Assembly: GCA_008632985.1 (NCBI GenBank) | Contig: QPGO01000014.1 | Location: 758,289 to 822,288, forward strand | From: Psammoneis japonica | Taxonomy: Eukaryota | DNA length: 64,000 bases | Reading direction: 5' to 3' | Part shown: positions 1-64,000 of the stretch, piece by piece | How positions within the stretch are numbered: the stretch's first letter is position 1 | How the letters are laid out: each line of letters opens with the position of its first letter | The notes under the pieces: model-generated | Database searches by the model: none | Told to the model about the DNA's origin: nothing | What the model saw: only the letters and a program-made list of their open reading frames with translations | Position numbers and translations under genes: made by a program

Positions 1-3000
1 TGTCTTGGCCTGCAGTTTGGAAAACATTTTTGATTGCAGCCTGCTGGTGTGTGGGCGATGCCATCAACAAGAGCTACCACTCTGCAGTGAAAGATGGAAG
101 CAAGCAGAAAAGTGTTGCAAGAAGTGTCATGGCAATGATTGGGTGGGATGACAGCATCTGGACCTTGCTGACCTGGATGAAGCAGCCACAGCAGGAGAGA
201 TCCCACACTTTTGTGATGGAGTGTCCAATGCCGGACAAAGCTTGAGCACAGAGGAGAGCAGTCCATTCAAGCTCCAGAAAGCAGACAACATTGCACATGT
301 GTTCATTCATCAACATGCCTCAAGCTGCAAGTCACAAAAACCACTGCCAATCTTTCTGCCAGCCACAGATCAAACAGCAAGTGTGCTGCTTTTTAGGGCC
401 CAAGATTCAAAACAGGGGTGGCTCATCAACTCTCTTCTTGTTTCATCCATTCAAGAGCTTCTTGTTCTCTCCAAGTCTTTGGTGTGCATTCATGTCTCTG
501 TTGATTCAAGTGCAAAGAGCAGTCATTTCTTGTTTTGCTTTCTCTCTGCTGGTTGCTGGTTGTTGAGTGGTGCATTTTTTGTTGTCACAATTTGGAAATT
601 GGCAAGCCCAATCACTGCTTGAATGTCAACCCATTTTCCACATTTTAAGTCTCCAAAGTGCAAAATGCAACAAGCCCACAGCCCTCAATTGTTTCATGCA
701 ATGCAATGCAATTCTTTGAAAGGTGCCCAACATCAACTCAATTCAGTTGAAATCCCAGTTTGTCAATGACTCAAAATCACAAACATCAAACAAATGGCTG
801 CTTTTGACATCAAGCTCCCCAACTTCATTCCAGATGTGACTGTGCACCTCAAAGTTCATGGCCATGATGCATGCAAGCATGCTTTGTTGTCATTGTCAAG
901 CACTTGTGCATGAAAGAAAGCCAGTGCATCAAAGTTCAGCAAAAGGATGGAACACAAATTCATTTGTGTGTTCATTTCCTGCATTGGTGTGGTGATGTCA
1001 GGGGCAGAATCGATCGCAACTGTGCACTCACCATGATTGACATTTCTGCATTTTTGCCATTTTGAAATCCCGCCATCAGCCATTTAACACCCATTGTCAG
1101 CCATTTGGCAGTCTTTGTGCTGAAGCAGAATTTTCATTAAGGATCATTGTTGACCATTTGGCTTGCGCTGGCTCAAGGTCATTTAATGAGATGGGTCATG
1201 GGCTCATCGTCAACCAGCCAGAAGCATGAAATCTTTGCCAATTTTTCCTGAATTTTGCTGTGCTTCGCCGTGGTGAAACAACAAACCACAAGTCTGTGAT
1301 GGAGGAGGCATGTGTGCCAACTCTCATTTGTTTTGTGTTTGTCAAAGATTGCACGTGTGTGAAAAGTTGGCAGACAGCAAGCTGCATTTTTGAGAAATGT
1401 TGATCACTGTCATCATCACCCCATGCTTTGATTGCCATGCTGGTGGTTCTCATTTTTGTGTGTGACAGGGTGTGACTGTGAAAAGCTCTTGTCTTCAAAA
1501 ATGAGCAAAAAGCACCAGTGTTGCTTGGAAAGAACTGCCATTGTCAAAGCTGGGTCATTGTTTTCCGCTGTTTTTTTAAACAGCTTGTGATTTTCCCATT
1601 TCCCCATGCTTTGCCCGTGCTGTTTTGTGATGCCTCTGAGCACCCCGAAACACTTGTGAGTGTGTCCAGCCCACATCAGGGCTGTCAGACCTTTGTGTGA
1701 ACTAAACTTGTCAACCTTCAAATGCATGTTGTTGGCTTGGCAAGGTTGTCACATTTGACAAAGTGCCATTTTTTTTAAAGTCAGACTGCTTGTGGCAAAC
1801 AAGCCACAACTTTCCAGGAAATGCCCATCAGAGGCCCGTTTCAAGAATGAGCTGTCTTGTCATCAGACCAGTGGACAGTCTCGCAGATGACATGTGTGAG
1901 TGTTGTCACACAAATTTGTTTGTGATGAATCATCGTCATTCAACATGAATCACACCTGTTCACCACAAATGGGTGTGATTAAAAACTGACAAATGTCCAT
2001 GCCAACAACAAATGTCCCCGGGGATGTCAACAAACAGTCGTTGATCCCAATGAGTGAGTTGCAACCCAACAAGTTTATGACTCCAAACAAGTTGCCTGAT
2101 GGGATTTCACTTTGCTTGTCGTTGCCAACCAGGTGATGACCGAATGCAGCATTGGGGCACATTTTCAATTTTTGTTGTCAAAGTCAATCAGTTGACTTGT
2201 GTGTTGCAACAATCATTTTCGATTGTCCCATCCACTTGTTGCATGTCACTGCTGCAGTTGATTGTCAACAATTGTGAATGCAAGCAATCACTGCTGAGCC
2301 AATCTCAACCAAACCGCCACCAACTCCAGCTTGCATGTTTCAGTGCAGTTGACCTGGAGGTTGTCTTCATCATCCAAGCCATCCTGTGGTTCTTCTGCCA
2401 CCTGTTGATGTTGCTCAGTTGCAATGGCTCAGCAGAGCTGTTCCCAAGGGCCAAGTTGTCTGCTTGCAACATCTTGCTTGATCTTCACGACCATTTCAAC
2501 AAAGAACTTGTCAGCCTTTGGCAACCACCTTTGCTGTTCCTTGGTGTCTTGCGCTTCCCAAGTCCCCCATTTCCATCTGCATCTTTTGGCTTCACCACCG
2601 TGAAATGCTTGAGTGTCCTGCCAACCTTTCTCTTCTTGCTGGATGCACGTGCATTGTTTTGGATGTCAACAAGTGCTTTCGCAGCCTTGGTCAGAGCTGT
2701 GACTCATGCTGCAGTCTTTGGCTTGTCTCTAATCTTCTTGACCATTGCATCCCATTTTGCAAAGGACTCTTCCCTTGTGTTCTCAAACTTCTGTTTTAGT
2801 TCTTGCATTGACAAACCTTCCTCCTCCAGCGGCTCTTGTGGATCTTTCCAGAGCAGCACAAACATGCTCATGCCCTGGTCATCCTTCTCCTTGGCTGTTG
2901 TGAGGTCTGGCTGGCATGATGGTCTTGCACAAGTCGTTGCTTCCCTCTTGGACCGTCGGGCCTCCATCATCAACCAACTTCACATCGTAATCTGACATCA

Positions 3001-3413
3001 AAGTCCCGTCCTTGTTTTGGCTCTTGCAGTCAGCATGCCACGCATCGCAGTTGTTCTTGAGGAGCATGTGGGCAAATGCCTCAGTGCACACTGTGCTCAT
3101 CCTCTTGTTCTTGGCAGTGCACTCTTTCCAGCATGTGTCTCCAAAAATTGGACGCAGCATGCAGTCACAGAACACTGTCTGCAAAGCTGGGTTTCCCATG
3201 CAATCTTGGAATCTTTCCACAGATGGCAAGATGCAATTGTTGTCATTGCAGCATGCACAAAGAGCTTCATTCGCAGCAGGGAAAGCAAGTGACAATGCTG
3301 TCAGCAACTGCAATGGCTGTTTTTGTTGCACCATTTGTTTGCACATTTGACCTCTTAATTGCCAGCCACTCCTGGCACATCTTTTTTTGTTTCATTGCAA
3401 GCCACAGGTGGCA

Positions 3414-3676
3414 CAGGCATGTTTTTTGCTCTGGCATGGGCAAATCCTGCAGCATTCTGTCCATTGTTTTGGGGCTGCAATTCTGTTCATGATTCCTTCA
3501 GAGCATGCCTGTTTCCTCCATTTCCTTGTCATTGAGTGTGAACGTGCAGGCATGTTTTTTGCTCTGGCATGGGCAAATCCTGCAGCATCCTGCCTGTCAT
3601 TTTGGGGCTTCAATTCTGTTCATGATTCCTTCAGAGCATGTCTGTTCCCTCCATTTCCTTGTCATTGAATGCAAAC
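3414..3676. repeat. ~133-bp tandem duplication
   Basis: caggcatgttttttgctctggcatgggcaaatcctgcagcat... starts at 3414 and again at 3547. Several differences between the copies are CA<->TG swaps. Confidence 0.9.
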
Positions 3677-4534
3677 TTGACACTGAGGAACAATGTTTCC
3701 TTGACATGTTCTCTCACCTTCGCAATGTCCTGCATCACCTTGGCATCATGATCTGCCATCCAATTGGTTGAGCTTGTGTCCCGCTTCACAATGACCATTG
3801 TCCTCCACTGCTGCCTCAGTTTTTTTTTCTGGTGTGTGCTGAAGTGCACTGAAGTGATGTGATGGATGCAGTTGAGTCTTGTGGATGATGTGCACACAAC
3901 AGTTGTCTTTCGTCCTTCCACATGCTTTTTTTCTCACCTGGGTGGGGTCTTTTTTCCCCACACATTTTTTTTTTGCTGGACATCTGCACTCCAATTTAAA
4001 TGGATCCTCCCTCCAATTCAAAACATTTCATCTTCAATGTCTGAACATGTGTTTGCCATGATGTCCAATGTCTCTTTACAGCCAACTCTCCAACAGCCAT
4101 TGCCGCCATGCCAATTGACTCCCACTCAAAAATCCACCAAGTCTTCACTCAACAATTTGATTCAAAAATCAATCCAACACCTGCATGCCAACAAATGGTT
4201 GTGATCAAGCATCAAATCATTTCATCCTGCTTCTGCCACCTTCCTTTCCCAATTGGACTGTTAGCTTGGCATGCTTTTTTGCCACTGTTGACACCAATGC
4301 CAGCAAAATGCACCCTGCTCTGGTGCATCTGCCACAACTCAATTGAGCCAGCTGGTGCAAGCCGCTGTTTTTGTTTTCCAAGAACAGCAACTTGCTCATC
4401 AGTTGTCCGTTTCTGCCTCTGAGAAAGACCAAGCCACAAATCCCAGCACTGGTTTCAACACAGACTGCGACCCACCCAGTTTCCCACCTGCGGAAGATCC
4501 ACAGCTTTTTCCTGCACCTGATGAGGAAGCAGAA

Positions 4535-4563
4535 GAGGAGGAGGAGGAGGAGGAGGAGGAGGA
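4535..4563. repeat. (GAG)n microsatellite
   Basis: Direct run of gaggaggag... Confidence 0.9.
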
Positions 4564-7204
4564 CCAGTTTCAGATTCAGTGTCACCCTTGTTGAATGAAT
4601 CAGAGCAAGAAGAGAGACATTGCTTTCACTTGGGCATGACTTTGAGCTGGGGCATGACCGCAATGGGGGGAGAGGCAAACTGCCATGGGCTGTTGCAGCA
4701 TGAACTGCCAATGTGGAATCCTGTGGATTCTGGTCATGCTGCTTTCTCAGTTCTGCGCTGATTCACCAAAAACATCTTCCATTCAAACAAATGCAAAATG
4801 CATGAGCTTTTTTGACCGTGACAGTTTTGTCCAATGACACTGCAAGCCCTTGGACAGATTTTTGACCTGCAGTTTGGACAACTGTGAAGAGATCCATGCC
4901 TCACACAAACACAGGCAACACATCTGAATGAACTGGGGCAACGGAGCACAAAACAGTGACGGACAGATGCACACACACTGGGGACGCATGTGGGCACCAT
5001 GGAATTGTGACTTTTGGTGACAATTTCCAGAATCTTCTGTCCCATTCAAAGTTTTGCATTGTGCATGGGTTTTGTCATCAGGGCTGCATGCAGTGCTTCA
5101 TGAGTGTCCAAGCTGAATGTCTGTGGATTGAAAAGTGTCAAGCTGAGTCATTCTTCTGAAGTTGCTGACAAAAAGGAATGCCAACATTTTGTGTTCAAAC
5201 AATGTGTCAGTTTTGTGCAAAGAAATGCGTGGTTAAACACAAAAACAATGATGAAACAAACAACTGACTTCAGTTTAATGGAGAAAATTCTGGGACAAAA
5301 ATTTTGTCCTGCGAGTGCAGAAAAAGTTAAAACTCCAACTGTTTGGGTCTTGCAGCTCTTCTCATGCCATGTTCATGAAGCCATTGGACACAGGTGTTCT
5401 TTCAACCCAATGCAGTTTGATGTCACCACAATTGTCTGAGTCACTTAAAACTTGAGCAACACAAAGACAAGATGCTTTGCTTGCTTGGATGAAGCCAATG
5501 CTGTCAATCTTCTGTTTCTTTGTGAACAAGTTCAGCACAGCGGGTTTGGCAGAATGTTTTTGGCTCAGATCATTGTTGCTGCTGGTCTTGGCAGAATCAT
5601 TTGTCATTTTCATTGTGCATTTTGAGTGTCAATGTAAAATGAGATGCAGCTGCAATTGCTGCAAAACGTGCACAAGCCTTGTCAAAGGTGTGCCACTCAG
5701 GTCTTGTCGCAGTTGTTTGTTGTGCTGCACAATTCCAAAAACATTGTCACATGTGTGGCCCATCTCAAAGCATCAGCACTGCTGGGCAAGCTGCACATTT
5801 ACAGAAGCAGATGATTCTTTGTTGTCAATGCAACAGGAATCACATCATCAATTGTTGGATTCTGAGCATGCTGAAGTCCTGCTTGTTTGTGAGAATCAAC
5901 ACTTTGGCCCTGCTTGTGTGCAACAGTGTGTGCAAGTTTGAAACAGTGATGCCCTGGAAAAAGCAGCATCAAAGAAAATTGATTGGTTGCCATCTGGTGC
6001 AAGGACAGGACGTGCAAGAAAAAACATCGGCAAACAGCATTGGCAAAAAAGTGGGAGATGCAAGTCGTGGAAAGGAAGCAAGACTGAGAGAAAAGGACTT
6101 AAAAGCAGGATTTAAAAACAAGAGTGACAGTTGTCTCACCACACAAGATGACAGTGTCACAGCTTGGATTTGTTGTTTGTCACAAGTCATGAGAGAACAC
6201 CATGCCTGACTTTGCTGAATGCTTGCCTGACTTGGTTCCACCTCTTGAGAGGGGAGAAGAGTGCAATCTGCAATCTGACATGTGCTGCTGGCACCATGAC
6301 ATCTGAGTGCATGTTTGAACAAGATGGAAAGGCTCTCTTGTCAACATTGCCAGGCGTTGAGCATGCAACACAAGGACAAGGCAGCAAACATGTTTTGCAC
6401 TGGAGTGCTCAATGCTCAACAAATGGAGCCACTTGTCAAAGACAAAGTCAATCTGCTCCACATGATTGTGTGTTCTTCTTTGGCAATTTGCATGATTCAA
6501 AGGGTCAATGCTTTGCAATTGTTTGCACTTTGCCCCAAGACAGCAATCAGCTGTTTTGCCATGCAAACAACAAAGCAGCAGGAGAAAGTTTTCTCATTGT
6601 GGAGCCTGTCTTCACAAACTGTCTCTTGCCAGGAGCTCCAATGTTGGAGACATGCCATCCACTCCTGCCTCTCAAAAATCCAAAGTCTCTGTTGTGCAAG
6701 ATGCCATTTCATCATGCACGTCAGGGTGAGATGTGTTTCTTTGCTTTGGGGCACAAAACTGTTGATTTTGTGTCAGCTTCATCAGCTCAACATGACAAAT
6801 CCTGTGGTGTGTGGAATGCTTGCCTTTGTTGCATGTGCTGGACTGTCTGGCACTGGTGCTGTGTGCGAGACTGGTTGAAATGGACACTGTTGTGTGCAAG
6901 TTTTTTTTGTCCATTTTGCAGGATTTAGTTCTTCAACCAGCCAGCACAACGGCACCCATGGCACCGTCACACTGGAATTGTTTGGGGTTGCCCCACTTGT
7001 GTGATGACTTGTCACCTCAAATCTGTTGAAAGCACATTGGCTGAAGTTGCTTGCACACTCACCTGCAATGCCTTGTCACATGTAAAATGACCAAGCAGGA
7101 CAGACATTTCTGGTCATGCAATGTCCGTTGTCGATCTGTTGTGAAGTTGCTTGTTGCCCTTGACGTTTTGAATCTGTTCAGGCACATGCACACAAGACAA
7201 AAAA

Positions 7205-7895
7205 ACTCAACGGACGTTGAAAATCTGTTGAAAGTTGGAAGTTGCAACAAAAAACTGTTGAAGCTTGGAAGTTTCAACAAAAAAACTGTTGAAACTTTTT
7301 TCAAGTTGTTGAAACTTCAAAGTTTCAACAGTTTTGTTGTTGAAAGTTTGAGTTGCAACAAAAATGCTTTCAACAAAAACTCACACAAACTGCTGAAACT
7401 TTTGGGCTCTGCATCACATGATGTCATGCACTGGCCACACGTCAAAAAGCAGCAGCAAGCCAAGTTCAAGTTGACACTGCACGACAATGCAAACTGCCTC
7501 AAAGCAATGGCGGTGATCCTCCTGTGGTGAAATGTCCCTGAGAGACAAGCAAAGTTCTTGATGTGGGCATTAAAAGCCTCTTGATGAGAACAAGCCCGGC
7601 TCTCAGCTTCTGCTGTGTGTCCCAACATGCCAAGCTTTGGCGGTCCTCGGTGCCAAGTGTGACAGTGTCTTTGGCATTTCCCATCAATTTGTCTGAGTTG
7701 ATGGTGACATCATGAAGTTTCAGACATTGTGGGGATGAAATCGTGGTGACATCATGTGGTTTCAACAACGACTGTTGAAACTCAAAGTTTCAACAAAAAA
7801 TCTGGTGAAACTTTTTCCAAGTTGTTGAAACTTCAAAGTTTCAACATGTTGTTTGTTGAAACTTCAGAGTTTCAACAGGTTTTTGTTGAAACTGT
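7205..7895. repeat. Array of GTTGAA/TTCAAC motifs in two clusters (probable subterminal repeats of a DNA transposon)
   Basis: Many gttgaaa/tttcaac copies in both orientations. caagttgttgaaacttcaaagtttcaaca occurs at ~7302 and ~7818. Confidence 0.65.
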
Positions 7896-9521
7896 TGCCA
7901 ATTTTTTGGCAAAAATGACTCTTTTTAATCAACAATGTCGATTGTGTGTGCTTGCACACAAACAGAATCACTGTGTGTCATTTGTGCATGAATGTTGAGA
8001 ATCAGCCCAATTGACATCTGTGCACATTCAAGCATGAACATGACACATGTTGTCAAAAATGTGATTGTGCACTTGCCAGTGTGGCATTCATTGTTCGAGT
8101 TTCAACAGATTTGAGGTGACTCCCTGGGGGCTGATTTTGTGAAAATGGGAAGGAAGCATGGGAGTTGTGCGTGGAGACACCCGCCGGGTTCCTTTGGGCA
8201 TGCAGAGAAAGACCCAAGTGAGTGACAGACCATTTTCAAAAACAGTTTTTGATTGCCATGCATCTGGGTTTTATCAAACATCTGCCACATGGAGCCAATT
8301 GAGACCAGGCAAAGAGAGATCCAACCATGAGTCTCCATCTCAACAAACCTCTGTGGGACAAAGGGCAGACTCAAATGGCATCATGATTGCATCAAAAATT
8401 TCCCGGAAAATTCCAGGTCTTGCACACAAAGAGTTGCAATGGACCATGACGCGATGCTGACGGGTCATGACTCGCCCACTCATGAATGGTGCAACTGAAA
8501 CTCACAATGAAGTGTGCAAGAGTGCGTCTTGCACGTGATGGGGTCATCAAAATTGCAACAACTGAAGAGAAATGGTCACAAAATGGACTTCTGGTGAGTT
8601 GCTCTGTTTGCCAGTGTCGTTGTTGAATCGCAGTTGATGTCGAGCTGTTTCTCGCAATGCTTGTCACATTTTTTCCTTGCAAAGGAGTCCATTTTAGACA
8701 GCTTTTGAATTTTGTTTGGCATGGCAGCCATCAAAAATGTCGCGCTTCAGAGTTTTGAAGGAGCAAGGGTCAAGACAACAAAGCACTGGTGCTTTGCCTC
8801 GATCGACAGAAACGGCCTTGCCGTTGTCTCTGTCCCAGCACAACCAAAGACTGCTCATCCTTCACCACTTGGAAATTGTTGCACAAAACCATGGCATCAA
8901 AAATTGTGGACGAAGGCTTCAGGGCCATCATGGAAAGGGACGCAAACCGCAGAGACTTGGAGTGCCATGAATGAACTTTCCTTTCTGGGACCCCAACACT
9001 CCTGCAACGTTGGCCCAGAGAGTGTTTTGCGAAAGGAATCATGGGCAGCCAGGTGCAGGAGATTTGCAGAGCACCCGACCCTTGGCACTGTCATGAGTGG
9101 GGGATCCACAATTCCGAGTCGCACCACTTTGGCTGCTTGCCCTCACGGACCGGCAAGTCACGACTTTGAGCTCGACAAGTGTGCCAATCCAACAGTTGGG
9201 ACTTTTGTGGTCGTGTGCCGGAATGTTTACTCTTATAAACGAACACAATCACCACATGATAATTAGCTTTCCTAATGTGATATTTCAGGCGACTCCTTGT
9301 TCTTTGTTGTTCTGCGAACACTTCCAACTTGCACATACAAACGTGAGACGAACGAGACTTTGGTATCTTTCTACAGGAAACCGAACTCCTGACATTCATT
9401 TTCACGATTGTGCCCATAGCTGGGTAAGAACCCTACGATTTCCTCTCGTACCATCATAAAGTTCCAAAGTTGTGTTCTCATAAAAAAAGTTTCAAGTCGT
9501 CAATCACGTTCATATTTGACC

Positions 9522-10565
9522 ATGAGAGGAAAATTCTTAGCCTTAATCGCCCTTGGTTACCTTGGCGTAAATGGAAAGCTCCACAAAGGAGAAAATGCCC
9601 GTAAGGAGAGGAGCTTGATCGAAGACGGGGACGTCGTGAGAGTTGTAAGTTTCGTTATCTGATTACACAACACAATCTTGGCGATCAAATGTCTCATTAT
9701 AAAAATTGATTGCTTTGCTTTTGTTTCCACTGTAGCTGAGTGGAAGCGGAAACCCTGCCGTTTGTCCTGACAACTGCGATTGCCCCGACAACTGCGACTG
9801 TCCCGATAACTGCGACTGTCCTGATAACTGCGATTGCCCCGACAACTGCGATTGCCCCGACAACTGCAATTGTCCCAATAACTGCAACTGTCCCGACAAC
9901 TGCAACTGCCCCGACAATTGTCCCGACAACTGCAACTGTCCTCAGCCCCCGGATTGTAACTGCGAGGTAAGCAAAGGAATCTGCTTTGCGGCTTTACGTG
10001 TGTTAGCTAGCTAGGAGTTGTACTTCTTTGATTACGGTTCATTGCTCACCCTGCCGCTGCTTGATTGGTTTGTGGCTGCCAAATATAGCAAAAAACGAGA
10101 TGCGTGGAACCGAATGCTCTTAGTGAGACTCTCTGTGCCCAAACTTTCTCAGAAGAAGGTGATAGCGATGGTGGTTTCGGTTTCTTGCCTGAACCAAAGC
10201 TGTTTCCACCATTTTCTACTCACGACTTTGTCATGAGGAGCCAGTTGGCAGTGGTGGGTCCAGGATTGCACAGCCAGGCGGTGTGCCAAGGTGGCTTACT
10301 GCTTCTTGATGATACGGCCGCATTTGTGGGCTCCCTAGACTTCTCTGGTGTGCTTTCTGGCCCTGAAAGGCTTAGCCATCTCACAATCACAGGCGGAAGT
10401 GGAGTATTTCGATCAGCAACCGGAGCCTTTACGATTTGGAGCCTTGGCGCGAATTGTAATGTTGATGCAACGGGTTACTCAGGGCTCGTATCATACCTCA
10501 TCTCGGTTGTAGATCTCTGCCTCTTGGAAGAAAACTACGACATCCTCTTTCCTGCTGCTCCTTAA
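9522..10565 (+). CDS. Secreted protein with Cys-rich (CPDNCD/N)n repeat and C-terminal dirigent/allene-oxide-cyclase-like domain; 3 exons (9522-9644, 9736-9966, 10089-10565)
   Basis: Signal peptide MRGKFLALIALGYLGVNG. Two phase-0 GTAAG...TAG introns join the exons in frame with ORF 10104-10565. Motif LTITGGSGVFRSATG resembles the dirigent GG(T/S)G.F..A.G motif. TA content is normal. Confidence 0.75.
9763..9940 (+). repeat. 18-bp coding tandem repeat (~9.5 units) encoding CPDNC(D/N)
   Basis: tgyccyrayaactgcray units, with variation mostly at third codon positions in the Cys-Pro-Asp-Asn-Cys frame. Confidence 0.95.
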
Positions 10566-13500
10566 AAGGCGCATAAGGTTAATGACTAGAGTTTCGTTAC
10601 AGTAGGGTATTTCATTCATGGTGGAGCTGAGGGATGGCCAGGTGTCAGCGCCAAAGACATTGAGGATATCCCCTCTTTTTATGAAGCTACATGTACACTC
10701 TGAAAGATTTGAATCTGCTGTTTTAGTCACGTTCAAGTCGGGCCCGATTTGCAGATTTTCAAGTGGGTGCGCAGCAGGACGAAATGCATGCGGAGAAGAA
10801 CGTGTTAAAGACTAATGCGAGGTCGCATTTCACGTCGGGACGGTGGATCACGCTGTCGCTTGGGTGGATCTGGATCGAGGATTGAAATTTATTTGAGTAT
10901 GGGAAATGAACTTCAGTCACGGTCCACTGCATGAATGGCTGAAAGATGTTAAACTGCAAAGTTGACATTGTGTTACCCATGGGTCCCCTTTGGAGGAGAG
11001 GGGAACACTCACATGACCCACATTCGCTCCATGGGCCCGCCAGGAGCTAGCAGTAGAAGCATTGGCCACCAGCTGCTGCCAGTGGCTGACACTCTCAACT
11101 CTACAACACTCTCTTACAGCAGCAGTGGCAACAGAGAGGGACCCCCATTTGACATTGGCCTCATCATTTCTGAGACAATGGCAGTCCCTCCTGATGAGCC
11201 CATGGTGTGAACATTGGTTGTCTGAGTGTTCCCCAACTTTCAGCCATTTGCGCGGTGACAAAACATGAAAAAATGAGGGAAACAAAACTCTTTGCTCTCT
11301 TGTCCAATGCACTGTTGTGTCGAGAATTGCTGCACTTGCAGCAACTTGGTTCGAAATGGCTCTCATTTTCTTTCCCAAACCTGAAGCACTGTGCATTGTT
11401 TTGCTTGGCTCATTGCCTTGAGTCTTTTTCTTGTTGGCTCTGTTTCCCATGAAAAGATTTGGTTGGCATTTGATGCTCTTAGGGAGGAAAGCAAGGTGGC
11501 CATCAGTGAGGAGCTCCAACCAGACCTGGTTGTTGCAAAGAGCACAATGAATGGTGGTCACTTTGAGCTCACCCAGCGACATCTTTCATCATCATGCAAG
11601 GCATCTCTCATCAAGGAAATCAATCAGGAAGAGTTGGACCACTTCACGTTTGGCAAGTTGGCTGCCTTGGATGGAAAGTTGCACTTTCATGGAAAAGATG
11701 CAGTTCACTGGGAAGAACTTTGGGTCTGTGATCCTCATCTGTGACAAACCAACATTGAATGGTGACAGAGCAACAGAACCTCAGGTCACTGAGGGGCCAA
11801 GGAAACAGCACATGGAAACAATGTGTTGCATGTCTGACATGCTTTGTGATTGGGCAAAAGCTGCTCCTGGATGGGACAAGGTGCCATTTGCTGCAGACAA
11901 ATGGCAGAACGCTTGCTTTGCTTCCAAACTTTGCGACAAATTTGGTCTGAACCATGTCAACAAGAATGGCAAACAGGCGCAACTTTTTGAGCACTTTGCA
12001 GTGGCCATGACTTTGTTGAACTAGTTGGATCCCATCACCAAACTGCCTGCATTGCTGGGATGCCATGCAGACAACTTGAATTGCAGAAAGAAGAACTGCA
12101 ATGCTCTCATGTGCATCTGCTTTCATGTGTGCATTGTGCATTGATGGTGAGTCATTGCTTTGGGTGTGCCTTTCATTTTTGATTCATGCAATGTTCATGC
12201 TCTGACGTTGTCATTGAGTTGTTTCCTGCAAGGCAAATGGCACCAAATGTGTTCAATCAGAAATGGTTGTCGTTGCTGCTCTGAGTGCTTCACTCGTCTG
12301 GCTGGCAGTGACAAGACGCTTTGTCAGATGTTGGGCTTCTTCTGCTCCTTGTTTGAAGAGCATTGCCAAATTGATGCATGGCCATTTCCTGCTGCCATCA
12401 CATTCTGTTGGGGTTCACCATCCTTTTCCCAACATGAACAAAACAGTGTGGGAAGCAGCCTTTGCCTCTGCCACACTGCACATGCTGCAGTCTTTTCCAA
12501 CCTCCATGGAGCAAAAATTGTGAATTGCTTCTGCCAGTGGAATGGTTGACCACCCCTGTTCAGATGTGTGAAGTGCACAAAGGATGGGTGAAGAATGGTC
12601 TTCCCACCACTGGCAATCTCACTGAGGCACTCGTCAATGAATGCATGTGTCATTGTGGTGGGTTGTTGTGTGGTGACAGCAGCTGCAAACGTGGCAATTT
12701 GTTGTGCATCATTTGCTCTTCTCCAGTCCATTTGAGCAATCAAGCTTCTTGCGCACTGTGACAAGAAGAATGATGTTCCAAATGTCATTGGTGTGGCAGA
12801 CATTGGTGCACAGCATTTGGTTGCAGTCAGCAGTGTTGTCACCATGTGCAAGGATGTGACATTGGCAGAGCAAGCTTGGGTGTGTGCATCCACACATGTG
12901 CACAAGGTTGTCAATGAGACATTTGGTGTTTAAGCTCCTGTGGCAAACGAGTGTCACAAAACATTTGCTCAACTCACCGGCACAAATGCAGCAATGGCAG
13001 AGAATGTTCCTTGTGAAAAACTCAGAACTCTTGGGGAAAATGCAGACTGTGTGATGTCCAAGCTTGTCAACAGTGGCATGTCTCAATGGATTCAGAAGAA
13101 CAGTCACTGTCACATGCCTGACACTGGCTGTTTGCCATGATCAATCAATCTTTGCAATTGAAAATGGCACTGGGATGGAATCCTTTAAGAAGTGTCATTC
13201 AGATGAAGGAGAGGAGCATGATCTGGTTTGTCAGCCAGTGGAACTTCCCCAGTGCAAGATCAACAACAGACTTGACACAGATTGTCCCTGGGTGCTGGGA
13301 AAGTTTGTGTCCTTTAAACCAGTGGAAGTTGAGACTTCCAAAACATCCGTCCTCCCAGAAGATTGCAAGAAGAACAGGGCTGGAAAGAAGAAGAGTGCCA
13401 AATTCAATGAAAACAGCCACTCTTGCATGGGAAGAAACTGAGCATGGGAAGCAGCTCTTTGAGCAAAGGCAGACAGGAATTCCAAACTTGACTTCAAGAT

Positions 13501-14589
13501 TGACAAATGTGAAGAGGATGACCAACCTTGCTGCACCAGTGTCAACAAAGATCTCAAGTTAATGCTGGCTCTTGGCAGACAAAGCATGACGTGGAACTTG
13601 ACTTGTCCCGACTTGGAAAGCACATTTGGAGCCAACCAATCAGATGGCACATGTCAAATGACAGAATTGGTGAAGTTGGCCATGACCAGTCTTGGTGCAG
13701 CAGCTTCTCAGAAAAGGAAAAGAAGGAAATGCCAATTGGTTCATTGTGCAGCCAATGAACAATTTGGTTGGAATTCAGTTTTTGCTGCCACTGTTGCTTC
13801 TGTGCAATGAGATTTTTTGCAGAAGAACTGCAACAATTGTGTCTTGCCATTGGAAGGACCAGTGTCAGAAAGATGTTGAATTCTGCCAGACACATTCACA
13901 AGCCAAAGCCGCTGTTCTTCTGAAAGCCATCTCATGCCGCACACCAGAAACTGAGACACAGTCGGGAACAAAGATGGACCCAAAATGGGCCACAGATTTT
14001 CTCCACCAGATTCAAGAATGAATGTTTTGGGCAGAGATTTGTTGCACACATGCACTGCCACAGGTCATGGCAAAAACTCAAGAGCAGCAAATGCACTGCT
14101 TGGCATGCTGTTCTTTTAAGGCAGATGCCGGATTTTGTCTGTCCCTGCTGACAAAATGGATTTGAGAAGAATGTGGCAAGACTGCTGTTTACAGAAGTTG
14201 CAGTTGAAGCATGCAACTGCCAGAAAATTCTTGCCAAGGATCAAGCAGTTCAGTGTGATCATGTTGCTGACAATTGCTGTGGCATCCACAGGAATGTTGC
14301 ACAGCTGCCTTTGTAATTTGGCAAAGTTGCCAGTCAGTGAGGGAGTCAACAACATTGCGATCAAGATTGTTGGTCATCTCTGTCAATTGGCACTGTTGAC
14401 AACTTTGCTCCTCTCTGTCAATGTTTGCTTCTGTTTGTCTGTGGCTGGGAACACCAGGTGGCAGTGCTGCAGTGCCACAATGGATGATCTGCAAGTCATT
14501 CCCAGCTTCATTCCATTCAAGCCCTTTCTCCCAAGCAATGTCGCAGGCAGCCAGCATCAGCCAATGCAGGACATTGACGTTGATGCATT

Positions 14590-15410
14590 GCATTTTACCA
14601 CGCAGCTTTGAACGTCTCTCTTTTGGCTCTGTCACCATCAAATCCACACACAAATGCACAGCAGGTCCAAGGTTGCAGGAAATCAGATGACACAAATCTT
14701 GATCCTGATTCTCGATTGTGCTCATTGATCTGACAAAAAAGATTGTTGGTGTGACCAACATGTGTCGACGTGTTGTCTTTCACTGAAAGCAACAAGTGCA
14801 CAAATCCCGATTCATCCCTGGGATGATCAAAGTCTTTTGGATGACATGGGAAGCATCTTAAGTCAAGCTCCAGTAAAGTCGTTTCACTCCCTTGAAATTT
14901 CTCAAGGAAGTGGCAGATGAAATCAGTGCATTGAGTGCGACGGAGGAGTGTGCCAGCCAGAGCATCTGTGCTGTCTTGTCAGGCTCACCAACAAACATGG
15001 TGTCTTGTCCACATTGTGTTCTAGACAAGAGGACTGCAATCTGTTCTTTCATCCAAAGAGAGTGCTCCTCCTTCAACAAATTGACCCCTGTCACCAAAGT
15101 TTCTGTTGTTTGACCAATGATGGAGTGACTTGTGCAAGCAACTCAATGTCACAAGCCATGTTGAGAGTGTCAAATTTGAAGTCCGCCTGGGAAAGAATGT
15201 GTTCTGGACAGAACACAAGGCATTGAAACTTCTCTCCATTGCAATTGGAGAAGCAGGGATTTGGAAGCACCTTGAGGAGGAAGACTCTTGCATCCCTCTG
15301 GGGCAACTGTCACTTGAATGGGTTCCATGTTGTGCTGATGGCATGTCTTCCTTGCACACAGCAGCAAGTTGCTTGGCACGGCATTTGTTGTCTTTGTTGT
15401 GCAACACTTT
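14590..15410 (-). mobile_element. Helitron-like remnant: PIF1-type helicase C-terminus followed by GIY-YIG endonuclease
   Basis: Minus strand reads GFVHLLLS...STHVGHTNNL...INEHN..SGS...LQPW (GIY-YIG with Y->H). Upstream LWMKEQIAVLLSRT...TMFVG resembles helicase motif VI. Confidence 0.6.
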
Positions 15411-15489
15411 TTAAAAACTGCACCAGGGAAGAAGAGTGACTCCAATGGCATCTTTGATTCTTTGGACAAAAAAAAAACAAGCTCTGGTT

Positions 15490-18400
15490 TTAAGTGCTGT
15501 TGCACCTTTGCCCAGCAACACCGGCGCCAGCTAACCCACACTTCCAGTGCACCCTGCGAGGGATGAGGCAGAAGATTGTGCAATTGGCCGGACTTGGCAC
15601 CCCCGGATGGGGCGCCTGACGGAAACAGCTGAAGATGGTGCAAGTGCCTCTTTTTGCCAGGCGTTTGGCTTCTTTCAAGCTTTCTTTGAGTCTTGGGCGG
15701 ACCACAGAGATCCAATTTTGAATCCTTGTTGCAGCGAATGTACGGTGTTCTTCGACTGAATCCAGCAACACACCTCTGTCTTTTGCCAAGTGTTCCTGAT
15801 GTTTGTTGTAAATCGCCATTAGTTTGGCTTCCACCTTTCTTGTTGCAATGACTTACGAGACTCCATGTTGTGTCCATTCACCAGCTGGTTGTGCTCCTCC
15901 CACAGTTCCCACCAGCTTCTCCACACGCAGGAACCTGTCTGGACTGTCCAATCTGGTGGTTGTTTGTTTTCCTTGTGACATTGACGCAAGATGCCCGAGT
16001 CGCGAAGACAGCCAGATTGAAGGAGGTTCCACATGAATGATTGTCTGCCGCTGAAGATCTGTCGCCATCCTGTGTCGGATTGAGCTTTCCACAACTCCTT
16101 GCATCTACAATCCACGTTGTCCAAGATGCATGATTTCTTTGTTAAACCATGCCTGCAGCATCTCCAATAGAAAGTCATGGAGAGCAGGCATTGTGTCCAC
16201 TTTGTCGCAGCATTTTTGCAGGCCTTGTAGAAACTTTCTCCTCCACTGTTTGTTGTTTGGACATCGTAGGATGTGATCCCCATCTTCCATTGGATGATCA
16301 CATGCAATGCACTGGTGGGGCCGAACTGGATCATGTCTGTGTGCAATTTTGTTGGCAGGTGGCAAATCACAGACCAATTTGACCATGTTGACGTGTTGCT
16401 TTGAGTGGCGTTTCACTGGGACTGCGTGGGCTTTCCAATCAATTTGATCAACAACTGAAGGGTGCCATTGGTTGTGCTTGACAATGTGTTCAATCAGTTG
16501 GGGAGCAGTGGCTGCGCATCTGATCTGTTTCTTGTAGTTTGTCGTGATTGCACTGCCTTCTATCTTGAGGTGGGAATGGCAATGTGGAAAATGTTTCACC
16601 TGCACCGCATCATGTGGACAGTGTTCTTGACATGCTCCTGCCAATCTGTCAGCACGGATGTCAACACGAGCATTGAGAGGCAAAGTGTGAACAGGGGGGT
16701 GCCTGTCTTGATGTCCTTTGACCCAGAGGACAGGAGGGAGAGCAAGGTCCTCTGAATCCGAAAGCCGCAGCAGAGCTTGCTGGGTGTGAAGGATCTCATT
16801 CAGTGCGCCCCAGTCTGGCGATGGGGCATTGGCCCCATGATGGCTGACATGAAAATTGTGAGTGGCTTGAACCTCTTCATTGAGATCAATCGCTGGCAAG
16901 GTAGATGTCAATCAAGACAAACAGTCAACCAAAGCCTTGTTGTCACAATGGACAACTGCATCCAGAGGAGCATTAATTCGACAATGTTCACACAGTTGAA
17001 AGATGAACCATGCAATCAATGGAATGCCGCAGGCCTCCACTCGGTGTGATGACAGTGTCTTTCCAAAGACTGGTCCTGCGCAATCCACTGGTGGAGTCCC
17101 GTCTGGTGTGATTGTCCAACTGAAGGCAGCTCCCTCCTGGACAGACCCGTTGCTGCCTGCCATGAGAGCAGACAAAAGAAAATGCTGGATCAGAGATTGA
17201 GAAGGAATGTGCAGTGCCAACTCATCAAACAACGTTGATTCCCAAGATGACAACTGTTGAAGAGTCTTGAGAAATGAATCTGGCATAGCGGCAGGAGTTG
17301 AGGACGTCAATGAGGTACGCGGAATCTCAAATTGCCATCAACCGTCCTCAGTTGTGGACACTTCTACCGGACAGGAGTCTTTGGAAGGGGTTGGCACTGT
17401 CTCTGTTTCCACCATTGAATCTGTTGTTGTTCCATTGGCTTGAAAAATGTTGTGACCATCCAAAGTGCCTGCATGCAAATGATCTTCAGATGGAGAAAAG
17501 CATGCGGTAGATTGCACTCTCATCTGTGATGGTGGAACCAGCCAATTGCCCAAAGGCTCCTTTAATCAATGTGTTCTTGGATGACACAAACTTGAGAGCA
17601 GAATTTCTTCCACACAGTCCAGGCTCTTGAACAAGGTTTGTGTTGCTCAATGTCATTGAGAGTGATGGTGCTGCTGTGCAGGGAAGGATCTCCTTTCACT
17701 TTGGACCCATTGAGAGTTGTCCCATCTGAAAGAGTTACATCTGAAACTGATGAGGCCTGCAGATACAAGCGGCAACAGTTGGTCCAACGGATTTCCCTCA
17801 TGGAGAAAGTCTGGGACTGCAATGCCACATCCATCAAATGTTGATCATTGTCTTGTTGAAGTGGGAGTGCGCTGTTGTGAGATGAGAACACTTGGCCATT
17901 GATCTCATGCAAAAATGCTCAAACTGACGCAAACCAGCGCAATTCCATGTGAGGTAACACTGTCTCCACGTCCCACAAGAAACTGTCACCAGTCCCCAAA
18001 TTCAGCTGAATCCATGCCACTGCAATGTGGAGAAGCTTGTGCGGCTGATCTTCCCCGAGTTGCAACTGTGCAACTCCTCTCAAGTGCTTTGACAATTGCT
18101 GAAGTTGAGCCACCCCTTGTTCAACATCTAACAATCAAAAACCTCCTCCTCCTGAGGACTGTGGTCTGTACAGTGTGAGCCTTTCGGTGTTTCTGTTGCA
18201 TCCACATTTGGCAAACATTGTCCACATGGCCTTTTGTTGGACCTGTTGGAGTTCTTTTGGAAGGAAATTTGAGCCAGCCAGCACATGTGTCATCAAGGAA
18301 AGGTGACACGCGTGACAATGCCGCCATGTTTTCATTCTATCCAGCAGGCACGACCTTAGAAACAAGGCAACGGCATTGCTCTTTTTTTGCAATTTAGGAG

Positions 18401-19870
18401 CCATGCAGTGTCCCAGGGTTTTGTGGGGAGCACAAGCTGACAATTGCTGACTGCACCTGGAGGTGGTTTGGTCAGCAGAAAAGATCTCTGACTTGATGTC
18501 GTCATGGCAGGGGCAGATGTGCGGCTCACCATGTTCTGTAAAGTCCCATTCAATGGCGTGGAAACAACACTTTGGCAGCTCCAATTCTTGTCCTGCAGCA
18601 TCCAATGAGTCACACCACAACTGGTCATCCGATTGGAGAGACTGGGACAACTTGAAAGCAGAAGGCTGAGGACTGGCTCTGAAATCATTCACTTGCTTGG
18701 AAGTGTCGTCAACATGACCTCTGTTGTGGACTTGGATGTAAAACTGCCCATCTGGCGTTTCAAAGAAAGGAGCCACAACAGCTTCAATGTCAAAGATGTC
18801 AAACAGTCTGCTGCGTGAAGTGTTCCAGTGCAAGGGAGAATTGCCACTGCATCTTTGATTCTTTGGACAGATGTTTTGACACCATGGCCATGCAGCTGGC
18901 TCTCTGATGTCCTTCCAGTGTGGACTCTTCATCCTGAGCCATGACAGCGATGCTTGGCACATGGTCAGTGTTGCGTGTCTTGTTGATGAGCATTTTTTCT
19001 GCTTGGAAGATGGCATTCCACCTCCTGAACACCTGGAGAGCCAAGTCCAGAATGCCGGGGTTATCCCAGCTTGGAACATGAAGTGAAACAGACTTGGCAA
19101 GACTTTTAAACTCCAACATTGTCTCTTGTGTCAGGTCTGTTGGAAGAATTCTCATCATGTCTTGCACTTGTTTGTGTGGTTCATCCAAAGAAGCTCTCAC
19201 AGATTGCTTCAACTGAAACAATGCAAAAGAGGTCAACAAAAACAGAGACAACAGTGGAGGACAACCTTGAACTGGGGGCAACTGCATGGGGTCCATCGTG
19301 GATGCAACCAAAATGCTGCCCATGAAAGCATTCAATCTGCAAATGCAATGCAGCAAGACATCCAAAGCAGCAAGCAACTCTGCCAACACCTGTCAAAGTT
19401 TGTCTGTCAACAACACATCCACATTTCCTTCGGTTTGCCATGTGGTTTCATGATGGTGATTTCAGCTTGTCGTGCAAGGGACCTGTGACTGGGCCTCAGT
19501 CAAGACCATCTGTGCATGTGCCGTCCTGCCAAAGCCAATGCACACTCAGCCATGTGAGCTGTTGACAAAGTGGTGAGGCCACAAGACATTGCCTTGATGC
19601 CCGCTGTCTCCACTCTGCAAAAAGTTTTTCAACACCCCGGACCACCCGCAATGCAGACAGATTTTGTGGCGGTTCTAGTGTTTGCAACACAATCATCTCC
19701 AAACACAACATCTGCTGCTTCATTGTTCATGGAAAATGCAGAAAAAGCACACACCCACAGCTGACTTGCTCCACAGTCAACACACAGCAGCACACTTGCC
19801 AAATGTTTCATCACAAATCTTCAACAGGTCCCACATCATTCCATCATTTTCCTCCCTAGACTGAAAGTTT
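15490..19870 (-). mobile_element. Decayed non-LTR retrotransposon (RT + RNase H + C-terminal Cys/His motif)
   Basis: RT motif GHVDDT and LELPKC..H. CRLYLQ..SVSDVT..DG. RNase H motifs GSNGSV..GAAFSW, SSHRVEACG, VHCDNKALV, WVKGHQD, NARVDIRADRLA. C-terminal CIAC...EDGDHILRC. Broken by stops and frameshifts; ends approximate. Confidence 0.85.
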
Positions 19871-21465
19871 CACAAACCAAATTTCCCAAATCAACAAACA
19901 ATGTCAAAAGACTCATGCCATGTGAAAGATCAGTCCAGATGGGCCGCTGCAAGCTCTGGCAAAACAACAGGCAAAATGAAAATGAGAGCGGGACAAAAAG
20001 CCAATTGTGAGCCACTGGGACACATGTCACAGCACACTCACCAGGGCACCTTCCAGAGAAAGTTCTGTGTCACCCAGCCAAATTTCATGGCCCCAAGCAT
20101 TGCCAGCAGTTCCTGCATGACAGACAGTGAAGACAACACCATTGCAGAGCAGGAAAAAAGGGCCATTGTAGACCAGATGCATGCACGTGTGAACCAGACA
20201 CACAAAAAAAAGGCTCGTGAGGTGCACAACTTTTGCAAAAATGACTCTAAAACTCAATCAATCACAACACACTCACATGATTATCTTCTTTGGAGTGTGC
20301 CAAGTCTGTCTGACAAATGCCAACATGTTGTGAGCATCCCCAAGGCTCCACTGCATTGTTTTGTTTCCACAGTGTGCACTTTTCAGAAATTGTGACGCCC
20401 AAAAAATGGCACGCCACAATGACGAGCCAACCAAAACCCCAAGAAGCAAATTAATGGGATCACAAGTCCATCGAGGTGTCAACAACAGTTGCACCAAAGG
20501 ATGCAGAGTGGGGCGAAGTGCAAAGCTCCCAAATGGATGCAAAGTGCAGCAGTGATCTTCAGTGACCAGGAAAACAACATAAAACAAGAAAACACAGAAA
20601 AAACTTACCTCGGCAACGTGTCGACCATTCAGATGTCACCCGCACCGTCACGAGTCGATGAACTCAACCGTTTGCACCGTGTGCAGCACAACCAAAGCAC
20701 CCCAGGAGACCGAACCAATGTGTCAACCTCTTTGTGACAACAGCAAAAAAAGATCCCCCCCACACTGCGACATGCATGGCCGTTTCTTACGGAACGACAT
20801 GCCAAATCGGGAGCGTTTGAGTGGAATGAAGGAAATGAAGAGGATTCCTCGTCAGGCGTCCTTGTCAAGTTTGTCCCAAAATGGACTTCTGCTTTCTCTT
20901 GTGTCCACATCAAAATGGAATTGCGTCCTTGTCAAATTCCACCGTGTGCACAAGTTCCAGTGCAATCCCACTGTGCACGTCACATGGAGCCATTGTCGAT
21001 CCCGTCTGACCGTGGCCACCAAAATTTTTCACCACGCGAAAAAAAATTTTTTTTGTGGAACGAACTGCCACGGCGACATCTCAACCAGTTCCAATGGGCC
21101 GTTGCGGCCTCTCCATGAACCAATGCGGAGCGACGCAGACATCTTCTCTTCCTGTGTTGAGTGGTGTGTAGCAAGAGGACACATCCAACATGGAGATGCA
21201 TTGGTGCTCGACACAATGCTTCGATTCACCTTCGCCATCACGAGTCGGAATCTCTCGATGAGTGTCTTTTTCGATGAGTTTGGCATCTTGCTTCTATTCC
21301 TGCCAACTCACCCCTCGAGTTGAATCCCATAGAGAAAATGCGGCTTACACTAGCACACGATGACTCAAAAGCTGGGACCTTCACTGTCCGCGTCCGGTGC
21401 GAGGTGCGAGACGAGCAGCGCACGCTGCTGCAGCCAAAATGGATTCGTTCATACATGATGACGTT

Positions 21466-22052
21466 TGTCATGTGGCACAAGGCCCATTGTGGGTGATTGT
21501 GGTGATTTTAAGAGTCGTTCATGAAAAGTGAGACTATAAAAGTGTAAAATTATGAAGTGAATTTCTGGAGCGGTGATCTCGCGGAATGTTCTTTCGATTC
21601 TTTCTTTTCCAGAGAAATTCTGTTCTCGTTATGTAGGAACGTTCCTGGGTTCTTCTTTAAGTGTGTGTCGTCTAAGGGAACGTCTTGGGACTTCTGAGGA
21701 GGTCACGTATGGTGTCCGAAAGTGTCACGGGAAAAATCGAGAGATCCGATTCGCTCTTCATCGTTTCGACCGTTTTCTTGTGAGAATCGGATTGGCTGAA
21801 AAGGAACTTGAAGTTCGGCTAAGAAATGTCTTCTCGATTTACTTAGGAAGTGACACACGTGTCCAGTTGTTTACTATCGCTTTCCGCATGTGTCCGGTTG
21901 TTTATTTAGGAGGAAGATGTTGGACAATTGTTCATGTAGCATGCATGTGTCTCTTGATGTATGTTCACGTAGATGTACATGGGGTTCTGTCCGTAGTTCT
22001 CTATTGTTCTTTATGACGTCTCGAAGTGTCGGGTCATGAGCACGACGTGACA
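21466..22052 (-). repeat. 3' LTR of Gypsy 1 (mutated copy)
   Basis: Direct repeat of 27494-28079 with 9 substitutions and 1 indel by manual alignment. Confidence 0.97.
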
Positions 22053-22075
22053 CGCGCCTCCTCCAATGAATCGCA

Positions 22076-25000
22076 TCAGGGAGAGAAAGGAACGAGACGC
22101 CGCGCATTGACGGTCTCGAGGTAATTTCCTTTTTGGATGATGACGGTGCCATTGGACTTTACTTCATGTGTCTCGCATGGGCCAAGTCGGCGTAAGGCGA
22201 GTTTGGATCGACGAGGGTTGTCGTTTCGGAGAGAAACAAGGTCTCCCACTTTGAAGTCATGGTCGAGTCGCCGAGAGTTTTCACGCGCGTCATCTGCTTG
22301 CGCTTGTTGTCGGCGGCGAGCACAAATGGTCGGCCAGTGGACGTTGCATTGTAAGGGAAGGATCACATCTCTTCCAAAAGCAAGTTGGCCGGCAGAGGCT
22401 TGCATGACGGCATGCACCGTCGAATTTGTCGCCCAAGTTGCTGAGGCTGTTGTCGCATTCCACGGATTCGGTTGATTAAATGCGTCGGGATCATCGACTT
22501 GTTGGGCCCGCATGCAGCTCCACAAAACATCGTGGGTCCGTTCAAGCAGTGAATTCGCCTGTGGGTTCCGTGCTGTCACAGGTTTAGACTTGATCCCACA
22601 AGAAACTGGCAGTTCTTGAAATTCAATGCCTGTAAATTCCGCACCGTTGTCGTGTGTGCAATAGACCGGGCGCGGAAATTTGCATGACCACGCTTGGTCA
22701 AATGCTCTGGCAGCTTCCAGAGCTGAGACTGTGGAGATCTGCTCCACACCAAAACAATGAGCAGCTGGATCTGCCATCGTGAGGGCGGTTGACGTCAAAC
22801 TTCGTCGGTTGACACCGGCACCAGTGGCAAAGGTAATCGGTCCGACAGTGTCGACTGCTGCCTGCAACCAGGGGTCAATCTCAAGGGCTTGTGTGTCCTC
22901 AAGAGGTGTTTTTCCATACACTCTGCGGTTCTCTTTTGACTGTAGACAGGTCTGGCATTGGTCTACCTTGGTCTTGACGTCTCGGGTCAAACCTTGCCAA
23001 TGACAGCACTGCCTGAGGGTCTTTTCCATTCGTTGGATACCTGGATGGCGTAAATTGACATGATGCCAGTTCAACAGAGGTGCTTGTAAAGTTGTGGGGA
23101 CAACAATCTTGTCCTTAAAAAGGACTGGGCGCAGGTGTCCATCCTGCACCATGCAACTGCAGTCAGACAATTCTTTCCGACTCGGGTCGGTTCGAGTAAG
23201 TTGCAATGCTTTTTTGCACGTAGCATCATCTTGCTGTGCTTCAATAATCGTGTCAAACGAGATAGGACAATGAGTGTTATCGTCGTATTCAAAGGCGAAA
23301 CACTCTTCCAGCGTTGGATCTGCAGCTGGCATCTCTGGGTCGCTAGTCGTGGTCGCGGCACGTGATAAGAAATCCGCGAGCACATTTTTTGCTCCCGGCA
23401 GGTAAAGAATCGTGGGACCAAATTCCTCAACGATCAGTCGCCAACGACATGCGCGGTCTGACTTGAAATTTGCAAAGGTCAGATTCTTGTGATCCGTGTA
23501 GATCGTGATCCTATGACCCAATAGGATGTCACGATACTCTCGTAGCGTCATAACTGTCGACAGTAGTTCTTGTTCGATAACTGGATGTCTTTTTTGTGTG
23601 TCGGAGAGTTTGCGGGAGTAGAACGCTATCGGGCGCTTGTCTTGAATGACAACGCTTCCCAGCTGGTATTTCGAAGCATCGGTGTAGATGTAGAACATCT
23701 TATTGAAATCAGGGTAGGCAAGAAGCGTCTCGGTAGAGATCCGTCTCTTAATTTCTTGAAACGCTTGCTCGTGTTCGGGTTTCCACTCGAACTTGACCGC
23801 TTTCGAGGTCACACTCGAAAGAGGTGCCAATAGATGGGCACGAAGTCGCCACATCTCGCGATAGAAGTTTATCATTCCAACAAAACCTCTGAGTTCTTTC
23901 TTTGTTTTGGGCGAAACCAAATTCATAATCGCATTGACTTTCTTGGGTTGCGGTTTGATTCCGTTTCTAGCAACAACAAACCCTAGGCACTCCGTTTCTA
24001 GAGCGCAAAAGAAAGTTTTTCGCAAGTTTACTCTAAAGCCTGCATCATTCAAAAGCACAAATGCTTCGCGCAATTGGGCGAGGTGATCATCAAAGGATCC
24101 CTTGCCAATAATCAACAAGTCGTCGATAAAAATCAGAACGAATTCCAAGTGTCCTAGCAAGTCAGTCATGACTTCTTGGAATGCATCTGGGGCTGGTGCA
24201 AGTCCCATTGGTAATCTGCAATGAGCACATTTGCCGAACGGCAGCACAGCAGTCAGATGCTGCTGACTCTTCTGGCTGATCCGTATCGTAAAAAATCCCA
24301 TGTTCAAATCGATCGCTGTAACATGAGCACAGCCATGCAGCTTTCGGAGCATGGTTGGTGTCAAAGGTAGAGGCCATGGGCGTCGTTGCATGCGTTGATT
24401 TAACAGCCGAAAGTCGGTGACAAATCGGCAATCACCACCTTTCTTCGGCATGAACATTGAGGGAAATCCCCAAGCTGAGTCTGAGATCCTTCTCAGAACT
24501 CCTACTGGCATAATCTCTCTGCTTCTCCTTTTGCCATGTTGCAGTTGATCTGGGGTATGCTGCAAGGTCGGCACATGATGGGCTCGGTGCCGGGCTTAAG
24601 CTCAATGTTGACCGGTGGTCGCTTGACACAATGTCCGAGCTCTCCTTGCGTGAGACTGGAGAAGTCTTCTAGCAAAGTGACAAGAGCTTCACCTTGCTCT
24701 CTCGACAAGTGCTCGGGCACACACTCTTGTAAGTCCTCTGTGGGACTGTGGTCATTTGGGCGAATGGCTTTGGCCTTACGAGCCGCCATGAGCTCTTCTT
24801 GCGTCGTCGGTCGGTGCCAAAAATCCTCGGGATATCTCATCGGAAAGGACAAGTCATCCCAAGCAATGACTTTTTCCTGGAAATCAAGCTTCATTCCAAG
24901 CTTGAATGGAACATCTCGTCCTGCAACAGCATCATAGATTCCTTGTGATGATGAAACACAAAAGCACAAATCGAACTGTCTGTGCAAGGATGTGTCAAGG

Positions 25001-25245
25001 AATCGACAACGAGTGAGTGCGACATGAGTTGTCTGATGGGTCTGCGCAAACAAGGTCTCCCATCTTGTTGGTGCTAAGGTGGCCTCATCCAGTGCTTCTT
25101 TTGAGAGCACATCTCTCTTTGTTGTTGTTCGACTGCTGCCGCTGTCGAGTGAGGCGAGTGGAACATTGTTGCTTTTGTCTCGAGTCCCATCAACTGGATC
25201 GAGTAGTTGAAGTCGCACGATGCATCGGGGTTCTTCCACTTGCAT
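22076..25245 (-). pseudogene. pol: Gypsy 1 pol (protease, RT, RNase H, integrase), frameshifted near 24540
   Basis: ASLDSGSS protease; FVTDFRLLN, RLPMGL, FIDDLL RT; YTDASKYQLG, AFYSRKL, YTDHKNL RNase H; HPG..R, DTVGP, HDNGAEF, NPQAN..LER integrase. Confidence 0.93.
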
Positions 25246-27323
25246 TTTTGAGGCTTTCGTGCTGCGTGTCTTCTCGGCTTCTTGTTGCCACTTTGCTCCT
25301 CTTCTTGTTCTCTGAGATGGTCAGACATGCCATCTCCAAAGACTTCTTCTTCTTGGTGGAACCAAGTACGATACTCTTCATCATCTAGGTACACTACACC
25401 AGGTTCACAGTAAAAGAAATCATGATCACTGGATGCACTCAAATGCTCGTAACCATCACTCTGAGGGTCTGGTTCAGGCATTCGTGCTGCTGGTTGTGGC
25501 TCAGGCGCCACGGCTGGCATAAGTTCATTCGTCATATAGATACTCTCTTCATCGGTATCGGACTCTGGAGCCGCTGACATTTTCTTATCGGACTCGCTAT
25601 TCATGAGTTCGTCTGCCGATACAGCTCGCTTCGTCTTCGAGGCAGTTGCTCGATGAGAAAGTGAGCGACATTGCTCATGTGTGTAGGGTTCGGTGTCTTC
25701 GGACGTTTTCGAATGTCCTTCTTCTTCTTCGAATTCGTCTGGGTCACCTGGAACATATAAGTTCCTTCTCGTAGGATATATGCCCCCATGAGGGAACACT
25801 ACGTAGTCGCAATCGTCCATTCCATCTGGATATAATGCTTCTATCAACTCCTGGGCGTCCGTGCTGTTGTCATGCTCGAAAATTGATGATGTCAGAGATG
25901 CGCACTCATCCGCGCTGTCTGCTGTAGCCTCATACTCGTCATCGGCATCTTCTCCAAAAGATGACAGCTCGTCCATAGACGACATACGTAAGGTTGTCGA
26001 CGATACTGTTGACATACTACTAGCGGTACTCCACAAATCATCGCTGTCTGACGATGTTGATCCGCTGTGCGGCACGAATTCCGGCATGCTGGATGCATCA
26101 GTTGTTTCTGCTGGGTCCATGGGAGGTCTCTGTCTCTGTTGCAGCTCAAAGTCTTCTGGCAACAGAACGCAATAGTTCTCTTCCACGTAAGTATCATATT
26201 CTCCGTCTGATTCTTCATAAGAGTAACTCGTATCGTCTTCTGGTATCTCAAGTCCGTCTTCTTGTTCATAAGATTCAGGTTCAGAATCATCTCTTATGCT
26301 AAGTTGTTCCAGTTGTTCAGCTGGGGCTGAGTCTATACTGTTGTCCGGGTTCTGGACTGGTAGAGCTTCTTCTGGCTCGTGTACGGCACGTATTTCTTGC
26401 CGGTTCGTTCGGGTACGTCCTCTCTGTTGACCATAGCCTTGAGGACGGTTCCTATCACGCTGTAAGTTGGCTTGGTATCGAGTAGGATATCTATGTGGTT
26501 GGTTGGGAGGAGCTCCGGCGTTGTTATTGTTATTATTGCTCGGTCGTGTCGCTCGGTCGCCTCCATGTCCGTATGCGGTTCGGTAGCCGTGAGTGGGGAT
26601 ACGTCTCTGGAATCGCCGTTGGTTGTTTGACAACCTTCTCTCTTGTTGGGCCTTCTTCTTCTGTAGGAAGGATTCAATGGTGGAATAGTATGTCTCCAAG
26701 TCTGCCATACCATACTCACCTCTGTGTCCGACGGATAGTTGGAATCTCTCTCGCCAATCATCCGGCACAGCATGCTCTGCTGCATAAGTTAACTCTTGGT
26801 CCGTGAGAGGGGCTCTCTCTTCTGCAGAGCCTCTCATGTAGGGTACTAGCTCATTGATTTCCGAAATTCTGGAGGTGAATTCAATGAAGGTAGTTTCTCT
26901 TGGCTTGCGTATGGAGCGCAAGTACTGCTTCTGCACTGCCGCTGAGTCTCGAGGAAGCAGTCCAGCAGTGACTGTCTCTACTGCTGTATCAAACTGTTCA
27001 GGGGTAAGTTCTTCTGGATTTTCAACTAGAGCTCTTACCGCTCTCTGATATCGGTCCTTGATGGAGCCTCTGGTTAGGCATAACATCTGGCAATGAAGTA
27101 CTGGTCCTGTTGTCCAGTGCTTGACCGTTCTTAGCTCATTAAAGTCTTTTAAAAAGACTAGGTACTTCTCCTTGATGGAGGTATCACACTGATGGATATA
27201 AAATGCCACCGTGTCTTCCGGTTCTCCCGGGTCTGGCGCAACCTTGTACTTGATTAGGCTCGCAACGTCGTCCGCTACTTGGGGGTACGACTTGTATAAC
27301 TTCACAATCGCTTGACTAGTCAT
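25074..27323 (-). CDS. gag: Gypsy 1 gag-like ORF with long acidic C-terminal region
   Basis: 749-aa ORF between the 5' LTR and pol. QKQYLRSIRKP...F.SRI.EIN matches the gag of Gypsy 2 (LQKRCLRRFMRKP...RAVEIN). Confidence 0.85.
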   Translation of the reverse strand: MTSQAIVKLYKSYPQVADDVASLIKYKVAPDPGEPEDTVAFYIHQCDTSIKEKYLVFLKDFNELRTVKHWTTGPVLHCQMLCLTRGSIKDRYQRAVRALVENPEELTPEQFDTAVETVTAGLLPRDSAAVQKQYLRSIRKPRETTFIEFTSRISEINELVPYMRGSAEERAPLTDQELTYAAEHAVPDDWRERFQLSVGHRGEYGMADLETYYSTIESFLQKKKAQQERRLSNNQRRFQRRIPTHGYRTAYGHGGDRATRPSNNNNNNAGAPPNQPHRYPTRYQANLQRDRNRPQGYGQQRGRTRTNRQEIRAVHEPEEALPVQNPDNSIDSAPAEQLEQLSIRDDSEPESYEQEDGLEIPEDDTSYSYEESDGEYDTYVEENYCVLLPEDFELQQRQRPPMDPAETTDASSMPEFVPHSGSTSSDSDDLWSTASSMSTVSSTTLRMSSMDELSSFGEDADDEYEATADSADECASLTSSIFEHDNSTDAQELIEALYPDGMDDCDYVVFPHGGIYPTRRNLYVPGDPDEFEEEEGHSKTSEDTEPYTHEQCRSLSHRATASKTKRAVSADELMNSESDKKMSAAPESDTDEESIYMTNELMPAVAPEPQPAARMPEPDPQSDGYEHLSASSDHDFFYCEPGVVYLDDEEYRTWFHQEEEVFGDGMSDHLREQEEEQSGNKKPRRHAARKPQKCKWKNPDASCDFNYSIQLMGLETKATMFHSPHSTAAAVEQQQREMCSQKKHWMRPP

Positions 27324-27493
27324 GTCCTCCTGTACTGTATAAGTATTATCTTGAGGTAACGCTCTAAAGTACTATTCTTCAGTTCCGTCGAACTGGGGGC
27401 TACGTACGTAGGCTTTCTTCGCCTTAAGTAGAATGCTCAGTACTATGCTGAGAGGCGGTATTATTATAATGATACGCCACTGTTTGATCAAAA

Positions 27494-28079
27494 TGTCATG
27501 TGGCACAAGGCCTATTGTGGGTGATTGTGGTGATTTTAAGAGTCGTTCATGAAAAGTGAGACTATAAAAGTGTAAAATTATGAAGTGAATTTCTGGAGCG
27601 GTGATCTCGCGGAATGTTCTTTCGATTCTTTCTTTTCCAGAGAAATTCTGTTCTCGTTATGTAGGAACGTTCCTGGGTTCTTCTTTAAGTGTATATCGTC
27701 TAAGGGAACGTCTTGGGACTTCTGAGGAGGTCACGTATGGTGTCCGAAAGTATCACGGGAAAAATCGAGAGATCCGATTCGCTCTTCATCGTTTCGACCG
27801 TTTTCTTGTGAGAATCGGATTGGCTGAAAAGGAACTTGAAGTTCGGCTAAGAAATGTCTTCTCGATTTACTTAGGAAGTGATACACGTGTCCAGTTGTTT
27901 ACTATCGCTTTCCGCATGTGTCCGGTTGTTTATTTAGGAGGAAGATGTTGGATAATTGTTCATGTAGTATGCATGTGTCTCTTGATGTATGTTCACGTAG
28001 ATGTATATAGGTTCTGTCCGTAGTTCTCTATTGTTCTTTATGACGTCTCGAAGTGTCGGGTCATGAGCACGACGTGACA
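27494..28079 (-). repeat. 5' LTR of Gypsy 1 (TA-retaining copy)
   Basis: Direct repeat of 21466-22052. Confidence 0.97.
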
Positions 28080-29167
28080 CGTTGCCGCGGCGTGCGCTCT
28101 ATGTGGCTACATAAGCTAAACTAGATCACTACTAAAACGACAATAGATTGCAATTTTGATTTTGACAACTAGAGTACTAGAAGATATCAATCTACTTAGC
28201 TCGCTAGTCCACTCTAACAATCTTGTGGCCTGGATCGCGGCTGCAGCGGCGTCTTCTATTCAAACACAACATAGCACTCTTTTTCTCCACACTGTCAATG
28301 AAATCAATGAAACAGCTACAAGCTTTTCATATTCCATATTGTCATCGCAGACTCCCACATTCAATTTGCAATATCTTGAATACACATTCACTGCATTGCT
28401 ATTGGAAACATCAATGCATGAGTCTTGCTTCCATCAAAAAACAAACAATCAATCCCAACACATGATGTCCAAATCAGATCACTCGTCACCAGCGACATCA
28501 TTATCGGGCACTACATTGGATCCTTGGGAAAGCCCAAACTCGCCCATATCATCTCCTACCTCCTCGTTGATCGGATCGAACTGCTCCTGTACGGTGCGGG
28601 CTCTTTCCTCCTTTTCACGCTGCAATACAGCCCATTCCCAGGTTCACAAACTTATTCAACACATAAAAAGAGATTGTTAGACAGCGAGTCATGTGGGGAG
28701 AAACCTGTTTGTAGCACAAACAAACGACTTTCGTCGATTTCACGGCAAACAAACAACAATTTGCACATTTTTTGCCAATTCTCTCTCTTGGAACATACCT
28801 TGCTAGTTCTTTCGCATTACAGCTTTGTTAATCATACAAAGACGTTTACAAAACGCACCTGGACGTCTCTGGGCATTGCCTGGTTGCCAAGAAAACACAC
28901 CGAAAGTTGATCTGATAGCATGATTGTTTGATTCGTTCCCCAAAAAAAAATCTTTTCTTCTTTCGCTTGCTTTCGCGCGTTGAAAATTTTTTTGGTGGCC
29001 ACGGTCAGACGGGATCGATAATAGAAGTATTAATACCTAGGGCCCTACCGGTAGGTACGGCGGTAGCTGGATTGCAAACACACGATGCATTACCAAACTA
29101 TTGCGCTGAGGCAACAAAGAAGAGCCAGCTTAGACTCTCTTTAGAGTATAGAGGGCTGTTCTACATC

Positions 29168-30517
29168 ATGTCGTCCAATCCGTCGTTGTGGACGCTGTCG
29201 TGTTTGTTGTTGTTGTTGTCAACAGCATCAGTGTCCGCCTTCTCAACGCCAGCAAGTGCATCAACATCGCGGGTCGACATTGGTCAAACTGCACCCCGGA
29301 ATATTTTTGGGATGCAAGAGTGGGCCAAAACGAGTGGCGTTGAAAGTTGCAAAGGCTTTCGGTTAACCAGTGATCCTGTAGATGAACAAGATTGGTCAGT
29401 TTCGACCACAAAATCGTTGTCGGTCAATGAAGTGGTCGTTACGGTACCATCTCAAATTATTCTGTCCAGTAATGACGTGATTGACACACAAATCAATTTA
29501 CAACAAGCAGAGGTTGTCCTAGAAGAGAACGATTTGGAAGATCAAATTCCTCTTTTTCGGTTGTATGTCAATTTGCTGCTACAATATGAGCTTGGAGATC
29601 AATCTCCATGCTTTCCATGGCTCAATTCTTTACCACGACGATTTTACAACGGTGTAATGATGACATCGGCATGCTTCGAATGCTTACCTCCTTATGTCCG
29701 TTACATCGCTGAGAAAGAATGTTACACGAGTCAGTGTTTTCAACAAGCTCTTCAATACGCCGAAGCAATTTCAGAAATGACAATGTTGAACACAGACTTG
29801 CTCAACTGGGCCTATTGTGTTGCCGTCACACGATCCTTTGGAGTCAACACTGGTGCTGACAACGACAAGACATGTCGAGTTATTGTGCCCATGGCAGACT
29901 ATCTTAATCACGGGAGTTTTGAAAACGAAGTTGAGCTAACCTTTGATCAAGATGGGAACTGCATTGTCTATGCTGCGCGGGATGTATCTCCCGGAACGCC
30001 TTTACGACTATGCTATGGAGATCCCACCAATCCGTCCATCTTTTTTGCCACCTACGGGTTTCTCGATAAGTCCTCCCCTGCCACATTTTGTAAACTAATG
30101 CATTTACAACAAGAAATGGCCGAGTTGAAGCTAGACTTCTCGGATTTGCTATTCTACAAAGACACTGGGGAAATTTCCCCTCAAGTTTGGGATCTTCTGT
30201 TGTATTCCATCCTGAAACAAGAGCAGCAAGTTTCGGAAGAAGATCTACTACAAGGATTCTATGACGCATATGCGGCAGATGATGTTGACACCAAGAATCT
30301 CTATCATCAACACTACTTCCAACACACATTGCAGGCGCTCCACGATCACGTCGATGGGATGCTGAACGAACTAGAGTCGCTTTCGGAACTGGCAAAAACT
30401 TTGGACATTGCGAAACACCCCCGTCTCTCTCTCATTAAACAACACAATGATTTTGTCAAAACTACATTTCTGAAAGTCAAAGCCAATTTGAATGCCATGT
30501 CCTCTGGTGATCAGTAA
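29168..30517 (+). CDS. Plastid-targeted SET-domain (Rubisco LSMT-like) lysine methyltransferase
   Basis: Signal peptide ending VSA|F (ASAF-type). WAY..A.TRSF, IVPMADYLNH and LCYG.......FATYGF SET motifs. Single exon. Confidence 0.9.
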   Translation: MSSNPSLWTLSCLLLLLSTASVSAFSTPASASTSRVDIGQTAPRNIFGMQEWAKTSGVESCKGFRLTSDPVDEQDWSVSTTKSLSVNEVVVTVPSQIILSSNDVIDTQINLQQAEVVLEENDLEDQIPLFRLYVNLLLQYELGDQSPCFPWLNSLPRRFYNGVMMTSACFECLPPYVRYIAEKECYTSQCFQQALQYAEAISEMTMLNTDLLNWAYCVAVTRSFGVNTGADNDKTCRVIVPMADYLNHGSFENEVELTFDQDGNCIVYAARDVSPGTPLRLCYGDPTNPSIFFATYGFLDKSSPATFCKLMHLQQEMAELKLDFSDLLFYKDTGEISPQVWDLLLYSILKQEQQVSEEDLLQGFYDAYAADDVDTKNLYHQHYFQHTLQALHDHVDGMLNELESLSELAKTLDIAKHPRLSLIKQHNDFVKTTFLKVKANLNAMSSGDQ

Positions 30518-30619
30518 GTCCAGTTGGCACTCGTAAGATACGGTAATTGTCAGCATCCCCTCTAGGAACTACAGACACTTTTTCGGATGTCTAATAAGCT
30601 GTTCGCTTTTTTCGGATGT

Positions 30620-33600
30620 CCAATGCACTGTCACTACAAATGCCTTAGATCCTGTCACATGCTCATGGTGTGCCGACAGCTTGGCACTGAGCGACTGTGG
30701 TGCCAGCAGTCATGGCCATGTGAACATGTCCACAAATGACAGGCAGACAAAGCCTTTGTGCACGTCTGCTCTTTGTTGCTTCCGAAGACAATTGACCAAC
30801 AAGGATGCGGCCAACCCAAAGAACATTGCAGCAGTGAGACATGCAAAGTGATGCTTCATTTTGCACACTGTGCAGTCTTGCACTTTTCTCTCATGTGTCC
30901 AATGAGATCAAGCAAATGGGTGCACATCGTGTTCGGTGCTGGGGAACGCTGCTTTGGGGAAAATCTGTTCTCAAAAATGCAGCTGGGTTTCCTTTTGGCA
31001 TTTGTCAAGCATTGATGAGGTCACAGCAGTTGTTTACAGTTTTGGCACACAGTGGCCATGGTTGAATGATTTTAGTCACTGGTGCTCAGTGTCAACAATG
31101 CCGGGTGCGGTGGGCGGGCCACACTTTCCACCCCCACGAGTCTGTGCATTGGCCACACCTCGTGCACTTCACACACCCTCAGTTGCATGCAAACTCTCAC
31201 AGAGCCGGGATGGACAACATGTGCCAGGTTTGCATGTGCGCCTGTGCCCCAGCGTGGCTCAAGAAATTGCCTTGCCAAATCCTCTGCAAGGCATTCTGCA
31301 CAAAATGTGCCAAAAAATGTGCCGGCCACACCATGGTTTGATTGCATCATCTCATCAAAGCCAGCATGCCATGCTGACCAACAGTTGCTGTCAAATCTTT
31401 TGCAAAAATGTGCTGTGGCGCATTGGAGTGGAAAAAATTGGTGGCTCTCGTTCCACTCAATTTCATTCAAGACCAAATGAGGGCAAAAAATTTCCCTGTT
31501 TTGGCCAGCACTTGCTTGTGCCATCAACTGTCATTGTGTGCTCCACTCCATCATGCCATTGGAGATGCATTGTGACAATGCTCTGCAGCTCTGGACAACT
31601 TGCAAGCTTTCCCTGGATTTGTTTCTGGGGCAATTGGCTTCTCAAACCACCAAATTGGAAAATCAGACTTCTTGCAATTTCATTGCAACTTCTTGTCCCC
31701 ATGTGGGCCAAACGTCCGGACAAGTTTTTGTGGTCAAAGCACTTGACATTGAAGCTGTCAAGCAACTTGTGGAGAACTGGTCTGCCAACCAAGATGGAAG
31801 GCACAGCCTCACTTGCTTCTGAACAAAGCCTTTGTTTGCAAGTTTCTTGCTGCAATGTGAGCATTCAAGGTTTTTGTGCAAAAGATTGGTGCTGGTGCAG
31901 CAAATAGAAAGTGGGCTGCTGGCGAGGTGCTCTCAACTCCAATGGCATCAATGTCCAGCACAGCTCTCTTCAAAGCTGATGCAACAGCAACCCTCAAATC
32001 TGATTTCTTTCGGTGCATCTAACGGAGCTCTCTCTTCCAACTGCATTGATCATTGGCCATGCAACACACCAACACTGTCCTTTGTTTCCAAGCATTGCTG
32101 CCAGGGAAAATTGCAGTGGCAGTTTGTTTGTGCAATGATTTCTGCACATTGCTGTTCCATGCTTTTTATTTGGCATTGCCACTTCCAGCCCAATTCAAGC
32201 TGGGATTGGGCTGGTTGAGATTGTGCTGCAGGAGGTGGCAGCTGCAGACTAAAGTGCAAAATGTGCATGGAAATCATTGCACAACTGCAACTTTCCTTGC
32301 TTGCATGTGGAGACACCCAGCACCTCTTGTGCCCACACACATGCTTGTGGCATGCCTCCAGCTCAGCACTGGCTGTGGTGCCAGCAGTCTCAACAATGTG
32401 AGCACATCCACAAATGACAGGTGAAGCCTTTTGCGCACATCTGCTCTTTGTTGCTTCAGAAGATGATTGACAAAGGACATGGCCAGCACAAAAACATCAC
32501 AACAGCAAGACATGCAAAGCGATGCTCCATTTTGCACAGTGCACAGTTTTGCACTTTTCTCTCATGTCCAAAATGAGATCAAGCTTTTTTCATGTTTTTT
32601 GGAGATTTCAAGATGGTTGCATCAATTTCTCACCTCTTGGGTGGACTCAGTGCCACTGGTGATGCTTCAACAGTGCTGCCAAGCTCAAGAGGCAAGCTCA
32701 TGTGACAACATTGTGAGTTGTCAGTCTGCAAAGTAACTCACTCAAAAGGGCTTGTGCTTTTTGCAGGTCAGTGCTGTGAAGTGTGAAGAAGAGTGACTCC
32801 CAGAGACAATGCTGCACATCTTCCAGCCTGAACCACCCAGCTCAAAAACCAGTTGTCCAAACAGACCATTGCATTGCTCATCAACAGAAACCACTCTCAT
32901 GGCTGCTGCAACAAATTTTTTTTGGCATTTGGAGCACTGCCACTGATCTCACAAGGCCCTGCATCCCCCACTCCCACCACCACTTCTGTTCACTTGTGCA
33001 GCCAACTGTGCTTGTTGGTCTGTGCCATGGCTCACATTGAACATCCTTGTGCAAAATGGGTGCTTGTTCTTGGACTGTGTGTCACATGCTTCCTGGGCTG
33101 TTGGGAAGTGTCTGGTCTGTGTGGTCAGAGCACTGTGCACCATCTTGTGTTTCCAGCTGACCAACAACATGAGGGACACATGGCAAGTTGGCAGCAGGGC
33201 TTTTTCCATCATTTGTTTCATCAATGTCACTTGTTCTGCAGCTTCATTTCACAGTCTAAAAATTGACATGAATTCCTGAACAACTCTGAATGACAATCAG
33301 CACAGTGCAGGGCCATTTGCCTTTCCATTGACTCCAGCCAACCTGGAAAGGTCTTCAATCTGCTTCCCATGTGGGGGGCACCTCAAGAACACTCTTGCAC
33401 CTTGGATCACAGAGAATCAAAACAAAGAACCAGAGCACCTTTCCCACCCTGTTGACCACAAGTGTTGACACACAAACATTGTGCTCATGCTGTGTTAAAC
33501 ACCCAGTGCAAGACCTTGGAAAGAATTGCTTGAAAAGTCATCTGCAGAAGCAACAGCTGACCAAAACATGTCGAGGCAGTGGGGCTGCCCGCAACTTCAA

Positions 33601-34300
33601 AAAATGGCCTTTTGTCACTGTCGACTTGCCACGCACCTCCAATGTGCTTGTTGGATGCTCTTCAGGTGTGATTGCCACTTGATTGTGAACGTGGAAGCCA
33701 CTGCACAAACAACTCATTCACGATGGTGGGTTGCCACCAGGACCTTCTTGTGCACTCACTGACTGGGGCCGATTTTTCACTGCCGCAACTGGGTCTTTGG
33801 ACACAGTCGTGGGCCAGGGTGTGGCTGGCCCACTTTCTCTCCCTGCGATCATGCCATGCAGTCTCTGCATGTCATGCAACATCATGCAAACCCAACTGAC
33901 CAAAGAAAGCTTGGTCATCAATGAGCACTTTCATGCCTCAGCCCTCACACACAGACTCCACATGTGAAAGCACAGCAGGGCCTGCTGGGGGGGATGCCAC
34001 ATTTTTTTAATTCTGAAATCACCCCACTGCATCCAAAGGCTTGGCAGCGGTGGCTGTGGTGCTGTGTTGAACACTTGGGTGTTGCCACATGGGCATCACT
34101 CCCACAGTGCATGTTCAATGGAAAGCAACAGCAGTGTCGGTCTGTACGATGATTTCTACATACATGTGTTTTGTACCTTTGTCTGTCACTGCCACCTCGC
34201 TCCAGCCCGATCCCAAGCATCGCACAGACAGACTGCCACTGCGATTTTCCTTGCTTGCTCGCTTGGCGACACGCGACACGTAGCCGCGCGCGACACGATA
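30620..34300. mobile_element. Block C: decayed retroelement-like DNA with ~255-bp degenerate direct repeats
   Basis: TpA/CpG-depleted. 30655-30913 and ~32338-32584 are diverged direct repeats ending ...cacttttctctcatgt..aatgagatcaagc. Family not determined. Confidence 0.65.
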
Positions 34301-34523
34301 AAACCACAGGATTTCTCGTACTTGCGGGAACCACACCACACGGTACGCGAGGCAGAGACACATTCCAACACCGCCACCCTGCCTAATGCCTAATCCCTAT
34401 CCAAGAAAAAGTATGGTACTGTATTTCATTATGCATCATCCTTGCCCATCATAAAACAGATGCTAAAAACCCATTCATTCTTACATCATCATCAAGCAAC
34501 AGCAAAAAATTAGCGTTTGAAAA

Positions 34524-37500
34524 ATGGCGGCAAAGAGAGTTCCTGCAAATGTTTCAGAAACCGGCGACGAAACGACAATTGGTCTTCTACCACGAGGGAG
34601 TAGCTGTGCTGCTGAAACGAGATGCCAGTCGATTGGTCCATTTTCTGCTGCTTGTAAAGAGAGTGATGAAATCGGTTTTCTTTACTTGGACAATTGCACC
34701 GTCGTCGTTGCATCATCTTCCAAAACGCCCGAGGTTACGACGGGAGTTTGGCACACGGTAGACGTGGAACGCCAACATGTCGTCTCTCAAGCGGTTCCAT
34801 ATCGAAAGTATCAAAGAGTCATGACACCGACGGGGAATCTCCTACTTGCACTCGCTGTAACCTTGTTCTACAGATAGCTGGAACTCGCACCAACACTTCG
34901 TCGAAAAGAGAAGGCGCTGGCACTGCCGATGGGCTCCCCGAAAATATGTATCTTACAATAAGTGACGATACACCTCGCTTTGATGGAGCAATTGGAAATG
35001 CTGTCTGCAAACCGAGTTCGTGTTGCTCTCCACATGGTTGCAACCGCAGGTCTGATGCATCCTTGTTGACCGGTCTTGCCTTGATGTGCCAAGATTACGG
35101 GCACGTGAAAGTACGAAACATTGGCATTCTGCTCTACAAACAGGCACACGACATGAAATTGGCTACGGATGAGCCATCTTGTGCGAGTTATCGAGCAGCA
35201 CTCGTGATTTCTGTTGCGATTCCTTCTCTCATGATGCCCATCAACCCCGAACGGGACCAACCACGAAGCGCACGCCAAAAAAGGAGAAGTGCTCCAACCA
35301 AAATGTTACCTCCCTGTACCCAACTTCTTTTCTCCATTGTTCGAAGTGACTGGGTTCACCTATTTAAACAAATGGATGAAGCGAGGTTGTTTCAGGTTGA
35401 CTACCAAAAGCACCAAAACATGTTTCCTGCTTCCATGTCACTTGAGGAGGTACGAGCCACTCTACTCTAGACAACGCCGGCGTCAGTGATATCATTTTGT
35501 ATTTCTCATTTTGGTTAATTTCGTGTTTCTATTCATTCTACTGTGCAGCTCTACCTTCGCTTGCAAGGATCGGCCAGTCATGCGCACAAGTCTATCCCCT
35601 TTGACTCGTCCAAGACATTGACAAGCAATCAAGACGAATCATCTGGAAAATTTTCTTTAAAGGCTGTGCCCGAGGATATTTTCTGGACCAATGTGACTCC
35701 CTATTTAAAAGCAAAGTCACTTGACTCTCTTCGGTGCACATGCTTGCATTTTCATCGAATTCTCCGCTCTGCCGTTCCTGGCTTGAAGCTTCGGCTCTAC
35801 AGGCACCAAATCAAGTCTTTGGATTGGATGAGACGACGAGAAGTTAGAGTACTAGAAGAAAAGGATATCTTGAAACACGCCTCTGATGACTGTCCTGACA
35901 TCTGTGTGGAAGGTGAAGCTGATTTGCATAGAGCCATATCGGGAGGAGCGTCGGTAAAGCTAGAAGTTAGACCTGGATCTGAGTTGCAATTCTCTCAAGG
36001 AAAAACGAGAGTGATACGAATAGATCCTCGTTATGGAAATGCAGGTAAAATCAGTCAGATTGAGGAAGCTGGAGTATCCAGAAAGGTTGCACGAGGAGGG
36101 CTTTTATGCGACGATCCAGGCCTGGGCAAGACAATTACAGTACTCTCTTTAGTTCTCCAAACGTTTGGATTGACAACAACAACAAAATCCACCTCGTCGA
36201 AGGCCGGAAATGACAGAACGAGCAAAGACAGAATCAACGACGAGATTTTTTACGCTTATTGGAAGGAGCAGGTTACTTCTTGCTTTCGAAAGCCGGAGTT
36301 GAACAAGCTGATTGTCTATCTTGCAAGACAATGTCCCGATGATTCATGGTATTTTTCATTTCCTGTCGATCCCATAAAGCATGATCTTCCTAACTACGCG
36401 GACGTTGTTCACCATCCTATCTGCTTCAAAGACATTTCAGAAAGGATACAGAAGGACGAATATGGGACGGACTTTGATCGTTTCTGCGAGGATGTGAAGC
36501 TATGTTTCAGGTAAGATCTATCGCCTACTACTTTGTTCAACATCATAGGCGCCTAACGTTGTCATATGCTTTCTTTGACAAACCATCAGTAATGCCACAT
36601 TGTATTATCCTAGCGACAACCCAATAAGTCTTGCAGCCGGGCGGTTGTCTACGAAATTCGAGGAGCTGGTGGCTGAATTTAAAGAGAGGAATGTTCAGTC
36701 GGCGAAACGGTCATTTTCCAGTGCTGTATCAAAGCCAAATAGCTCTGTAGCTTCGATTCTTGAACGACGATCTAAGCAGAGACTGATTGAGTCTTTGGTC
36801 CAGTCATCCGCAACGCTTCTTGTCGTCCCAGGTGTGCTTTTAAACCATTGGCAGGTACGTGTTCTTTGTTTTTAATCAGTTTCGGCATCTACCCGAGACG
36901 AATCCTAATGAATTCCTCCCTCCGTCTTTCGTCAGGAGCAACTCAGCCTATACATGGACACAGCATACCTCACGAGCAAGATTCCCATTGTCTTTCACTT
37001 CGGTCGGGACACTCGTGATGGCATGAGTGCGGTTGACGTAATGCATTTTTCACAAATGAAAACTCATTGCCCCCTTATATTTATCGACCATTCACCTGCG
37101 AAGCCGCTCCCACGACCTGAGTTTCTTGCCATGTTTTCCATTGTCATCACCACCAACCAAAGACTTTCAAATGAGTGGAAGCATGGCAGTTTCAGTGACG
37201 AGCTGAAGCAAGCTGACGGAGACGCACTTGGAACCATTCTTAGTAATCCCGAAACGGCTTGTCCTCTGTTAAAAGTAAGATGGCTTCGTCTGGTCGTCGA
37301 TGAAGGACATGCCATGGGTCGAGGGACGAACAACAATTCGATACGCTTTGCGTCGTGGATTGAGGCAGAGCGTCGATGGGCAATGACTGGAACTCCGACC
37401 CCCCAAACCGTGTCTCAAAGTGGGCTGAACAATTTGAGGGGGCTCATGGTCTTTCTCCAACATGAACTATTCTCTGCTCGTCTCGACGGAGACAAAATAT

Positions 37501-39227
37501 GGCAGCTTTCAATTGCACGAGGGTGGAAAGATGGTCAGTTGGCTTCGTTCTTCCGTCTCAAGTCGCTCCTGTTGCTCCTCATGGTGCGCCACACGAAAGA
37601 TGATATTGAAGAACTATCTCCTCCCAATTTCCATCATAAGCTATCTCGGATGAGCCAAGAAGAAATAACTGCATACAACACTTTGGTTTGCGCTATTCAG
37701 TCCAATCTCATCACTACTGCTATGGAGGGTAAAACATCAGGAAAACAGGATTCGCTATTACATCGTGGTCAGCTGAAGCATGCTCGAACGGCATTTTCCA
37801 ATTTACGGTTGGCTTGTGCAGGGGGAACTCGAGTCATACCAACAGTGACGCGCAAACATTGGGACGAAACATTGTCGTTGCTGACGAGACATGGCGTCAC
37901 CGGAATTAAGCTTCAGCTAGTCGGGAATTTTCTTCATCGGGCTGTTACGGAGCAGCTTTCTGGCTGTATGTGTTGCGGTCTGCAGCTTAGTACATTGATG
38001 GTATTGCCGTGCGGGGATTTAATATGTACTGAGTGCATGGATAGTCAAACTAGATGCTGTCCTCTCTGCGACGAGCAGTTTGATGTGGATGAGTTTCAAT
38101 TGTTGCAGCCGGGAATAGAGTACACTTGGAAGTTTAACCTCGACGAAGAGAAGGAAAAAGAGAAACTTAAACAGTTTGCTCAAACGAATGATGCAATGGA
38201 ACAAGCGAGCGATTCAGATACAGAAACAGCCGCCCCCGGTTACGGGGAAGTGTTGATGCACGATGACGTGTCTGGGCCCGTCGCGATCCAGCCAGCTCCT
38301 GTCCCAACGAGAAGAACACGGCGCCGAGGGGATGGGCATGTTTGTGAATACCATCGCGCAGCGACAGATGGCACCTGCAGGTTGTGCCTTGAGGAGCATG
38401 ACGAATGCGTCATGCTAAACAAAGGGTCCATGTGCAGTGTATGCTTTCGCACACCCGAACCATGCCCTGTCGAAGAGTCCAAGTTCCATTACGTTACCAA
38501 GAAATTGGAACAGCTCGTTCTCGGTCAAAAAGTTCAACAGGCTTCAGGAGCTGCTTCCCGTCTTGTAGGAGAGGCAGTCATTGCGGAGACCATCAGACCC
38601 GTCAAAGTCATTATATTTTCCCAGTTTCGTCCAATTTTAAATTTGGCGGGGCATCGTTTGATTCGCAGGTTCGGTAGGGCCTGCATAGCTGAATATTGGG
38701 GATACTTAAGGAAGCAAGAGCTGGCAAAGTTTGTGAAGTCGAGAGACTGTTTCTGCATGCTTTTGGGGAAGGATGGGAGCGAGGGATTGGACTTAAGTTT
38801 TGTGACACATATTTTCTTTCTAGATAAATGTTGGGACAAGTCACTAGAAGACCAGGTGATTGCCCGCGCATATCGTATGGGGGCGAAGGGTCATGTAGAA
38901 GTGGAAACACTTGTGTCGAAACACAGTGTAGAACAGAGCATGCTGGAAATAGAAGAATCGCTGTCAAACTCTCAGCCTCAGGGTGGTGTCAGTGAACAGG
39001 CCGGCGACGTGGATGGTGTTGAATCGCTGACATCTCTTGCTGGTGCTGCAAAGGAATACCAACGAGCAAAACTGCACTTTCTGCTGAAGAACCTAAAAAT
39101 CATCAAGGGTGGTAACTTTCGGGTGGACGTTGAGCGGAAACGAAAAGTCGAAAGTCTGAAGATGGACGGAACGGCGAATGATTATTCGAGCGATCGTATA
39201 AAGAAGGTTCGCTTTGCAGCCGGATGA
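34524..39227 (+). CDS. SNF2 (Rad5/16-like) helicase with F-box-like motif, bromodomain insert and RING finger; multi-exon
   Basis: VPEDIFW.NV.PYL...SLDSLRCTC (F-box-like); LYRHQ..LDWM..RE; RGGLLCDDPGLGKT; FSFPVDP...LPNY..VV.HPI...D.KLCF-N (bromodomain); LVVDEGH; RWAMTGTP; CMCC..LPCG.LIC..C...CPLC; IIFSQF, EGLDLS, QVIARAYRMG. GT-AG introns at ~35450-35548, 36511-36589, 36856-36936. 5' exon structure uncertain. Confidence 0.88.
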
Positions 39228-39683
39228 AGAAAATACGGAAATTTATCGTCAGTTGGCGTGGTATTATAGATAGTGGTACAGGGTTAGCTTGTCTAGAGAA
39301 AATACATTTTGCCACTACCTTCTCTGTTTCGCAATAACTCTTGTAAATGCTCCACTCATAAATTCATTCATATTGTTCCCTTTTGGTAGTTTTGCCACGT
39401 CGTAGACCCCGAAGAGTCCTGCCGCCCTTGAATTCTGACACAACGCGTCCAGGCAAATCTGGGAGAACAATGCGGCAAGAGAGTCAAACATGGCATTCTC
39501 CGAACCAACTGCCATATGATAAAATCATTGGTGATCTCTGGATGTCAATTGTTGGTCCCAGTAGTACTTGCTTCAAGCCCTGATCATCTGGAACTGCATT
39601 ACCGTCCAATCACTTGACGAGCGATTATTCTCAAAAAGTATGTCATGAGAATAGAGCGGCAATAAGGTCCTCTAGAGTATTCT

Positions 39684-41423
39684 TTAGATCTTGCCTCTGC
39701 CAAGGATGAAGGGCACTGCGCAATCAATGAGATTCAGCTCAGGTTCGAGCGACCTTCCCAGCCCCTCCAAGACCAATGTACTGATCACAATATTTGCCAT
39801 AGAGGGATCAACTTCAACGCCATGTGTCCGGCATAGATCCAAGACGCGGTTCAAGAGCGATCCAATCTTCACTGCTCCCAAGGTTAGACCCTTCTTTCTT
39901 CGATCATGAAATTCAGAAACAATGGCCTGTACTCCATGAGCGAACGAGTCGACACAACCCTCAGTCTCACTGCAAACTTCATACTGCGCCCTCGACACCA
40001 TTAAGCGCCCGGCACGATCGCCATCATTTAGAACAACCGCTTTGAACAAGTCGCGCAGATTCTTCTGGTCATTACTTGTCAACGACATGGCAATACCGGT
40101 ATCAACAAAGACAATTTTATTCTTGCTCTTCCCTTGGTCGGTTCGTTCGGTTTGTACAAAGACATTTCCAGGATGCAAATCACAATGGACAAAGTTATCC
40201 ACAAAGACCATTTTCAAAAATGCGCGCAACAGGGGGCCTGCCAGTTCTTTGCGACGCTTCAGTCCTTCCTTTGTTTCGTCCTGAAGGTACTCTCCAATGG
40301 GCTTGCAATCCTCGATCAACTCTTGCACCAAGACATTCGATGTAACCCAACCTTCCATTGTTTTTGGGAACGAAACGGACGACGCGAAGGCTTGTGCTTC
40401 TTCTTGTGATTCATCCTTGCCAAAAAAGTTTTGTCGAAAAGTTATGAGATTCCGTCCTTCAACACGCAAGTCAGCCTGGAGGCGAAGAAGCTTTCCAAAG
40501 TTTCGAGCCACTTGTGGCAGATTCACATACTCAAAATAGTTTCCAAGGAACGGTGCATTATGGAGAAATCGAGCGACGGACTCCATAAACTTCAAATCCC
40601 ATTCGATCCATTCTTCAAATCTCGGGTGAAGTATCTTGATTGCCACTGGTCTTGTATTATTGTCAGGAGTGACGAGGTGACCTCTATACACTTGAGCCGC
40701 AGATCCACATCCAATAACGTCGTGTTTCTCAACCTGCAGACCCAATTCTCGATAGTTGTCTCCGAAAGCCTTTTTCAAGACCTTGTGCGTGTGTGCCCAA
40801 GAATGTGTGAAACCTCGGTCATGAAATTTTGCAAAGTGGTTGCACAGAGTGGGAGGAAACAAATCTCGTCTAGTTGCAATCCATTGCGCTAGTTTGACAA
40901 AACATGGGCCCAAGGCGTGGATTTGTTGCAAGGTGAACCACCATGTCAATCGAGAAATTGGATTATCCTCAGCAGACTCAAAGAGACGAGACGATGCGAC
41001 GCTCGCTGGTCCCAAGATCAGGATGGGTGACATTCTTAACGCAACTTCGGTAGAGCGCAAAGACACAACCCATATTTCCCACAAACGCTGAAAGAAATGC
41101 CTTATTCGACGCGCCGTTCGATGAATCAAGCCTCTGTCTCTCTCGACTATAATAGTGCTGCATGCAAGCGGTGTGCAAACTCGTGGCTGCAATGCCTCTT
41201 TTCTTCTTGTATTCCAGGTTTCTTGGCTACAATGTTGAGAGATAGATATCAAACCGTTGTTGTACCGCAGTGTAGGGGTGGCGAAACACTTGTTGTATGT
41301 TGTTGACCTTCCTGTCCACGTGTGACCAAGCCGTTGCCGACTCCTCCCAGATGTTGTGTGACCTTTCAACTGTGGCGACAAGCTCTTCCGTGATGCTCTC
41401 AGCATTCCTGATATATATAACAT
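39684..41423 (-). CDS. ABC1/UbiB (ADCK2-like) atypical kinase, probably mitochondrial
   Basis: GPCFVKLAQWIATRRDLFP, IGCGSAAQVY, VAIKILHP, FVHCDLHPGN, LVLEGLGRSL. Arg/Ser-rich N-terminus. Confidence 0.93.
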   Translation of the reverse strand: MLYISGMLRASRKSLSPQLKGHTTSGRSRQRLGHTWTGRSTTYNKCFATPTLRYNNGLISISQHCSQETWNTRRKEALQPRVCTPLACSTIIVERDRGLIHRTARRIRHFFQRLWEIWVVSLRSTEVALRMSPILILGPASVASSRLFESAEDNPISRLTWWFTLQQIHALGPCFVKLAQWIATRRDLFPPTLCNHFAKFHDRGFTHSWAHTHKVLKKAFGDNYRELGLQVEKHDVIGCGSAAQVYRGHLVTPDNNTRPVAIKILHPRFEEWIEWDLKFMESVARFLHNAPFLGNYFEYVNLPQVARNFGKLLRLQADLRVEGRNLITFRQNFFGKDESQEEAQAFASSVSFPKTMEGWVTSNVLVQELIEDCKPIGEYLQDETKEGLKRRKELAGPLLRAFLKMVFVDNFVHCDLHPGNVFVQTERTDQGKSKNKIVFVDTGIAMSLTSNDQKNLRDLFKAVVLNDGDRAGRLMVSRAQYEVCSETEGCVDSFAHGVQAIVSEFHDRRKKGLTLGAVKIGSLLNRVLDLCRTHGVEVDPSMANIVISTLVLEGLGRSLEPELNLIDCAVPFILGRGKI

Positions 41424-41819
41424 ATTATGTTTGACGGTAACCTTGTCGGCTTGCCTGCTTACTCTCTAGAGAGAGGAGTCTGAGAGTATCAATGAAAGAA
41501 CGCCATTGCGTCAGCTTGAAGCGACCGACGATCATCGGCATGCGATGTGCGCCGTGTGACGTCATCGGATACGGTCCGCCCGTCCGTCCACGAGCGTCCG
41601 TCATACGTCCGTGCCGAACGAAATACGTCCGTCCGTCAACCAGGCACACAGACGTCTGCACATCGCTCGTCAATCTTCTCTGACCCTCATTCATCATCGC
41701 ATTCGACCATGTCGTCGGCGCTCGACGACCTCCATCACAAATCACGACGGTGCGAGTTGGAGTGTCCTGTACCATAAAGTTTGAAGACCTTTCATTACAG
41801 CAGTGCGTCCAAAGCAACA

Positions 41820-42381
41820 ATGCCTCTCAAATTCACAAAGGATGTGTCCACACATTTGTTCAAATACGTGAAGAGCGTCGATGTGAAGTTCAATCGTAAG
41901 AGAGAGAAGTTTGCTGATTGCAATGGATATGGCACCTACTTTTTTTCAGTTGTCTCACGTCCTGTTGTTTCGTTACTCTATTCTACCTGTATCTTCAGCC
42001 TTTGATTCAAGGACACGCTCAGCACGAGAATTGCTGCGTCAAGTTCAAGCAGAGCGGTTTAAGCAAGCTAATCCCAATTTGCGCGTGCAAGCAATAGTGG
42101 TTGCTACGCCAGATCCTCCCACCGTCAAGTTTGAATTCGTAAATGATACCGAGGTGAGGAGAAACCGTGCTGCATATTGCTGAACAGATTTCTTAGTTTC
42201 TCGACGTATTTTGTAAGTATTCACTGACATTTTCAATTTTTTATCCCTTGGTATTTTCATTTCACAGCAAATCTTTGATAGCAAAGAGTTTGTATGCTCG
42301 GAAATGATGCAACAGGTTTTTCTGCATACGATGAGTATCAACAACGAGTACGAAATGGCTGGTAAATCAGTAGACGATTAA
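41820..42381 (+). CDS. Probable mitochondrial ribosomal protein mL53; 3 exons (~41820-41895, 41999-42153, 42268-42381)
   Basis: Spliced product KYVKSVDVKFNPFDSRTRSARELL...NPNL......PPTVKFEFVND fits the mL53 pattern. Two GT-AG introns. Confidence 0.75.
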
Positions 42382-42477
42382 TAAAAATAGAGAAAAAGGG
42401 AAGCGGCATCATCTTAATTTCAGTAAGAACTACCTGTTTCTGTAACTCTCACAGAACGGTGGAACTTCATTTTTCAG

Positions 42478-43523
42478 TTACATCCCAAAGCCACCAAACT
42501 GGTTGACAAGTTCTTCTGTTTTGTCTTGAAACTTCTTGGCCTTCTCCGGATCTGCGGGAACGCCGTCGTCGCCTTGTGTGTACATCACGGCCAAGTTGTA
42601 ACACGAGGGAGCGTGGCCGCTAACCATACATGCTTGTTGTAAAATACTCTCTGCCCTAGGAGGATCGCGTTGCAGCACTTTTCGATTCTTTGGCTCTTTG
42701 ATAGCTCGTCAGCCTCATGTTCTCGTTTTTGGATTTCTTTCAGCCCCCGTGCTTCGTCAGGACTAACGTTGGTGGCTTCTGGTGTGACGCGGTCACCCCT
42801 CAGCAGCATTGTCGCCAACGTAAAGCAGCTGATCGAGTCTCCGTTGTCACAGACACGTTGCAGTAAATCCGATGCTTTCTTTGGATCATATGGATCTTTG
42901 GACCGAGAGCACCAGGTGGTTCACTTGAGAGCATCTTGGCTTGATAGTGACACGCACCACCGTGTCCTCCTCGACATGCACGATCAAAGAGCTGGTATGC
43001 GCGAGTGCGATCAAAAGTGGTCCACCTTTTCCTGTCATGTTCATTTGTGCCAAGTTGAAACAAGCTGGGGGATAGGCCTTGGTCTTGTCAACCAAGACAC
43101 CATTGGGAGATTTGTCCGTTTTCGGGCGAAAGCAAGTTTGCTCATACAACTCAGCGGCTTCTTTGTGCTTACGCTCAAACAAGGATAAGAACTCTGCTGT
43201 AGCAAAGCACGAGACCATAGGCCCGCGCCCATTGTTGCAAGCATCCTTGTAATCCTGAACCTGTTGCTTTGACTCTTCGTCGATAACGCTGGGCAGCTCG
43301 GCAGCAATCTGGTCCATCAAATCATACTCATGACCTGTAGGAGTAGGAAACATGGATGGATCCTGCTGGCTGTCTTGAGCATCGTCCTCCATGAATATGG
43401 AGTGTCCAACACCTTTGATTCTATTTTGCTTTCGCCACCAGTTTTATGCTTGCCTGCCTTTGTCGCCGACACGGGCGTTACATTGGCTGCCGCGACGTCC
43501 GCTTTTGATTGACTAGTACCCAT
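42478..43523 (-). CDS. Sel1-repeat protein, COA7-like (several apparent frameshifts)
   Basis: Cys-containing Sel1 repeats ACFNLAQM..TGKGG, AC..GHGGAC, SCFTLATM, SCYNLAVMY.QGDDGV spread across 4-5 overlapping ORFs. Confidence 0.75.
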
Positions 43524-43799
43524 CGTTATTGTCCTTCAAAACCTTACGTCAAGAAGTTCAAAACCGATTCTTCTAAAACCAACAATCCAACAGAACAATG
43601 AAGCTTCAATTCAACAGGAAGCAGGCAATGAGTGGATCGTGGTGCATCAAGTGGCGACCGTATTGTTGCTGTTTCAGCGAGTGGCAGAAAAGTGAAAACT
43701 GAGCTGGCGTGATGGGTGATGGGTCGCGAGTAAGTCGTGAGTCGTGAGAGCGCGGTGATGGGAACCGACGTGAAAGCAAGAAAGGTGGAGGTACGCAGT

Positions 43800-46600
43800 C
43801 CCCGACACGACACCGCGGCTGTGTGGTTGTTCTGTGCCTGGTGACTGGGGAAAACACCTGGGGACATTGGCACTCTGGCGGCAGGGAGAAAGTTGCCACT
43901 GCAAGCATTCATTGAGTGAACTTGTGCATGATGGGCTCAGCTGGGAGAGATGACAAAAATGATGCAGAAGCATCTTGTCATCAAGGCAAAAAGCAACAAA
44001 CACCGCCTTTGGCCAAATTGGTGTCAATGCAGGCACAAGAAGAAAGGAGGGCCATGGCAAGGCTGAGGCACTGAGGTGCCACAGAGTGGAGATGTCAGAA
44101 GCACTGAAAACCCAAATTGGCCAGACAAGAGAAGTGATGGCCAAGCAAAGGAGGCTTGGTCATGTGGGCTGGCTGGATGCTGTGGCGATGCGGGAAAAAT
44201 GCTGGACATGGCATCGTGGGAAGCTGCCAGAAAAGAAGGTGGCTGAGACAATCCCATGGGAGATCTTGTGTCTGCCCAGCAGATTGACAGGTCTCTGCAA
44301 GCAAAGTGATTGGAAAGGACTCTGCAGTTGTGTGCATTCGCTGCAATCAACCCGGCGACAGGATGGTTGGTCAAGATTGTGGAAGCATCTCAACAACAAA
44401 TCTGGCCATGTGGGTGCCCATGGCCAAGCAAGGCAACATGTGACCACAGCACAGACTTTCAGCAGAGTTCAGCCAGACAATCCAAAATGACTGTGGTGCC
44501 AAGAAGCAGAGGCCGTGAGGAGAGGCGCAAAGTCCACAGGCAAATGCCACCATGGAACACACACACACCAGATGCTTGGAAATGTGGCACATTCATTTTC
44601 AGCACAGAACACAGAATTGGATAAGAAAGACCCATGGAGCAGCACCCTTTCAGCCACAGCTTTCACCACACACACCACAGCATGGGAAAATCCAGCGCAG
44701 CTGGTCTTTGGGTGCAATGCAGTTTTGTGTCTGTTGCCCATCATGACAAGTGAAGTGTGTCCAAGACAGAAAGCAGAAGCTGACATGCTCAAATGCCAAT
44801 GTGAGAGCACAAGACAGAAAAAGCACTGACACACCCCATGGCAGTTGGTGCTTGTCAAACAAGAACAAAAAAAAAATGTGGGGCTGACTGTTGTGCTGGT
44901 CCTGCCAGAGTTGTCTGTGCAAATGACAACAGCACACCATGCACACCAGCAAGGGCATCTTGCCACTTGTCATCCTGAGTCATGGGGGAGTGTGCAGTGT
45001 GTGCCTTGCTGGCAACATGGCAAGACAGTGCAGCCCCATGTGGTGCACACTGCAGCAGTGTCAGCACACACCATGGAAGCACAGGGGTTCCCTGTGGCTT
45101 GATGACCCAGGTGTTTCAGATGAGAACCAAGCAAGTGTCCATGCACATGCACATTGATTGGCCATTGATTGTCAAACTTTGGGTTGACAAGAGAACAAGC
45201 TGAGAATGCTGCCCTGAAAGGAAAAGCAACTGGCTCATCAGGAGCAACTGTGCTCATCAGAAAGGGCAGGCTGAACTTGACAAGAAACACCCACCTGAGC
45301 TGTGTTGTTGTTCAGCGCAAAAGGACACAAAAGCAACTTCAAAATGAGAGGCAAATGCAAAAATGCAGCAGCACTGCCCCAGGCACCACCAAGGGCCAAG
45401 GCCAAAGCCACATTTCACAAACATCCTGACCTTGAGTTGCTTGTGCTCATCAGGATGTGCAAAACACTTGCAAGCTGCAACTTGAATGATCAGGAGAATG
45501 TTGATCAAATCATGGTGTTGCTGTTGTGTGACTCTCAAGTTTGCACTGTGATGAGATGGGTCCTCAATGTGCCAGTGCATGCCTTGGCCAGTCAATGCAT
45601 GGTTGGCAGTCAGAAGCTGCTTCCCCTTTGTTTGTCGCACAGCTGCCTGAAACTGTTCCCATGCCTTGCATGGGGAGCAACATCAGGTGACATTTGAGGC
45701 GGCATTTGTTGGGCAGGAATGTCACCCTTTGTGCCCACATGCTGCCATTCCCTGATCATTTGGGTCAAAGAATCCCACCATCTGCAAGGCTGGATCAGCA
45801 GCTGGCTGCCGGTCCATGTGTTGTGTTGCACAGGACGCACCCTTGTGCTGACAGCAATGTGGCATGGGTCATGGGGGCCATGTGACAGAGTGGGGCAATT
45901 GCCCACAGAGTGCATCACCCACAGTGTGTTTCACACAAGTGCATGGTGGGCATTCCCACCACCAAACGGTGATGGCAACACACCCAGGCATGTGGACTGG
46001 TGTGTCATGCAGTGTGTGGTGTCCACATGCAACCCCAGACAACCCCTGCTGCTGGGGCATCAGCGTGGTCTTCCACTGTCATGACTTGGGGCATGGGGGT
46101 GCACTCCATGCATCCCTTGAAAGGGCCCTTTGGTGGTGCGAGCAAAGTGCTGACAATGGGGGGCATCCTGTTGCCACAAGGCTGCTGGCCCAAAACCTGC
46201 TGGTTGTGTCGCACAGAGGCGTGGCGGCTGCTGTTCTGGTGGGAGCTGGCGGGGCACTGCCTGCACCAGTGGCTGATGTTGCAGTGGCTGCAGTGCCACT
46301 TGGGCTGACACCAGCTGCTGTGGTGGTGGTTGCTGCTGTTGCCATGCAGCTGTGGCCATGCCACCCGTTTCGATGGCTGCAAGCCACCTGCACCAGCAAC
46401 AGCCGGCGGTGCCGCTCCTCCTGCTCCTTGGTGGTCTGCCACAGCAAACAAGGAGAGTGGAAGGGCATGCCAAAGGTGGGCCTGTCTTCATCCTTTCAAG
46501 TCATCTGCTCATTGTTGTCATTGCAACGACAACAAAGAATGACGAGCGTTGGTCAGATGAACAGAACAGAAGGACAGGAGGCATTCGGGCGCCTGTCCGT
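43800..46600. mobile_element. Block D: decayed TE fragments
   Basis: TpA/CpG-depleted. Contains a Gypsy integrase/LTR relic, and a Gln/Ala-rich segment loosely similar to 60750-61560. Confidence 0.7.
44160..45060 (+). mobile_element. Older Gypsy relic related to Gypsy 2 (integrase, PPT, LTR start)
   Basis: IPWEILC, INPATGW, DPWSSTLSATAF, PAQLVFG. catgggggagtg-tgcagtgtg at 44981 equals the PPT/LTR junction of Gypsy 2 (reverse complement of 54877-54897). Confidence 0.85.
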
Positions 46601-46676
46601 GGACTCGGGCTGATCGATCTGGAGACTGCGGAGATAGATTTGGGATTAGGCCTTCGCGATCGCTTGTCAGAAAACC

Positions 46677-47975
46677 ATGGCGACCATGGCGGCTCCTGCC
46701 GACAGGAAGAGGGGAAATGGGCGCAAGGGGTACCTTTCGTCCATCTTCTTGACCGGACTGTCTGCTTGCTTGTTGGATGGGGTCTAGGTGTGGGCTTTTC
46801 CTTGCCATGATGCAGCTTGATGGCAGCAAGGCAAACCGCTACTACAATCTTCATCCACTCATCGCCGGCAATGCACAGCAAAATGCCAATAGTAGTAGGG
46901 GAGCGAAAACAACTCTAAATCAACAAAGCAGGCAACCTCTTGTCCTCCCCCTTCCACACTGTGTCAAGTATTCTCATCGTCCCGTGGAACATCTCAAGTT
47001 GCACAACGTGACCATCGAACCTTGGATGTTGCCCGTTGTGAAAATGTCCTTTCTCAAGAAGTCAACATTATCCCGTCATGATGGTCTCTATGCATTTGAA
47101 ACGTATCTACAAGGATTTGAGGGTAGCGTTACCTTTACGTGGATTGCAATTCTGAATCGCTTGGCATCGAGACACAACGACCACATTGTGTTGGATGCAG
47201 GTATGAACACTGGCTTTTATACTACACTCACGGCAGTCATGGGCTTTTCGGTACATGCTTTTGATATTCAGCTGGACTGTTTTGATGTTGCTAGTTTACT
47301 TTTGAAAGGAAATGGTGTCGAATCAAACTGTAACTTTTATCATTTAGGATTGTGGTCCAATCGCTCGACAATGACAGTGCAGGAAGGCTGCGATCCTGGG
47401 AGAGGTGTGGACAATTATCAAGAAAGGACAATAGGTACGGACGTGTGGGATCATCGAACACACAATGTCACTGTTTTGCCACTCGACACTTTCTTGGACT
47501 CGGTGGACGACAACAAGCGGATTGCCATTCTCAAAATGGATATTGAAGGATCGGAAATTTATGCCTTACAAGGACTATCCACGCATTACCTCTCGCTTGT
47601 ACAAAACATTATTATGGAATGTGCCTTGCAACGAATTAGACGAGTTGGTTCCACGATGGAACAAACAATATACGAGTTTGAGCGATTAGAACAGAGTGGT
47701 TTACGGCATACCTGCTGCACCAGCCGAGGATACCTAGGAAGGACTGGCGGAATGAAGATCATTTAGTAGAAACATGGGGAGTCCATGCTCTGCCATCCTT
47801 CCACCCGGTTCTTGGCGCATCGATGGTCAATCAAACAATTGACAATTTGTCGTCGAACGTGATCCTTTGGAAGGTCGCGGATTGGAACATTCTCTTAACG
47901 AAAGGAGCTTGTGGGTTAGCCTGCAACCTGTTCTTCACCAAGATGTCTGCCAATCGTCACTTGCCTCCGAGATGA
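46677..47975 (+). CDS. FkbM-family SAM-dependent methyltransferase (apparent frameshifts near both ends)
   Basis: VLDAGMNTGFYT, VHAFD, V.VLPLDTF, ILKMDIEGSE..AL.G. The C-terminus continues after a 1-bp shift at ~47700. Start uncertain. Confidence 0.85.
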
Positions 47976-48198
47976 TGGAAGATAGTAACTACTACAGTGT
48001 CTGCATATCAGCAAATGGCAAAAGTCGTCTTGTTACGTTCTTTTATTGTGACGCGTTGGTGCTTAGGGAGTCTTTTTACCCAGCTTGCCTCTATCACGTC
48101 ACGCACTATTACCTGTGTGAACTGCTACTACGTGCCGCCATTAGATGCAACTCAACTGAAAATTAACGCATTGGTTGCGTCTCTCTATCTACAGAGTA

Positions 48199-49685
48199 CT
48201 AGAAACATTGGCTACAGCACTCACAAAATACTTTTGAAACACAGTCTGCCTCAAGTGTAGCAAGAGTACCATTCGCCACCCTCTCACAAACTGCGCCAGG
48301 CATGAATCCTCCCAGATTGTTATCCTGGAGCAAGAGACGTTTCAGCAACGTCATTTCTCCAACTTGCTCGGGAATGAACCCCAAGAGTTGATTGGAGCTC
48401 AAATCAAGCTCCACCATGCTTTTCAACTCTTGAATTTCGGAAGGAATTGACCTGTAATGTTGCAATTGGACAGGGACAGCTTTTGCAACGACTCCAAATC
48501 ATTGGAAAATGCCGGCAATTCTCCACCAAGCCTGGGATTCTTGTCTAGCAAAATCTCTGTCAAGTCATCACTACGCAACAACGACATAAAGGCCAAATCC
48601 CCCACCAAGTCTGCCTGTGCAATTTCCAAAACTTGTAGACGTTCTAGCTGACCAATTTCCTCTGGAACAGACGAGTCGTATTGATTTCCACTCAACACGA
48701 GTGTTTTGAGATTACTCAATTTCTCAAAGACGCTGCCCCGCAGCTCTCCCGTAAAAAGTGTAAAGGAGCAATCCAAGGTTGTCAATTGTGTCAAGAGTCC
48801 AATCTCTGTAGGAATACCCTCGTCATAGGCAAAGTTGGTTCCAACGAGAAGCAACTCTTGCAATTGATCAAGTTGTCCCAAAAAGTCATAGCCATTGTCC
48901 GAAAAGGTGGGATTGTCGGTCAAATCCAATCGCACTAATGAATCCTTTAATAGAATAATTTCCTCAACAAAACTTCCCGCTACATTGTTGTTTGCCAAAT
49001 CCAATGCCGACACTTGTCCATTCTCATTGCAAGTGACGCCTTGCCACGTGCATTCGTCGTCCTCGGAAACCCACCCATCGTCTCGGTTCCAACCCGCCAA
49101 GTCGGGATTACGAGACGATGCCAAGGTTCCAAAGTATATACAAGCCAGCGCATAGCGCTGAATAACCGAAATTGCAGTCAATCGTTCCGCACTCGTGTCT
49201 TGCAAAAACCTCAGAGCTAACGATTGATGGGTACCCACGTCATCAAACTCATCGCCCCCCTGCAGGGCTACCGACGAGAGCAGATTCAAGAGCGAAAGCG
49301 TTGGCGATGACGAGGGTGAAGCCGTACTGGGAGAGGCCGTTGGAGATATAGTAGGTGCAAACGATGGAGCAAGTGTACCGGTCGGAACGCTTGGAGCACT
49401 AGTGGGAGTTGGAGTAATGCTTGGCTCAAATGTAGCTGGTGCAGTCGGTAGAGTGGTTGACAGCATTGACGGATTTGGAGAAATAGGAGCCAAAGTTGGA
49501 GGAGAAGAAGAAACGGGCCGAAGACTTGGTGGAGGTGATAATTCCTTAGCCGCATTGGAACTAGATCCATTGTCGTCGTTCCCAATAAGGACAACGCACA
49601 AAATCACGGCTATAATTGCTGCAATCATCAAGAGCAACACAACAATAATGCCACCGTTGCGGCGCTTGGCTGTGCACTGCATCAT
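48199..49685 (-). CDS. Membrane-anchored leucine-rich-repeat protein with Pro/Ser/Thr stalk
   Basis: N-terminal TM helix; PT/PS stalk; QRYALACIYF, W.S..DEC.WQGVTC cap; IPTEIGLLTQL LRRs; C-terminal ADC...V.CECC..C. One frameshift at ~48445. Confidence 0.9.
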
Positions 49686-50580
49686 GCTGCTTAGACGTAA
49701 AACGAATGAACGAATCAATCAATATACAGCCTATTGTTGATATCGACGTCAATCAACTTTCTAGTGTTCGAACGACGACAACAACAGCATATGCAACGAC
49801 AACTCGAAAACGCAATGTTGTTTGTTATTTCAGCGAAAAGATGGCGGCAAAACTTGCCGGTGTGACAAGTGAAAAGATTCCCGCCAACAAAGCATTGAAA
49901 TATATTCGATTTTTAATAAGAGGATAAGCGTCATGTGCGCGCGCACAACGGACAAGGGATTTTTCTCGAGAAGAGCGGCCGTGCTGTTTCTCTAGCGTAT
50001 TCTGTGCATGTTGGGTCCTCTCTACTCTAGAGCTAGAGTAGCTATTCTATCTACAGCATCTATCTCTAGAGAGTATCTCCTGCGAACATGTTGTGACGAA
50101 AGGTTCATCTCCACAAATAGCCTTTCTTGGGGAGACCGTCACATTAATGTCACGGCCAATTGAAAGGACCAAAGAATTTCTGGTCTGCTGAATCCTGGGC
50201 ATGCGACATGCGGGACCAAAGAAACTGTTTCAGGTAGACGCCAGCCAGACGCGTGCAGCTTGATTCATGATTCGACAAAAACATGGCCAGGGGACAAAAG
50301 AAGAGCGTTCATCTTGTGCCATTGGTCCCAATGGCGAAAGGGACACAAGAGCTTGTTGCTGGTTTGCGGGTGTTTTCCCGCTTGAATTTTGAAATGGAAT
50401 CTTTTTGGACCTTTTGTTCGCGAGCTTTCACACGCAACGCATCTACCAGGAATGCTTCTGAGGAGCCTACTCGGTTGCATGTTGCACACGTTCTAAAGAC
50501 CGGCTTAGCAAAAAATCGTCTCTGAGGAGCACTTTGTATGCATCTTGAGCCTTCTTCCTACTCGCCCATTCTATAATGTA

Positions 50581-51897
50581 CTACTTCTCTTTCAACCAAC
50601 TGCCAAAAGCCCTGCCCACTTTCTTCTTGACAAAGTTAGTCACACATGCCCTTTGTTCGGGTGTTTTGGCATTCATTTCCTCCGCAACTTCCTTGACCAA
50701 CAAGGCAATGATTTCGCTACGGGCGTCACGCGCAAAGTACGACTCGACGGCATCAAACTTGGTCAAGGCCGACGTATAGGCTGTCGCCAAGACGTCATCA
50801 GCAATGACATTTTTGCGTTCCTTTTTTCGGACCGGCTTGGTAGTGCTACGCCGAGTCGCCTCGTTTTCTCGCTTGGAAACGGCCATGAGCAGCTCCACCA
50901 TTTCACGATCCACGCCACACAATTCAAATATTGTGTTGGAAAAATCGCGCAGTATGCATGTGAGCATGTCGTAGCCTTTGGATTCGTCTTCTAAGGATGT
51001 CTTCCATTTCACTAGGAATTCAAGACCTGTTATTACGACTCCCTCTTGAAGTTTGGTGTCCAACAGCTTGTCCTTGAGCACCACACAAACTTGCTTTAGC
51101 GCACCCTTGACCAAAAAGGGCACACACGATAGAGAACACTCGGTGAACAGGTTGGAAAGCTTATCATTGAGACGAATGGTAATTTTGCTTGCGTCAGGCG
51201 ACATTGAAGCAAGATATCCATTTGAGACGAGAGTCACAAGCATCTGCTCGGCATCGCTTGCTTCTAGATTGTGCGTCTGAAGGATGCACCAAAGGCGTAC
51301 CAACGCTTTCCCATTCCTCGCGGGTCATAGGAATAGCGACCGGGGTTGCACATTAATTCACCATATACCAAAAGCTTTGCGTTTTCGCGACAATGCCTTT
51401 GTCGTTTCTGCCAAGAGCCTCTCTTTGATTTGGGCAATGGTGTCAGCATCGGGCAAAATTCCGCTTAGCGGCACCTTTTGGTAGCTATCGCCCGTCACTA
51501 GCTGGCGCCGCCCAAAAGTGACTCCATCGCAGCGTACACCTAAATTGGTGCCATCGAGCTTTTCATAGCACCAAACGAACTTGTGCAAGAGTTCATTGCC
51601 TCTTTCTGCTTTTTGAAGTTCTCGACTACAAAGGCGGACACTGTAGGCTCGCTTGTCAAAGACAATGGGATAGAGTCGCCGTCTGTTGTGATTTACAAAC
51701 CGTTGACGCCACCAACGCTGCAACAACGTAACATTTACCTCGAGCAGGCGGATTCGTCCTTGTGCATGCGAGGCATACTTGACGCTCCAATTTTCAAACG
51801 ACGGCCACTGCGCCGGATTTGTCTTGGTTGTCATGAGAACAAGTGCTGTTCTGCTTTTATGTTGTTTGTTATTGTTTTGTTCTTGTCTTTCTTCCAA
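50581..51897 (-). CDS. ATP-dependent RNA ligase (Rnl2-like nucleotidyltransferase), two apparent frameshifts
   Basis: Motif I YEKLDGTN, FGRR, motif III VYGELM, WYAFG, motif IV EGVVI and motif V LVKWK appear in order across three ORFs. Confidence 0.75.
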
Positions 51898-52155
51898 TGG
51901 GAAGAATAATGTGGGAAAAGAAGCCTAACGAATCACCTACGTGCGCGTTGTGAGTGAGTCGTGCATGCGATGCGCGACTGAAAACTAATGCTGCGTTTCG
52001 AACCAAAGGGAAGCACGAACGGACGATGACCGAGTACGGGGCCCGCCCCCAGTTTCAGCGCTAATCACCATCGTCTCAGTTTGTTGAATTTTGACGGACT
52101 AGATATCTCTATAGGGAGCACGATCTAGCTTGAACGTTTTCATTGACCCGTTTGT

Positions 52156-53568
52156 TTAGACTTTGGCCCGCAAAGCAAACTCTTTCGCTCTTTGCTTGTA
52201 AATATACTTGCTAAGCACATCATGGCGATCAAACTGATGAACCACAGGTGACAGTGTCCCATCCCAGTTATGAACAGTCCAAGTGATTGCATTCGGCTTT
52301 GCAATAGCTTGCCGTTTCCCCACTCGTCCAGTTTCGCCGTTCTCATGGCACCCAAATTATTCATGGCGCCCAAGCCTTGACCAAACACCGTAATGCTTTG
52401 AATAGTTTTGGCATTTGCCAATTTGTTGGAATAATACAAGTAATTGTGGAACCCCTGATCGGCACCCATGAGTTTCACCAAGGTCTCGTCCGACTCGGCA
52501 ACCATGGCACGCAGATACGTTTCCAAGGCAATTTGCTCTCCCATGGAAGATCCTGAACAAATGGTGGGCTTGTTTTCCAAGACATGAATCACGTCTTCTC
52601 CATAGGCGTTTGTGATCCATTTGCGATTCTTGGGTGATTGGCCAATCCGAGTTGCTTCAGTGTTTTCCTGTAGTGTGCCGAGAGGAGCAGATGAATTAGA
52701 TTATGATTCTCCAAACGCTGAGATTACACAGTCATACTTACGCCGAAAAAATGAAGTAAGCCATCTGGTTCATCCTCGTTGCTTCGTGGGACATTTGCAA
52801 AAGGATCTGTCTGAAAATACGAGTCTCTCGCGTCAATCAGCATGAGCCAGCTGTGAGGCTTGTAGTGGAGGCTCCACATCCAATACAATTCATACCGAGT
52901 CGTTTGCAAGGTTCGCGGCGGTCGTGGGTCCTTGACTAGCGCCCCTTGATTGTCTTTGTACATGTCGTGTATTTGACAGAGTCGGATGCCACCCTTGGCA
53001 CTATCAACCGCCTCCATCTCAGCATTAAAGCACGACAGCGTTACAACATAAATCACCACATTAAAGCCGTCTTGGTTTTGTTGTTGCAACAGATAATTCT
53101 TGACGCTTCGCTTCTTTAAATCCTGTGATGCAATTGCCAATACACGTCTCCTGTAAAGCCCGTTTCCTTGAGAGTTTCCAAGAAGCACTGGTAAATGTGC
53201 AAGTCATATTCTGCAGCAAACGCAAACACGGCATCCACGTCGGGCCGGTGCTGACCATGCTCTGGTTGGAGACCCGCAAGTGCCGTGGGACCCACCATGG
53301 CGGAGGGCTTTGGAAATACTGAAGGTCCAACAACAGTGTGACTGGAAATAGTAAAGAGTTCCAACGAATGGTATGGATCAAAATTAGGTGACGCAGCCAA
53401 TCGACGACGACTCGATTTCTGAAGAACATTCGTGTTGGGAAGAAGGGCTCCTGTCGTTGCGTGCGATGAATAGAATGATAAACATCCACAACACCAACAA
53501 GAATGTCGTGTAAAGATGGCAAAGCTGACCGCCAACAAGAGAGGCGGTGGATGCGTCCAGGTGGCCAT
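52156..53568 (-). CDS. Putative glycosyltransferase-like type II membrane protein; one intron (~52668-52738) and apparent frameshifts
   Basis: TGFTGDV, RYELY, LIDARDSYFQTDPF, ICSGSSMG, DQGFHNYLYY and VVHQFDR motifs. Hydrophobic N-terminus. Confidence 0.7.
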
Positions 53569-54451
53569 TGTCGGGCTCGTTGAAAGTTGAAATGCAATCA
53601 GGCGAAAAAGAGAAAAAACAAAAGAAAAGAAAAAGCTGCAAAACGAACAAACAGCTGAAACAGAAAGAAAAAAGAGAAAAAGCTGGAAAAAGACGAAAGC
53701 CACACCTTAATCTGGCTCCTCATCAGCGGCACTGGGCAAAGACTCGGAGGATGGGGACAGGGTCTTCAAGTTCTTTCAGGACAGGATCAAAGCTGTGTTC
53801 TTTGTGGAATTCAGCCCGTGCACCAGTGTCCTTTCTTGGCAGTGCTGGCGCATGAGAACACGCAGCTCCTCCTCGCTTCTTGTTTGGCGCCTTCTTGCTG
53901 AGCAGAGTGGAGGTCACAGCAGAAAGCACCAGCCATGGCAGGGTTCACAAGTGCCAAGGCTGCATCTGTGGGTGTGTCAGGTCCAAAGCAAGACATGAAC
54001 TTGTGAGTGTTCAGGTTGCATGAGCACGAGGCATCATCTGACATGTGTGTGGTCAACACCAGGAGGGCCCGGCAGATGGCAGATGTGCCCCCCTTGAGTG
54101 CCAGCAGGCGTTGGTGGCGGCATTGGTGCAGGGCACTCATGTGCAGGATGGCAGCCAGTGGTGGTGTGCTCTCAGATGTCAAAACAGTGGGTGCCGGCAT
54201 TCTGGTGGAGCAAGGCACCAGCAAGCTCCATGTCGGAACATTGGTGGTTTGTCCCCACGGGTGTTTGCTGACCGGGTGATGAGGGTGCGGCAGATGGATG
54301 ATGCCAAGAGTGGGTGCAACCAGACTGCAGGTGCTGGGCTGCTCAGAATGGTGGTCACAACAGAGTGCAATGGAGCATTTGGAGTGAGTGGCAGCAAGTG
54401 CAGAACTTTGGTTGAGCCAGGCAGCTGCATTCTGCCAGTGCCAAGCCCTCC

Positions 54452-54885
54452 TGCCCTGTGCATGTGCTGGGTGCTGAAAAAGAAGATGTGTTACGACTTT
54501 GTCGTTGTGAAAATTATGAGCTAGTTTAGAGTAGAGAAAATGGGATCGTGCGAACAGGGAATCTTGCCAAATCCCTGTTCGTTCGCATTTGGATCGCATT
54601 AAATCGATCGTGCGTTCGCATTGTGGATCGTGCGAATCAAGCCATCACGCGCCATGCACGAGTGATGTCATCGTGTGGAATCACGCTACCATCGTGGGCC
54701 AGACGACGGGCCAGTGTGCTTCACATGGACGCTCTCTTAGCATCCTTCTGGAATTGCCTGAGACCTGGAGCCACGCCCTCCTGTGGTCGTGCTTCCCAGG
54801 TGCGTGTTAACAATGCTGCATTGCCACGTGCAAGAGGCTTGTGCACGGTCTCGCCGTGTTGTCTCCAGCAGCGAGGCACACTGCA
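54452..54885 (-). repeat. 3' LTR of Gypsy 2
   Basis: Direct repeat of 59321-59752. Confidence 0.95.
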
Positions 54886-54929
54886 CACTCCCCCATGATC
54901 AGGGCCGTCAAGTGACAGGATGTCTTGCT

Positions 54930-57900
54930 GGTGACAGGGTACAATCTGCCGTAGATTGCACGCATCTATCAGCGCTCCGTTCTGGACACGCAACGTGCCG
55001 TTGTCACATGCACAGACAACTCTGGCGGGTCCTGCACAGCTGTCAGAACCGCATTTAGAGGATTGTTCCTGTTTGATGAGTGCCAATTGCCCTACGGTGT
55101 GTTGATGCTCCTTGCGTTTCTGATTTTCACGCTTGTTGTTTAAGTGGACAAGCTTCTGCTTTCTGGTTTCTATGTGCTTCCACTTGGCACAATGGGCAAC
55201 AGATGAAACCGCATCGCGTCCGAAGACCAATTGCACGGGACTTGCACGCGTGGTCATGTGCACCGCAGCTCCAACAGCGAAGGCCACTGCGGAGAGGATG
55301 CCACTCCATGGGTCATCTTCGTCCAGTTCCACATCCTGCACTGAAAAGGAACGCACCATGTTGCCAAGTGTCTGGTGCACACATTCCACTGTGGCATTTG
55401 CCTGTGGATTCCGTTTGCTTGTGGGTTTCTTCAAAATCCCACAGTCATTTTTAATCATCTGGCTAAATTCTGCCATAAATTCTGTCCCACGGTCACAAAC
55501 CACCTGGGTTGGCCACGGACATCTGCACAGCCAAGTTTGTTCTACGACGTTTGCTGCGACGTCTGCACATTTCGCAGACACTTCTTTAATCTCGAACCAC
55601 CCGGTTGCTGGGTCAATCATTGTGACTGCCCACAATTGCAAGGTGTCCTTTCCACGTCTTTGAATTTTATGTGGCCCCATCATGTCCATGCATGGAGTCT
55701 CCCATGGAATTATCTCTGTGACCTTTTCTGGTGGCTTCCCATGATGCTGCGTTCGGCGTTTTGTCTTCTGGCATCGATCGCACTTAACGCACGTAGAATG
55801 CACCGTAGACCTCATGCCAGGCCAATGGAAGTGCTGGGCAACAGACATTTCCGCACGTGTCTCACCTGGATGACACAGTGTCTCGTGGTGCCATTCAGCC
55901 AGCGGAACCTGCAATGACTGTGGCACTGCGATTTTGTCCTTATGACAGATTAACTGTCGTGATGACCCTCCCCCACGACACGCGCGAATGGAGCAGTCGG
56001 ACGAGTCCTTGGCTCGTGAGAGCAGGCGCTTGTCCTTTTGTTGTGCTTTTTGAATGCGCTTGAAGCTAATGGGCAGAGACATCTCATCTTGCGCGTCTGC
56101 ATTAAAAGCTTCATGCAAAGGACGACTCGATGGAGTGTCTTTTACATCTGGATTGGCCTCGGAAGGCAAGCTGGGTGCTGGTCGAAGGCGACTAAGAGCG
56201 TCAGCGACTGGGTTGTGGGTGCCCTTAACATGGCGTAATTCGGGACCGCATTCTTCGCACATTGACCGCCAGCGCATAACGCGCTCGGCATTGAACACTT
56301 TGTGCGTAAGATTTTTATGATCAGCATGTGCAATTGTGCGATGACCAAGGAGAATTGTTCGAAATTCTTTCAACGTCTCCACAATGGCGAGCAATTCTCT
56401 CTCCGTTGTTGTGTGATTTAATTGCGCACTGTTGAGCTTTCTGCTGTAAAAGGCGACAGGTTTATTATCTTGGGATGTGACTGCTCCCAATTTACATTTA
56501 GAGGCATGGCATGTGTCTCAAAGGGTTCATTAAAATCAGGATGTGACAACAAAACATCATCCGATGTCACCCGTTTAACGGTTTCGAATGCCTCGTCTTC
56601 AACGGACGTCCACTCCCACTTAACAGTCTCGCTTGCGAGTCGTGTTAGCGGAGCCAAGACTTCAGAACGTCCAATCCACGTGTCTCGGCAGCAGTTCACC
56701 ACACCAACAAATGAAAGTGGGTCGCGTTCATTGGTTGGGGTCGCGATTCGCTTGATGGCGTCGACTTTATCAGGTGTTGGTCGCACTCCGTCTCTGTCAA
56801 CCAGATGACCCAAGCAATCTAATTGGGTTTGACAGAAGTGAGATTTAGTTGCGTTAACTTTTAGTCCTGCTTTCTGGACCCTCAACAAAACTTCTTCAAG
56901 TTTGTTGAGGTGATCTTCACAGGTGCCTTTCGTCACGACGAGAAGGTCATCTAAGTGCGTTCGAACAAACGACAGATCTTCAAATAAGCCTGACATGCGT
57001 TCTTGGAAAATGTCTGGCGAATTGCACAATCCCATGGGCAACACCTGCATCTCATGCTTGCCCCACGGGAAGATGAGCATGCAGAGCTTCTTGCTGTCAG
57101 TGTCCAATCGGATGTGACAATGGCCCATGTTTGAATCCAGTGATGTAGCCCACACAAAGCCTTCGAGCTTGAGCAGCACATCTTGGATGTGAGGAATCGG
57201 ACAAGGCAATCGCTTGATCCGTTTGTGCAGCTCTCTGAAATCATTGGTGAAGCGCACCGTTAAATCTTTCTTCGGCATGACAAATGATGGAGCTGCCCAT
57301 TGGGATCGGTTGACGCATTTGAGAACACCGATGCGCACCAGGCGTTCTACTTCTTTACGCAGCGTAGCTTCGCACGCATGAGGTGCTTTACACGGACGAG
57401 CGTGGCATGGTTCTACACCCTCCTTGAGTTGGATGTGGCAGGGTTCTCCCTTCCATTCTCCCAATGTCCCATCAAACAAGGACTCATGGCGTTTCAATGG
57501 TGCCAAAAGGTCGTTTTGTTGAACCACAGAAAGTCCTGTTGCCCCTCGCGTTGTGTCCTCGAGGCAGGCCGGCGCGCACTCAGCATCCAAAATGCGCGAA
57601 ATCCGGTCGGTTTCCGAAGATGAGGCTTCTGGATCTTGAAGATAGAAGGAGGTTTCTACCGCAGCATCTGCGTGCCTCATTGGTGCTTCTCCATTGACTG
57701 GTGGCCACTCTGTCATCCATTTAGAGAAGACAATGTCAATGCCTTGCGTCTCCAGAATGTCACGTCCAATGATCACATCGCACTTGCCCAACTTTCCGTT
57801 GTGTGCGTGGACGGCATGCTTGAGTTCTGCAGTTTCGGACAATTCTGGCAACCGAAATTTAACGGTGCAGTCGTCAGACGTGCCAAACGAGCCTGCTGCC

Positions 57901-58145
57901 GTGGTCCAGTTTGTCTCAGCCGTTGAATGGCTTCGCAGACATTTGCAGCATCGACTGTCAAGCAGGGTGCTGCCAGCGCCACTGTCTGGCAGTGCCTCAA
58001 TGGTTTGAGTCTTGCCCTTGCCATGTTTGGCATTCACAGCCACAAACAAGATTGGAGTGAGATGAGTCTTTTTAACTCGTTTGCGGGATTGGCCCACAAC
58101 ACGTGTACGATGGTAATTCAGTTGTTCATTTGTGCATTCATCCAA
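54930..58145 (-). pseudogene. pol: Gypsy 2 pol, frameshifted near 56500, with pervasive Tyr->Cys/His
   Basis: ALPDSGAG, DVIIGRD, DFRELHK, LPMGL, THLDDLL, AFYSRKL, DHKNL, LCHPG, IDPATGWFE, DRGTEF, NPQANA.VE. Confidence 0.95.
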
Positions 58146-58189
58146 TGTGTCAAAACTGCCTGCATCGTGTCGGCCCCCTTCTCAGGCAT

Positions 58190-59226
58190 CCGAATCTTCG
58201 GAATCACTTAAGTTGAGGTCGCGGAAGTGATCAAGCTCCTCCTCACGTGCCTTGCGCTTTTTCTGAGCGTTGGCAAAGAACTCCTCGACCTTCGATCCGA
58301 TGAGAGTGTCAATGTCTTCCTCATTCCGAGGTTTTGCATTGGGCTTGCCGCCTCCATCATTGGAATGTCCAGTCTTGACACATTTCACGTGGTGCTTGAG
58401 CTGACGGCAATCCTCCGTATGATGTCCACAGTTAGTCCCGTGCAGCACACACTGACTTCTGGGTGTTCCGTTGGGTCGTGATCAACGACTCAGGATTGTC
58501 CGTTCTACGTCCCCGCTCACGTGGAACCTTAGCATGTTGGTCCTGGTTACCTTCGGCAAGCTCGACCTGCTCGATGCGCTCGCAGAACTGTGCAAATTCG
58601 GCAACAGCATGTGCCAACGGGTCAAAATTCTGCAGCGTCATGAACTTCTGCCATGCGTTCGGCACACCGCACTCGAACACATCGCACAGTTCGTCATTGG
58701 GCAATGGTGCTGGTGTTTCTCCATCCTCCGTCACGGGTGGAAACTGAGAGACACAGCCGTTAATTTCAACAGCCCTCGCGACGCAGTCACGAGCAGAAAC
58801 CTCTGCGGGCTTGCGCATGAAGCGCCTCAGACAACGCTTCTGCAATGGCACCGCCCCATGTGGGAAGATGCTTTCCTTTAGCTTCGCGACGCATGCTGCG
58901 TACGTGGCGTTGGTTTGGGATGCCTGCTTGTCAGCGGCATTGTCAAATGACGTCAGAGCATCGCCCTGCAGTGGGTCACGCACAAGGGCAAATTTCGCTG
59001 GCCCGGTCGTGATGTTTTGTCCTTCGTGCACGCGATCCACGTTGCGCAGAAAGATTGGGAGTGTCTCGCATGTAGCCGCAGAAAGGTGCGGAATGCCCAT
59101 CTCGTGCGTTGGACCATCTGGATCAGCAGGGTTGTTACGTAGCTTGAACGTCTGGCACTCGCCCTGCTGCAGCTCTTTCTTCTCCGGCCGTGTGAACGGA
59201 ATCAGCGGCTCAATCCGCTTCTTCAT
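58190..59226 (-). pseudogene. gag: Gypsy 2 gag (frameshifted; C-terminal CxxHGxxxxHxxxxC knuckle)
   Basis: LQGDAL..F, LQKRCLRRFMRKP, VPNAWQ, FCERIE; C.LHGTNCGHHTEDCR in ORF 58182-58448. Confidence 0.85.
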
Positions 59227-59320
59227 GGTCGTTTTAAGATTTGTCGGTCCTGCCAACATTTCGTAGTTTCGTTTCTGTAGATTTCGTTACCTCGCACAAC
59301 ATGCGGGAGCAATGTTGCTG

Positions 59321-59752
59321 TGCCCTGTGCATGTGCTGGGCGCTGAAAAAGAAGATGTGTTACGACTTTGTCGTTGTGAAAATTGTGAGCTAGTTTAGAG
59401 TGGAGAAAATGGGATCGTGCGAATGGGGAATCTTGCCAAATCCCCATTCGTTCGCATTTGGATCGCATTAAATCGATCGTGCGTTCGCATTGTGGATCGT
59501 GCGAATCAAGCCATCACGCGCCATGCACGAGTGATGTCATCATGTGGAATCACGCTGCCATCGTGGGCCAGACGACGGGCTAGTGTGCTTCACACAGACG
59601 CTCTCTTAGCATCCTTCTGGAATTGCCTGAGACCTAGAGCCACGCCCTCCTGTGGTCGTGCTTCCCAGGTGCGTGTTAACAACACTGCGTGGCCACGCAC
59701 AAGAGGCTCATGCACGGTCTCGCCATGTTGTCCAGCAGTGAGGCATGCTGCA
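59321..59752 (-). repeat. 5' LTR of Gypsy 2
   Basis: Direct repeat of 54452-54885. Confidence 0.95.
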
Positions 59753-61846
59753 CTCCTTGTGTGTCATGCTGTGAGCTGACCAGCACTGGCTCCATGCACC
59801 ATGTCGGCCATTTCACCATAGAGGAAGGTGAGGTGCCAATGTGTGCAGACTTGTGCCCCTTCCTGAACCATGGCAGCATCTCTGTGCAGGCTGGGCTGAC
59901 AGACTTGCTGTTGGGCTGGATGTCACTCCAGGTGGGCTGTCTGTGAAGCTGCCACAGCCCTGATGATGGTGGAACAGCACAGCCAAGTTGACAGTTTTGA
60001 GGAGGTCAACACCACTTTCTGCACACTCACTCAGTTTGTCTGTGATGGCCTGTGCCACCTGGGGCACTGGTGGGTGACACTTTTTGGCAGTCAGGGTCCC
60101 AGAGGACATGTGGGCAGGGCATGCTGGAAGGCAAGTTGATGTCAGGGCAGGTTGCACATGGCAGCCACCCCCATGCTTGCACCCTGCCATGCCTTGCAAC
60201 TGGTCTCACACCAACTGCAGAGCAAAGCATCCTCCTCCTCAGTGTGAGGTGCACTGTCTGTTGCCAAACCACAATTTCCATCACACATGCATTTTTGGTG
60301 CAGCTGGGTGTCAGCAACACTTGGTGCTGCTGAGTTCTGACTGATCTTGTCAGACTGGGCATTGAGGGCTCATTGGGTGGCTGTGACTTCTTCAGTGGGG
60401 GCTGATGCCCTCAGACAGGTCATCTGGAATTGAGGAACTGAGGAGATGCACTTCAGCAATCTTCTTTGAGAGAGCCAACAACATCTCAGTGCAAAGTGGG
60501 CATGGCCCAACTGCTCACAGGTGTCCTGCATGTGAGCTTGGACAGTGATCTGCTGTGTGCCTCCCTTCTCAGCACATGCTGTTGCTCTGTCACTGTGTGC
60601 ACTGGTGGCAGGTCCTGCTCTTGTGTGCCACCTGACAGTGGTGCATGAGTTTTTGCACAATCACACCAAAGCATTTGCTGGGAGTGCCGCTCTGCTCATG
60701 ATCTTGCCACTGTTGATCCTCCTGTTGTGTTGCATGTGTGTCAGAAACCAGGGTGTTGACCCCAGCTGTAATCTGCTGAGCTCCCATGGCAAGTGGCATC
60801 ATTTTGTGAGGTCTGGCAAGTTCCCAAAGACTGGGGTGTGTGGTGTGTGCACGCACATGTGCACCAAAGATTTGCACATCTTGGAGGGTGACAATGGGTG
60901 GCAAGATGGGTGCCTGGGCTGCCAATTGTGAAGGCTGATTTGCAGCCTGGCATGTGCGAGTGCACGCTGAAGCCAAAAAGTGAAGGGGGTTGGGTTCCTC
61001 CACCAGCAGAGCTTGTGGCACCAGCTTGTCAGTGTTGCAAGCATTGCTGGCCATTGGGGTTGGCTCCTGTGGTGTGTGTGCTGTGTGCTGCATTTCCCTG
61101 AAGAGGCACCCCACAAGCCACGCAAGTGTTGGCGCGCTGCCGTTCTGAAAGGGGCCCGTGGCAGCAAATGCAAAGAGCTGGTGACATTGCACCACCTGAG
61201 CACCCAGCACCTCCAGTCCAAATGCCAGCTGTGACAGCAATGGCACAGCGGCCAGGGGCACCCATTGCTGTGCTGGCAGTTGTTGTTGTCTCGCTGGCTG
61301 CTGCTGCTGCTGTGGCAGTTGCTGCTGTTGTTGTGGCTGCTGCTGTGGCTGTCCAGCTGCAGTCTCAGTGACAGGAGGCAGCACCACTTCTCTCCTTGAT
61401 CTGCCATGGCAAATTGAAGATGAGAGGAGAGAGGGGTGCACCTGTGGTGAGCCATGTCATTGTCCTGTTCAACTGTCTGCTTGTTGTTGTTGCACCAACA
61501 ACAAAGAATGACCTTGTCGGCCAGCAGGGAAGCCAAGTGTTGGACGTCTGTCTTCGATGGGCACTTTCAAGCCAATCAACAGCCCTTTCGTGATCTTCCC
61601 TGTTCTGCAGTCCAGCGCCAGTGCGCACGCACGCAAGCAGTACAGTACACACGCGACGCACGAGGCCTCGTCGAATCGACATTTTACGTGTATATCTATG
61701 ACTACCGTAATGACGCAATGACTGACGCGAACTGAAAACATAAGCCCTTTGGTGCCCTTGAATGCCGTGTGCTATCAAACAGAAAAAGTTGGAAGCTGCG
61801 AGTGGAGTCAGTTTTTTGTGTCATTCCAATCGAAAATACCGCAACG

Positions 61847-64000
61847 ATGATGAACGCCCTACCTTTTATTCCTCTTCGAGCCGCTCGTGTGATTCTCATT
61901 ACCCTCCTCGTTCTTGCCGTTTTGAACGAAGCCCAGTCTGCCCCTACCGTGGGGGTTTATGCTCAAGATGATTTGAATGGCCCTGGATTAGGCGATTGTA
62001 ATGACGAAACTATCAACATATTATCAAGCCTGGAGAACCTGAAACAAACCAACGGAGATTTCAGCAGCTACACCATTGACACATCAATAGTCACGCTAGC
62101 CGATCCCAATCTTGAATCCAAGCTACACAGCTTTAGTGCTTTTATCATGCCGACAATTCAAACATTCTCTCTCAGCCAGCTAGATGGCTGGGGTACTTAT
62201 TCACAGGAGGCATTGAGGACTTACGTTGAATGCGGCGGCGTTTTAGTTGCAATGTCAGCACAGACCAACAGTCTTCTTTTTTTAAACACAGTTTTCCCTG
62301 GCTGGGACATCGCTGACGTGGGCTACTGTAGTATTGGAGCGACTGTCTCCCTGAATTCCGCCAATGCTGCAGGAACGACGTTTGCCGGGGGACCGAGCTC
62401 TGTGACTTGCATCTCCACTACCAAATATCTCTCATGTGGGACTGTCCCTTGCACCCCAATATACGGGACGACGACTTCGACAGTAGTGGCACAGGTTCCC
62501 TACGGCGATGGTTACGTTGTTCTTTATTCGTGGAGCTTCTATAACGGTGGCCACGCTATCAATGTTCCGGGCGTTGGCACCCACGTAAACTGCGCCTACA
62601 GAAACGACGATTGGGCCACAGAAATCCTTCCTCGTGCTCTTGAGTTTGCTGAACAAGTTGAAGCTCAGAAAACGACATGTCTCTCAGAGAGTCCTTCGGA
62701 AGCTCCCAGTTTATCTCCAAGCAATGCCCCGTCTACAATCCCATCGTCTGAGCCAAGTATGGCTCCATCGGTATCTCCATCGTCCGAGCCAAGTGGTTTG
62801 CCATCTTTGACACCTTCAACAGAACCTTCTGCTCCCCCCTCAAGAGTTCCAAGTGCGGCTCCAAGTGATTTACCTTCAACCACACCTTCAGGTCAACCTT
62901 CGACAGAACCATCTGGCACCCCTTCTGCCATTCCAAGTTCGTCTCCCAGTTATGAACCTTCGACAACTCCATCATCAGAACCAAGTGACACTCCATCGTT
63001 GATGCCTTCAACCAGGCCCTCGACCACCCCGTCTGCTGTACCGAGTGATGTTCCCAGTGATGTTCCTTCGACGATACCTTCAGTCGAACCAAGTGACACC
63101 CCGTCTCTCACCCCATCGACTTCACCGTCTACAATGCCGAGCTCAGCTCCTAGTGATGTGCCTTCAAACGCACCATCAGCGGAACCAAGTGATGTACCTT
63201 CTCTCATCCCATCGACCATGCCATCTATAGCGCCGTCATCAACGCCTTCTTCATTTCCCAGTGGTGCGCCATCGACATCACCGTCGTCTCAACCGAGCGC
63301 AGCTCCAAATAGAGAGCCATCAGCAATACCTTCTGCCCAACCAAGTGCAGTTCCAAGTAGCATGCCCTCTAAAACACCTTCAGAAGAACCAAGTTATATG
63401 CCATCTGTCACCCCATCAACTGAGCCATCTTATGCACCATCGGCAGTTCCAAGTGGGGCTCCCAGTGATGTACCTTCCACAAGTCCATCTTCGGAACCTA
63501 GCAATATCCCATCTTTGAAACCTTCAACATTCCCCTCGGGTACCCCTTCTGCCGTCCCTAGTGCAACTCCCAGTGATGCACCTTCAATGATTCCTTCGAA
63601 CCAACCCAGTGATGCCCCTTCAAGGGTCCCGAGTTTGATGCCAAGTGTTGTCCCGTCGACTAGTCCGTCAGGTCAACCTTCGACAAGCCCGTCAGCGGTA
63701 CCGAGTTCGACACCAAGCGATATCCCGTCAACTAGTCCATCAGCTCAACCAAGTGATGTGCCTTCTGTACAACCGTCTACAGTGCCTTCAAAAAGCCAGT
63801 CAGCGGTCCCGAGTTCGGCACCAAGTGATGTCCCGTCGACTAGTCCATCAGATCAACCAAGTGACGTGCCTTCTGAAACACCGTCTATGATGCCTTCGAC
63901 AAGCCCGTCAGCGGTCCCGAGTTTTGCACCTAGTGATGACCCGTCGACTAGTCCCTCGGGTCAACCTTCGACAAGCCCGTCAGCGGTCCCGAGTTCGACA
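61847..64000 (+). CDS. Secreted/cell-surface protein with globular N-terminal domain and long PS-x-x mucin-like repeat (runs off window)
   Basis: MMNALPFIPLRAARVILITLLVLAVLNEAQSA signal peptide; ~270-aa domain (ALRTYVECGGVLV); then SPSEAPSLSPSNAPS... repeats from ~62690 to the end. Confidence 0.85.
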   Translation, partial: MMNALPFIPLRAARVILITLLVLAVLNEAQSAPTVGVYAQDDLNGPGLGDCNDETINILSSLENLKQTNGDFSSYTIDTSIVTLADPNLESKLHSFSAFIMPTIQTFSLSQLDGWGTYSQEALRTYVECGGVLVAMSAQTNSLLFLNTVFPGWDIADVGYCSIGATVSLNSANAAGTTFAGGPSSVTCISTTKYLSCGTVPCTPIYGTTTSTVVAQVPYGDGYVVLYSWSFYNGGHAINVPGVGTHVNCAYRNDDWATEILPRALEFAEQVEAQKTTCLSESPSEAPSLSPSNAPSTIPSSEPSMAPSVSPSSEPSGLPSLTPSTEPSAPPSRVPSAAPSDLPSTTPSGQPSTEPSGTPSAIPSSSPSYEPSTTPSSEPSDTPSLMPSTRPSTTPSAVPSDVPSDVPSTIPSVEPSDTPSLTPSTSPSTMPSSAPSDVPSNAPSAEPSDVPSLIPSTMPSIAPSSTPSSFPSGAPSTSPSSQPSAAPNREPSAIPSAQPSAVPSSMPSKTPSEEPSYMPSVTPSTEPSYAPSAVPSGAPSDVPSTSPSSEPSNIPSLKPSTFPSGTPSAVPSATPSDAPSMIPSNQPSDAPSRVPSLMPSVVPSTSPSGQPSTSPSAVPSSTPSDIPSTSPSAQPSDVPSVQPSTVPSKSQSAVPSSAPSDVPSTSPSDQPSDVPSETPSMMPSTSPSAVPSFAPSDDPSTSPSGQPSTSPSAVPSST

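Follow-up and report, generated by a model that had tools for sequence, protein, structure and literature searches.

The window analysed here – the whole stretch of DNA under study, 64 kb in length – holds host genes, two Gypsy elements with paired long terminal repeats (LTRs), and six blocks from which the dinucleotide TA has almost vanished (Table 1). All named homologues of the SNF2 gene are from diatoms, and the host genes of the window are diatom-like by homology. The SNF2 gene has three GT..AG introns, with normal TA in both exons and introns, and the SET-like open reading frame (ORF) is covered by an X2 contig (29095-30614). A Pfam search of the window's ORFs found no causal enzyme encoded there, in keeping with an earlier model-made reading of the same DNA (the sequence-only reading). 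The TA-normal island between the first two blocks includes an 18-bp tandem repeat at 9763-9917.

Table 1. Features of the window, with observed/expected (O/E) dinucleotide ratios where reported
Feature	Position	Strand	Support and composition
Block A	1..9227		TA 32/684 expected (0.05), CG 0.24, TG 1.79, CA 1.87; sharp right edge at 9228
TA-normal island between blocks A and B	9228..11115		TA 0.59, CG 0.76
Block B	11116..21294		TA 56/705 (0.08), CG 0.30
RNase H / zf-RVT-like retroelement ORF (lead)	16108-16911	minus	In block B
Gypsy G1	21466..28079	minus	Pfam RVT_1, RT_RNaseH, Integrase_H2C2
Host ORF, weak SET-domain match	28919..30514	+	Pfam E 4.5e-4, below Pfam cut-off; normal TA; adjoins block C
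Block C	30647..34144		TA 10/229 (0.04), CG 0.18
SNF2 / bromodomain / RING / helicase gene	34375..39283	+	Pfam; spliced X2 contig
ABC1/aarF kinase gene	39687..41465	minus	Pfam; normal TA
Block D	43575..46634	+	TA 4/166 (0.02), CG 0.26; includes 2,013-bp TA-free gap
Decayed Gypsy integrase	44247-45084		In block D; tblastn + HMM
FkbM-type methyltransferase ORF	46753..47763	+	Pfam; normal TA; adjoins block D
Block E, left flank of G2 insertion	53386..54451		TA 0.07, CG 0.46
Gypsy G2	54452..59753	minus	Nested in block E; Pfam
Block E, right flank of G2	59754..61640		TA 2/93 (0.02), CG 0.14

The window as a whole has O/E ratios of 0.31 for TA, 0.62 for CG, 1.49 for TG and 1.52 for CA. In the six refined depleted blocks, which sum to 28.9 kb, 108 TA are observed against 1,935 expected from base composition (O/E 0.06) and 435 CG against 1,682 (O/E 0.26), and TG and CA both stand at 1.82; the host segments (23.0 kb) hold 884 TA against 1,601 expected (O/E 0.55), with CG at 0.91 and TG and CA at 1.22. 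Five introns – four of which were counted from joints in X2 contigs bordered by GT..AG – contain 33 TA against 39.9 expected. There are 52 TA-free gaps of at least 200 bp, the longest being 2,013 bp, and the probability of a gap reaching 200 bp is 4.6e-4 if TA density were that of host DNA. The depletion is real and far above chance, and it is regionally confined, with genes and introns spared and with block borders that resolve to tens of bases. A TA O/E of at most 0.15 together with TG/CA of at least 1.5 is seen in 96 of 253 1-kb windows of this stretch and in 0 of 2,168 from 78 environmental loci (610 kb), chosen as encoding relatives of the window's SNF2 gene. Normal TA in the interleaved genes and introns is borne out as the sequence-only reading had described, but that reading overlooked the co-depletion of CG in the blocks, and its claim that every block derived from a transposable element is nearly TA-free does not hold for Gypsy elements G1 and G2, with TA O/E of 0.58 and 0.30, respectively.

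An origin from a transposable element can be assigned to one strongly depleted block, D, in which a Gypsy integrase remnant is matched by the G2 integrase in tblastn (E 4e-23) and by an HMM built from outside homologues (E 9e-4). Compared with G2 DNA, this remnant shows 27 CA/TG doublets, and it has CA or TG at 17 of 24 positions that are CG in G2. Such an origin is hinted at for block B, where the lead is an ORF with an Atlas feature match of 0.92 to an RNase_H cluster (the top clusters being diatom); Pfam and word searches of this ORF gave no support for RNase H, and a Pfam search of the 213 ORFs of at least 75 aa that overlap strongly depleted blocks gave no credible match. A direct repeat in block C has decayed, its copies (30656-30913 and 32338-32584) showing 11 CA/TG doublets.

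Element G1, a young insertion, has LTRs at 21466-22052 and 27494-28079 that are 98.5% identical, a 4-bp target duplication (CGTT), and an open pol ORF (22079-24595). The half of G1 that adjoins block B has a TA O/E of about 0.25-0.4, and the half that adjoins the SET gene one of 0.8-1.16; the G1 gag is Tyr-rich (4.8%), and native composition could account for part of this gradient. The two LTRs differ at nine positions, and at all nine the right LTR has TA where the left LTR has CA (5) or TG (4), such that the mutated copy is in every instance (9:0) the one adjoining block B. Of 33 TA sites nine have changed, and of 33 CG sites none. Because the LTRs of an element are identical at insertion and these now differ, the TpA change strikes DNA after integration. 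Moreover, the two LTRs are equally repeated and yet split 9:0, a result that speaks for a regional trigger and not for one based on homology, and the earlier description of the process as repeat-restricted is unsupported.

The second and older element, G2, has LTRs at 54452-54886 and 59321-59753 (94.2% identity; target duplication CTCC), a CG O/E of 0.90, and ORFs that are still open, with Tyr at only 0.2-0.7%. Its LTRs show 25 differences, among them seven CA/TG doublets, five TA/TG-or-CA singles, five CG/TG-or-CA singles, and one transversion; 24 of the 25 are YpR-type and one is not. Each doublet represents one ancestral site mutated on opposite strands in the two LTRs. An alignment of 25 public Gypsy pol proteins provides 11 columns with Tyr in at least 70% of sequences, and at these G2 carries no Tyr at all (His 7, Cys 3, Met 1), while keeping 159 of 186 other conserved columns; its reverse transcriptase motif is HLDD. 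At the same 11 columns G1 has Tyr (2), Phe (5), His (3), and Cys (1). Because the LTR pairs differ in this manner and conserved Tyr residues now read as His or Cys, the direction of change is from TA to TG or CA, in agreement with the sequence-only reading.

Neighbouring bases modulate TA loss, ATAT going earliest and TTAA latest. Among TA left in the blocks, TTAA is favoured (O/E 0.26) and ATAT is absent, and the changed sites of the G1 LTRs lie in ATA-initial contexts in 5/9 cases and TTA-initial contexts in 0/9, compared to 10/24 TTA-initial contexts for unchanged sites. TG and CA are randomly interspersed (runs test z -1.8 to +2.4), and so give no indication of long, strand-coordinated tracts, which a single-strand-processive deaminase could produce.

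Loss of CG accompanies that of TA, and TA is lost before CpG. If the O/E of host DNA is taken as the starting point, the blocks have lost 2,049 TA plus CG and gained 2,174 TG plus CA, similar totals, and CpG decay is the source of about half of the gain; the earlier dismissal of CpG deamination is right in that it alone cannot explain the pattern, and wrong in setting aside its share. From the difference counts, the loss per G2 LTR is estimated at about 66% for TA and about 8% for CG, and CpG decay is roughly tenfold slower per site than TpA loss, rate ratios here being derived from one element and one background substitution.

These observations are probably best explained by two DNA-level processes, targeted TpA hypermutation and CpG decay, in old silent DNA. 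The blocks would be old silent mobile or foreign DNA of a diatom-like nuclear genome, and both processes would push them towards a TA-free, CG-free state. The fast process would convert the A:T of a TpA step to G:C on either strand (giving TpG or CpA), acting on integrated DNA in regions with sharp borders and some three orders of magnitude faster than background substitution, as gauged from that one element and one substitution. The slow process would be ordinary CpG to TpG/CpA decay, as predicted for cytosine methylation of silenced elements. We somewhat favour the view that the TpA process is enzymatic and is targeted by a silent-chromatin state spreading from adjacent blocks.

Although the sequence-only reading knew of no such system, a 2026 preprint contradicts this, describing the first measurement of TpA-only hypermutation to TpG/CpA, in mutation-accumulation lines of the alga Bigelowiella natans (Mettrop et al., bioRxiv 10.64898/2026.01.13.699255). 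Two integrated viral regions accounted for 231 of the 302 new mutations in that study; all but one of these 231 were A to G or T to C, all of those being on TpA, and the mutation rate in the two regions was about 1000-fold over the rest of the genome. TpA-depleted, CpA+TpG-enriched clusters carried an excess of RT domains, DDE domains and unannotatable ORFs, an NCLDV region had a Rho TpA of 0.45, and the authors favour an ADAT2-like deaminase, without proof (bioRxiv 10.64898/2026.01.13.699255). The window resembles B. natans in that TpA alone is targeted, yielding both TpG and CpA, in delimited stretches of foreign or mobile DNA, at about three orders of magnitude over background, and with a lasting footprint of TpA depletion and CpA+TpG enrichment. 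However, B. natans is a rhizarian and the host here is diatom-like (a stramenopile) by gene homology, and depletion here is near saturation (TA O/E 0.02-0.08) relative to the NCLDV region. The targets here also include LTR retrotransposons and therefore offer LTR-pair proof of post-integration action, and CpG is co-depleted, whereas the main text of the preprint has 0 occurrences of CpG. De novo mutations were observed in B. natans, whereas here the process is read from standing sequence alone. The blocks appear to represent a near-saturated end state in a second lineage with TpA hypermutation, such that a diatom-like genome unrelated to B. natans would bear the same rare targeted signature.

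As to chemistry, our tentative preference is for DNA adenine deamination by an ADAT2/TadA-type deaminase preferring a 5′ T, with inosine read as G. The main alternative, and a less likely one, is oxidised thymine mispairing with G; the two are inseparable by sequence context because both alter the same base pair. Here 5hmU or 5fU would arise in silenced DNA through oxidation of the TpA thymine by a TET/JBP-type dioxygenase, and mispairing with G would give CpA, or TpG on the opposite strand, which is the same base-pair outcome as observed in the LTR pairs. 5fU mispairs with G, but 5hmU normally pairs with A, and oxidation beyond 5hmU would thus be required. Thymine, like 5-methylcytosine, is a 5-methylpyrimidine, and the blocks are depleted in both palindromic YpR steps, but the about tenfold gap between TA and CG loss rates does not suggest a single enzyme. 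A dinoflagellate TET/JBP homologue that makes 5hmU, and that the title and significance statement of its report link to transposable element silencing (PMC11572971), is a precedent, to be set against the preference of the B. natans authors for a deaminase, which is likewise without proof.

It is very unlikely that targeting is dispensable, with a genome-wide bias from TA and CG to TG/CA, selection holding TA in genes, and the blocks being old neutral DNA at equilibrium. Host DNA does share the tendency in its own TA, TG and CA ratios, and the X1 contigs show 313 differences from the window; of the 40 that were listed, 13 are TA/TG-or-CA, and several of these lie in host regions. However, TA is kept in introns, the G1 LTRs are of the same age and differ 9:0, block edges are sharp, nearly all G2 LTR differences are YpR-type, and the related environmental loci have no 1-kb window in such a state.

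Three further alternatives are more improbable still. Retroelement transcripts might undergo ADAR-like A-to-I editing before they are reverse-transcribed, with the changes fixed on integration, which would fit an A to G pattern with 5′ U preference (B. natans preprint Discussion, bioRxiv 10.64898/2026.01.13.699255). Pre-integration editing cannot separate LTRs that share one template, yet G1 and G2 have 9 and 25 differences, nearly all at TA, and the strands are equally affected (TG and CA both 1.82). ADARs are, to our knowledge, confined to animals, and they also accept a 5′ A, although AA is not depleted. Error-prone WA to WG synthesis of the Pol eta type concentrated on heterochromatin, a candidate of the sequence-only reading, yields A to G at TA but is disfavoured, as the WA motif includes AA, all nine G1 LTR events are at TA, and O/E is unchanged between blocks and host for AA/TT (1.27/1.17 vs 1.16/1.16) and AG/CT (0.97/0.98 vs 0.95/0.96). 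Finally, a modified base at TpA might be misread, the true sequence being TA, but a single X1 exact-word contig (28994-33748; 31-letter words; depth about 66, within an overall range of about 60-66) that includes the first 3.1 kb of block C (30647-33748) departs from the window by one differing letter and one gap in 4,756 bp, although X1, the only DNA run, may be the window's own assembly sample and so is not independent support. TA loss is therefore not an artefact of noisy long reads; moreover, were both strands of a palindromic TA modified, reads of one strand would show CA and those of the other TG, leaving no single clean consensus per site, partly mutated elements retain TA at some sites and not at others, and LTR doublets are fixed differently between two copies.

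Among other systems, fungal RIP – which changes C to T at CpA, creating TpA, is triggered by sequence duplication, and mutates both copies – is likewise a DNA-level mutational defence that makes dinucleotide-context transitions in mobile DNA and leaves a compositional scar. Its direction is opposite to that here, as the sequence-only reading had noted, and its duplication trigger hits both copies, in contrast to the 9:0 split of the G1 LTRs. Animal APOBEC and ADAR enzymes similarly achieve defence by deaminase hypermutation with one preferred neighbouring base, but their action is strand-biased and precedes integration, the substrate being RNA or a replication intermediate, whereas the changes here are post-integration, strand-symmetric, and without strand-coordinated tracts. 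The dinoflagellate system also involves thymine-directed DNA modification linked to transposable element silencing, but is a modification rather than a fixed mutation (PMC11572971). Decay of CpG in methylated transposons by 5-methylcytosine deamination accounts for the CG O/E of 0.14-0.46 across individual blocks, but is unable to remove TA and is slower here, with 0/33 CG sites changed in the G1 LTRs versus 9/33 TA sites.

The shortage of TA in the window as a whole (observed/expected, O/E, 0.31, with CG 0.62, TG 1.49 and CA 1.52) is concentrated in six blocks, the edges of which were refined using individual TA positions. These blocks are also depleted in CG and enriched in TG and CA relative to the host DNA between them, and AA and AG occur at the same frequencies in both. 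With the host O/E as the starting point, the mass balance is a loss of about 961 TA and 1,088 CG against a gain of 2,174 TG plus CA. There are 52 TA-free gaps of at least 200 bp (longest 2,013 bp; probability of such a gap at host density, 4.6e-4), and the depleted sequence is complex rather than satellite-like, with short and few tandem repeats. Within the 64-kb window the depletion is confined by sharp block edges, and genes and introns retain TA; five introns, four of which are joints with GT..AG flanks in contigs of the public sequencing run X2, contain 33 TA against 39.9 expected. A TA O/E of at most 0.15 together with TG/CA of at least 1.5 was found in 96 of 253 1-kb windows here and in none of 2,168 from 78 environmental loci (610 kb) carrying relatives of the SNF2 gene, which are gene-rich contigs and serve as a control for chance, not as evidence that their source organisms are without the process.

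Depleted blocks, host DNA and Gypsy elements, with observed/expected dinucleotide ratios (counts first where two figures are given)
Feature	Coordinates	Strand	LTRs	Target duplication	TA	CG	TG	CA
Depleted block A	1-9227
Depleted block B	11116-21294
Depleted block C	30647-34144
Depleted block D	43575-46634
Depleted block E, first segment	53386-54451
Depleted block E, second segment	59754-61640
All depleted blocks, 28.9 kb					108/1,935 (0.06)	435/1,682 (0.26)	1.82	1.82
Host DNA between blocks, 23.0 kb					884/1,601 (0.55)	1,158/1,279 (0.91)	1.22	1.22
G1, Ty3/Gypsy	21466-28079	-	589 bp, 98.5% identical	CGTT (4 bp)	0.58	0.95
G2, Ty3/Gypsy	54452-59753	-	435 bp, 94.2% identical	CTCC	0.30	0.90

Two stripped blocks are separated by a 1.9-kb TA-normal island (9228-11115; O/E 0.59) that has no Pfam match and contains an 18-bp tandem repeat of 8.3 copies at 9763-9917; it may be a small host gene shielded from the process.

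Pfam identified the two Ty3/Gypsy elements G1 and G2, the latter inserted inside a stripped block, and both have close-to-normal CG. A decayed Gypsy integrase is present in block D (tblastn E 4e-23). A profile HMM made from 25 outside Gypsy homologues recovered this remnant (44491-44826; E 9e-4) as its sole match in the depleted blocks. In block B, the ORF at 16108-16911 has language-model features like those of RNase H / zf-RVT proteins, with diatom hypothetical proteins as the nearest clusters, a lead towards a retroelement-like origin; a word-based search for homologues among longer proteins returned no match. No credible Pfam family was found among 213 ORFs of at least 75 aa overlapping the depleted blocks, those of blocks A, C and E included. 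Seventy-two of these were in a scan of 111 ORFs (127 of at least 120 aa, minus 16 antisense or overlapping ones inside host genes, G1 and G2) and 141 in a further scan; two matches at E of about 0.005 fell under the cut-offs, and a rescan of 21 ORFs at E up to 5 gave only noise. A metagenome search found no relatives of the G2 integrase. Mobile DNA is the target in G1, G2 and block D, with a lead in block B, such that the description of the blocks as TE-derived in the sequence-only reading stands for part of the depleted DNA and is presumptive for the remainder.

Long ORFs were rejected as a sign of coding origin. TAA and TAG cannot exist in the depleted blocks, so that only TGA stops are left and chance frames arise, with frames of 200-330 aa being frequent. 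Fourteen ORFs reach at least 200 aa, compared with 5.8 on average in sequences simulated with a second-order Markov model, and the longest is 333 aa (simulated mean maximum 276, highest 431). The blocks therefore mimic long ORFs and are a trap for gene callers, and they also foil homology-based TE annotation, as the 213 ORFs without a Pfam match illustrate.

Further repeats are present in the stripped DNA. Two arrays in block A (7239-7360 and 7759-7893) have periods of 30-31 bp. Each is in part a palindrome and can be aligned with the other in either orientation, and the pair may mark the ends of a decayed element. Block C has a direct repeat of about 250 bp (30656-30913 and 32338-32584; 82% identity, 1.7 kb apart) that may be the LTR pair of a small, decayed element.

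An element inserts with two identical LTRs, and any difference between them therefore arose later and in DNA. All nine differences between the G1 LTRs are transitions, with TA in the right LTR and CA (five) or TG (four) in the left, and none of 33 CpG sites differs. The G2 LTRs differ at 25 single bases, comprising seven adjacent CA/TG doublets, five TA/TG-or-CA singles, five CG/TG-or-CA singles and one transversion; that is, 19 of the 25 are TA-type or lie in doublets, five are CpG-type and one is other. A CA/TG doublet arises where one ancestral palindromic step has been hit on one strand in the first copy and on the other strand in the second, and those in G2 come almost entirely from TA, because 27 CpGs survive in both LTRs. 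Doublets also characterise the older pairs, with 11 in the repeat of block C and 27 when G2 is compared with the remnant in block D.

Protein alignment shows the same direction. When G1 and G2 were aligned with 25 public Gypsy pol proteins (drawn from 150 matches), 11 columns had Tyr in at least 70% of the homologues; G2 has His at seven of these, Cys at three, Met at one and Tyr at none, and it retains 159 of 186 other conserved columns. Replacement of Tyr (TAY) by His (CAY) or Cys (TGY) is exactly the proposed TA change. G1 has Tyr at two of the 11 columns, Phe at five, His at three and Cys at one. The polymerase motif, usually of the form YxDD, is HLDD in G2. Together, the LTR pairs, Tyr columns and mass balance give a direction of TA to TG/CA plus CG to TG/CA, acting on integrated DNA. 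Both the exchange of TA for TG and CA in the blocks and its direction had been proposed from sequence inspection and are borne out; the CpG depletion of the same blocks had been overlooked. A separate observation is the protein P0249 (from a 4,734-bp public Logan contig), a Gypsy RNase H-integrase with no Tyr in 606 residues, 4.1% Cys and 5.3% His; it is 33% identical to G2 and is a second element family with the same Tyr-erasing footprint, possibly from the same organism or another.

The G2 LTRs also permit an estimate of rates. They had about 25 ancestral TA sites; by this estimate each LTR has lost about 66% of its TA and about 8% of its CpG, and there is one background change over 433 aligned positions. 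As judged from these counts, TA loss would be roughly 10 times faster than CpG decay and would outpace other substitutions roughly 900-fold, or by some three orders of magnitude, the latter ratio having a single event as its denominator. The series from G1 through G2 to the stripped blocks indicates that TA is lost first and CpG later; at the CG sites of G2, the decayed copy reads CA or TG in 17 of 24 cases. The process skews the dating of elements by LTR divergence.

The targeting seems to depend on region and not on homology: all nine hits in the G1 LTRs are on the copy adjoining block B, and the copy beside the SET gene has none. From one end of G1 to the other, TA O/E climbs from about 0.25 to about 1, a gradient to which native composition may add. 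From the LTR asymmetry and the sharp block edges we infer a targeting signal, which we suspect to be silent chromatin spreading out of stripped neighbours. The flanking bases also have an influence. TTAA is the favoured context of the TAs that survive in the blocks (O/E 0.26) and ATAT does not occur there, and in G1 five of the nine lost sites were in ATA and none in TTA, with 10 of 24 retained sites in TTA. These preferences constrain any candidate enzyme.

We consider it probable that the window records real, regionally targeted, post-integration TpA to TpG/CpA hypermutation superimposed on CpG decay. As to its chemistry, adenine deamination with a 5′-T preference ranks first, as a tentative choice, followed by mispairing of oxidised thymine, which is rather less likely; the two are inseparable from sequence alone because they alter the same base pair.

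An unlikely variant is that silenced DNA loses TpA and CpG – the two self-complementary pyrimidine-purine steps – to one chromatin-targeted system, which would be ancient in SAR (the supergroup of stramenopiles and rhizarians) or would have arisen twice. A single enzyme class would do this work, whether a deaminase of both A and C or a dioxygenase of the two 5-methylpyrimidines, T and 5mC. On this view, sequence free of TA and CG would be what a mutational genome defence is designed to reach and not the coincidence of two unrelated decays. Editing of RNA or another intermediate before integration, of the APOBEC or ADAR type, predicts edits common to both LTRs, but the LTRs differ at the edited sites. 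TG equals CA without strand bias, and a runs test revealed no strand-coordinated tracts of TG versus CA (z -1.8 to +2.4); the order being random, each site seems to be hit independently and on either strand. The unchanged AA and AG frequencies argue against an ADAR-like preference and also against the WA-type polymerase errors suggested earlier. A sequencing or base-calling artefact is very improbable, since an exact-word contig from public run X1 (depth about 66) covers 28994-33748 and departs from the window by one letter and one gap – X1 may be the assembly's own data, its library type unrecorded, and so is not independent, yet it excludes noisy-read consensus errors – and a two-strand modification at palindromic TA would read CA from one strand and TG from the other, giving neither a single clean call per site nor distinct fixed calls in two LTRs.

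Mutational genome defence has long been held to be essentially fungal (RIP), or to act before integration in animals (APOBEC). RIP converts the C of CpA into T and leaves more TpA and less CpA/TpG, which is opposite to the direction seen here; it is also triggered by duplication and mutates both copies, whereas the G1 LTRs are 98.5% identical and yet all nine changes are in one. Decay by 5mC deamination gives CpG depletion with a matching gain of TpG/CpA, and the blocks show this pattern.

The sequence-only reading knew of no description of such a system, but a preprint by Mettrop et al. (bioRxiv 10.64898/2026.01.13.699255) describes TpA-directed hypermutation in Bigelowiella natans. As presented there, 231 of 302 new nuclear mutations in mutation-accumulation lines fell in integrated giant-virus and virophage regions, and all but one of these were A to G or T to C, all on TpA, at a regional rate about 1000 times that of the genome and in only some lines. 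The preprint also reports 124 TpA-depleted, CpA+TpG-enriched clusters in the genome, enriched for RT and DDE domains and unannotated ORFs, and puts forward an untested ADAT2-like adenine deaminase; its main text makes no mention of CpG. Our window, which is not B. natans DNA, is a further case of this kind. The restriction to TpA is seen here too (9/9 in the G1 LTRs, 19/25 in G2), as are TpG and CpA products from ancestral TA (five CA and four TG in G1; TG and CA at 1.82 in the blocks). It differs in being from another lineage, near saturation, involving LTR retrotransposons and co-located with CpG decay.

A full-text literature search, covering few subscription journals, found no account of TpA loss in transposons beyond the B. 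natans preprint, and no diatom case; PMC9258296, retrieved with 'diatom' and 'hypermutation', concerns immunoglobulins. The only TpA-directed, GC-increasing counterpart found is one 2026 preprint on one alga, and the finding is less novel than first thought, and still striking. We add proof from LTR pairs of action on integrated DNA, and a time series from young element to older element to stripped block in which TA loss outpaces CpG decay. A saturated footprint in a diatom-like genome suggests that the process, and with it a mutational genome defence that raises GC, is widespread across marine protists. Some diatoms are genetically manipulable, and should the signature occur in tractable species, knockouts could identify the enzyme; it would be a natural A:T to G:C DNA editor.

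The host genes, all TA-normal, comprise an ORF with a weak SET-domain match and genes for an SNF2/bromodomain/RING helicase, an ABC1 kinase, an FkbM methyltransferase, and LRR and PT-repeat proteins. Named relatives of the ABC1 and SNF2 genes are all from diatoms (41-54% identity; best unnamed match 69%), and no near-identical public match to either was found. Two chromatin-type genes, the weak SET match (28919-30514) and the helicase (34375-39283), and the FkbM-type methyltransferase (46753-47763) directly adjoin stripped blocks; nothing ties these three to the process. In a comparison of the window with X1 contigs across 28112-43033, 13 of 40 listed differences (a selected subset of 313) are TA versus TG/CA and six are CpG-type. 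Several of those listed fall in host genes, and may reflect allelic variation or else the process leaking at a low level.

None of the sequencing runs listed for this sequence is recorded as RNA. Run X2, labelled 'DNA?', behaves like RNA in that its contigs skip GT..AG introns. One contig joins the SNF2 gene over three such introns (35447-35547, 36506-36586 and 36851-36933), and two further joints are at 41895-41999 and 42151-42266. X2 contigs give no cover at 31336-34003 and 44009-46676, missing cover not being evidence of silence. At the right end of the window, an open frame (61736-64000) matches PT disordered repeats (E 4e-26), contains tandem repeats of 108 bp and continues past the window end.

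Follow-up and report, generated by a model that had tools for sequence, protein, structure and literature searches.

The window analysed here, a stretch of 64,000 nucleotides from a diatom-like genome, contains two Ty3/gypsy retrotransposons, g1 and g2, and blocks of DNA that have lost most of their TA dinucleotides (Table 1). The LTRs of the young element g1 are 98.3% identical; the element carries RT, RNase H and integrase domains and has 38 TA per kb. The g2 element, whose LTRs are 93.8% identical, has 17.4 TA per kb (22 in TTAA, 42 in words reading TAA on one strand and 28 in other words), yet still 60.7 CG per kb. Its insertion split an old saturated block, to the right of which dense TA is back at position 61641.

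Table 1. Features of the 64-kb window (positions are those of the window)
Feature	Position	Strand	Remarks
Saturated block including the region 600-8000 described earlier	1..9227	.	TA 3.5, CG 11.6 per kb (1-9050)
Tandem duplication	3414-3679		within block 1..9227
Inverted-repeat pair	7240-7360 / 7773-7893		within block 1..9227
Saturated block	11116..21150	.	11150-15650 fully saturated, 15651-21150 less; edge at 11115
g1, young Ty3/gypsy	21466..28081	-	LTRs 21466-22054, 27494-28081; CGTT target-site duplication
Saturated block, start exactly at the start of an LTR-like direct repeat	30656..34007	.	TA 2.8 per kb (30750-33950)
Saturated block with gypsy integrase remnant at 44247-45084	43793..46634	.	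TA 1.4 per kb (43750-46650)
Old saturated block, left part, split by g2 insertion	53550..54451	.	TA 1.2 per kb (53550-54350)
g2, partly mutated Ty3/gypsy	54452..59753	-	LTRs 54452-54886, 59321-59753; CTCC target-site duplication
Old saturated block, right part, split by g2	59754..61640	.	TA 1.2, CG 7.1 per kb (59750-61450)

The saturated blocks (27,655 bp, 103 TA) were compared to the unmutated DNA (30,946 bp, 1151 TA). Per kb, TA drops by 33.5 (from 37.2 to 3.7) and CG by 37.1 (from 51 to 14, i.e. to 27% of the unmutated level), while TG and CA together increase from 153 to 228 per kb. This gain of 75.0 per kb is approximately the sum of the TA and CG losses, and the GC content is 0.48 both within and outside the blocks. 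TG and CA products are balanced and intermixed inside the blocks, as expected if both strands are affected. Block boundaries are sharp, down to tens of bases. In the first block, the last sparse TA lies at 8695 and dense TA begins at 9228 with an island of 1.9 kb (9228-11115; 37 TA per kb, no Pfam match) that is sandwiched by two saturated blocks. The second of these has 3.6 TA per kb in 11150-15650 (eight TTAA, six with TAA on one strand, two others) and 7.1 per kb in 15651-21150 (5, 16 and 18, respectively). The direct repeat that starts the block at 30656 (30656-30913 and 32338-32584) shows 77.6% identity; the last dense TA is found at 30646, followed only by those at 31035 and 31073. None of the 83 ORFs of at least 110 aa in the saturated blocks matched Pfam above the cut-off, including 0 of 20 in the first block. 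Homology revealed a transposon origin for only one saturated stretch, the remnant at 44247-45084, which is 35-36% identical to the g2 integrase by tblastn and gave a blastn match to 54789-55541.

From the two LTR pairs it is evident that the elements were mutated where they had inserted, that both strands were affected and that CpG decay was slower. In the LTRs of g1, eight of 32 ancestral TAs have turned into TG or CA, all of them in the left LTR and none in the right one, while 0 of 32 CG sites were changed. Eight of the nine substitutions between these LTRs are of this kind (three TG, five CA). In the second LTR pair, one copy has TG and the other CA at seven sites. Contigs of run X1 aligned to g1 displayed variant places of the types A>G (262), T>C (294), C>T (207) and G>A (195), the eight kinds of transversions together accounting for 200. 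A 10 kb stretch was covered by 1000 contig pieces of this run with the highest depth over g1, so the g1 family is repeated. Since g1 is nevertheless little mutated, repetition is probably not sufficient as a trigger.

In a preliminary description of the region 600-8000, TTAA had been named as the main TA left, and this observation was confirmed for the saturated blocks. All 12 TTAA sites listed at that time are present within one or two bases, and additional ones lie at 1980, 5328, 5446, 7571 and 7926. The 28 TAs of the region comprise 17 TTAA, three TTAG, three GTAA, two CTAA, two TTAC and one TTAT and thus all read TAA on at least one strand, while the TTAA share expected from the flanking base frequencies is only 7.6% (binomial p = 8e-13). 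In positions 1-9050 (32 TA), the corresponding numbers for TTAA, words with TAA on one strand and other words are 17, 14 and 1. For the entire saturated DNA they are 32, 46 and 25, compared to 54, 403 and 694 in unmutated DNA; 18 of the 25 TAs without a TAA reading belong to the less saturated stretch 15651-21150. When NTAN words per kb were related to unmutated DNA, which as a baseline is of other origin and does not represent the true ancestors, TTAA survived to 0.67, far above every other word, followed by CTAA/TTAG (0.24), GTAA/TTAC (0.14), ATAA/TTAT (0.05) and the remaining words (0-0.06). Among words without TAA, ATAT was found 0 times (about 69 expected), ATAC once (146) and CTAG four times (64). 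TTAA is therefore not depleted like other NTAN words: uniform loss was rejected (likelihood ratio 119.7, 3 df, p = 9e-26), and non-uniform loss stands with three different baselines. Some TTAA may be new, having arisen from TCAA or TTGA, instead of surviving.

It had also been proposed that the target is TA(T/G/C) with a preference for TAT, an interpretation which is partly supported. A model in which the A of each strand reacts at a rate that depends on the base 3' of it fitted the 10 NTAN word classes (chi2 8.3, 6 df, p = 0.21) with rates of 2.5-3.1 for T, 1.6-2.3 for C, 1.1-1.5 for G and 0.15-0.26 for A. Hence the order T > C > G >> A is robust; the exclusion of TAA is not. In the left LTR of g1, hits per strand context were 6/20 for TAT, 1/15 for TAC, 1/12 for TAG and 0/17 for TAA. 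Instead of the 16 polarisable changes reported before, 13 were found, all in the two LTR pairs, but the mutated A is indeed never followed by A in this set (T seven, G four, C two). The inverted-repeat pair, given as a further source of such changes, yielded none, because its 26 differing columns contain no TA versus TG/CA difference. If other copies of the gypsy family are considered together with the LTR pairs, the 3' base is non-A in 22 of 22 polarised changes, and six of six events in words with a single TAA occurred on the non-TAA strand.

According to the strict version of this rule, A would be deaminated only in 5'-T-A-(T/C/G), and words with one TAA would be lost via the other strand. 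The polarised changes agree with this, the additive model is best on word survival (-logL part 22.0 vs 24.7 for a duplex model), and the excess of TTGB over TCAB is 22.4 per kb in saturated versus 13.1 per kb in unmutated DNA, a difference of 9.3 per kb that comes near the predicted 11.4 per kb but reaches only p = 0.056, with CpG decay as a confounder. Against it, five of the eight conserved Tyr codons that follow a T (TTAY) in two gypsy elements have become His (TCAY), i.e. were hit on the strand reading TAA, and the other three Cys. At codon junctions of the partly mutated gypsy element (slash, codon boundary), T/AA has changed to T/GA in two of 12 cases, versus a change in 12 of 22 cases at T/AT and T/AC (Fisher p = 0.066). 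Moreover, three Leu codons have turned into Ser (TCA), two of them within a would-be TTAA. Pooled words with a single TAA show nine hits on the non-TAA and five on the TAA strand, whereas a rule of about 90:10 gives nine or fewer with p ~0.009, and the direction part of the likelihood is poorer than for a 50:50 split (40.2 vs 37.4). TAA is therefore a poorer target and not an excluded one, contrary to the statement that the mutated A never stands before A, and the strict rule is rather doubtful. The joint data are described as well by a strand-wise as by a duplex-level flank rule (AIC 134.4 and 134.3, respectively). Because both strands of TTAB words get hit, the flank effect is probably a preference that is read at least partly on duplex DNA. 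Unlikely, but equally compatible with all counts, is an attack on T in place of A, in which the thymine of TpA is modified, for instance hydroxylated by a TET/JBP-type enzyme that makes 5-hydroxymethyluracil, and then gives rise to C when it is read or repaired; V-T-A with T to C is the exact complement of T-A-B with A to G. The 5-hydroxymethyluracil of dinoflagellates prefers TpA. However, this base pairs with A and is not known as a source of near-exclusive T to C changes. Another explanation, the shielding of TTAA, for example through a protein bound to it or through adenine methylation specific for this word, from a mutator without flank preference, would account for the outstanding survival of this word. 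It is improbable, as words with one TAA are intermediate and graded by their other flank (0.24, 0.14, 0.05), and words without TAA differ as well, ATAT, ATAC and CTAG being examples.

Explanations that dispense with an agent acting on transposon DNA fared worse. A genome-wide bias from TA to TG/CA on neutral DNA, with selection preserving TA in genes, would suit blocks that are old, non-coding and presumably neutral. It is very improbable since host stretches of the 64-kb window outside ORFs of at least 100 aa retain 49.5 TA per kb, the island between the first two blocks retains its 37 TA per kb, g1 LTRs of equal age differ by eight hits to none and the block edges are sharp. Still less credible is the idea that transposon RNA was edited in an ADAR-like manner and then reverse-transcribed and inserted in its edited form. 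It is true that the identifiable hypermutated elements are retrotransposons and that ADARs prefer a 5' U (Discussion of bioRxiv 10.64898/2026.01.13.699255). LTRs, though, start out identical when an element inserts, whereas those of the window have come to differ by TA to TG/CA changes that lie in both orientations, and the products are strand-balanced; these differences within one element contradict any pre-insertion editing of RNA on one strand. Least probable is that modified bases gave rise to an artefact of sequencing or assembly. Such bases can give systematic miscalls on some sequencing platforms. Nevertheless, a contig of run X1 (word depth 66), which may stem from the same sample as the assembly, differed over 28994-31300, including about 650 bp of saturated DNA, by only one letter and one gap. 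Furthermore, protein homology is gone in the blocks, and Cys or His replaces Tyr codons in open frames.

Among known systems, repeat-induced point mutation (RIP) of fungi is similar insofar as transposon copies are hypermutated in place within sharp limits, in a dinucleotide context and until they are unrecognisable relics. RIP, however, turns CpA into TpA (C to T), which leaves the DNA AT-rich, and was rejected here as the direction is reversed and GC content does not shift. Moreover, g1 is a young member of a repeated family and barely touched, so that duplication alone is probably no trigger. CpG decay by deamination of 5-methylcytosine in methylated transposons yields the same TG/CA products in the same blocks, but it is a separate and slower process, as seen from the unchanged CG sites of the g1 LTRs and from the CG content of g2, where TA is halved. 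APOBEC3 enzymes likewise cause deaminase-driven hypermutation of retroelement DNA in a short sequence context. They convert C to U on minus-strand cDNA before insertion, resulting in strand-pure G to A changes, while A to G changes on both strands after insertion are observed here. ADAT2/TadA and ADAR enzymes convert A to I, read as G, and prefer a 5' U or T, but their natural substrates are RNA. On the 3' side, ADAR favours G, and position 35 of tRNAs is G, A or C and not known to be U. Neither preference matches the order T > C > G >> A.

The process agrees with the TpA hypermutation that was described for Bigelowiella natans in 2026, where A>G / T>C hypermutation is confined to TpA of integrated viral DNA and for which an ADAT2-like enzyme has been proposed (Mettrop et al., bioRxiv 10.64898/2026.01.13.699255). 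As far as described in the preprint, both cases share the conversion of TpA to TpG/CpA, foreign or mobile DNA as the target and TpA depletion with CpA and TpG enrichment. In the 64-kb window, too, the changes were A>G / T>C at TpA, confined to foreign or mobile DNA, with TpA down and CpA plus TpG up. B. natans is a chlorarachniophyte with giant-virus and virophage insertions as main targets, whereas in the diatom-like host LTR retrotransposons and unidentified repeats are affected. In the former, hypermutation is ongoing and episodic, was seen live in mutation-accumulation lines and caused a mild depletion (rho TpA 0.45); here, it has gone on until saturation, with CpG decay in parallel. The words trinucleotide, TTAA, flanking, logo and downstream are absent from the main text of the preprint. 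In the literature searched, TpA-directed hypermutation of foreign DNA has appeared in print once, in this 2026 preprint on a chlorarachniophyte, and no paper on a diatom was found. Its occurrence up to saturation on ordinary retrotransposons of a diatom-like genome suggests that the phenomenon is widespread and not the oddity of one alga.

It is therefore likely, though by no means certain, that the blocks represent old transposon insertions which were hypermutated in place, at the DNA level and confined to the element, by conversion of TpA to TpG or CpA, i.e. of A to G on either strand. CpG is lost more slowly from the same DNA, which is the expectation for transposons that carry methylation. 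The TpA reaction is quickest when A precedes or T follows the TA, slower with C or G in their place and slowest where TA stands as TTA or TAA. With an unfavourable flank on both sides, TTAA is nearly refractory and so remains the main TA at saturation. The data establish the direction of the change and that it came after insertion, the involvement of both strands, the restriction to transposon DNA, the rate compared with CpG decay and the ranking of the words. The agent is presumably an enzyme recruited by whatever marks transposons for silencing. Our leading guess from the sequence, with nearly even chances, is an enzyme that deaminates adenine in DNA to hypoxanthine, which is read as G. Somewhat more tentatively, it is conceivable that a dedicated DNA-editing defence, the reverse of RIP, is common to diatoms and chlorarachniophytes. 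It would turn TpA into TpG/CpA in mobile DNA that is silenced, faster than methyl-CpG decays, and its enzyme would sense the bases on either side of the TA step on duplex DNA, ATAT with its A/T flanks being fastest and TTAA refractory. If so, this fingerprint would be so specific that sequence alone would suffice both to pinpoint the enzyme and to discover the system in other eukaryotes. With the flank rule, the agent of a rarely seen kind of genome defence has its first sequence fingerprint. The rule provides a criterion for choosing among candidate deaminases and the basis for a concrete biochemical assay (TAT vs TAA).

The process also leaves traces at the protein level. As a change of TA removes TAA and TAG stops and creates none, dead elements retain long open frames. 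Their predicted proteins, poor in Tyr and rich in Cys and His, can mislead gene callers, and the relics escape homology-based repeat annotation. The loss of Tyr with gain of Cys and His also offers a cheap protein-database screen for the phenomenon. At 29 Tyr columns of the consensus, g2 now has 14 Cys, 12 His and one Tyr. Its Tyr content is 0.17-0.34% and that of ORFs in saturated blocks 0-0.6%, while 120 database homologues have a median of 3.83% and a minimum of 2.81%. In the host ABC1 control, none of the five conserved Tyr residues has turned into Cys or His; three are kept and two are now Phe.

TpA is converted to TpG or CpA in the transposon sequences of the window and in these only, after insertion, on both strands and with flanking bases favoured in the order T > C > G >> A, while CpG decay proceeds in parallel but more slowly. 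Over the whole window, the observed/expected ratio was 0.31 for TA, 0.62 for CG and 1.5 for CA and TG. The depletion is not uniform. Seven stretches are affected, 27.7 kb of which were counted as six blocks. These old, saturated blocks contain 3.7 TA, 14.0 CG and 227.8 TG+CA per kb, compared to 37.2, 51.1 and 152.8 elsewhere. The losses of TA and CG (33.5 and 37.1 per kb) match the gain of TG+CA (75.0 per kb), and the GC content is equal inside and outside the blocks. The block edges are sharp; at 30646, for example, the last dense TA lies ten bases before the start of an LTR-like repeat at 30656.

Features of the window and TA words retained in individual stretches (TTAA, TAA on both strands; one-TAA, TAA on a single strand; other, TAA on neither)
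Feature	Position	Strand	Remarks
Remaining block edges	9228, 11115, ~34008, 43792, 46635, 53511, 61641		
Block stretch	1-9050		TTAA/one-TAA/other 17/14/1
Block stretch	11150-15650		TTAA/one-TAA/other 8/6/2
Block stretch	30750-33950		TTAA/one-TAA/other 1/7/1
Less saturated stretch	15651-21150		TTAA/one-TAA/other 5/16/18
Unmutated stretches			TTAA/one-TAA/other about 5%/35%/60%
Young Ty3/gypsy element g1	21466-28081	minus	LTRs 21466-22054 and 27494-28081
g1 pol	22076-24595		
Older Ty3/gypsy element g2	54452-59753	minus	LTRs 54452-54886 and 59321-59753
Gypsy integrase remnant	44247-45084		
ABC1-kinase ORF	39684-41465	minus	403 database relatives, best identity 58%
Further ORFs			SNF2/bromodomain/RING helicase; SET-domain protein; LRR protein; FkbM-type methyltransferase; the two Ty3/gypsy elements
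Island	9228-11115		normal TA; longest ORF 158 aa; short tandem repeat 9759-9941
Weak GIY-YIG match	14598-14978	minus	E = 0.004, 17.9 bits, below the cut-off of 22.6
Repeat cluster	7240-7893		direct and inverted copies of a ~120-bp unit; zero TA
PT-repeat frame	61736-64000		755 aa; internal tandem repeats 62786-64000; extends past the window end

According to the preliminary description, TTAA is the main surviving TA at 600-8000. All 12 TTAA sites listed there were recovered, and 17 of the 28 TA in this region are TTAA, the remaining 11 reading TAA on one strand (p = 8e-13 compared to flank frequencies). The pattern recurs in separate blocks. Relative to unmutated DNA, survival amounted to 0.67 for TTAA, 0.24 for CTAA/TTAG, 0.14 for GTAA/TTAC, 0.05 for ATAA/TTAT, 0.05-0.06 for CTAG, GTAC, CTAC/GTAG and ATAG/CTAT, 0.008 for ATAC/GTAT and 0 for ATAT. 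Hence, TTAA is not depleted like the other NTAN words, none of which exceeded 0.24. A four-parameter strand-wise model, in which the 3′ base of each strand's A determines how fast that A is lost, fitted the ten word classes (chi2 8.3, 6 df, p = 0.21) and was better than a uniform rate (likelihood ratio 119.7). The fitted rates were 0.15-0.26 for A, 1.1-1.5 for G, 1.6-2.3 for C and 2.5-3.1 for T, and were stable over three baselines and two block sets. CpG loss in the saturated blocks is flank-dependent too, TCGA, ACGA/TCGT and CCGA/TCGG surviving at 0.16-0.18 and CCGG and CCGC/GCGG at 0.50.

The direction and timing of the change can be read from the two LTR elements, which are flanked by the target-site duplications CGTT and CTCC. 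The LTRs of g1 are 98.3% identical; at eight of the nine substituted sites, the right LTR has TA and the left one TG (3) or CA (5), and none of 32 CG sites differs. In g2, which is nested in a saturated relic, the LTRs are 93.8% identical and show five single TA changes, seven sites with TG in one copy and CA in the other, and five CG changes. Six TA were retained in both g2 LTRs, five of them reading TAA on at least one strand. Overall, TA is halved in g2 (17.4 per kb) without any loss of CG (60.7 per kb). The change therefore takes place on chromosomal DNA once the element has been inserted; both strands are affected, and CpG decay is slower. TG/CA double sites in old repeats were not used to infer direction, since an ancestral CG yields the same pair. 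In contigs of the sequencing run X1 aligned to g1, the variant places in other copies were mostly A>G and T>C and comprised 262 A>G, 294 T>C, 207 C>T, 195 G>A and 200 transversions of all kinds. All eight TA changes in the g1 LTRs affect the left copy, which is separated by about 300 bp from a saturated relic with its end near 21150; the right copy has none. This could reflect spreading from the adjoining relic or a patchy action. Positions 21434 and 28079 are joined in one X1 contig; the 25 other letters between them are similar to the left flank of g1, where one TA reads CA. This contig may come from a related locus or from an allele that lacks g1.

The codons of g2 confirm the direction TA to TG/CA. 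Compared to 30 relatives (50-59% identity), 137 of 598 consensus columns differ, and every leading change (Tyr to Cys 14, Tyr to His 12, Ile to Val 9, Leu to Pro 6, Ile to Thr 6, Thr to Ala 6, Val to Ala 5) is the one expected from this conversion. Tyr accounts for 0.17-0.34% of the residues of g2, 1.55% of those of g1 pol and 0-0.6% of those of the ORFs in saturated blocks, compared to a median of 3.83% in 120 database homologues. At two conserved Tyr columns, the integrase remnant and g2 share replacements, both having Cys at 44415/55521 and His at 44830/55101. Some of the changes may go back to an ancestor that was already mutated and still capable of transposition.

A genome-wide bias as the cause of the depletion is rejected by the host DNA outside ORFs, which keeps 49.5 TA per kb, by an island of 1.9 kb, devoid of Pfam matches and enclosed by two saturated blocks, that holds 37 TA per kb, and by the g1 LTRs, which are of equal age but differ by eight changes to none. 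Editing of RNA, imported by retrotransposition, is rejected as well, since the LTRs of one and the same element differ and both orientations are present. A sequencing or assembly artefact is unlikely; over 28994-31300, where about 650 bp belong to a saturated block, the window is matched by an X1 contig with a word depth of 66, although the window may itself derive from X1. Repetition does not suffice as a trigger, because g1 is nearly intact though its family is repeated. As to the island, a later insertion and host DNA are both conceivable; neither its ORFs nor the other unassigned ORFs gave a Pfam match above the cut-off. The window DNA is eukaryotic, and every organism-named match to the ABC1 kinase belongs to a pennate diatom (Seminavis, Nitzschia, Mayamaea, Cylindrotheca, Fistulifera, Epithemia, Pseudo-nitzschia).

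Word survival alone has the same outcome whether an A followed by a non-A is attacked on each strand or the flanks slow the whole site, whichever strand is hit (duplex model). The two are discriminated solely by the direction of change in one-TAA words. The preliminary description had counted 16 polarisable changes in the LTR pairs and an inverted-repeat pair; here, 13 were found, all in LTR pairs, and the inverted repeats gave none. In these 13 events, the base 3′ of the mutated A is T (7), G (4) or C (2). Nine further TpA events, found among 40 of 1169 variant places in the X1 contigs, have T (3), C (4) or G (2) at this position. With TAA making up 22.5% of the g1 strand contexts, its absence from all 22 events has a p of ~0.004. 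All six events in one-TAA words of the LTR pairs and other copies affected the non-TAA strand. Per strand context, changes in the left LTR of g1 numbered 6/20 for TAT, 1/15 for TAC, 1/12 for TAG and 0/17 for TAA.

On the other hand, Tyr codons point the opposite way: of eight changed TTAY codons, five became His (TCAY, with the change on the TAA-reading strand) and three Cys. The integrase remnant contributed two extra Tyr columns, neither with a preceding T. In g2, Leu was replaced by Ser, now encoded by TCA, in three cases, two of them in would-be TTAA. At g2 codon junctions, indicated by a slash, T/AA had become T/GA in 2 of 12 cases, compared to 6/10 changes for T/AT and 6/12 for T/AC (2/12 versus 12/22, Fisher p = 0.066); where no T precedes the junction, each class showed 0-4 changes of this kind. 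Pooled one-TAA words showed nine changes on the non-TAA and five on the TAA strand, which is compatible with 50:50 and departs from a 90:10 rule (p ~0.009). By joint AIC, the strand-wise (134.4) and the duplex-symmetric flank model (134.3) tie, survival being better fitted by the former and direction by the latter. A summed product test leans weakly towards the strand-wise model and is confounded by CpG decay; strand runs and dispersion revealed no strand-coherent clustering of TG versus CA. In our reading, TAA and TTA flanks each slow the reaction several-fold, and TTAA has both. The assertion that the mutated A is never followed by A thus holds as a preference, but not as an exclusion, given the TCAY codons and T/GA junctions.

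The agent is a putative enzyme, and the simplest reaction to assume is the deamination of adenine in DNA; a thymine-directed chemistry is a conceivable alternative. The enzyme might be recruited through the silencing state of the element and probably reads the context at least partly on duplex DNA, where stiff AA/TT stacking beside the TA step might hinder base flipping. The closest case we found is the TpA hypermutation of B. natans, for which adenine deamination has been proposed and whose targets are integrated giant-virus and virophage DNA; its main text does not mention the flanking context (bioRxiv 10.64898/2026.01.13.699255). Fungal RIP is alike in outcome but opposite in chemistry. No diatom report of TpA hypermutation turned up in the literature searched, and the relevant terms are absent from a 2025 preprint on diatom transposons. 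We file the present case as a further member of this very recently described kind. In addition to B. natans, it provides a second lineage, in which ordinary retrotransposons are targeted and saturation is reached, together with the kinetics relative to CpG decay and the flank rule.

Hypermutated relatives elsewhere were not found by protein searches, whose best-scoring matches favour intact copies: none of 120 matches had less than 2.8% Tyr and none of 106 further matches to g2 less than 2.36%. A metagenome scan with g1 pol yielded 13 loci, all distant (22-44% identity) and none TA-depleted. The best protein-database matches to g1 pol are 39-46% identical, so the organism's own copies are absent from that database. 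In g1 pol, 26 columns have Tyr in at least 60% of 120 homologues; in the element itself, Phe occupies 10 of them, Cys and His 4 each and Tyr 5. The many changes from Tyr to Phe (TAY to TTY) might indicate a transposon lineage shedding TA targets while function is kept. The host ABC1 gene likewise has Phe at two of five conserved Tyr positions, with Tyr at the other three and Cys or His at none.

In all saturated blocks, the conversion deletes TAA and TAG stops and makes no new ones, which is why long open reading frames persist in the dead elements, on either strand and in several frames. None of their 83 ORFs of at least 110 aa gave a Pfam match above the cut-off, and the translations are Tyr-free and rich in Cys and His. 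An open frame inside a saturated block is thus no sign of function. The integrase remnant is the sole block stretch still recognisable. The weak GIY-YIG match, which lies inside a saturated block, may be what is left of a Penelope-like element or of another element of the GIY-YIG type. The repeat cluster, whose unit is rich in GTTGAAAC / GTTTCAAC, looks like a small foldback element.

Follow-up and report, generated by a model that had tools for sequence, protein, structure and literature searches.

The two ends of a dead IS630/Tc1-type DNA transposon at positions 20993-29021 of the window (the whole 64,000-nucleotide stretch of Psammoneis japonica DNA that was analysed) are almost identical inverted copies, and where they differ a TA dinucleotide has been lost from the end that faces a block of repeats. 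The locus raises the questions of whether the ends differ by nature, in which direction the sequence was changed, and whether such changes are aimed at the transposon. A preliminary description had proposed that even the TA target-site duplication (TSD) is converted, again on the repeat-block side, and that alteration of terminal inverted repeats (TIRs) and TA sites could immobilise elements of this type and remove their future targets. The features concerned are the following.

11500..20990, no strand assigned: repeat block depleted in TA and CG, next to the converted end; its final 0.7 kb belongs to high-copy repeats (78 matches)
20991..20992, + strand: left TSD, now CA, from TA
20993..21020, + strand: left TIR core, 28 bp, continuing imperfectly to about 21043; the native TTA start is now TTG
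20993..21465, + strand: left half of the DNA transposon, 93% identity to the C46 copy
21135..21345 (limits approximate), + strand: C-terminal remnant of a DDE_3 transposase (IS630/Tc1-type, DD38E clade), frameshifted; the sister copy C73 is above the PF13358 cut-off
21466..22052, - strand: Gypsy 3' LTR, with 9 converted TA sites when compared with the other LTR
22076..24595, - strand: Gypsy pol frame with RT, RNase H and integrase zinc finger, heavily converted
25074..27371, - strand: long Gypsy ORF without a Pfam match, called gag from its position alone, mostly unconverted beyond about 25500
27494..28079, - strand: Gypsy 5' LTR, unconverted, 33 TA
28080..29021, + strand: right half of the DNA transposon, nearly unconverted, with TA retained at 43 of 50 TA-polarised sites
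28994..29021, - strand: right TIR core, TTA start intact
29022..29023, + strand: right TSD, TA, intact
29168..30517, + strand: SET-domain gene of the host, on the side of the intact end (PF00856, E 4.5e-4, narrowly missing the cut-off)

The halves of the transposon are parted by a Gypsy element of 6.6 kb (21466-28079) with RT, RNase H and integrase zinc-finger matches. The Gypsy element is bounded by a 4-bp TSD, CGTT, at 21462-21465 and 28080-28083, and the C46 copy of the DNA transposon shows the empty site. Without this insert the window's DNA transposon is about 1.4 kb long; relative to the C62 copy, about 0.7 kb upstream of the transposase remnant has been deleted. It is a non-autonomous IS630/Tc1-type element. 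Its right end lies about 145 bp from the ATG of the SET-domain gene, where TA density is 41 per kb, against 5.7 per kb over 11500-20990 on the left side. The window is made up of alternating blocks with about 4-6 TA/kb and genes with 31-41 TA/kb (three genes). A neighbouring host kinase has named homologues in pennate diatoms, e.g. Seminavis, Nitzschia, Mayamaea and Fistulifera.

The assignment of the element to the IS630/Tc1 type with a TA duplication, made in the preliminary description, is upheld by a PF13358 match in C73, by the TIRs and by the TA, CA or TG flanks. The DDE domain of C73 scores 35.6 bits against a cut-off of 28.6, and that of the C62 copy, at 26.7 bits, falls below it. The window's own frame (20583-21320) gave no Pfam domain match, nor did a 30-residue fragment, and no homologues were recovered with the decayed C62 frame. 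Within the genome, the closest open frame lies at C217; it is 43-55% identical and belongs to a DD38E clade with named diatom members (Thalassiosira, Skeletonema, Attheya); D-38-E spacing was seen in 88 of the 104 relatives in which the motif was found (120 examined). The 28-bp TIR core is present at both ends, with five paired copies among 16 ends of the family, and the flanks diverge outside TA, CA or TG in 16/16 ends. The reading of TA as the duplication rather than the TIR edge rests on knowledge of the family. A search with the left flank for an empty insertion site of the DNA transposon returned 78 repeat matches, of which only the window reaches the junction. The element thus shares with IS630/Tc1/mariner (DDE_3, PF13358) the TA duplication, short TIRs, the DDE_3 domain and the D-38-E spacing, and it differs in being a deletion derivative that carries a Gypsy insert.

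The left end (20991-21020) reads CATTGTCGATCCCGTCTGACCGTGGCCACC and the right end (28994-29023, reverse complement) reads TATTATCGATCCCGTCTGACCGTGGCCACC. They differ at 2 of 30 positions (TA->CA and TA->TG), one in each of the only two TA dinucleotides: the gene-facing right end has TA followed by TTA, and the repeat-facing left end has CA followed by TTG. The chance of two differences falling one per TA is about 0.009, or about 0.001 if the right change is also required. The two differences, at TA and on the repeat-block side, are therefore as first described, and the coordinates can be refined to 20993-29021 plus the flanking TSDs. A TA duplication is one of the rare sites at which the ancestral sequence is known without an outgroup, and it serves as a clean marker of polarity. 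Since CA and TG are the only single transitions of TA, the TSD fixes the direction and rate of change but not TpA specificity, which derives from the TIR pair and the LTR pair.

Copies of the family were collected to see whether the ends are natively asymmetric. A degenerate pattern found 16 ends (reversed control, 0), with TSD/TIR states of TA/TA in 5, TA/CA in 1, CA/TG in 6 and TG/TG in 4; for the TSD alone, there were 6 TA, 6 CA and 4 TG. The C46 copy is symmetric, with TA followed by TTA at both ends; left-type ends were found intact (C46, C12) and right-type ends converted (C73), so that the ends are not natively asymmetric. Three of the five paired copies have unmatched duplications: CA..TA in the window, TG..CA (+ strand) in C51, and CA..TG in C73. 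As those of C51 and C73 do not match on the + strand, a common TA is needed. In the two copies with matching duplications these are TA (C46) and CA (C3), the latter uninformative. Three further DDE_3 families contributed 12, 13 and 2 ends (family E, with 2 ends, is represented by one end type only); families B and D were left out, as their ends could not be placed. Over the 43 ends of the four families the TSD is TA in 22, CA in 11, TG in 10 and anything else in 0, counts to be read knowing that pattern searches favour well-kept TIRs and that the two ends of one element are not independent. It follows that the ancestral state is TA and that, once the element had inserted, A:T was changed to G:C at TpA on either strand, which excludes the direction of RIP; CA and TG are derived states, as had been supposed.

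TpA specificity was apparent in LTR pairs. All 9 substitutions in the window's pair fall on TA (p about 4e-7 given A/T>G/C). Pair L052 has 19 TA and 2 CG changes (19/21 at TA), pair L053 has 15 TA changes and one CG change (15/16 at TA), and pair L051 has 0 TA changes and one transversion. Among five Gypsy copies, A>G after A, C or G affects 0.2-0.35% of cells (AA>AG 5/2565, CA>CG 8/2315, GA>GG 6/2560), versus 30/390 for TA>TG, itself an undercount. A 3' pyrimidine is favoured (TAC 0.39, TAT 0.42, TAG 0.24, TAA 0.18; TTAA 0.06). In the TIR of the window family, TTA>TTG exceeds TTA>TCA by 10 to 1, the same direction as the context preference (p=0.06 against the context expectation). At doubly converted sites the outcome was the same in 49-61% of cases in 10 Gypsy pairs and at expectation in families A and C; each copy was mutated independently.

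Conversion of the ends follows the flanking DNA, in line with the repeat-block side named in the preliminary description. Converted ends have a median of 2 TA per 400 bp of flank and intact ends 15 (43 ends, p=3e-7). Taking a cut-off of 5 TA per 400 bp, chosen post hoc, and TA-rich flanks as a proxy for genes, the TSD is converted in 19/20 cases where both sides are TA-poor, 1/6 where the inside is poor and the flank rich, 1/2 where the inside is rich and the flank poor, and 0/15 where both are rich; ends facing TA-rich DNA are converted in 1/21. The exceptions are the right end of C73, converted beside a TA-rich flank (13 TA/400 bp), and C162 and C182, intact beside TA-poor flanks. In the left half of the window's transposon 8 of 14 TA-polarised sites are converted, more so towards the repeat block: conversion takes in the TSD and the five TA sites that come after it, then 3/9 (split chosen afterwards, p=0.03). 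These results support an effect of the repeat-block side but are better read as protection beside genes.

The ends do not appear to be singled out. C46 is a mirror of the window copy, with 13/14 sites intact in its left half, 28/46 converted in its right half beside an inserted repeat, and both ends intact. C76 and C182 likewise have intact TSDs at both ends despite converted interiors (34/58, 59%, and 29/61, 48%). Since interiors are converted while ends stay intact in these three copies, transposon ends are best viewed as passengers, often the last sites reached, and no special targets; the suggestion that ends are picked out for alteration was not borne out, as they track or lag the interiors. 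In the Gypsy family TA cells were lost in pol (266/520), the 3' LTR (52/140), gag (76/605, 48 of them from one copy) and the 5' LTR (3/150). CpG loss runs parallel at a lower level (pol 93/980, gag 13/545, 5' LTR 1/150). In copy L051 both LTRs are unconverted and the pol region between them is converted; copy L053 has a converted 3' LTR adjoining a TA-rich flank, and the older copy L055 the opposite LTR polarity (1 vs 5). The Gypsy pattern is partly intrinsic and not always set by the neighbouring block. The idea that polarity comes from the adjacent repeat block therefore holds for the flank link across 43 ends but not for copies such as L051.

The observations to be accounted for are the direction of change, its timing after insertion, the use of both strands, TpA specificity, the independence of copies, the link with flanks and the lack of an excess at the ends. 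A regional mutator would act on the repeat DNA of this diatom after insertion, changing A:T to G:C almost only at TpA. It would use either strand (TA to TG or CA), work copy by copy and halt near genes. The TA duplication and the TA at TIR positions 2-3 would be ordinary substrates, hit inside a mutated domain and spared where they face TA-rich gene DNA. We consider this explanation, taken whole, to be very probable. Because CpG loss has the same distribution, the activity may be a host activity guided by silent, probably CpG-methylated chromatin; it may nucleate inside elements and then spread. Double-stranded DNA is the most likely substrate, with the activity most likely held back near genes. 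As to the chemistry, adenine deamination by an ADAT2/TadA-type enzyme, following a preprint on Bigelowiella natans (10.64898/2026.01.13.699255), is a guess that we would give about an even chance. A survey of the genome for deaminases gave nine PF00383 matches, an ordinary-looking set from which no candidate stands out; TadA-like matches at C38, C26 and C79 are all below the curated cut-off, and such tRNA enzymes are universal.

The same regional process might work by some other chemistry, such as error-prone synthesis or repair in methylated heterochromatin (for example, with G placed opposite T when deaminated 5mC is repaired) or through a modified T that mispairs. The possibility is appreciable though we think it the less likely case: as a TA>TG change reads TA>CA on the complementary strand, sequence cannot tell a damaged A from a damaged T, and CpG loss co-localises with TA loss. 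Polymerase eta, however, has a WA preference, and here AA>AG stays at background (5/2565); there is no excess of transversions; and at locus L017 TA is nearly gone with CpG intact (1-2 TA vs 26-39 CG per 500 bp), so that nearby CpG decay is not needed. A process running the other way, with CA or TG ancestral and TA made by RIP-like C>T change, or with ends that differ natively, is very improbable. CA>TA and TG>TA are classic RIP changes. Diatoms carry a RID-related DNMT4 of unknown function, according to the text available (PMC9998398). The symmetric C46 copy and the mismatched duplications refute this reading, as do the intact left-type and converted right-type ends; moreover, TA is found at gene-facing ends and is absent from repeat blocks, and a site that is both CA and TG among copies requires a TA or CG ancestor, with CG at 0/43 TSDs. 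An artefact of assembly or sequencing has next to no probability. At 20985-20986 one contig of one sample (depth 42.7) carries TA in place of the assembly's TG (A vs G at 20986), but the changes are context-specific, on both strands, bounded by domains and repeated in dozens of loci, and the TA-poor block agrees, to within 0-2 differences, with contigs as long as 581 bp, although these probably come from the source sample and are not independent. Among the contig matches listed, none covers the TSD or TIR positions. A sample contig over 21107-21434 has five differences, all equal to the C46 copy, an allele and a paralogue being indistinguishable here.

A more purposeful reading takes the TpA specificity for a defence adapted to counter TA-dependent IS630/Tc1/mariner elements, with tips and TSDs changed to lock elements and targets removed; we think it improbable. 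In its favour, the papers available report that symmetric 5'-TG flanks of Hsmar1 delay second-strand cleavage, with much product still made (PMC2800235), and that Mos1 reads the three terminal bases of the transferred strand sequence-specifically (PMC4344528), so that the position-3 change in the TIR here could affect mobility. Of the 19 ends whose TIR TA is converted, the TA duplication is intact at only one, and copies were converted independently of one another; thus there is no clear case of movement after conversion among the 43 ends, although co-conversion of two TAs one base apart predicts the same pattern. As a possible sign that converted copies moved afterwards, a first count of shared outcomes between C73 and C51 in the left half gave 11/12 sites, but a stricter test only 8/10 (p=0.08) and 6/8 (p=0.19); C73 and C531b share 9/10 (p=0.015), one of 22 pair tests.

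Against such a defence, conversion is no more frequent at ends than in interiors and often reaches them later, and LTR elements, which have no need for TA, are hit equally hard. In mariners, the T adjoining the repeat's 3' end is described in the same available text as critical and the next A as of little effect, Sleeping Beauty requires TA at one end only, and Tc3 shows only a moderate effect (PMC4344528). From strand geometry, TG would alter the critical pair, seen from outside in, and CA the dispensable one. The harmful TG type makes up 4/10 changed TSDs in the window family and 10/21 overall, as expected without preference, and 11/21, the window's among them, are of the CA type. Immobilisation is thus plausible for the outside-in TG change but not for the window's own, which would be nearly harmless in mariner (PMC4344528). 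Family A has a TTG terminus at 12/12 ends with a TA duplication in 10, so that a TTG tip can be mobile with its own transposase. The window's element was already broken by its 0.7-kb deletion and frameshifts, and its other end is intact. End-directed immobilisation is therefore unproven and partly contradicted; under the regional-mutator explanation any loss of mobility would be a side effect, incomplete where the TSD is concerned and perhaps greater where missense changes arise. Loss of future targets, also proposed earlier, is real but local, the remaining targets being left in or near genes: 56/128 bins of the window (44%) hold 114/1345 TA (8%). TA loss clears harmless landing places and leaves those near genes, and it is not obviously protective. 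The converted TSDs show the direction of a TA-erasing process and not an aim at locking transposons.

The closest known system is that of B. natans (Mettrop et al., 10.64898/2026.01.13.699255), for which the available text of the preprint describes TpA-restricted hypermutation of integrated NCLDV and virophage DNA, measured de novo, at a rate raised about 1000-fold and active in some lines only. There A:T>G:C occurs only at TpA, giving TpG or CpA, and is confined to foreign or repeated regions; TpA-depleted coding sequences are enriched for DDE endonuclease and RT domains, ADAT2 is proposed as the enzyme, and the idea is extended to transposons. The P. japonica data agree in both respects: A:T>G:C transitions are almost only at TpA and on both strands (TSD: CA 11, TG 10), and they are confined to foreign or repeated DNA (blocks of 3.6-5.7 TA/kb vs 31-41 in three genes, and the flank test). 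The lineage and the targets are new. In contrast to a rhizarian with two viral regions studied de novo, we have here a diatom, read from DNA and LTR transposons, in which conversion runs almost to completion over kilobases, breaks off sharply at genes and is polarised by means of TSDs and LTR pairs. The targets examined were DNA transposons, Gypsy elements and other repeats, those in B. natans being integrated viral sequences. The preprint's main text contains none of the terms diatom, target site and inverted repeat. In the literature searched, with thin coverage of subscription journals, there was no report of TpA loss in diatoms or of TSD conversion.

Ascomycete RIP, touched on in PMC9998398 and in the B. 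natans preprint, resembles the process in being repeat-focused, dinucleotide-specific, on both strands, post-insertion and prone to leak into flanks. It differs in having the opposite chemistry and direction: RIP makes TA from CA or TG and creates stop codons, whereas, from the genetic code, no sense codon can become a stop through TA>TG/CA. Fungal RIP also depends on RID/DNMT4 and on the pairing of repeats in the sexual cycle. The RIP signature of C>T at CpA, producing TpA in repeats, is not found, TA being lost and not gained. The TA duplication tells the two processes apart, since they link the same three dinucleotides in opposite directions.

A TpA-directed A-to-G mutator, so far described in one rhizarian preprint, would thus have rewritten transposons across a diatom genome. 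Should an adenine deaminase be responsible, nature would have its own equivalent of the engineered adenine base editors, and eukaryotes a second type of genome defence by mutation. A bolder and improbable reading is that diatoms and rhizarians share a host-encoded, chromatin-guided adenine-deamination defence (a 'reverse RIP') in which TpA was selected to rewrite the IS630/Tc1/mariner TA duplication and TIR tip, locking elements while gene-facing DNA is shielded. On the practical side, TSDs and TIRs will be misread when repeats are annotated in such genomes, and LTR divergence will overstate the age of copies.

One further observation concerns the transposase motif. The clade mostly has P(T/A)RSPxLNPxE, not the YSP of IS630/Tc1/mariner. 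Erasure of the conserved YSP tyrosine was considered and rejected, as relatives carry Arg at that position (TRS/ARS), and the CAC/TGC codon pair found there is more likely CpG decay.

In the five young Gypsy copies compared (the window copy at 21466-28079 and the loci L051-L054), pol was converted, with TA replaced by TG or CA, and gag and the 5' LTR were largely spared. The boundary of this conversion was abrupt in most of the five, falling at about 25450-25510. A second Gypsy element lies in the window at about 54450-59620, and its LTR pair was aligned over 433 bases. Within these 433 bases there were 7 sites with CA in one LTR and TG in the other, together with 5 TA losses and 5 CG losses; thus, both LTRs of this element were mutated independently.

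A 1.47-kb repeat on contig C46 (L014:3320-4790; G000:C46:328119-329589) has 16 near-full-length matches, itself included, at 88-100% identity. TAs remain only in its first 290 bp. In the three copies compared, the body beyond base 290 retained 3-5 TAs per copy and had a single CA/TG doublet per pair; this repeat was therefore amplified when it was already almost free of TA. The second half of locus L017 (G000:C12:206400-215400) contains stretches with 1-2 TA versus 26-39 CG per 500 bp; here, CpG decay lags far behind TA erasure.

At window positions 20985-20986, the assembly has TG, but TA is present in a single contig assembled from run X1, at a depth of 42.7. This discrepancy sits 5 bp outward of the converted left target-site duplication of the IS630/Tc1-type element, and the contig possibly represents an allele still awaiting conversion.

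Ends were also compared in a further IS630/Tc1-type group, family A:

Family A ends, loci L141-L152, on G000 contigs C97, C107, C182, C119, C161, C18 and C349

All 12 start with TTG, and 10 of the 12 have a TA duplication. Three other families start with TTA rather than TTG. The family A start is either native or an ancient conversion after which mobility was retained. In the DDE_3 family B, the copy at L096 (G000:C36:16242-19490) has a 456-bp inverted repeat with 97% identity.

A survey for deaminase-like domains identified a 491-aa frame on contig C79 (L129:313-1785) that opens with such a domain (TadA model, E 2.3e-9). Judging by its motifs, we take its long C-terminal part to be a putative 2-oxoglutarate/Fe(II) oxygenase.

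Follow-up and report, generated by a model that had tools for sequence, protein, structure and literature searches.

TpA-confined differences between the LTRs of a Gypsy retrotransposon point to a regional mutational process in silenced DNA of a likely diatom

Comparison of the two LTRs of a retrotransposon, Gypsy 1, in a stretch of 64,000 nucleotides (the window) revealed that all nine substitutions separating them lie at sites that read TA in the right LTR. We consider it probable that, in the host, most likely a diatom, a region-confined process turns TpA into CpA or TpG in silenced, transposon-derived DNA, and that it hit the left LTR and spared the right one. The left LTR (21466..22052, minus strand, 24 TAs) is the 3' LTR, because the genes of Gypsy 1 are on the minus strand, and the right one (27494..28079, minus strand, 33 TAs) is the 5' LTR. 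Alignment of these intervals with MAFFT and blastn gave 98.3% identity over 587 aligned bases, the differences being nine substitutions, all of them transitions, and one extra G in the left LTR. In the numbering of the left LTR the substitutions are at 21485, 21665, 21667, 21724, 21854, 21925, 21940, 21978 and 21981/21982, the placement of the last one and of the indel being ambiguous by one base in a run of G. The alignment bears out the initial annotation, which had listed these differences and the extra G and had reported that the right LTR has TA at every site (9/9) and the left LTR CA at five and TG at four. It had also claimed that no CpG differs, and indeed the CpGs are common to both LTRs (32/32) and none of them has changed (0/32).

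If the changes are counted at C/G positions, the probability that nine out of nine fall in a CpA/TpG context, which applies to 80 of the 255 C/G sites of the left LTR, is 2.9e-5; if they are counted at A/T positions, where 33 TAs make up about 66 of about 341 A/T sites, it is about 4e-7. The distribution of the changes between the two LTRs, 9:0, gives a two-sided binomial P of 0.004. The order of the affected strands along the LTR (C, GGG, CCCC, G) forms 4 runs where about 5.4 would be expected, a difference without statistical significance. The observed/expected ratio (o/e) of TpA in the left LTR is 0.53, and the differing sites all have the context ATAN or NTAT (9/9), shared by 11 of the 24 TAs that stayed unmutated (Fisher P = 0.005).

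Gypsy 1 is a Ty3/Gypsy LTR retrotransposon, to which its LTR ends (TGTCA...TGACA), its target-site duplication and its domain order all fit. Both LTRs are flanked by CGTT (21462..21465 and 28080..28083), and therefore the element represents one single insertion. This supports the earlier claim that the changes post-date insertion and arose in chromosomal DNA, while the distribution of five sites against four shows that both strands were hit, as had also been proposed. The claim that TpA changes outpace other mutation classes gains support as well, since neither CpG nor any other class is altered. The interior (22053..27493, minus strand) contains three ORFs on the minus strand, each one frame back from the preceding one: a gag-like ORF (25074-27323; Tyr 4.7%), an ORF with the protease motif LDSG (24502-25245; Tyr 0.8%) and an ORF with RT, RNase H and integrase zinc domain (22076-24574; Tyr 1.6%). 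The Pfam domains follow the order RVT_1, RT_RNaseH and Integrase_H2C2, with the protease motif DSG upstream, and a purine-rich tract adjoins the left LTR. Searches with blastn found no further copy of the LTR within the 64-kb window; a metagenome scan returned 574 pattern matches for gag, none of them a relative, and no match for a 24-base word of the LTR.

The two sides of the insertion differ in composition in the same way as the two LTRs. The left LTR, with CA/TG, adjoins a TA-free block (10961..21465; TpA o/e 0.07-0.11, CpG o/e 0.20-0.41), the final kilobase of which (20501-21465) is TA-poor yet CpG-rich. The right LTR, with TA, adjoins genic DNA of normal composition (28084..30580), which counts 33 TAs over its initial 620 bases and includes an ORF with a SET domain (28928-30517). 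The block is repeated in the genome, as several contigs align to 20300-21260. The state of the flank agrees with the state of the LTR in both elements of the window, Gypsy 1 and an older insertion, Gypsy 2 (2/2, n = 2 only). Within Gypsy 1, positions 22021-22940 beside the left LTR have a TpA o/e of 0.20, below the 0.53 of the LTR itself, and therefore much of the TA poverty of the interior predates insertion. A gradient of TA across Gypsy 1 was considered as a sign of spreading and rejected, the interior beside the left LTR being poorer in TA than the LTR.

The LTR pair alone gives no direction, and the nine sites could also be read as RIP-like or methylation-driven C->T changes at CpA in the right LTR, with CA/TG ancestral and the left LTR unchanged. 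RIP is classically marked by the change CpA->TpA (PMC2621366), and the two LTRs form a linked repeat, which is the substrate of RIP. Gypsy 2 (54452..59753, minus strand) makes this reading very unlikely. It is inserted within a TA-free block (left flank 53381..54451, right flank 59754..61680), and its LTRs (54452-54886 and 59321-59753, minus strand) are 93.8% identical and have the target-site duplication CTCC. Its interior has a TpA o/e of 0.29, a CpG o/e of 0.89 and only 0.2-0.4% Tyr, and the RT motif YxDD appears as HLDD. A column was counted as conserved for Tyr when 60% or more of 101 homologues have Tyr there. Of the 29 such columns, Gypsy 2 shows His or Cys in 24, Tyr in 1 and another residue in 4; an earlier set of 120 homologues gave His or Cys at 15 of 18 such columns. 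Conserved His (12/14), Cys (4/4), Trp (17/19) and Gln (12/14) are largely kept, and none of these 51 columns became Tyr or stop, the reverse change that RIP-like mutation would imply. The direction of change in Gypsy 2, polarised by the outgroup homologues, is TA -> CA/TG.

The LTR pair of Gypsy 2 shows, at TA sites, 7 TG/CA doublets, 5 TA singles and 6 shared TAs, and for CpG 5 CG singles versus 27 shared CGs. The doublets belong to the sensitive TA classes, and the shared TAs are in CTAA, TTAA, GTAA and CTAG. Descent of the doublets from CG was rejected, for it needs a nearly saturated loss of CpG against 27 intact CpGs.

Analysis of the composition of the whole window indicates that about 46% of it consists of sharp-edged blocks nearly without TA (o/e 0.05-0.15), which are also CpG-poor. 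Besides the block beside Gypsy 1, these include 1..9260 (TpA o/e 0.05, CpG o/e 0.24), 30581..34280 (TpA o/e 0.07, CpG o/e 0.23) and 43541..46840 (TpA o/e 0.06). In TA-poor bins of 500 bp (n = 53) the means are 2.0 TA, 6.5 CG, 114.2 CA+TG and 122.6 YpR in total, against 18.7, 25.4, 76.5 and 120.6 in normal bins (n = 47), and the gain of 37.7 CA+TG is close to the loss of 16.7 TA plus 18.9 CG. About three quarters of the CpG of the old blocks have gone to TpG/CpA. The TA classes are affected unequally: in the old blocks ATAT is at 0 and ATAC at 0.13 times the normal level, and TTAA shows a 6.1-fold enrichment. Where host domains (SNF2, ABC1, LRR, SET) are recognisable, the DNA has 11-28 TAs per 500 bp. 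None of the 84 ORFs of the TA-free blocks reached the Pfam cut-off; matches below it, to GIY-YIG (E 0.004) and SPIDER (E 0.006-0.007), were disregarded. A single Gypsy relic was found in the blocks, a decayed integrase (about 44179-45084, plus strand, inside 43541..46840), and a codon-by-codon comparison of this 44.2-45.1 kb relic with Gypsy 2 was discarded, as with 27% identity and frameshifts it is too decayed.

Since the DNA is free of TA, mutation from CA/TG to TA cannot be its source. No region of the window combines an excess of TA with a deficit of CA/TG, and the long-term trend is opposite to that expected from RIP-like change. The nine sites are exactly of the TA classes lost from the old blocks. 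The gag ORF beside the right LTR, the copy that RIP-like change would have hit, extends for 749 aa without a stop codon. We infer that TA is the ancestral state at the nine sites of Gypsy 1; this is favoured by the TA-free blocks, by the replacement of Tyr by His/Cys in Gypsy 2 and by the matching sequence context. The left LTR would thus be the mutated copy and the right LTR would keep the state at insertion.

The process proposed here resembles RIP of ascomycete fungi in being a transition-only, dinucleotide-specific, post-integration attack that inactivates repeated or mobile DNA. RIP, however, converts CpA to TpA and enriches TA, whereas here TA is removed and CpA/TpG is enriched (TpA o/e 0.05-0.15 and CpA/TpG o/e 1.7-2.1 in affected DNA), and, unlike in RIP, no stop codons are created and ORFs remain open. 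Only one of the two linked copies carries changes (9:0, P = 0.004), and such a distribution between repeats 5.4 kb apart argues against homology as the trigger. Targeting by position or by chromatin domain, and not by sequence homology, appears more consistent with these data. Neither is the host a fungus: every match of the ABC1 kinase with a named source is a diatom (10/10).

Decay of methylated CpG in transposons offers a partial likeness, as the old blocks here are also CpG-depleted to TpG/CpA. The loss of CpG, however, lags far behind the loss of TA, with 0/32 in Gypsy 1 and 5 differing versus 27 shared in Gypsy 2, and CpG decay cannot account for any of the nine differences.

In the retroviral replication scheme both LTRs are copied from one template. 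Editing before integration, by an ADAR- or ADAT-type activity on RNA or by deamination of cDNA during reverse transcription, would thus be expected to leave a single-strand signature identical in both LTRs; in Gypsy 1 the LTRs differ, both strands are changed (5 vs 4), which single-strand editing does not give, and flanks outside the retroelement are TA-free too. In principle, minus-strand cDNA edited once the plus-strand strong-stop DNA has been made could carry the mark in the 3' LTR alone. A change of A->G after U is the preference of ADAR/ADAT (accessible text of bioRxiv 10.64898/2026.01.13.699255); even so, we regard editing before integration as the least probable of the explanations, to be given almost no weight. 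APOBEC3 (C->U, on cDNA) and ADAR (A->I, on RNA) share with the present pattern deaminase-type transitions, a neighbour preference and copies of LTR elements as targets (accessible text of PMC4866542), but they act before integration and on one strand and leave the LTRs alike.

Contigs assembled from reads of run X1 bear on two other explanations. It is quite improbable that the nine differences are a technical artefact, whether through modified bases that are systematically miscalled, a mosaic of haplotypes or a multi-copy LTR wrongly assembled. The window has TG at three flank sites, 20722, 20986 and 21302, at which X1 contigs have TA; X1 contigs with 600 of 625 depth units lack the G by which the left LTR is longer; and the family is multi-copy, with 1082 X1 contigs aligned to a stretch that covers the left LTR, although contig cover and depth are not taken here as copy numbers. 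Nevertheless, X1 contigs show just 2 differences from the window in 529 bases of the TA-free flank and 0 to 2 in gag, an agreement that is not fully independent, as the run may share its sample with the assembly. The Tyr->His/Cys replacements in the 4.4-kb interior of Gypsy 2 and the nearly TA-less blocks of 10 kb are too complete for miscalls, and the context classes are coherent over three independent data sets.

The abundance and variability of the family (700 transitions and 119 transversions among its variants in X1 contigs versus the window) would also fit a gene conversion or recombination event in which one LTR was overwritten by a diverged family copy, the pattern being real but having arisen elsewhere. 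Exchanges TA<->CA/TG account for 19 of the 40 places listed among 834 that differ between X1 contigs and the window; the nine LTR sites are not among these 40. We give this explanation, too, very little credence: the target-site duplication is intact, the differences extend along the entire LTR (21485 to 21982) with none of another kind among them, and a donor differing at TA sites only would itself require the same process.

We therefore return to a process acting on TpA in the chromosome. It would change TpA to CpA or TpG, that is A:T->G:C, on either strand, in certain silenced, transposon-derived regions, would convert TA much faster than CpG decays, and would prefer ATAN/NTAT contexts to TTAA. 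Gypsy 1 would have inserted at the rim of an already TA-free block; the left LTR, touching the block, would have lost 9 of 33 TAs and the right LTR, touching genic DNA, none.

A comparable hypermutation is described in the chlorarachniophyte Bigelowiella natans. According to a 2026 preprint (Mettrop et al., bioRxiv 10.64898/2026.01.13.699255), two viral inserts followed in mutation-accumulation lines gained 231 mutations, of which 230 were A->G or T->C and lay without exception at TpA. They came in bursts in some lines only, and their rate was about 1000-fold that of the background. The same text reports TpA-poor, CpA+TpG-rich clusters enriched in reverse-transcriptase and DDE domains, and proposes adenine deamination at 5'-TA-3' with an ADAT2-like candidate enzyme. 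As far as that text goes, the two cases have in common changes of A:T->G:C only, at TpA, on both strands and yielding CpA/TpG (a direction that we infer for the nine sites here), in foreign or mobile DNA within bounded regions, where a TpA-poor, CpA+TpG-rich trace is left in the long term. In the window, Tyr columns of Gypsy 2 turned to His/Cys in 24 of 29 cases with no reverse change, and the gain of CA+TG matches; every one of the nine changes is in TpA, on either strand; and the process is confined to sharp-edged regions, the SNF2, ABC1, LRR and SET stretches keeping their TAs.

The two cases also differ. A diatom, a member of the stramenopiles, is the most likely host here, and B. natans belongs to Rhizaria; an origin of the window from B. 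natans itself was rejected, as identity to any database protein reaches 58-59% at best and the named matches are diatoms. The targets are an LTR retrotransposon and relics, versus giant-virus and virophage inserts in the accessible text of the preprint. On the same source, the TpA o/e of 0.05-0.15 over about 46% of the window compares with 0.45 in the B. natans viral region, and our evidence is comparative whereas new mutations were observed in B. natans; the one hint of such mutations here is given by the three flank sites with TG in the window and TA in X1 contigs. Loss of CpG accompanies loss of TA here, and the word CpG is absent from the accessible text of the preprint. The extended preference for ATAN versus TTAA, a context that Table S2 of the preprint might also show, and the 9:0 distribution between LTRs identical at insertion are seen here. 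By analogy with B. natans, the chemistry may be adenine deamination at 5'-TA-3' in DNA; no deaminase gene was found within the 64-kb window. It is conceivable, though we propose it tentatively, that diatoms have a defence guided by domain or position that edits adenine at 5'-(A)TA(T)-3', turns transposons into open but meaningless TA-free sequence, spreads from silenced DNA into a new neighbouring insertion and goes back to a common origin with that of B. natans. A literature search found no report of TpA-only A:T->G:C hypermutation in diatoms.

Confirmation would make this lineage the second among eukaryotes in which TpA-targeted A:T->G:C hypermutation strikes mobile DNA, by a process that is the mirror image of RIP. 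Compared with the first, it would be far more amenable to experiment and far more important ecologically. LTR divergence would be useless for dating insertions in such genomes, as the 1.5% divergence of Gypsy 1 would be wholly hypermutation and wholly in one LTR. Mutation that removes TAA and TAG and forms no stop codon anew would fill the DNA with long false ORFs matching no family (0/84), which would mislead gene callers and transposon annotators. The 9:0 distribution in a pair of identical LTRs provides a natural experiment on position versus sequence targeting, and the ATAN-versus-TTAA preference may serve as a fingerprint for matching a candidate enzyme. Should a common origin with the B. 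natans system prove true, A-to-G editing of DNA would be an ancient defence, widely distributed in SAR algae.

Gypsy 1, a Ty3/Gypsy element occupying 21462-28083 with its target-site duplication, is bounded by two repeats (left, 21466-22052; right, 27494-28079) with termini TGTCA...TGACA and the same four bases, CGTT, on both sides, which identifies them as the LTRs of one insertion. The genes between them are encoded on the minus strand, so that the left LTR is the 3' LTR and the right LTR the 5' LTR, and each ORF lies one frame back relative to the preceding one: a gag-like ORF of 749 aa, a protease ORF of 247 aa with the motif LDSG, and a pol ORF (22076-24574, 832 aa) with RT, RNase H and integrase zinc domains. 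Pairwise alignment of the LTRs (587 aligned bases, 98.3% identity) revealed nine transitions and one G within a G run. The right LTR reads TA at all nine sites and the left reads CA at five and TG at four; there is no other class of change. This bears out the initial annotation, which had described TA against CA or TG in a single LTR and had noted that no CpG differs: all 32 CpGs are common to both copies. Read as changes of C or G, nine of nine sites fall in a context held by 80 of the 255 C/G sites (P = 2.9e-5); read as changes of A or T, they all lie in TpA, a context that accounts for some 66 of roughly 341 A/T sites (P about 4e-7). The confinement of all nine changes to one copy has a two-sided P of 0.004.

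The same dinucleotides are skewed in the whole window (TpA observed/expected ratio, o/e, 0.31; CpA/TpG about 1.5), and the bias is uneven, concentrated in sharp blocks almost without TA (TpA o/e 0.05-0.15; CpG o/e 0.20-0.48). These TA-free blocks, located at 1-9260, 10961-21465, 30581-34280, 43541-46840, 53381-54451 and 59754-61680, consist of complex, non-repetitive sequence and sum to about 46% of the window. Per 500-bp bin, TA-poor DNA (n=53) contains 2.0 TA, 6.5 CG and 114.2 CA+TG (YpR total 122.6), against 18.7, 25.4 and 76.5 (YpR total 120.6) in normal DNA (n=47). The gain of 37.7 CA+TG thus approximates the combined loss of 35.6 TA and CG, as expected from the transitions TA->CA/TG plus CG->TG/CA. 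Fungal repeat-induced point mutation (RIP), which converts CpA to TpA, would give the opposite. Normal TA and CpG are retained where host domains (SET, SNF2, ABC1, LRR) are recognisable. The TA-free blocks are rich in long ORFs because TAA and TAG are absent, and none of their 84 ORFs of at least 110 aa reached the Pfam cut-off. Two of the blocks are separated by an island (9261-10960) in which TA (16-20 per 500 bp) and CpG are normal, and a decayed Gypsy integrase relic with frameshifts is found at 44179-45084 on the plus strand, in a block with 1 TA in 2.5 kb. Additionally, we observed a 133 bp tandem duplication at 3414-3679, a (GAG)n run around 4530-4560, and an open-ended ORF with disordered PT repeats at 61769-64000, underlain by an array of roughly 108-bp tandem repeats at 63.6-64.0 kb.

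The direction of change is shown by Gypsy 2, a second, older Gypsy element (54452-59753) that sits within a TA-free block; its LTRs are 93.8% identical, and its target-site duplication is CTCC. Tyr makes up 0.2-0.4% of its ORFs, versus 4.07% (sd 0.51) in 120 homologues, and His and Cys are elevated. At the 29 columns in which Tyr is shared by at least 60% of 101 homologues, Gypsy 2 has His or Cys in 24, Tyr in one and other residues in four (15 of 18 were His/Cys with an earlier homologue set), and its RT motif reads HLDD in place of YxDD. Conserved His (12/14), Cys (4/4), Trp (17/19) and Gln (12/14) are kept, and none of these columns in the same alignment has changed to Tyr or stop. Tyr having become His or Cys relative to the outgroup, the change therefore runs TAY->CAY/TGY. 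The Gypsy 2 frames are mostly still open, a frame change near 56418-56490 separating RT from RNase H in pol; the integrase relic shares 27-35% protein identity with this element. In Gypsy 1 pol, His or Cys occupies 7 and Phe 10 of 25 conserved-Tyr columns, the RT active site, FIDD, being among the latter; Phe might be a lineage trait or reflect avoidance of TA codons.

The Gypsy 2 interior has a TpA o/e of 0.29 yet a CpG o/e of 0.89. The final kb ahead of Gypsy 1 (20501-21465; 3 and 6 TA, 23 and 32 CpG per 500 bp) is in a similar intermediate state, and low TpA with high CpG in both indicates that TA loss runs well ahead of CpG loss; the latter segment also carries an ORF of 221-246 aa without family match. 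Every transition between the Gypsy 2 LTRs falls in the set CG, TG, CA and TA, with seven TG/CA doublets, five TA singles and six shared TAs, five CG singles and 27 shared CGs. A CpG ancestry of the doublets would need near-saturated CpG loss and is contradicted by the 27 intact CpGs; taking TA as ancestral, each LTR has lost roughly two thirds to three quarters of its TAs.

Comparison of 111 TAs surviving in the old, TA-free blocks with 872 in normal DNA revealed enrichment of TTAA (6.1x normal), CTAA (2.0) and GTAA (1.5), and depletion of ATAT (0), ATAC (0.13), GTAC (0.43), ATAA (0.50) and ATAG (0.56). In the Gypsy 2 LTRs, doublets occur in ATAG, ATAC, ATAA and GTAC, singles in CTAC, CTAG and ATAA, and shared survivors in CTAA, TTAA, GTAA and CTAG. 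With the right LTR as ancestor, all nine changed TAs of Gypsy 1 are in ATAN/NTAT, versus 11 of 24 unchanged ones (Fisher P = 0.005). The nine sites thus share the context preference of the process behind the old blocks, the strongest argument at present that they too are probably TA losses in the left LTR. Together with the TA-free blocks and the outgroup direction in Gypsy 2, this gives the reading other than RIP, favored in the initial annotation, the stronger support. The canonical-looking TATAAAAG, on the plus strand and antisense to the element genes, is kept in both Gypsy 1 LTRs (21555-21565, 27583-27593); its TAAA is a context resisting TA loss.

Reads for this stretch came from one sample of one study (runs X1-X3), and X1 could derive from the sample that was assembled. 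The 1082 X1 contigs aligned over 20300-27480 at 85% likeness or more carry 700 transitions and 119 transversions relative to the window, indicating an abundant and diverse family. Contigs in gag show 0 to 2 differences, and one over the TA-free flank (20300-20828) shows two. Among the 40 listed of 834 differing places, 19 are TA<->CA/TG and seven CG<->CA/TG exchanges, and none is one of the nine LTR sites. At flank sites 20722, 20986 and 21302 the window has TG and the X1 contigs TA, which could reflect a TA lost recently, another haplotype or an error in base calling. The extra G of the left LTR is absent in contigs totalling 600 of 625 depth units.

The left LTR of Gypsy 1 adjoins the TA-free block 10961-21465 and the right LTR adjoins normal DNA, a flank whose first 620 bases hold 33 TAs; in Gypsy 2 both flanks are TA-free and both LTRs carry changes (three and two TA singles). 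In both elements the state of the LTR follows that of its flank, which fits targeting by position or chromatin domain, and not by homology, as a hypothesis drawn from two cases. A TA gradient inside Gypsy 1 was rejected as support, since the interior beside the left LTR is TA-poorer (TpA o/e 0.20) than the LTR (0.53), so the TA poverty of the interior must largely predate this insertion.

The host is probably a diatom: the best matches of the ABC1-kinase ORF (39684-41423) have 58-59% identity, and all ten of its best 120 hits with a named organism are diatoms (Seminavis, two Nitzschia, Mayamaea, Fistulifera, Attheya, Cylindrotheca, Epithemia, Pseudo-nitzschia and a Chaetoceros-like MMETSP entry). 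The protein collection thus contains no close relative of this host, which is not Bigelowiella. Full-text literature searches, covering few subscription journals, turned up no description of this kind of mutation in diatoms. A 2026 preprint on mutation-accumulation lines of the chlorarachniophyte Bigelowiella natans (10.64898/2026.01.13.699255) describes two integrated viral regions in which 230 of 231 mutations changed A to G or T to C, each of them within TpA, at a rate about 1000x background and restricted to some lines. That genome also has clusters poor in TpA and rich in CpA+TpG, in which RT and DDE domains are overrepresented, and an ADAT2-like protein was put forward as a possible DNA adenine deaminase. 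The words diatom, LTR, retrotransposon and CpG are absent from the preprint. The most likely interpretation of our data is TpA->CpA/TpG hypermutation of the B. natans type, here in a probable diatom. Such a process would act on LTR retrotransposons, presumably by adenine deamination at TA, and would have struck the LTR adjoining already mutated DNA under a targeting rule set by position or chromatin domain; it may share common ancestry with the Bigelowiella system.

Follow-up and report, generated by a model that had tools for sequence, protein, structure and literature searches.

Partial TpA loss along a Ty3/gypsy retrotransposon of the diatom Psammoneis japonica points to a host hypermutation process

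In a 64,000-nucleotide stretch of the Psammoneis japonica genome (assembly GCA_008632985.1, contig QPGO01000014.1, positions 758,289–822,288; the window hereafter) the TpA dinucleotides of a Ty3/gypsy retrotransposon, Gypsy 1, have been changed to CpA or TpG in one part of the element and retained in another. The overall explanation favored here, with a probability of roughly 0.8, is hypermutation of TpA by the host, with Gypsy 1 caught part-way.

Results

Gypsy 1 is an almost whole 6.6-kb LTR retrotransposon on the minus strand of the window, with its 3' LTR on the left (21466..22052) and its 5' LTR on the right (27494..28079), as delimited by LTR–LTR alignment (98.3% identity). Its assignment to Ty3/gypsy is based on the TG...CA termini of the LTRs, the target-site duplication CGTT flanking both ends (21462..21465 and 28080-28083), the domain order protease, RT, RNase H, integrase and a polypurine tract (22053..22067, minus strand) adjoining the 3' LTR in the internal sequence, where, in element orientation, GGAGGAGG is contained in the stretch immediately ahead of the LTR start TGTCA. 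Three minus-strand open frames follow in succession: gag (25074..27371, 765 aa, TA-rich right of ~25535), a protease frame containing DSG (24502..25320, 272 aa, offset -1 from gag) and a stop-free pol frame with RT, RNase H and integrase (22076..24595, 839 aa, offset -1 from the protease frame). The 5' untranslated and primer-binding region (27372..27493, minus strand) is very TA-rich, and no tRNA primer-binding site was clearly recognized in it next to the 5' LTR. Pfam matched RVT_1, RT_RNaseH, RT_RNaseH_2 and Integrase_H2C2 in pol, while rve (the integrase core) was not matched there and the protease frame gave no match. One X1 contig links 21434 to 28079 through 25 left-flank-like letters, i.e., an empty site; together with the intact CGTT duplication this indicates a single insertion event. 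Gypsy 1 is most likely a recent insertion caught part-way through TpA mutation.

Diatom Ty3/gypsy elements have in common with Gypsy 1 the order gag-protease-RT-RNase H-integrase, TG...CA LTRs and a short target duplication, and its best named relatives were found in Mayamaea and Cyclotella. In contrast to them, its genes occupy three frames, the second and third each offset by -1 from the one before, and neither overlap has a canonical slippery site (an XXXYYYZ heptamer was sought in both without success); its identity to anything in protein collections is only 40–54%: searches with pol gave nothing above 46% near full length or above 54% at shorter lengths. Gag had no relative among metagenome and viral contigs, and the window contains no second DNA copy of Gypsy 1. 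The family as such is multi-copy, with 1319 contigs at a likeness of at least 85% (326, 339, 368 and 286 at ≥99%, 95–99%, 90–95% and <90%, respectively) and a summed contig depth over Gypsy 1 of 370–1240 against ~66 for a single copy.

All nine substitutions over the 587 bases of the LTR pair are CA or TG on the left and TA on the right, split between the strands as five T-to-C and four A-to-G; apart from a one-base indel in a G run (the extra G on the left), neither CpG changes nor ordinary substitutions were found between the two LTRs. The left LTR contains 24 TpA and the right 33, with 33 CpG in each, and at none of its 33 TpA sites has the right LTR changed to CA or TG where the left keeps TA. 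Losses on the left followed the context: they took 8 of the 18 exposed sites, one of the 13 half-protected ones and neither of the two TTAA (p = 0.02), leaving an exposed observed/expected ratio of 0.44, while the exposed losses on the right were 0 of 18 (p = 0.003). The asymmetry therefore arose after insertion and was one-sided (9 of 33 TpA lost in the 3' LTR, none in the 5' LTR); among the losses in Gypsy 1 it is the only one shown to post-date insertion, and part of the pol loss may be inherited. Since the LTRs were identical at insertion and yet the left alone was affected, a symmetric trigger by repeat pairing does not fit. This supports in part the initial sequence-only reading, which had placed targeting by position or chromatin above RIP-like pairing; such targeting is plausible, while the spread from the old repeat block that it also proposed is more doubtful. 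The left LTR itself lies outside the interval of that reading, which started at 22076. Judged by this footprint (nine TpA changes against no others), which is not a measured rate, TpA mutation proceeds far above background. CpG loss is slower, roughly ten times per site, and so far absent from the Gypsy 1 LTRs.

The direction of change was evident from pol, whose conserved columns were defined by alignment with 120 homologues. Tyrosine is kept at only 5 of 26 conserved-Tyr columns against 285 of 431 other conserved columns (Fisher p = 3e-6), having become His at columns 91, 125, 337 and 511 and Cys at 123, 203, 666 and 807; the homologues have on average 0.53 His/Cys at such columns and at most three. 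The motifs GKCAHC, ETECLG and WHH, taken as signs of mutation from the sequence alone, are indeed among these columns. Replacement of conserved Tyr by His or Cys means that the ancestral state was TA, and the direction is from TA to CA or TG, the reverse of RIP. Both strands are affected alike: Gypsy 1 has a His to Cys ratio of 4:4, and a second element, Gypsy 2, one of 12:8. Four of the five surviving tyrosines (245, 294, 326, 398) are in or beside RNase H, and 7 of the 13 Tyr of pol fall in residues 301–400; the total Tyr content is 4.8% in gag, 0.7% in the protease frame and 1.5% in pol. Relative to the column majority, pol has 167 mismatches in 457 conserved columns (homologues: mean 64, maximum 138). 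Ten conserved tyrosines are Phe, which the TpA process cannot produce; the closest foreign homologues also have Phe at conserved-Tyr columns (P0005 nine, P0012 eight), several of them common to Gypsy 1, so its low Tyr content is partly ancestry. The idea of Tyr-to-Phe replacement as an escape specific to the Gypsy 1 family is weakened by the many Phe of these nearest foreign homologues. For the His/Cys layer, the chances that it arose in place are about even.

TpA loss depends on context, the firm part being the sparing of TTAA only: TTAA occurs 31 times in the TpA-depleted repeat blocks of the window and 35 times in genic DNA, against 63 and 758 for all other TpA contexts (p = 2e-15). A strict rule of no T-to-C change after T was rejected, as T precedes the His codons of columns 91 and 125 in Gypsy 1 and of columns 206 and 337 in Gypsy 2, whose codon mapping can be trusted only as far as about column 398.

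The profile along Gypsy 1 was followed with a TpA index, VTAB/(VTAB+VCAB+VTGB), where V is not T and B is not A, which relates exposed TpA to its two products. Up to 25535 the index is 0.135 (377 sites), and to the right of that position 0.37 (273 sites); this change point had a likelihood-ratio statistic of 48.5, matched by none of 500 shuffles. Within the depleted side, a spared island at 23466..23965 (minus strand), roughly corresponding to RNase H, has an index of 0.395 against 0.07–0.13 in the adjacent bins, in agreement with the earlier impression of a lightly affected RNase H patch. The profile thus contains at least three switch points (~23466, ~23965 and 25535), and the gradient that had been proposed is real as a loss along the element, but its shape is a step near 25535 plus one island rather than smooth. 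The left LTR, integrase, RT and protease had been singled out as mutated, and they are: all nine LTR sites, the eight conserved tyrosines turned to His or Cys and the low exposed TpA (observed/expected 0.15 in integrase, 0.17 in protease) agree. The right LTR and most of gag (exposed TpA at 1.15 in 25501-27371) do not carry this signature, as had been claimed, and neither does the 5' untranslated region (1.83 in 27372..27493); the part of gag left of ~25535 does not belong to this spared portion. The left LTR lies nearer to the old repeat block and yet shows less depletion than integrase and protease, so a simple wave from the left does not fit. Pol may already have been TA-poor when Gypsy 1 inserted, part of its depletion probably predating the insertion. 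The island, in turn, may in part be intrinsic to its region, as the RNase H region of Gypsy 2 is also the richest in retained TpA. At five listed places in gag Gypsy 1 has TA or CG where other copies have CA or TG, and at two places the reverse, so the gag sequence confers no immunity in itself. In the comparison of family contigs, which drop alleles, 27 of 35 transitions (among 40 listed of 1184 differing places) contrasted TA or CG with CA or TG.

The surroundings of Gypsy 1 are divided in a similar way. To the left, an old repeat block (11250..20500) has nearly lost both TpA and CpG, and is followed by a flank (20500..21465) in which TpA is nearly gone (observed/expected 0.06–0.34 per 250 bases; exposed TpA 0.15) and CpG kept (0.76–1.05). 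The window also contains an inverted repeat of ~33 bases (plus strand; left arm 20992..21024, right arm ending at 29022), which may bound a ~1.4-kb element into which Gypsy 1 inserted: over these 33 bases the arms are identical except that the left arm has TG where the right has TA, and for the two halves the index amounts to 5/52 (left) and 29/94 (right; p = 0.004). Over 24,254 bases of repeat blocks, TpA was observed 94 times against 1669 expected (0.06) and CpG 276 times against 1369 (0.20), with CpA at 1.86 and TpG at 1.84; the genic DNA of the window has 0.55 for TpA and 0.92 for CpG, and the G+C contents are 47.5% in blocks and 47.2% in genic DNA. The loss thus occurs in sharp blocks, which are presumably foreign or silenced, and spares genes. 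It also affects flanks outside any retroelement, as well as DNA of single-copy depth at 30750-32000. Pfam recognized no family in 15 open frames of the old blocks (SPIDER at E = 0.007 was sub-threshold), while tblastn with 11 of the 120 pol homologues found one decayed integrase in the blocks, at 44218-44859.

A consensus artefact at modified bases was considered and set aside for the old blocks only: X1 contigs at single-copy depth (~66) differed from the blocks at 18000-18703, 19213-19613 and 28994-32000 by 0, 0 and 1 letters, respectively, i.e., the first two match exactly. Single sites of the young element may still be affected by such an artefact. Window letters at 19923-4 and 21180-21302 are missing from X1 contigs at single-copy depth, representing either a haplotype difference or a consensus error.

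Gypsy 2 (54452..59755, ends approximate, minus strand) served as a comparator at a later stage. Its pol is 36–39% identical to that of Gypsy 1 in amino acids and, at 25 conserved-Tyr columns, has 12 His, 8 Cys and a single Tyr, while Gly, Ala, Asp and Pro are kept at 94–97%. All but one (a transversion) of the 27 substituted columns between its LTRs are transitions at TA or CG sites: seven CA-vs-TG doubles, five TpA singles and five CpG singles were distinguished, the last among ~40 CpG sites at a stage when most TpA is gone. A site with CA in one LTR and TG in the other implies an ancestral TA or CG changed once in each LTR.

Discussion

According to the proposed explanation, the diatom host would hypermutate silenced or foreign DNA at TpA on both strands, T to C or A to G, largely sparing TTAA, with CpG passing to TpG or CpA about ten times more slowly. 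The order of events would accordingly be TpA loss first and CpG decay later, and old repeats subjected to both decays would end as blocks devoid of TA and CG at an unchanged G+C. A base at TpA would be modified or deaminated inside a bounded chromatin domain, whose edge would currently lie inside Gypsy 1; a candidate reaction is deamination of adenine by an ADAT2-like enzyme, as proposed for Bigelowiella natans. That the domain entered Gypsy 1 from the old block on its left is a tentative proposal, held at clearly less than even odds. A still more doubtful, joint reading would see TpA as a heritable symmetric mark in silent diatom chromatin beside CpG methylation, with a mutagenic decay that outpaces ordinary mutation by a factor of hundreds: the domain would creep in cis from old repeats into the new element, Gypsy 1 would record its moving edge (3' LTR and pol already enclosed, gag and 5' LTR not yet) and TTAA would be immune. 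Under the same reading, retrotransposon lineages may have replaced essential Tyr by Phe and so shed target sites.

The most serious competitor, to which we give a substantial chance somewhat below one half, is that the internal mosaic was inherited: integrase, RT and protease would have been TA-poor at insertion, either from a template-switch cDNA of hypermutated and intact RNAs or in a defective-pol lineage moved by others, and only the nine left-LTR losses and those of the flank would have occurred in place. This would account for integrase (0.15) and protease (0.17) standing below the left LTR (0.44) and for switches at ~23466, ~23965 and 25535 as sharp as in recombinant cDNA, in a family that is multi-copy (1319 contigs); moreover, pol is probably inactive, judging from its 167 mismatches in 457 columns and the missing integrase core in Pfam, and yet the LTRs are free of ordinary substitution. 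Against it, the unselected layer of pol has changed at 8 of 13 positions (62%), near the left-LTR loss of 8 of 18 (44%), and the affected side is common to the element, its flanks and the LTR pair, which would be a coincidence. The joining of two copies by the assembler, one giving 3' LTR to protease and the other gag to 5' LTR, is improbable: the family is multi-copy, none of the listed contigs spans Gypsy 1 and the best run contains no more than 69% of the words sampled from 20500-30400, but the same CGTT at both ends and the flank-joining contig make both ends parts of one insertion, and LTRs differing only at TpA would be unexpected for two copies of so varied a family.

Two further alternatives concern the chemistry. 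Editing of RNA or single-stranded cDNA during retrotransposition by ADAR-like or APOBEC-like enzymes gives 5'-to-3' gradients in retroelements, and the direction in Gypsy 1, with the 3' part (protease to 3' LTR) depleted and the 5' part spared, resembles retroviral cDNA editing. Such editing, however, acts on one strand and is fixed before integration, leaving both LTRs alike, while here the strands are equal (four His and four Cys; five T-to-C and four A-to-G), the LTRs of one insertion differ, which is not a product of reverse transcription, and the same loss is present in the flanks outside retroelements and at 30750-32000; it is very unlikely. Least credible of all is the opposite polarity, a RIP-like change of CpA to TpA in gag and the right LTR with the left side untouched. 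The LTR differences alone have no polarity, and TpA at 27251-27500 is above expectation (27 observed, 19.4 expected); but the conserved Tyr of 120 homologues is His or Cys in Gypsy 1, the CA-vs-TG doubles of Gypsy 2 cannot come from CA-to-TA changes, nowhere in the window is there a TpA excess with G+C loss, gag is open for 765 codons although TAA and TAG stops would result from C-to-T at CpA, and the lost sites obey the context rule of the blocks.

Host hypermutation of TpA, if correct, matters in several respects. The context rule, with TTAA spared and other contexts changing at different speeds, constrains the enzyme, and the LTR pair is a natural experiment, nine losses against none across 6 kb favoring targeting by place over sequence pairing. 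TA-free DNA is almost devoid of TAA and TAG and thus contains long false reading frames, and in the proteins that it encodes Tyr gives way to His and Cys; both effects mislead annotation, and the process also misleads the dating of transposons by LTR divergence.

Among the known systems, RIP of Neurospora and other fungi is similar in that it acts like a genome defence, inactivating transposons by massive transitions at a single dinucleotide and leaving a strong dinucleotide footprint behind. RIP changes C to T at CpA, producing TpA excess and lower G+C, and mutates both copies of a linked duplication. In the diatom, in contrast, TpA is destroyed, G+C is unchanged, no new stop codons appear, one LTR of a pair is spared (nine against none) and the host is not a fungus. 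Deamination of 5-methylcytosine resembles the CpG loss to TpG and CpA seen in the old blocks and Gypsy 2, but leaves the TpA loss unexplained.

A literature search for TpA hypermutation or RIP-like processes in diatoms found only the preprint on the chlorarachniophyte B. natans; so far as searched, TpA hypermutation of foreign DNA has thus been described once before, in 2026, and is not in print for diatoms. In that preprint, two integrated viral regions of mutation-accumulation lines acquired 231 new mutations, of which 230 were A-to-G or T-to-C, all of these on TpA according to its authors, at a rate ~1000 times background, the main region being single-copy and transcriptionally silent (10.64898/2026.01.13.699255). 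A single-copy silent target, as reported there, fits targeting by position or chromatin. The diatom footprint agrees with B. natans in having transitions almost only at TpA, yielding TpG and CpA on either strand; in confinement to certain regions of foreign origin, far above background; in long-term low TpA with high CpA and TpG, with reverse-transcriptase and DDE domains among the clusters; and in a target that need not be repeated. It differs in the host, which its gene relatives also mark as a diatom, and in the targets, which are LTR retrotransposons and old repeats, in being almost saturated (0.06 in the blocks against a TpA of 0.45 given for the B. natans viral region), and in the accompanying CpG decay, the sparing of TTAA and the boundary within one young element; the words diatom, context, trinucleotide, CpG and retrotransposon do not occur in the main text of the preprint. 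The two records are also of different kinds, new mutations in culture lines there and only a footprint in the diatom window. If TpA hypermutation also operates in a diatom, and there almost to completion on retrotransposons, it would be a widespread genome defence of algae and not the peculiarity of a single species.

Depletion of TpA and CpG in the repeat blocks

The repeat blocks, pooled over 24,254 bases (1–8500, 11250–20500, 31000–33750, 44000–46250 and 59900–61400), retained 94 TpA of 1669 expected (observed/expected 0.06) and 276 CpG of 1369 (0.20), compared with ratios of 0.55 and 0.92, respectively, in 20,754 bases of genic DNA. The CpA and TpG ratios reached 1.86 and 1.84 in the blocks versus 1.23 and 1.21 in the genic DNA, and the G+C content was equal (47.5 and 47.2%), because the losses of TpA and CpG offset each other in composition. 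At the block edges in the window the TpA loss tended to extend 250–900 bases past the CpG loss. Within the blocks CpG survived best in CCGG and CCGC.

An artefact of the consensus was ruled out by contigs of the sequencing run X1 at single-copy depth, which matched 18000–18703 and 19213–19613 with no differences and deviated from 28994–32000 at one letter. The blocks thus exist as genuine DNA. The stretch 30750–32000 was TA-free at single-copy contig depth (66–74), so DNA need not be repeated at present to be in the affected state. A small internal duplication of 30755–30896 was also seen in the contig covering this stretch. A decayed integrase was found in one block (44218–44859), while the open frames of the remaining blocks matched no Pfam family. 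Since TAA and TAG are absent, the blocks contain long false open frames. One TA-free block contained a 133-base tandem pair (3414–3679), and a 1.7-kb island with normal TpA and CpG (9250–10900) separated two such blocks; inside it lay a tandem hexapeptide-type repeat (approximately 9740–9970).

Direction, strand symmetry and context of the change

Three independent lines of evidence show that TA (and CG) changed to CA/TG: the LTRs of Gypsy 2, its pol and the pol of Gypsy 1. Gypsy 2 (approximately 54452–59755) is an LTR element at a later stage, with 36–39% amino acid identity to Gypsy 1; its frame was broken once, near 56508, and it was flanked on both sides by TA-free blocks. Its LTRs differed as CA versus TG at seven places, which requires an ancestral TA or CG mutated once in each LTR; beyond these, single changes numbered five of the TA type and five of the CG type, besides one transversion and one indel. 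At 25 conserved Tyr columns, defined by 120 homologous pol proteins, Gypsy 2 had 12 His, 8 Cys and a single Tyr, with Gly, Ala, Asp and Pro retained at 94–97%. This is exactly the replacement produced when TAY becomes CAY or TGY. In the Gypsy 1 pol, His occupied conserved-Tyr columns 91, 125, 337 and 511, and Cys was present at columns 123, 203, 666 and 807; such residues averaged 0.53 per homologue and never exceeded 3.

The balance of His and Cys, together with the equality of CpA and TpG, indicates that both strands were affected alike, which excludes editing of a sense transcript or of a single strand of the cDNA. The loss depended on the neighboring bases (p = 2e-15): TTAA was retained (31 in the blocks versus 35 in the genic DNA), ATAT (0 versus 61) and ATAC (1 versus 107) had virtually disappeared, and the remaining contexts were intermediate. 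A stricter rule, T-to-C never after T, failed on the codon data.

Structure and insertion site of Gypsy 1

Repeat finding and alignment placed the two LTRs of Gypsy 1, a Ty3/gypsy-type retrotransposon on the minus strand, at 21466–22052 (left, 587 bases) and 27494–28079 (right, 586 bases). They are direct repeats of 98.3% identity on the minus strand, starting with TG and ending with CA; CGTT was present at both outer borders, and the tract GGAGGAGG adjoined the left LTR on its inner side. The minus strand carried three open frames, each with a -1 offset relative to the preceding one: gag (765 codons, 25074–27371), a protease frame with the DSG motif (272 codons, 24502–25320) and pol with RT, RNase H and integrase (839 codons, 22076–24595). 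The left LTR is therefore the 3' and the right the 5' LTR. The sequence-only reading had started the element at 22076, a position inside Gypsy 1, which omits the left LTR. In these frames Pfam recognised RVT_1, two models of RNase H and the zinc domain of the integrase, with no match for the integrase core, and the named relatives of pol in protein searches were from Mayamaea and Cyclotella. An X1 contig of depth 39.8 (single copy approximately 66) lacked Gypsy 1: after 21434 it had 25 letters similar to the left flank and then went directly on at 28079. This contig represents an empty site of allelic or paralogous origin and confirms the insertion borders.

Distribution of TpA along Gypsy 1

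The pattern of TA loss in Gypsy 1 is real and far above chance. The left LTR contained 24 TpA and the right one 33, with 33 CpG in each; in all nine substitutions between them the left LTR had CA/TG and the right LTR TA, the sole further difference being one G in a G run. Exposed TpA (VTAB, where V is not T and B is not A) was lost at 8 of 18 sites in the left LTR versus 0 of 18 in the right (p = 0.003). By context, the left LTR lost 8/18 exposed, 1/13 half-protected and 0/2 TTAA sites (p = 0.02), an order that matches the one seen in the blocks.

Observed/expected exposed TpA was 0.15 in the left flank, 0.44 in the left LTR, 0.15 in the integrase, 0.66 in the linker and RNase H, 0.33 in RT, 0.17 in the protease, 0.42 at the end of gag, 1.15 in gag, 1.83 in the 5' UTR, 0.76 in the right LTR and 0.82 in the right flank, compared with 0.63 in genic DNA. 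Tyr made up 4.8% of gag, 0.7% of the protease frame and 1.5% of pol, 7 of whose 13 Tyr fell within residues 301–400. These values bear out what had been read from the sequence alone: that the left LTR, integrase, RT and protease were affected, the RNase H patch lightly so, and that gag and the right LTR were rich in TA or Tyr. The gradient proposed at the same time does not describe the shape. A change-point scan over 650 exposed sites, using the share of exposed TpA among itself and its two products (VTAB/(VTAB+VCAB+VTGB)) as an index, placed one switch at 25535, left of which the index was 0.135 and right of which it was 0.37 (equalled in 0 of 500 shuffles); the profile is this step plus an island at 23466–23965 (index 0.395).

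Timing of the loss and the proposed affected domain

Since the two LTRs of one insertion are identical at the outset, the nine changes, all confined to the left LTR, arose in place. An exchange with a distant copy is argued against by the intact target duplication and by the lack of any other substitution between the LTRs. For the His/Cys layer of the Gypsy 1 pol an origin in place has about an even chance (roughly 0.5). In its favor, the unselected layer comprised 8 His/Cys among 13 Tyr/His/Cys columns, a loss similar in size to that of the LTR, and the changed columns were 95–99% conserved, thus not filtered by selection. Alternatively, the TpA loss in the interior may be older than the insertion: the integrase and protease were more depleted than the left LTR, although the latter lies nearer to the old TpA/CpG-poor block at 11250–20500; ten conserved Tyr were Phe, which the TpA process cannot produce (a trait partly common to the nearest foreign homologues); the three switch points are compatible with a recombinant cDNA; and Gypsy 2 was likewise richest in TpA around RNase H. 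An origin in place is also favored by the few comparisons listed, in which Gypsy 1 was more versus less mutated than other copies at 9:0 sites in the left flank, 6:4 in the integrase and 2:5 in gag, the last ratio indicating that gag is affected in other copies.

A domain defined by place is the favored explanation. The spared right LTR and gag were as repeated as the affected parts (summed contig depth 370–1240 over Gypsy 1). An inverted repeat of approximately 33 bases (arms 20992–21024 and 28990–29022), whose left arm differed from the right one solely in having TG in place of TA, may bound an element of approximately 1.4 kb split by Gypsy 1; the index was 5/52 in its left half versus 29/94 in its right half (p = 0.004), with normal CpG in both. 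The block edges and the single-copy stretch 30750–32000 point the same way. The earlier proposal of targeting by place rather than by pairing is thus supported for the LTR pair (9 versus 0) and plausible for the interior. Both flanks of Gypsy 1 were repeated in the reads (depth 300–950).

For the origin of the domain, the old block is a plausible candidate. In the copy or haplotype that lacks the insertion, the left flank at 21107–21434 had three more TpA and two more CpG, and therefore Gypsy 1 itself could be the source. At 19923–19924 and 21180–21302 the CA/TG of the window corresponded to TA or CG (or CA versus TG) in X1 contigs of single-copy depth, and none of the X1 contigs at these places had the letters of the window. 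The reason may be a haplotype difference arising from the TpA/CpG process, or else a consensus error.

Genes and other features

The genes of the window were eukaryotic and comprised an ABC1 kinase, an LRR protein, a weak SET match and a protein that combined SNF2, RING and helicase domains with a bromodomain. Every named relative of the kinase came from a diatom (Seminavis, Nitzschia, Mayamaea, Cylindrotheca, Fistulifera, Epithemia and Pseudo-nitzschia; 48–55% identity). Together with the relatives of pol, this makes a diatom lacking close sequenced relatives the most likely host, which is distinct from Bigelowiella natans. Two adjoining open frames at 35519–39227, located between repeat blocks, together encoded the SNF2 ATPase, which also has a bromodomain, a RING finger and a helicase C-terminal domain; the gene is of the chromatin-remodelling type. 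A 250-base bin adjoining the kinase gene (41501–41750) contained 37 CpG and only 3 TpA, and a tandem array of 10 copies with a 108-base period, 60–85% alike, occupied 62825–64000 and continued past the end of the window.

Comparison with known systems

The nearest classical analogue is RIP, whose direction of change is opposite to that in the window and whose defining features were absent here. The literature search yielded a single relevant source, a preprint on Bigelowiella natans (10.64898/2026.01.13.699255). According to this preprint, 230 of 231 new mutations in culture lines were A-to-G or T-to-C, in integrated giant-virus and virophage regions, and the authors place all mutations of these types on TpA; the rate was approximately 1000 times the background, and the mutations appeared in some lines only (10.64898/2026.01.13.699255). 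The main affected region was single-copy and silent, 124 clusters were TpA-poor and rich in CpA and TpG, and an ADAT2-like adenine deaminase was suggested (10.64898/2026.01.13.699255). The signature is the same as in the window, while the present case differs in the host lineage, the saturation on retrotransposons, the CpG decay accompanying the TpA loss, the sparing of TTAA and the boundary within one young element. The process in the window is a further example of a type first described very recently.

Follow-up and report, generated by a model that had tools for sequence, protein, structure and literature searches.

TpA hypermutation is no longer unprecedented, the sole earlier report, as far as the literature accessible to us extends, being a 2026 preprint on the chlorarachniophyte Bigelowiella natans, which describes a hypermutation specific to TpA in integrated DNA of NCLDV and virophage origin (bioRxiv 10.64898/2026.01.13.699255). 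In the part of that preprint open to us, 230 of the 231 mutations in two viral inserts of mutation-accumulation lines are A>G or T>C, all on TpA; they are de novo mutations, with a rate about 1000-fold over background, and the TpA-depleted CDS carry an excess of RT and DDE domains. For diatoms, a literature search of similar reach brought up no account of such hypermutation.

Related outcomes are known from other processes. Fungal RIP inactivates transposons in place by dinucleotide-specific transitions and makes LTR dating unreliable, as seen here, but it converts CpA/TpG into TpA, with the result that TA is enriched and stop codons are created. In animals, APOBEC3 and ADAR enzymes perform context-dependent deaminase editing and account for clustered transitions in integrated retroelements, although their substrate is the cDNA or RNA that precedes integration, and their action is strand-asymmetric and leaves the LTRs identical. 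CpG decay, that is, deamination of 5-methylcytosine, turns another palindromic dinucleotide into CA/TG in silenced repeats.

The window considered here, a stretch of DNA 64 kb in length, holds a Ty3/Gypsy LTR retrotransposon, Gypsy 2 (5,301 bp, window positions 54452-59752, minus strand; Table 1). With a probability that we put at about 0.85, it is a high-copy Ty3/Gypsy copy in a diatom-like genome which underwent DNA hypermutation from TpA to CpA or TpG after integration, the deaminase, the targeting of silenced domains and the loss of CpG through 5-methylcytosine being the inferred parts of this reading. As such, it is a real further instance of the recently described TpA hypermutation. The diatom-like character of the genome is indicated by two host genes, each with 120 database matches: all those that carry an organism name (8 and 9, respectively) are from diatoms, at 44-56% identity, while the best match overall, outside this named set, stands at 69%. 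B. natans was rejected as the host, since the named matches are all diatoms. Insofar as the available text of the preprint allows the comparison, the likeness to B. natans is close: in both, A>G and T>C changes at TpA give TpG and CpA, on both strands and in foreign-derived regions only, and long-term TpA depletion is accompanied by an excess of CpA/TpG. Indeed, 30 of the 64 1-kb windows pass the 5% cut-offs given in that preprint (bioRxiv 10.64898/2026.01.13.699255). The differences are that in the present case the host is apparently a diatom, hence a stramenopile, rather than a chlorarachniophyte; that the affected DNA is a high-copy LTR retrotransposon together with old patches, at a TA O/E of 0-0.05, as against 0.45 for the NCLDV region in the accessible part of the preprint; and that the events there are de novo, whereas the signature here is read from sequence alone. 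Moreover, the main text of the preprint, in the form available, contains no mention of CpG, trinucleotide, flanking or tyrosine, whereas a flank hierarchy, CpG co-depletion and tyrosine erasure are all seen here.

Table 1. Features of Gypsy 2 and its surroundings (window coordinates).
Feature	Position	Strand	Basis or remark
Target-site duplication GGAG, upstream copy	59753..59756	-	GGAG directly outside both LTR ends
5' LTR, TGCAG...GGGCA, 432 nt	59321..59752	-	direct repeat of 3' LTR
gag ORF, ATG at 59259	58432..59259	-	ORF list; ORF spans 58432-59286; frame break near 58432-58481
Cys/His-rich gag end, other frame	58182..58481	-	followed by in-frame TGA 58182-58184 just before PR-RT
Protease + reverse transcriptase (PR-RT) ORF	56418..58181	-	Pfam RVT_1 E=1.2e-16; alignment to 60 homologues
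Overlap of two pol frames, sole pol frameshift	56418..56517	-	ORF list and homologue alignment
RNase H + integrase (RH-IN) ORF	54925..56517	-	Pfam RT_RNaseH E=1.2e-20, Integrase_H2C2 E=2.1e-11, rve E=2.2e-4
3' LTR, 434 nt	54452..54885	-	purine run GGGGGAG before LTR
Target-site duplication GGAG, downstream copy	54448..54451	-	ends read directly
Older, nearly saturated TA-free, CG-poor patch (left), insertion target of Gypsy 2	53501..54447	.	sharp edge ~53500
Like old patch, right side	59757..61500	.	window 60001-60500 TA 0, CG 0
Gypsy 1, younger Ty3/Gypsy element, mutated only in pol-side half	21466..28081	-	LTR and RTAY comparison
Old integrase fragment, related Gypsy family	44247..45084	+	tblastn; TA O/E about 0.01

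In alignment, Gypsy 2 is collinear with 60 full-length homologues, whose ORFs begin at the position matching the start of PR-RT, after the TGA at 58182-58184; its pol has the order protease, RT, RNase H, integrase (from the Pfam order and a DSG protease motif). The span of 54930 to 59259 given in the initial annotation proved accurate: the intact homologues end at 54930, the ATG of gag lies at 59259, and coding is on the minus strand. The gag has no Pfam match, and no recognisable tRNA primer-binding site was found, while the purine run before the 3' LTR is present. The frames, described at the outset as nearly open, are so in the case of pol, which has no in-frame stop and one frameshift (56418-56517); gag has a second frame break (58432-58481). 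Other family copies in the reads have one nucleotide missing at 58453, within the gag break, and some of them have one extra base behind 56507, within the pol overlap.

Gypsy 2 has 5 Tyr, 61 His and 59 Cys in 1,469 codons (gag 58432-59286, PR-RT 56418-58181, RH-IN 54721-56517), such that the near-absence of Tyr first noticed (about 4 in some 1,400 codons) holds. In its pol (1,185 aa) the frequencies of Y, H and C are 0.25%, 4.64% and 4.14%, compared with 2.95-4.54% (median 3.76), at most 4.07% and at most 1.87%, respectively, in 120 intact homologues. Only one of 32 conserved Tyr columns is kept, 15 of the others having become His and 13 Cys, whereas 60 homologues keep 75-97% of them; where Tyr is at least 95% conserved, all 17 columns have lost it. 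The eight degraded motifs on which the initial annotation had built its case were each verified against the 60 homologues. In the PR-RT ORF the RT motif reads HLDD in place of YIDD, and the altered position of THLDD is Y in 60 of 60 homologues, as are both positions in GHCHI. Those of LDCLGH are Y in 60 and 59 of the 60, and those of VNCCRD in 59 and 60; for AHADHKNL the figures are Y in 39 and T in 60, while WGKHE, EECGP and ALPDSG depart from Y in 52, Y in 31 and L in 49, respectively. At the lost Tyr positions, neither His nor Cys is what active relatives have, an observation which, had it gone the other way, would have spoken against the proposed erasure. Because Tyr is encoded by TAY alone, it necessarily gives way to His or Cys well ahead of the overall loss of TA, and Tyr codons offer an easy protein-level read-out of the TA-erasing process.

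The direction of change follows from the conserved columns, at which Gypsy 2 shows 165 deviations, 120 of them one step from the consensus. These 120 comprise 70 losses of TA (35 TA->CA and 35 TA->TG), 6 losses of CpG, 12 other transitions and 32 changes explicable only as transversions, which represent ordinary divergence from homologues that are 50% identical. Reversion of CA/TG to TA, evaluated codon by codon at the conserved columns, repairs 70 of the 165 deviations, in support of the TA->CA/TG direction originally proposed, and the substitution classes named with it are the top classes found in the homologue comparison (Y>H 15, Y>C 13, I>V 11, T>A 8, I>T 7, L>P 6, V>A 6, I>M 3, L>S 3). 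A T stands immediately 5' of 35 of the 40 forward A>G changes so inferred, and an A immediately 3' of 35 of the 38 forward T>C changes. At the level of nucleotides, TA O/E is 0.29 for Gypsy 2 and 0.30 for its pol, as against 0.53-1.04 (median 0.79) in 64 intact relatives, with CG O/E in Gypsy 2 at 0.83-0.88.

Loss of TA does away with TAA and TAG, or at most converts TAA to TGA, and never makes a new stop; the frames therefore stay open while the conserved residues vanish. In this regard, the contrast first drawn with the nonsense mutations of RIP is borne out: the codon at 54925-54927 is CAA where the homologues stop, the RH-IN frame continuing to the TGA at 54721-54723, and no stop has been gained. 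Judged on its coding sequence, the element was probably killed by missense load. Fungal RIP itself was rejected, in that TA is destroyed here rather than enriched (O/E 0.29 in Gypsy 2 and 0-0.1 in the old patches), the proteins show loss of TA, and a stop has been removed rather than created.

The extent of TA loss depends on the flanking bases. For RTAY the O/E is 0.05 in Gypsy 2, 0.02 (range 0-0.03) in the old patches and 0.80 in the relatives, and the corresponding values are 0.29, 0.06 and 0.73 for TA with mixed flanks, 0.57, 0.13 and 0.72 for YTAR, and 1.23, 0.29-0.30 and 0.70 for TTAA. In other words, there is a hierarchy of duplex tetranucleotides, in which RTAY disappears at the highest rate and YTAR at the lowest, with TTAA escaping almost entirely. 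The hierarchy is stated for the duplex tetranucleotide only, because assignment of the flank effect to one strand (as T[A]Y) was not significant (YTAY, TG 15 and CA 11; RTAR, TG 2 and CA 4; Fisher p = 0.38); Tyr codons after Y gave 9 Cys and 6 His, and those after R gave 4 Cys and 9 His. Among metagenome relatives (79 loci) the signature was found in none, their RTAY/YTAR ratio never falling below 0.44 (median 1.12), compared with 0.09 in Gypsy 2. These values bear on whether the element might instead be functional, its low TA and Tyr being an adaptive or lineage-typical composition, a view to which the lowish TA of host genes in the window (O/E 0.45-0.58) lends some colour. The chance of this is vanishingly small. 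The host genes keep RTAY at 0.54-0.68, far from the 0.05 of Gypsy 2, and above their YTAR at 0.36-0.45, which is the reverse of the Gypsy 2 pattern; Tyr is lost at columns conserved in 59-60 of 60 homologues, the YxDD of RT included; of the 334 columns conserved to at least 95%, the element departs from consensus in 48 (14.4%), as against 0-4.2% (median 1.3%) for the homologues; and it carries two frame breaks.

The timing of the process is given by the LTRs. Of 435 aligned columns in the Gypsy 2 pair, 27 differ (6.2%), and 24 of the 27 fall in TA/CG/CA/TG positions, making up 17 YR sites; among the substitution columns, 24 of 25 are YR transitions, and outside the YR sites the pair shows one ordinary substitution (0.2%) and one indel. 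At 7 of the 17 sites one LTR has CA and the other TG, which implies a TA or CG ancestor struck independently in each LTR. The concentration of the differences at these sites thus places the process after integration, on DNA. It also makes LTR dating unreliable, the apparent divergence being 6.2% and the ordinary substitution 0.2%. CpG decay accounts for 5 of the 17 LTR sites and 6 of the 120 one-step protein changes, and CG still stands at 0.83-0.88 in Gypsy 2.

The neighbouring Gypsy 1 was struck in one LTR and the adjoining half of the element, with a gradient in RTAY O/E and a boundary inside the element, which looks domain-based and differs in this from fungal RIP. Its LTRs (589 nt, 98.3% identical) differ in 10 columns, 8-9 of which are TA versus CA/TG and 0-1 ordinary, and all of the TA-versus-CA/TG changes lie on the LTR at 21466-22054. 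In such young elements TA is lost while CG is intact (CG O/E 0.83-1.1).

An origin before integration, through ADAR-like A-to-I RNA editing or an error-prone reverse transcriptase whose products were copied into DNA, is set against this evidence with extremely low probability. Retroelement RNA is a classic editing substrate, ADAR favours a 5' U according to the discussion in the available text of the preprint (bioRxiv 10.64898/2026.01.13.699255), and part of the load could come from an already mutated source copy. Two LTRs copied from one RNA nevertheless differ here at 17 YR sites and at one other base; the sense strand has 35 T>C and 35 A>G changes, when RNA editing predicts A>G only; and the affected DNA includes old patches that are non-coding and, of Gypsy 1, just one half. 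Editing of the APOBEC/ADAR type before integration was rejected on the same symmetry of 35 and 35 and the same LTR differences.

Gypsy 2 sits in a domain with sharp edges at ~53500 and ~61500. In 500-nt windows the patch at 53501..54447 has a TA O/E of 0.04-0.07, a CG O/E of 0.26-0.52 and CA/TG up to 2.06, and the old patches as a whole have 0-0.1 for TA and 0-0.3 for CG. Over the 64 1-kb windows the correlation of TA is negative with CA/TG (rho -0.92) and positive with CG (Spearman +0.84). As far as the 64-kb window shows, TpA loss is confined to foreign or repeat-derived regions. By comparison with Gypsy 2, the old integrase fragment has CA at 5 of 5 TA sites, and 25 of 26 CG sites are no longer CG (16 CA, 9 TG, 1 TA). 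CpG decay is present in the old patches. Annotation is impaired, in that TAA and TAG vanish and old copies pass beyond Pfam recognition: among 81 ORFs of at least 110 aa in the old patches, none was above the Pfam cut-off. Sub-threshold matches there were to GIY-YIG (E = 0.004) and SPIDER (E = 0.0074).

The joint loss of TA and CG in these domains could mean that CG loss is part of the TA-erasing process rather than separate from it. A related reading dispenses with a defence deaminase altogether: TpA in silenced chromatin would be modified, for instance to 5hmU by thymine hydroxylation or by N6-adenine methylation, and errors in pairing or repair of the modified base would give T>C or A>G, much as 5-methylcytosine does at CpG. 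Dinoflagellates have 5hmU at TpA. We consider this reading unlikely, though it has substance, since two palindromic dinucleotides are lost in the same sharp-edged domains, the products are symmetric (35 CA and 35 TG), and a flank effect unassignable to one strand fits recognition of a duplex tetranucleotide. Against it, TA loss is strongly flank-dependent, whereas CG loss has no flank hierarchy (0.11-0.30 over all 16 NCGN), and the young elements lose TA but keep CG, from which it follows that the two losses are at least kinetically separate. Moreover, TadA/ADAT substrates have the context U33-A34, to which the T-before-A rule corresponds.

Read data bear on whether the sequence itself is sound. 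A read contig covering 59724-61999, and so running through the TA-free patch, differs from the window at 3 positions in 2,276 nt at a depth of about 55, the read contigs having been built from exact 31-letter words. The depth of the Gypsy 2 family in the reads sums to 12,000-24,000, and between family copies transitions occur at about 100 places per type, compared with 9-14 per transversion type. A sequencing or assembly artefact, in which modified bases at repeat TA and CG are miscalled and the true DNA still reads TA, would leave the protein and LTR tests looking alike, and the runs come from one sample, possibly the source of the assembly itself. The agreement with the reads, within that limit, weakens such an artefact, which is highly improbable: the patch matched at this depth is both TA-free and CG-free, and noisy long reads would probably be unable to give such word depth. 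Moreover, the degree of depletion varies with age and with the flanking base, and the LTRs differ in which of CA and TG became fixed; and in B. natans, according to the available text of the preprint, the signature was called de novo from Illumina mutation-accumulation data (bioRxiv 10.64898/2026.01.13.699255).

On the preferred reading, hypermutation of integrated DNA, TpA was turned into CpA or TpG (A:T->G:C) on both strands equally. The data show the anatomy of the element, the direction and TpA specificity of the changes, their timing after integration, the tetranucleotide hierarchy and the restriction to domains with sharp borders. The chemistry may be enzymatic, adenine in the T[A] context being deaminated by a DNA deaminase, TadA/ADAT-like or otherwise, and the putative targets, in keeping with the proposal for B. 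natans, would be chromatin domains that are silenced, repetitive or foreign, in which the slower, flank-independent loss of CpG could be ordinary 5-methylcytosine deamination.

To our knowledge no natural DNA adenine deaminase has been described, and the adenine base editors of the laboratory could be obtained only by evolving TadA. If the mechanism is as outlined, a natural DNA A-deaminase would be of wide interest, and the flank motif (RTAY fastest, TTAA spared) is a concrete guide for hunting the enzyme. More tentatively, and at somewhat under even odds, diatoms may have an active, domain-targeted DNA adenine-editing defence (a DNA A-deaminase or equivalent, with a preference for RTAY), which together with CpG methylation decay would yield TA-free, CG-free transposons within the time of ~0.2% ordinary divergence, and which would be either ancient in SAR or repeatedly evolved, a mirror of fungal RIP. 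The signature is far more saturated here than in B. natans and lies on the LTR retrotransposons of a diatom-like genome, which suggests a widespread genome defence in algae.

The complete Ty3/Gypsy retrotransposon Gypsy 2 carries the Pfam domains RVT_1, RT_RNaseH, Integrase_H2C2 and rve, and its pol contains a single frameshift and no in-frame stops. It is almost devoid of tyrosine, as the initial annotation had noted, such that the 1,469 codons of its three ORFs include 5 for Tyr, against 61 for His and 59 for Cys. In pol, the contents of Tyr (0.25%), His (4.64%) and Cys (4.14%) each lie outside the range of the 120 full-length pol homologues listed by the search (46–54% identity), in which Tyr makes up 2.95–4.54%. 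Alignment with the best 60 of these 120 gives 636 columns of at least 60% conservation that are covered by Gypsy 2, which deviates at 165 of them. Tyr is conserved at 32 columns of this alignment, where Gypsy 2 retains 1, with 15 replaced by His and 13 by Cys; 75–97% are retained in each homologue when scored against the others. At columns of at least 95% conservation the element deviates in 48 of 334 cases (14.4%), compared with 0–4.2% in homologues, and all 17 Tyr at this level are lost. The motifs quoted in the initial annotation are all as it gave them, including the Tyr of the RT YxDD motif, which all 60 homologues keep and Gypsy 2 replaces by His.

Features of the window (positions in the window; empty cells, no value)
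Feature	Position	Strand	Details
Gypsy 1	21466-28081	-	LTRs 98.3% identical
Gypsy 2, complete Ty3/Gypsy LTR retrotransposon	54452-59752	-	5,301 bp; LTRs, target-site duplication, pol domains
Gypsy 2 LTRs		-	434 and 432 nt; read TGCAG...GGGCA
Gypsy 2 target-site duplication			GGAG at both element flanks
Gypsy 2 gag ORF	begins with ATG at 59259	-	
Gypsy 2 gag end, Cys/His-rich		-	different frame from rest of gag
Gypsy 2 in-frame TGA	58182-58184	-	
Gypsy 2 PR-RT ORF	56418-58181	-	
Gypsy 2 RH-IN ORF	56517 down to about 54925	-	
Old patch around Gypsy 2	53501-54447 and 59757-61500		TA O/E 0-0.07; CG O/E 0-0.52; edges sharp within 500 nt
Further old patches	1-8000, 12000-21000, 32000-34000, 44000-46000		TA O/E 0-0.1; CG O/E 0-0.3; sharp edges
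Old integrase fragment	44247-45084		related to Gypsy 2; shows end state of process
Sub-threshold GIY-YIG match	14598-14978	-	E = 0.004; 17.9 bits (cut-off 22.6); in old TA-free patch
259-nt direct repeat	30656-30913 and 32338-32584		77.6% identity; borders TA-poor stretch
Long open frame	61736-64000	+	PT disordered repeats (Pfam PT, E = 4.3e-26); internal tandem similarity
Poly-Q-rich frame	60590-61456	-	adjoins PT-repeat frame; inside TA-free patch
SET-domain ORF	28919-30517		
Host gene with SNF2, bromodomain, RING and helicase-C domains	34670-39227	+	spread over at least two ORFs
ABC1 kinase ORF	39684-41465	-	
FkbM-type methyltransferase ORF	46753-47766		
LRR ORF	48423-49718	-	

The limits first set for the coding region match the gag ATG and the end point of intact homologues. 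Where all aligned homologues end, Gypsy 2 reads CAA (54925–54927, minus strand), and its pol frame extends ~68 codons into the 3′ LTR, to a TGA at 54721–54723; a CAA in place of the pol stop is consistent with a TAA erased by the same loss of TA. The initial annotation had also held the element to be killed by missense load and not by nonsense mutations. This is a reasonable inference, although the copy additionally has two frame breaks and the lost stop.

The direction of change was read, for each deviating column, from the single base change that links the codon of the consensus residue to that of Gypsy 2, one step being enough at 120 of the 165 columns and two or more being needed at 45. 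Reversion to TA, proposed in the initial annotation and run here per codon with other contexts as control, identifies 70 of the 120 one-step deviations as TA losses (35 TA>CA and 35 TA>TG), against 6 CpG losses, 12 other transitions and 32 explained by transversions only, which supports the direction from TA to CA or TG. Inferred forward A>G changes are preceded by T in 35 of 40 cases, and forward T>C changes are followed by A in 35 of 38. Overall, TA in pol stands at an observed/expected ratio (O/E) of 0.30, compared with 0.53–1.04 (median 0.79) in 64 intact relatives from metagenome contigs, and GC at 0.51 compared with a median of 0.42 in the same set. A reading of these values as an adaptive composition is contradicted by specific results.

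The timing of the process is recorded in the LTR pair of Gypsy 2, since LTRs are identical when inserted and their differences therefore arose afterwards. The pair now differs at 27 of 435 aligned columns, 24 of which fall in 17 sites with TA, CG, CA or TG in both LTRs (7 CA/TG, 4 CA/TA, 1 TA/TG, 3 CG/TG and 2 CA/CG), the remaining differences being a 2-nt indel and an A/C change. A site with CA in one LTR and TG in the other is unreachable by one change from either state, such that its ancestor was TA or CG and each LTR was hit independently. From these site types it follows that the process works on integrated DNA and on both strands; RNA editing prior to integration, which would place the changes in the transcript, is contradicted by specific results. 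In addition, the process far outpaces ordinary substitution, with 17 sites against 1.

The loss is also graded by the bases flanking TA. Tyr codons are all TAY, which explains a Tyr survival of 3% against an overall TA survival of roughly 0.30/0.79.

TA observed/expected by flanking bases (R, purine; Y, pyrimidine)
Context	Gypsy 2	Old patches	Relatives
RTAY	0.05	0.02	0.80
Mixed (YTAY/RTAR)	0.29	0.06	0.73
YTAR	0.57	0.13	0.72
TTAA	1.23	0.29-0.30	0.70
ATAT	0	0 to 0.01	0.74

Gypsy 2 was inserted within an older patch, one of several stretches of the window that are nearly saturated for TA loss and poor in CG, and both TA and CG are 0 throughout 60001–60500. TA O/E rises with CG O/E (rho +0.84) and falls as CA/TG rises (rho −0.92) across the 64 1-kb windows, and 30 of the 64 fall within the 5% cut-offs used for Bigelowiella natans. 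The loss of CG has no flank hierarchy and trails that of TA in young elements, and is therefore read as a separate, slower process. In the old integrase fragment, 5 of 5 aligned YR sites where Gypsy 2 retains TA are CA, and 25 of 26 Gypsy 2 CG sites are not CG (states given: 16 CA, 9 TG, 1 TA); YR swaps make up 109 of its 282 differences from Gypsy 2. None of 81 ORFs drawn from the old patches has a Pfam match above cut-off. The sub-threshold GIY-YIG match could be chance or a relic of a mobile element that bore GIY-YIG, and the two copies of the 259-nt direct repeat may be the LTRs of an older element.

Gypsy 1, a second and younger Ty3/Gypsy element, is half-mutated. Of 10 differing columns in its LTR pair, 8–9 are TA versus CA/TG, all on the LTR at 21466–22054, which adjoins an old patch. 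RTAY O/E is 0.07–0.23 at 21–25 kb, the pol half beside this patch, and 0.8–1.36 at 25–28 kb, the gag half. The pattern looks like targeting by chromosomal domain and not by repeat homology.

That the CA/TG states are an artefact is contradicted by specific results. In this regard, contigs built from reads match the TA-free patch at 59724–61999 over 2,276 nt but for 3 differences, which makes an artefact less likely but does no more than that, as the reads (three runs from one sample) are possibly the data behind the assembly itself. Unique flanks are at a depth of about 55, compared with a summed depth of 12,000–24,000 over 54006–60008, the region of Gypsy 2, from 6,249 contigs (1,464 at ≥99% identity, 1,732 at 95–99%, 2,310 at 90–95% and 743 below 90%), equivalent to hundreds of copies at ≥85% identity. 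Variable places among these contigs are mostly transitions (96–103 per type, versus 9–14 per transversion type). A depth on this scale marks the family as high-copy, and its copies differ as expected from independent TA loss. The two frame breaks of this copy, at 58453 and behind 56507, coincide with 1-nt indels that set other copies apart from it. Within 44515–45270, contigs of single-copy depth carry adjacent TG/CA double changes relative to the window at 45044–45, 45103–04 and 45267–68, together with a TA/CA difference at 44622. These differences suggest that two haplotypes, strains or close paralogues were hit independently, and the double changes in this 44–46 kb patch hint that the process continued after haplotypes or strains split.

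The hypermutation signature is absent from the SNF2 gene and from the SET, ABC1 kinase, FkbM-type methyltransferase and LRR ORFs. Among the 120 listed relatives each of the ABC1 kinase and the SNF2-RING helicase, organism-named matches number 8 and 9, respectively, and all are diatoms (Seminavis, Nitzschia, Mayamaea, Cylindrotheca, Fistulifera, Epithemia, Pseudo-nitzschia, Attheya, Chaetoceros and Bacillariaceae), at 44–56% identity, the best match overall being at 69%. These protein matches make a diatom the most likely host.

The process acting on Gypsy 2 is a DNA-level, post-integration one, which is TpA-specific, strand-symmetric, flank-modulated and domain-limited. Its chemistry may be deamination of the adenine in T[A], in which case the deaminase would be a host enzyme steered to silenced or foreign chromatin. 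The rule of T before A fits the U33-A34 context of TadA/ADAT substrates. The main rival to deamination is that T or A of the palindromic TpA is modified and then mispairs; a strand test of the flank preference gave no assignment to one strand (p = 0.38).

TpA hypermutation of this kind was first described only in 2026. In mutation-accumulation lines of B. natans, 231 of 302 mutations lay in an integrated giant virus and virophage, and 230 of these 231 were A>G or T>C, all on TpA (bioRxiv 10.64898/2026.01.13.699255). According to the main text of the same preprint, in which CpG, trinucleotide, flanking and tyrosine are not mentioned, RT and DDE domains are enriched in TpA-poor CDS, TpA-poor windows form 124 clusters and an ADAT2-like deaminase is put forward. 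Literature searches returned no further report of TpA hypermutation beyond B. natans, and none in diatoms. The process in the window is of the same kind, but acts on retrotransposons and is far nearer saturation. Its significance lies in the second, unrelated algal lineage, in the flank motif and in the consequences for the dating and annotation of transposable elements.
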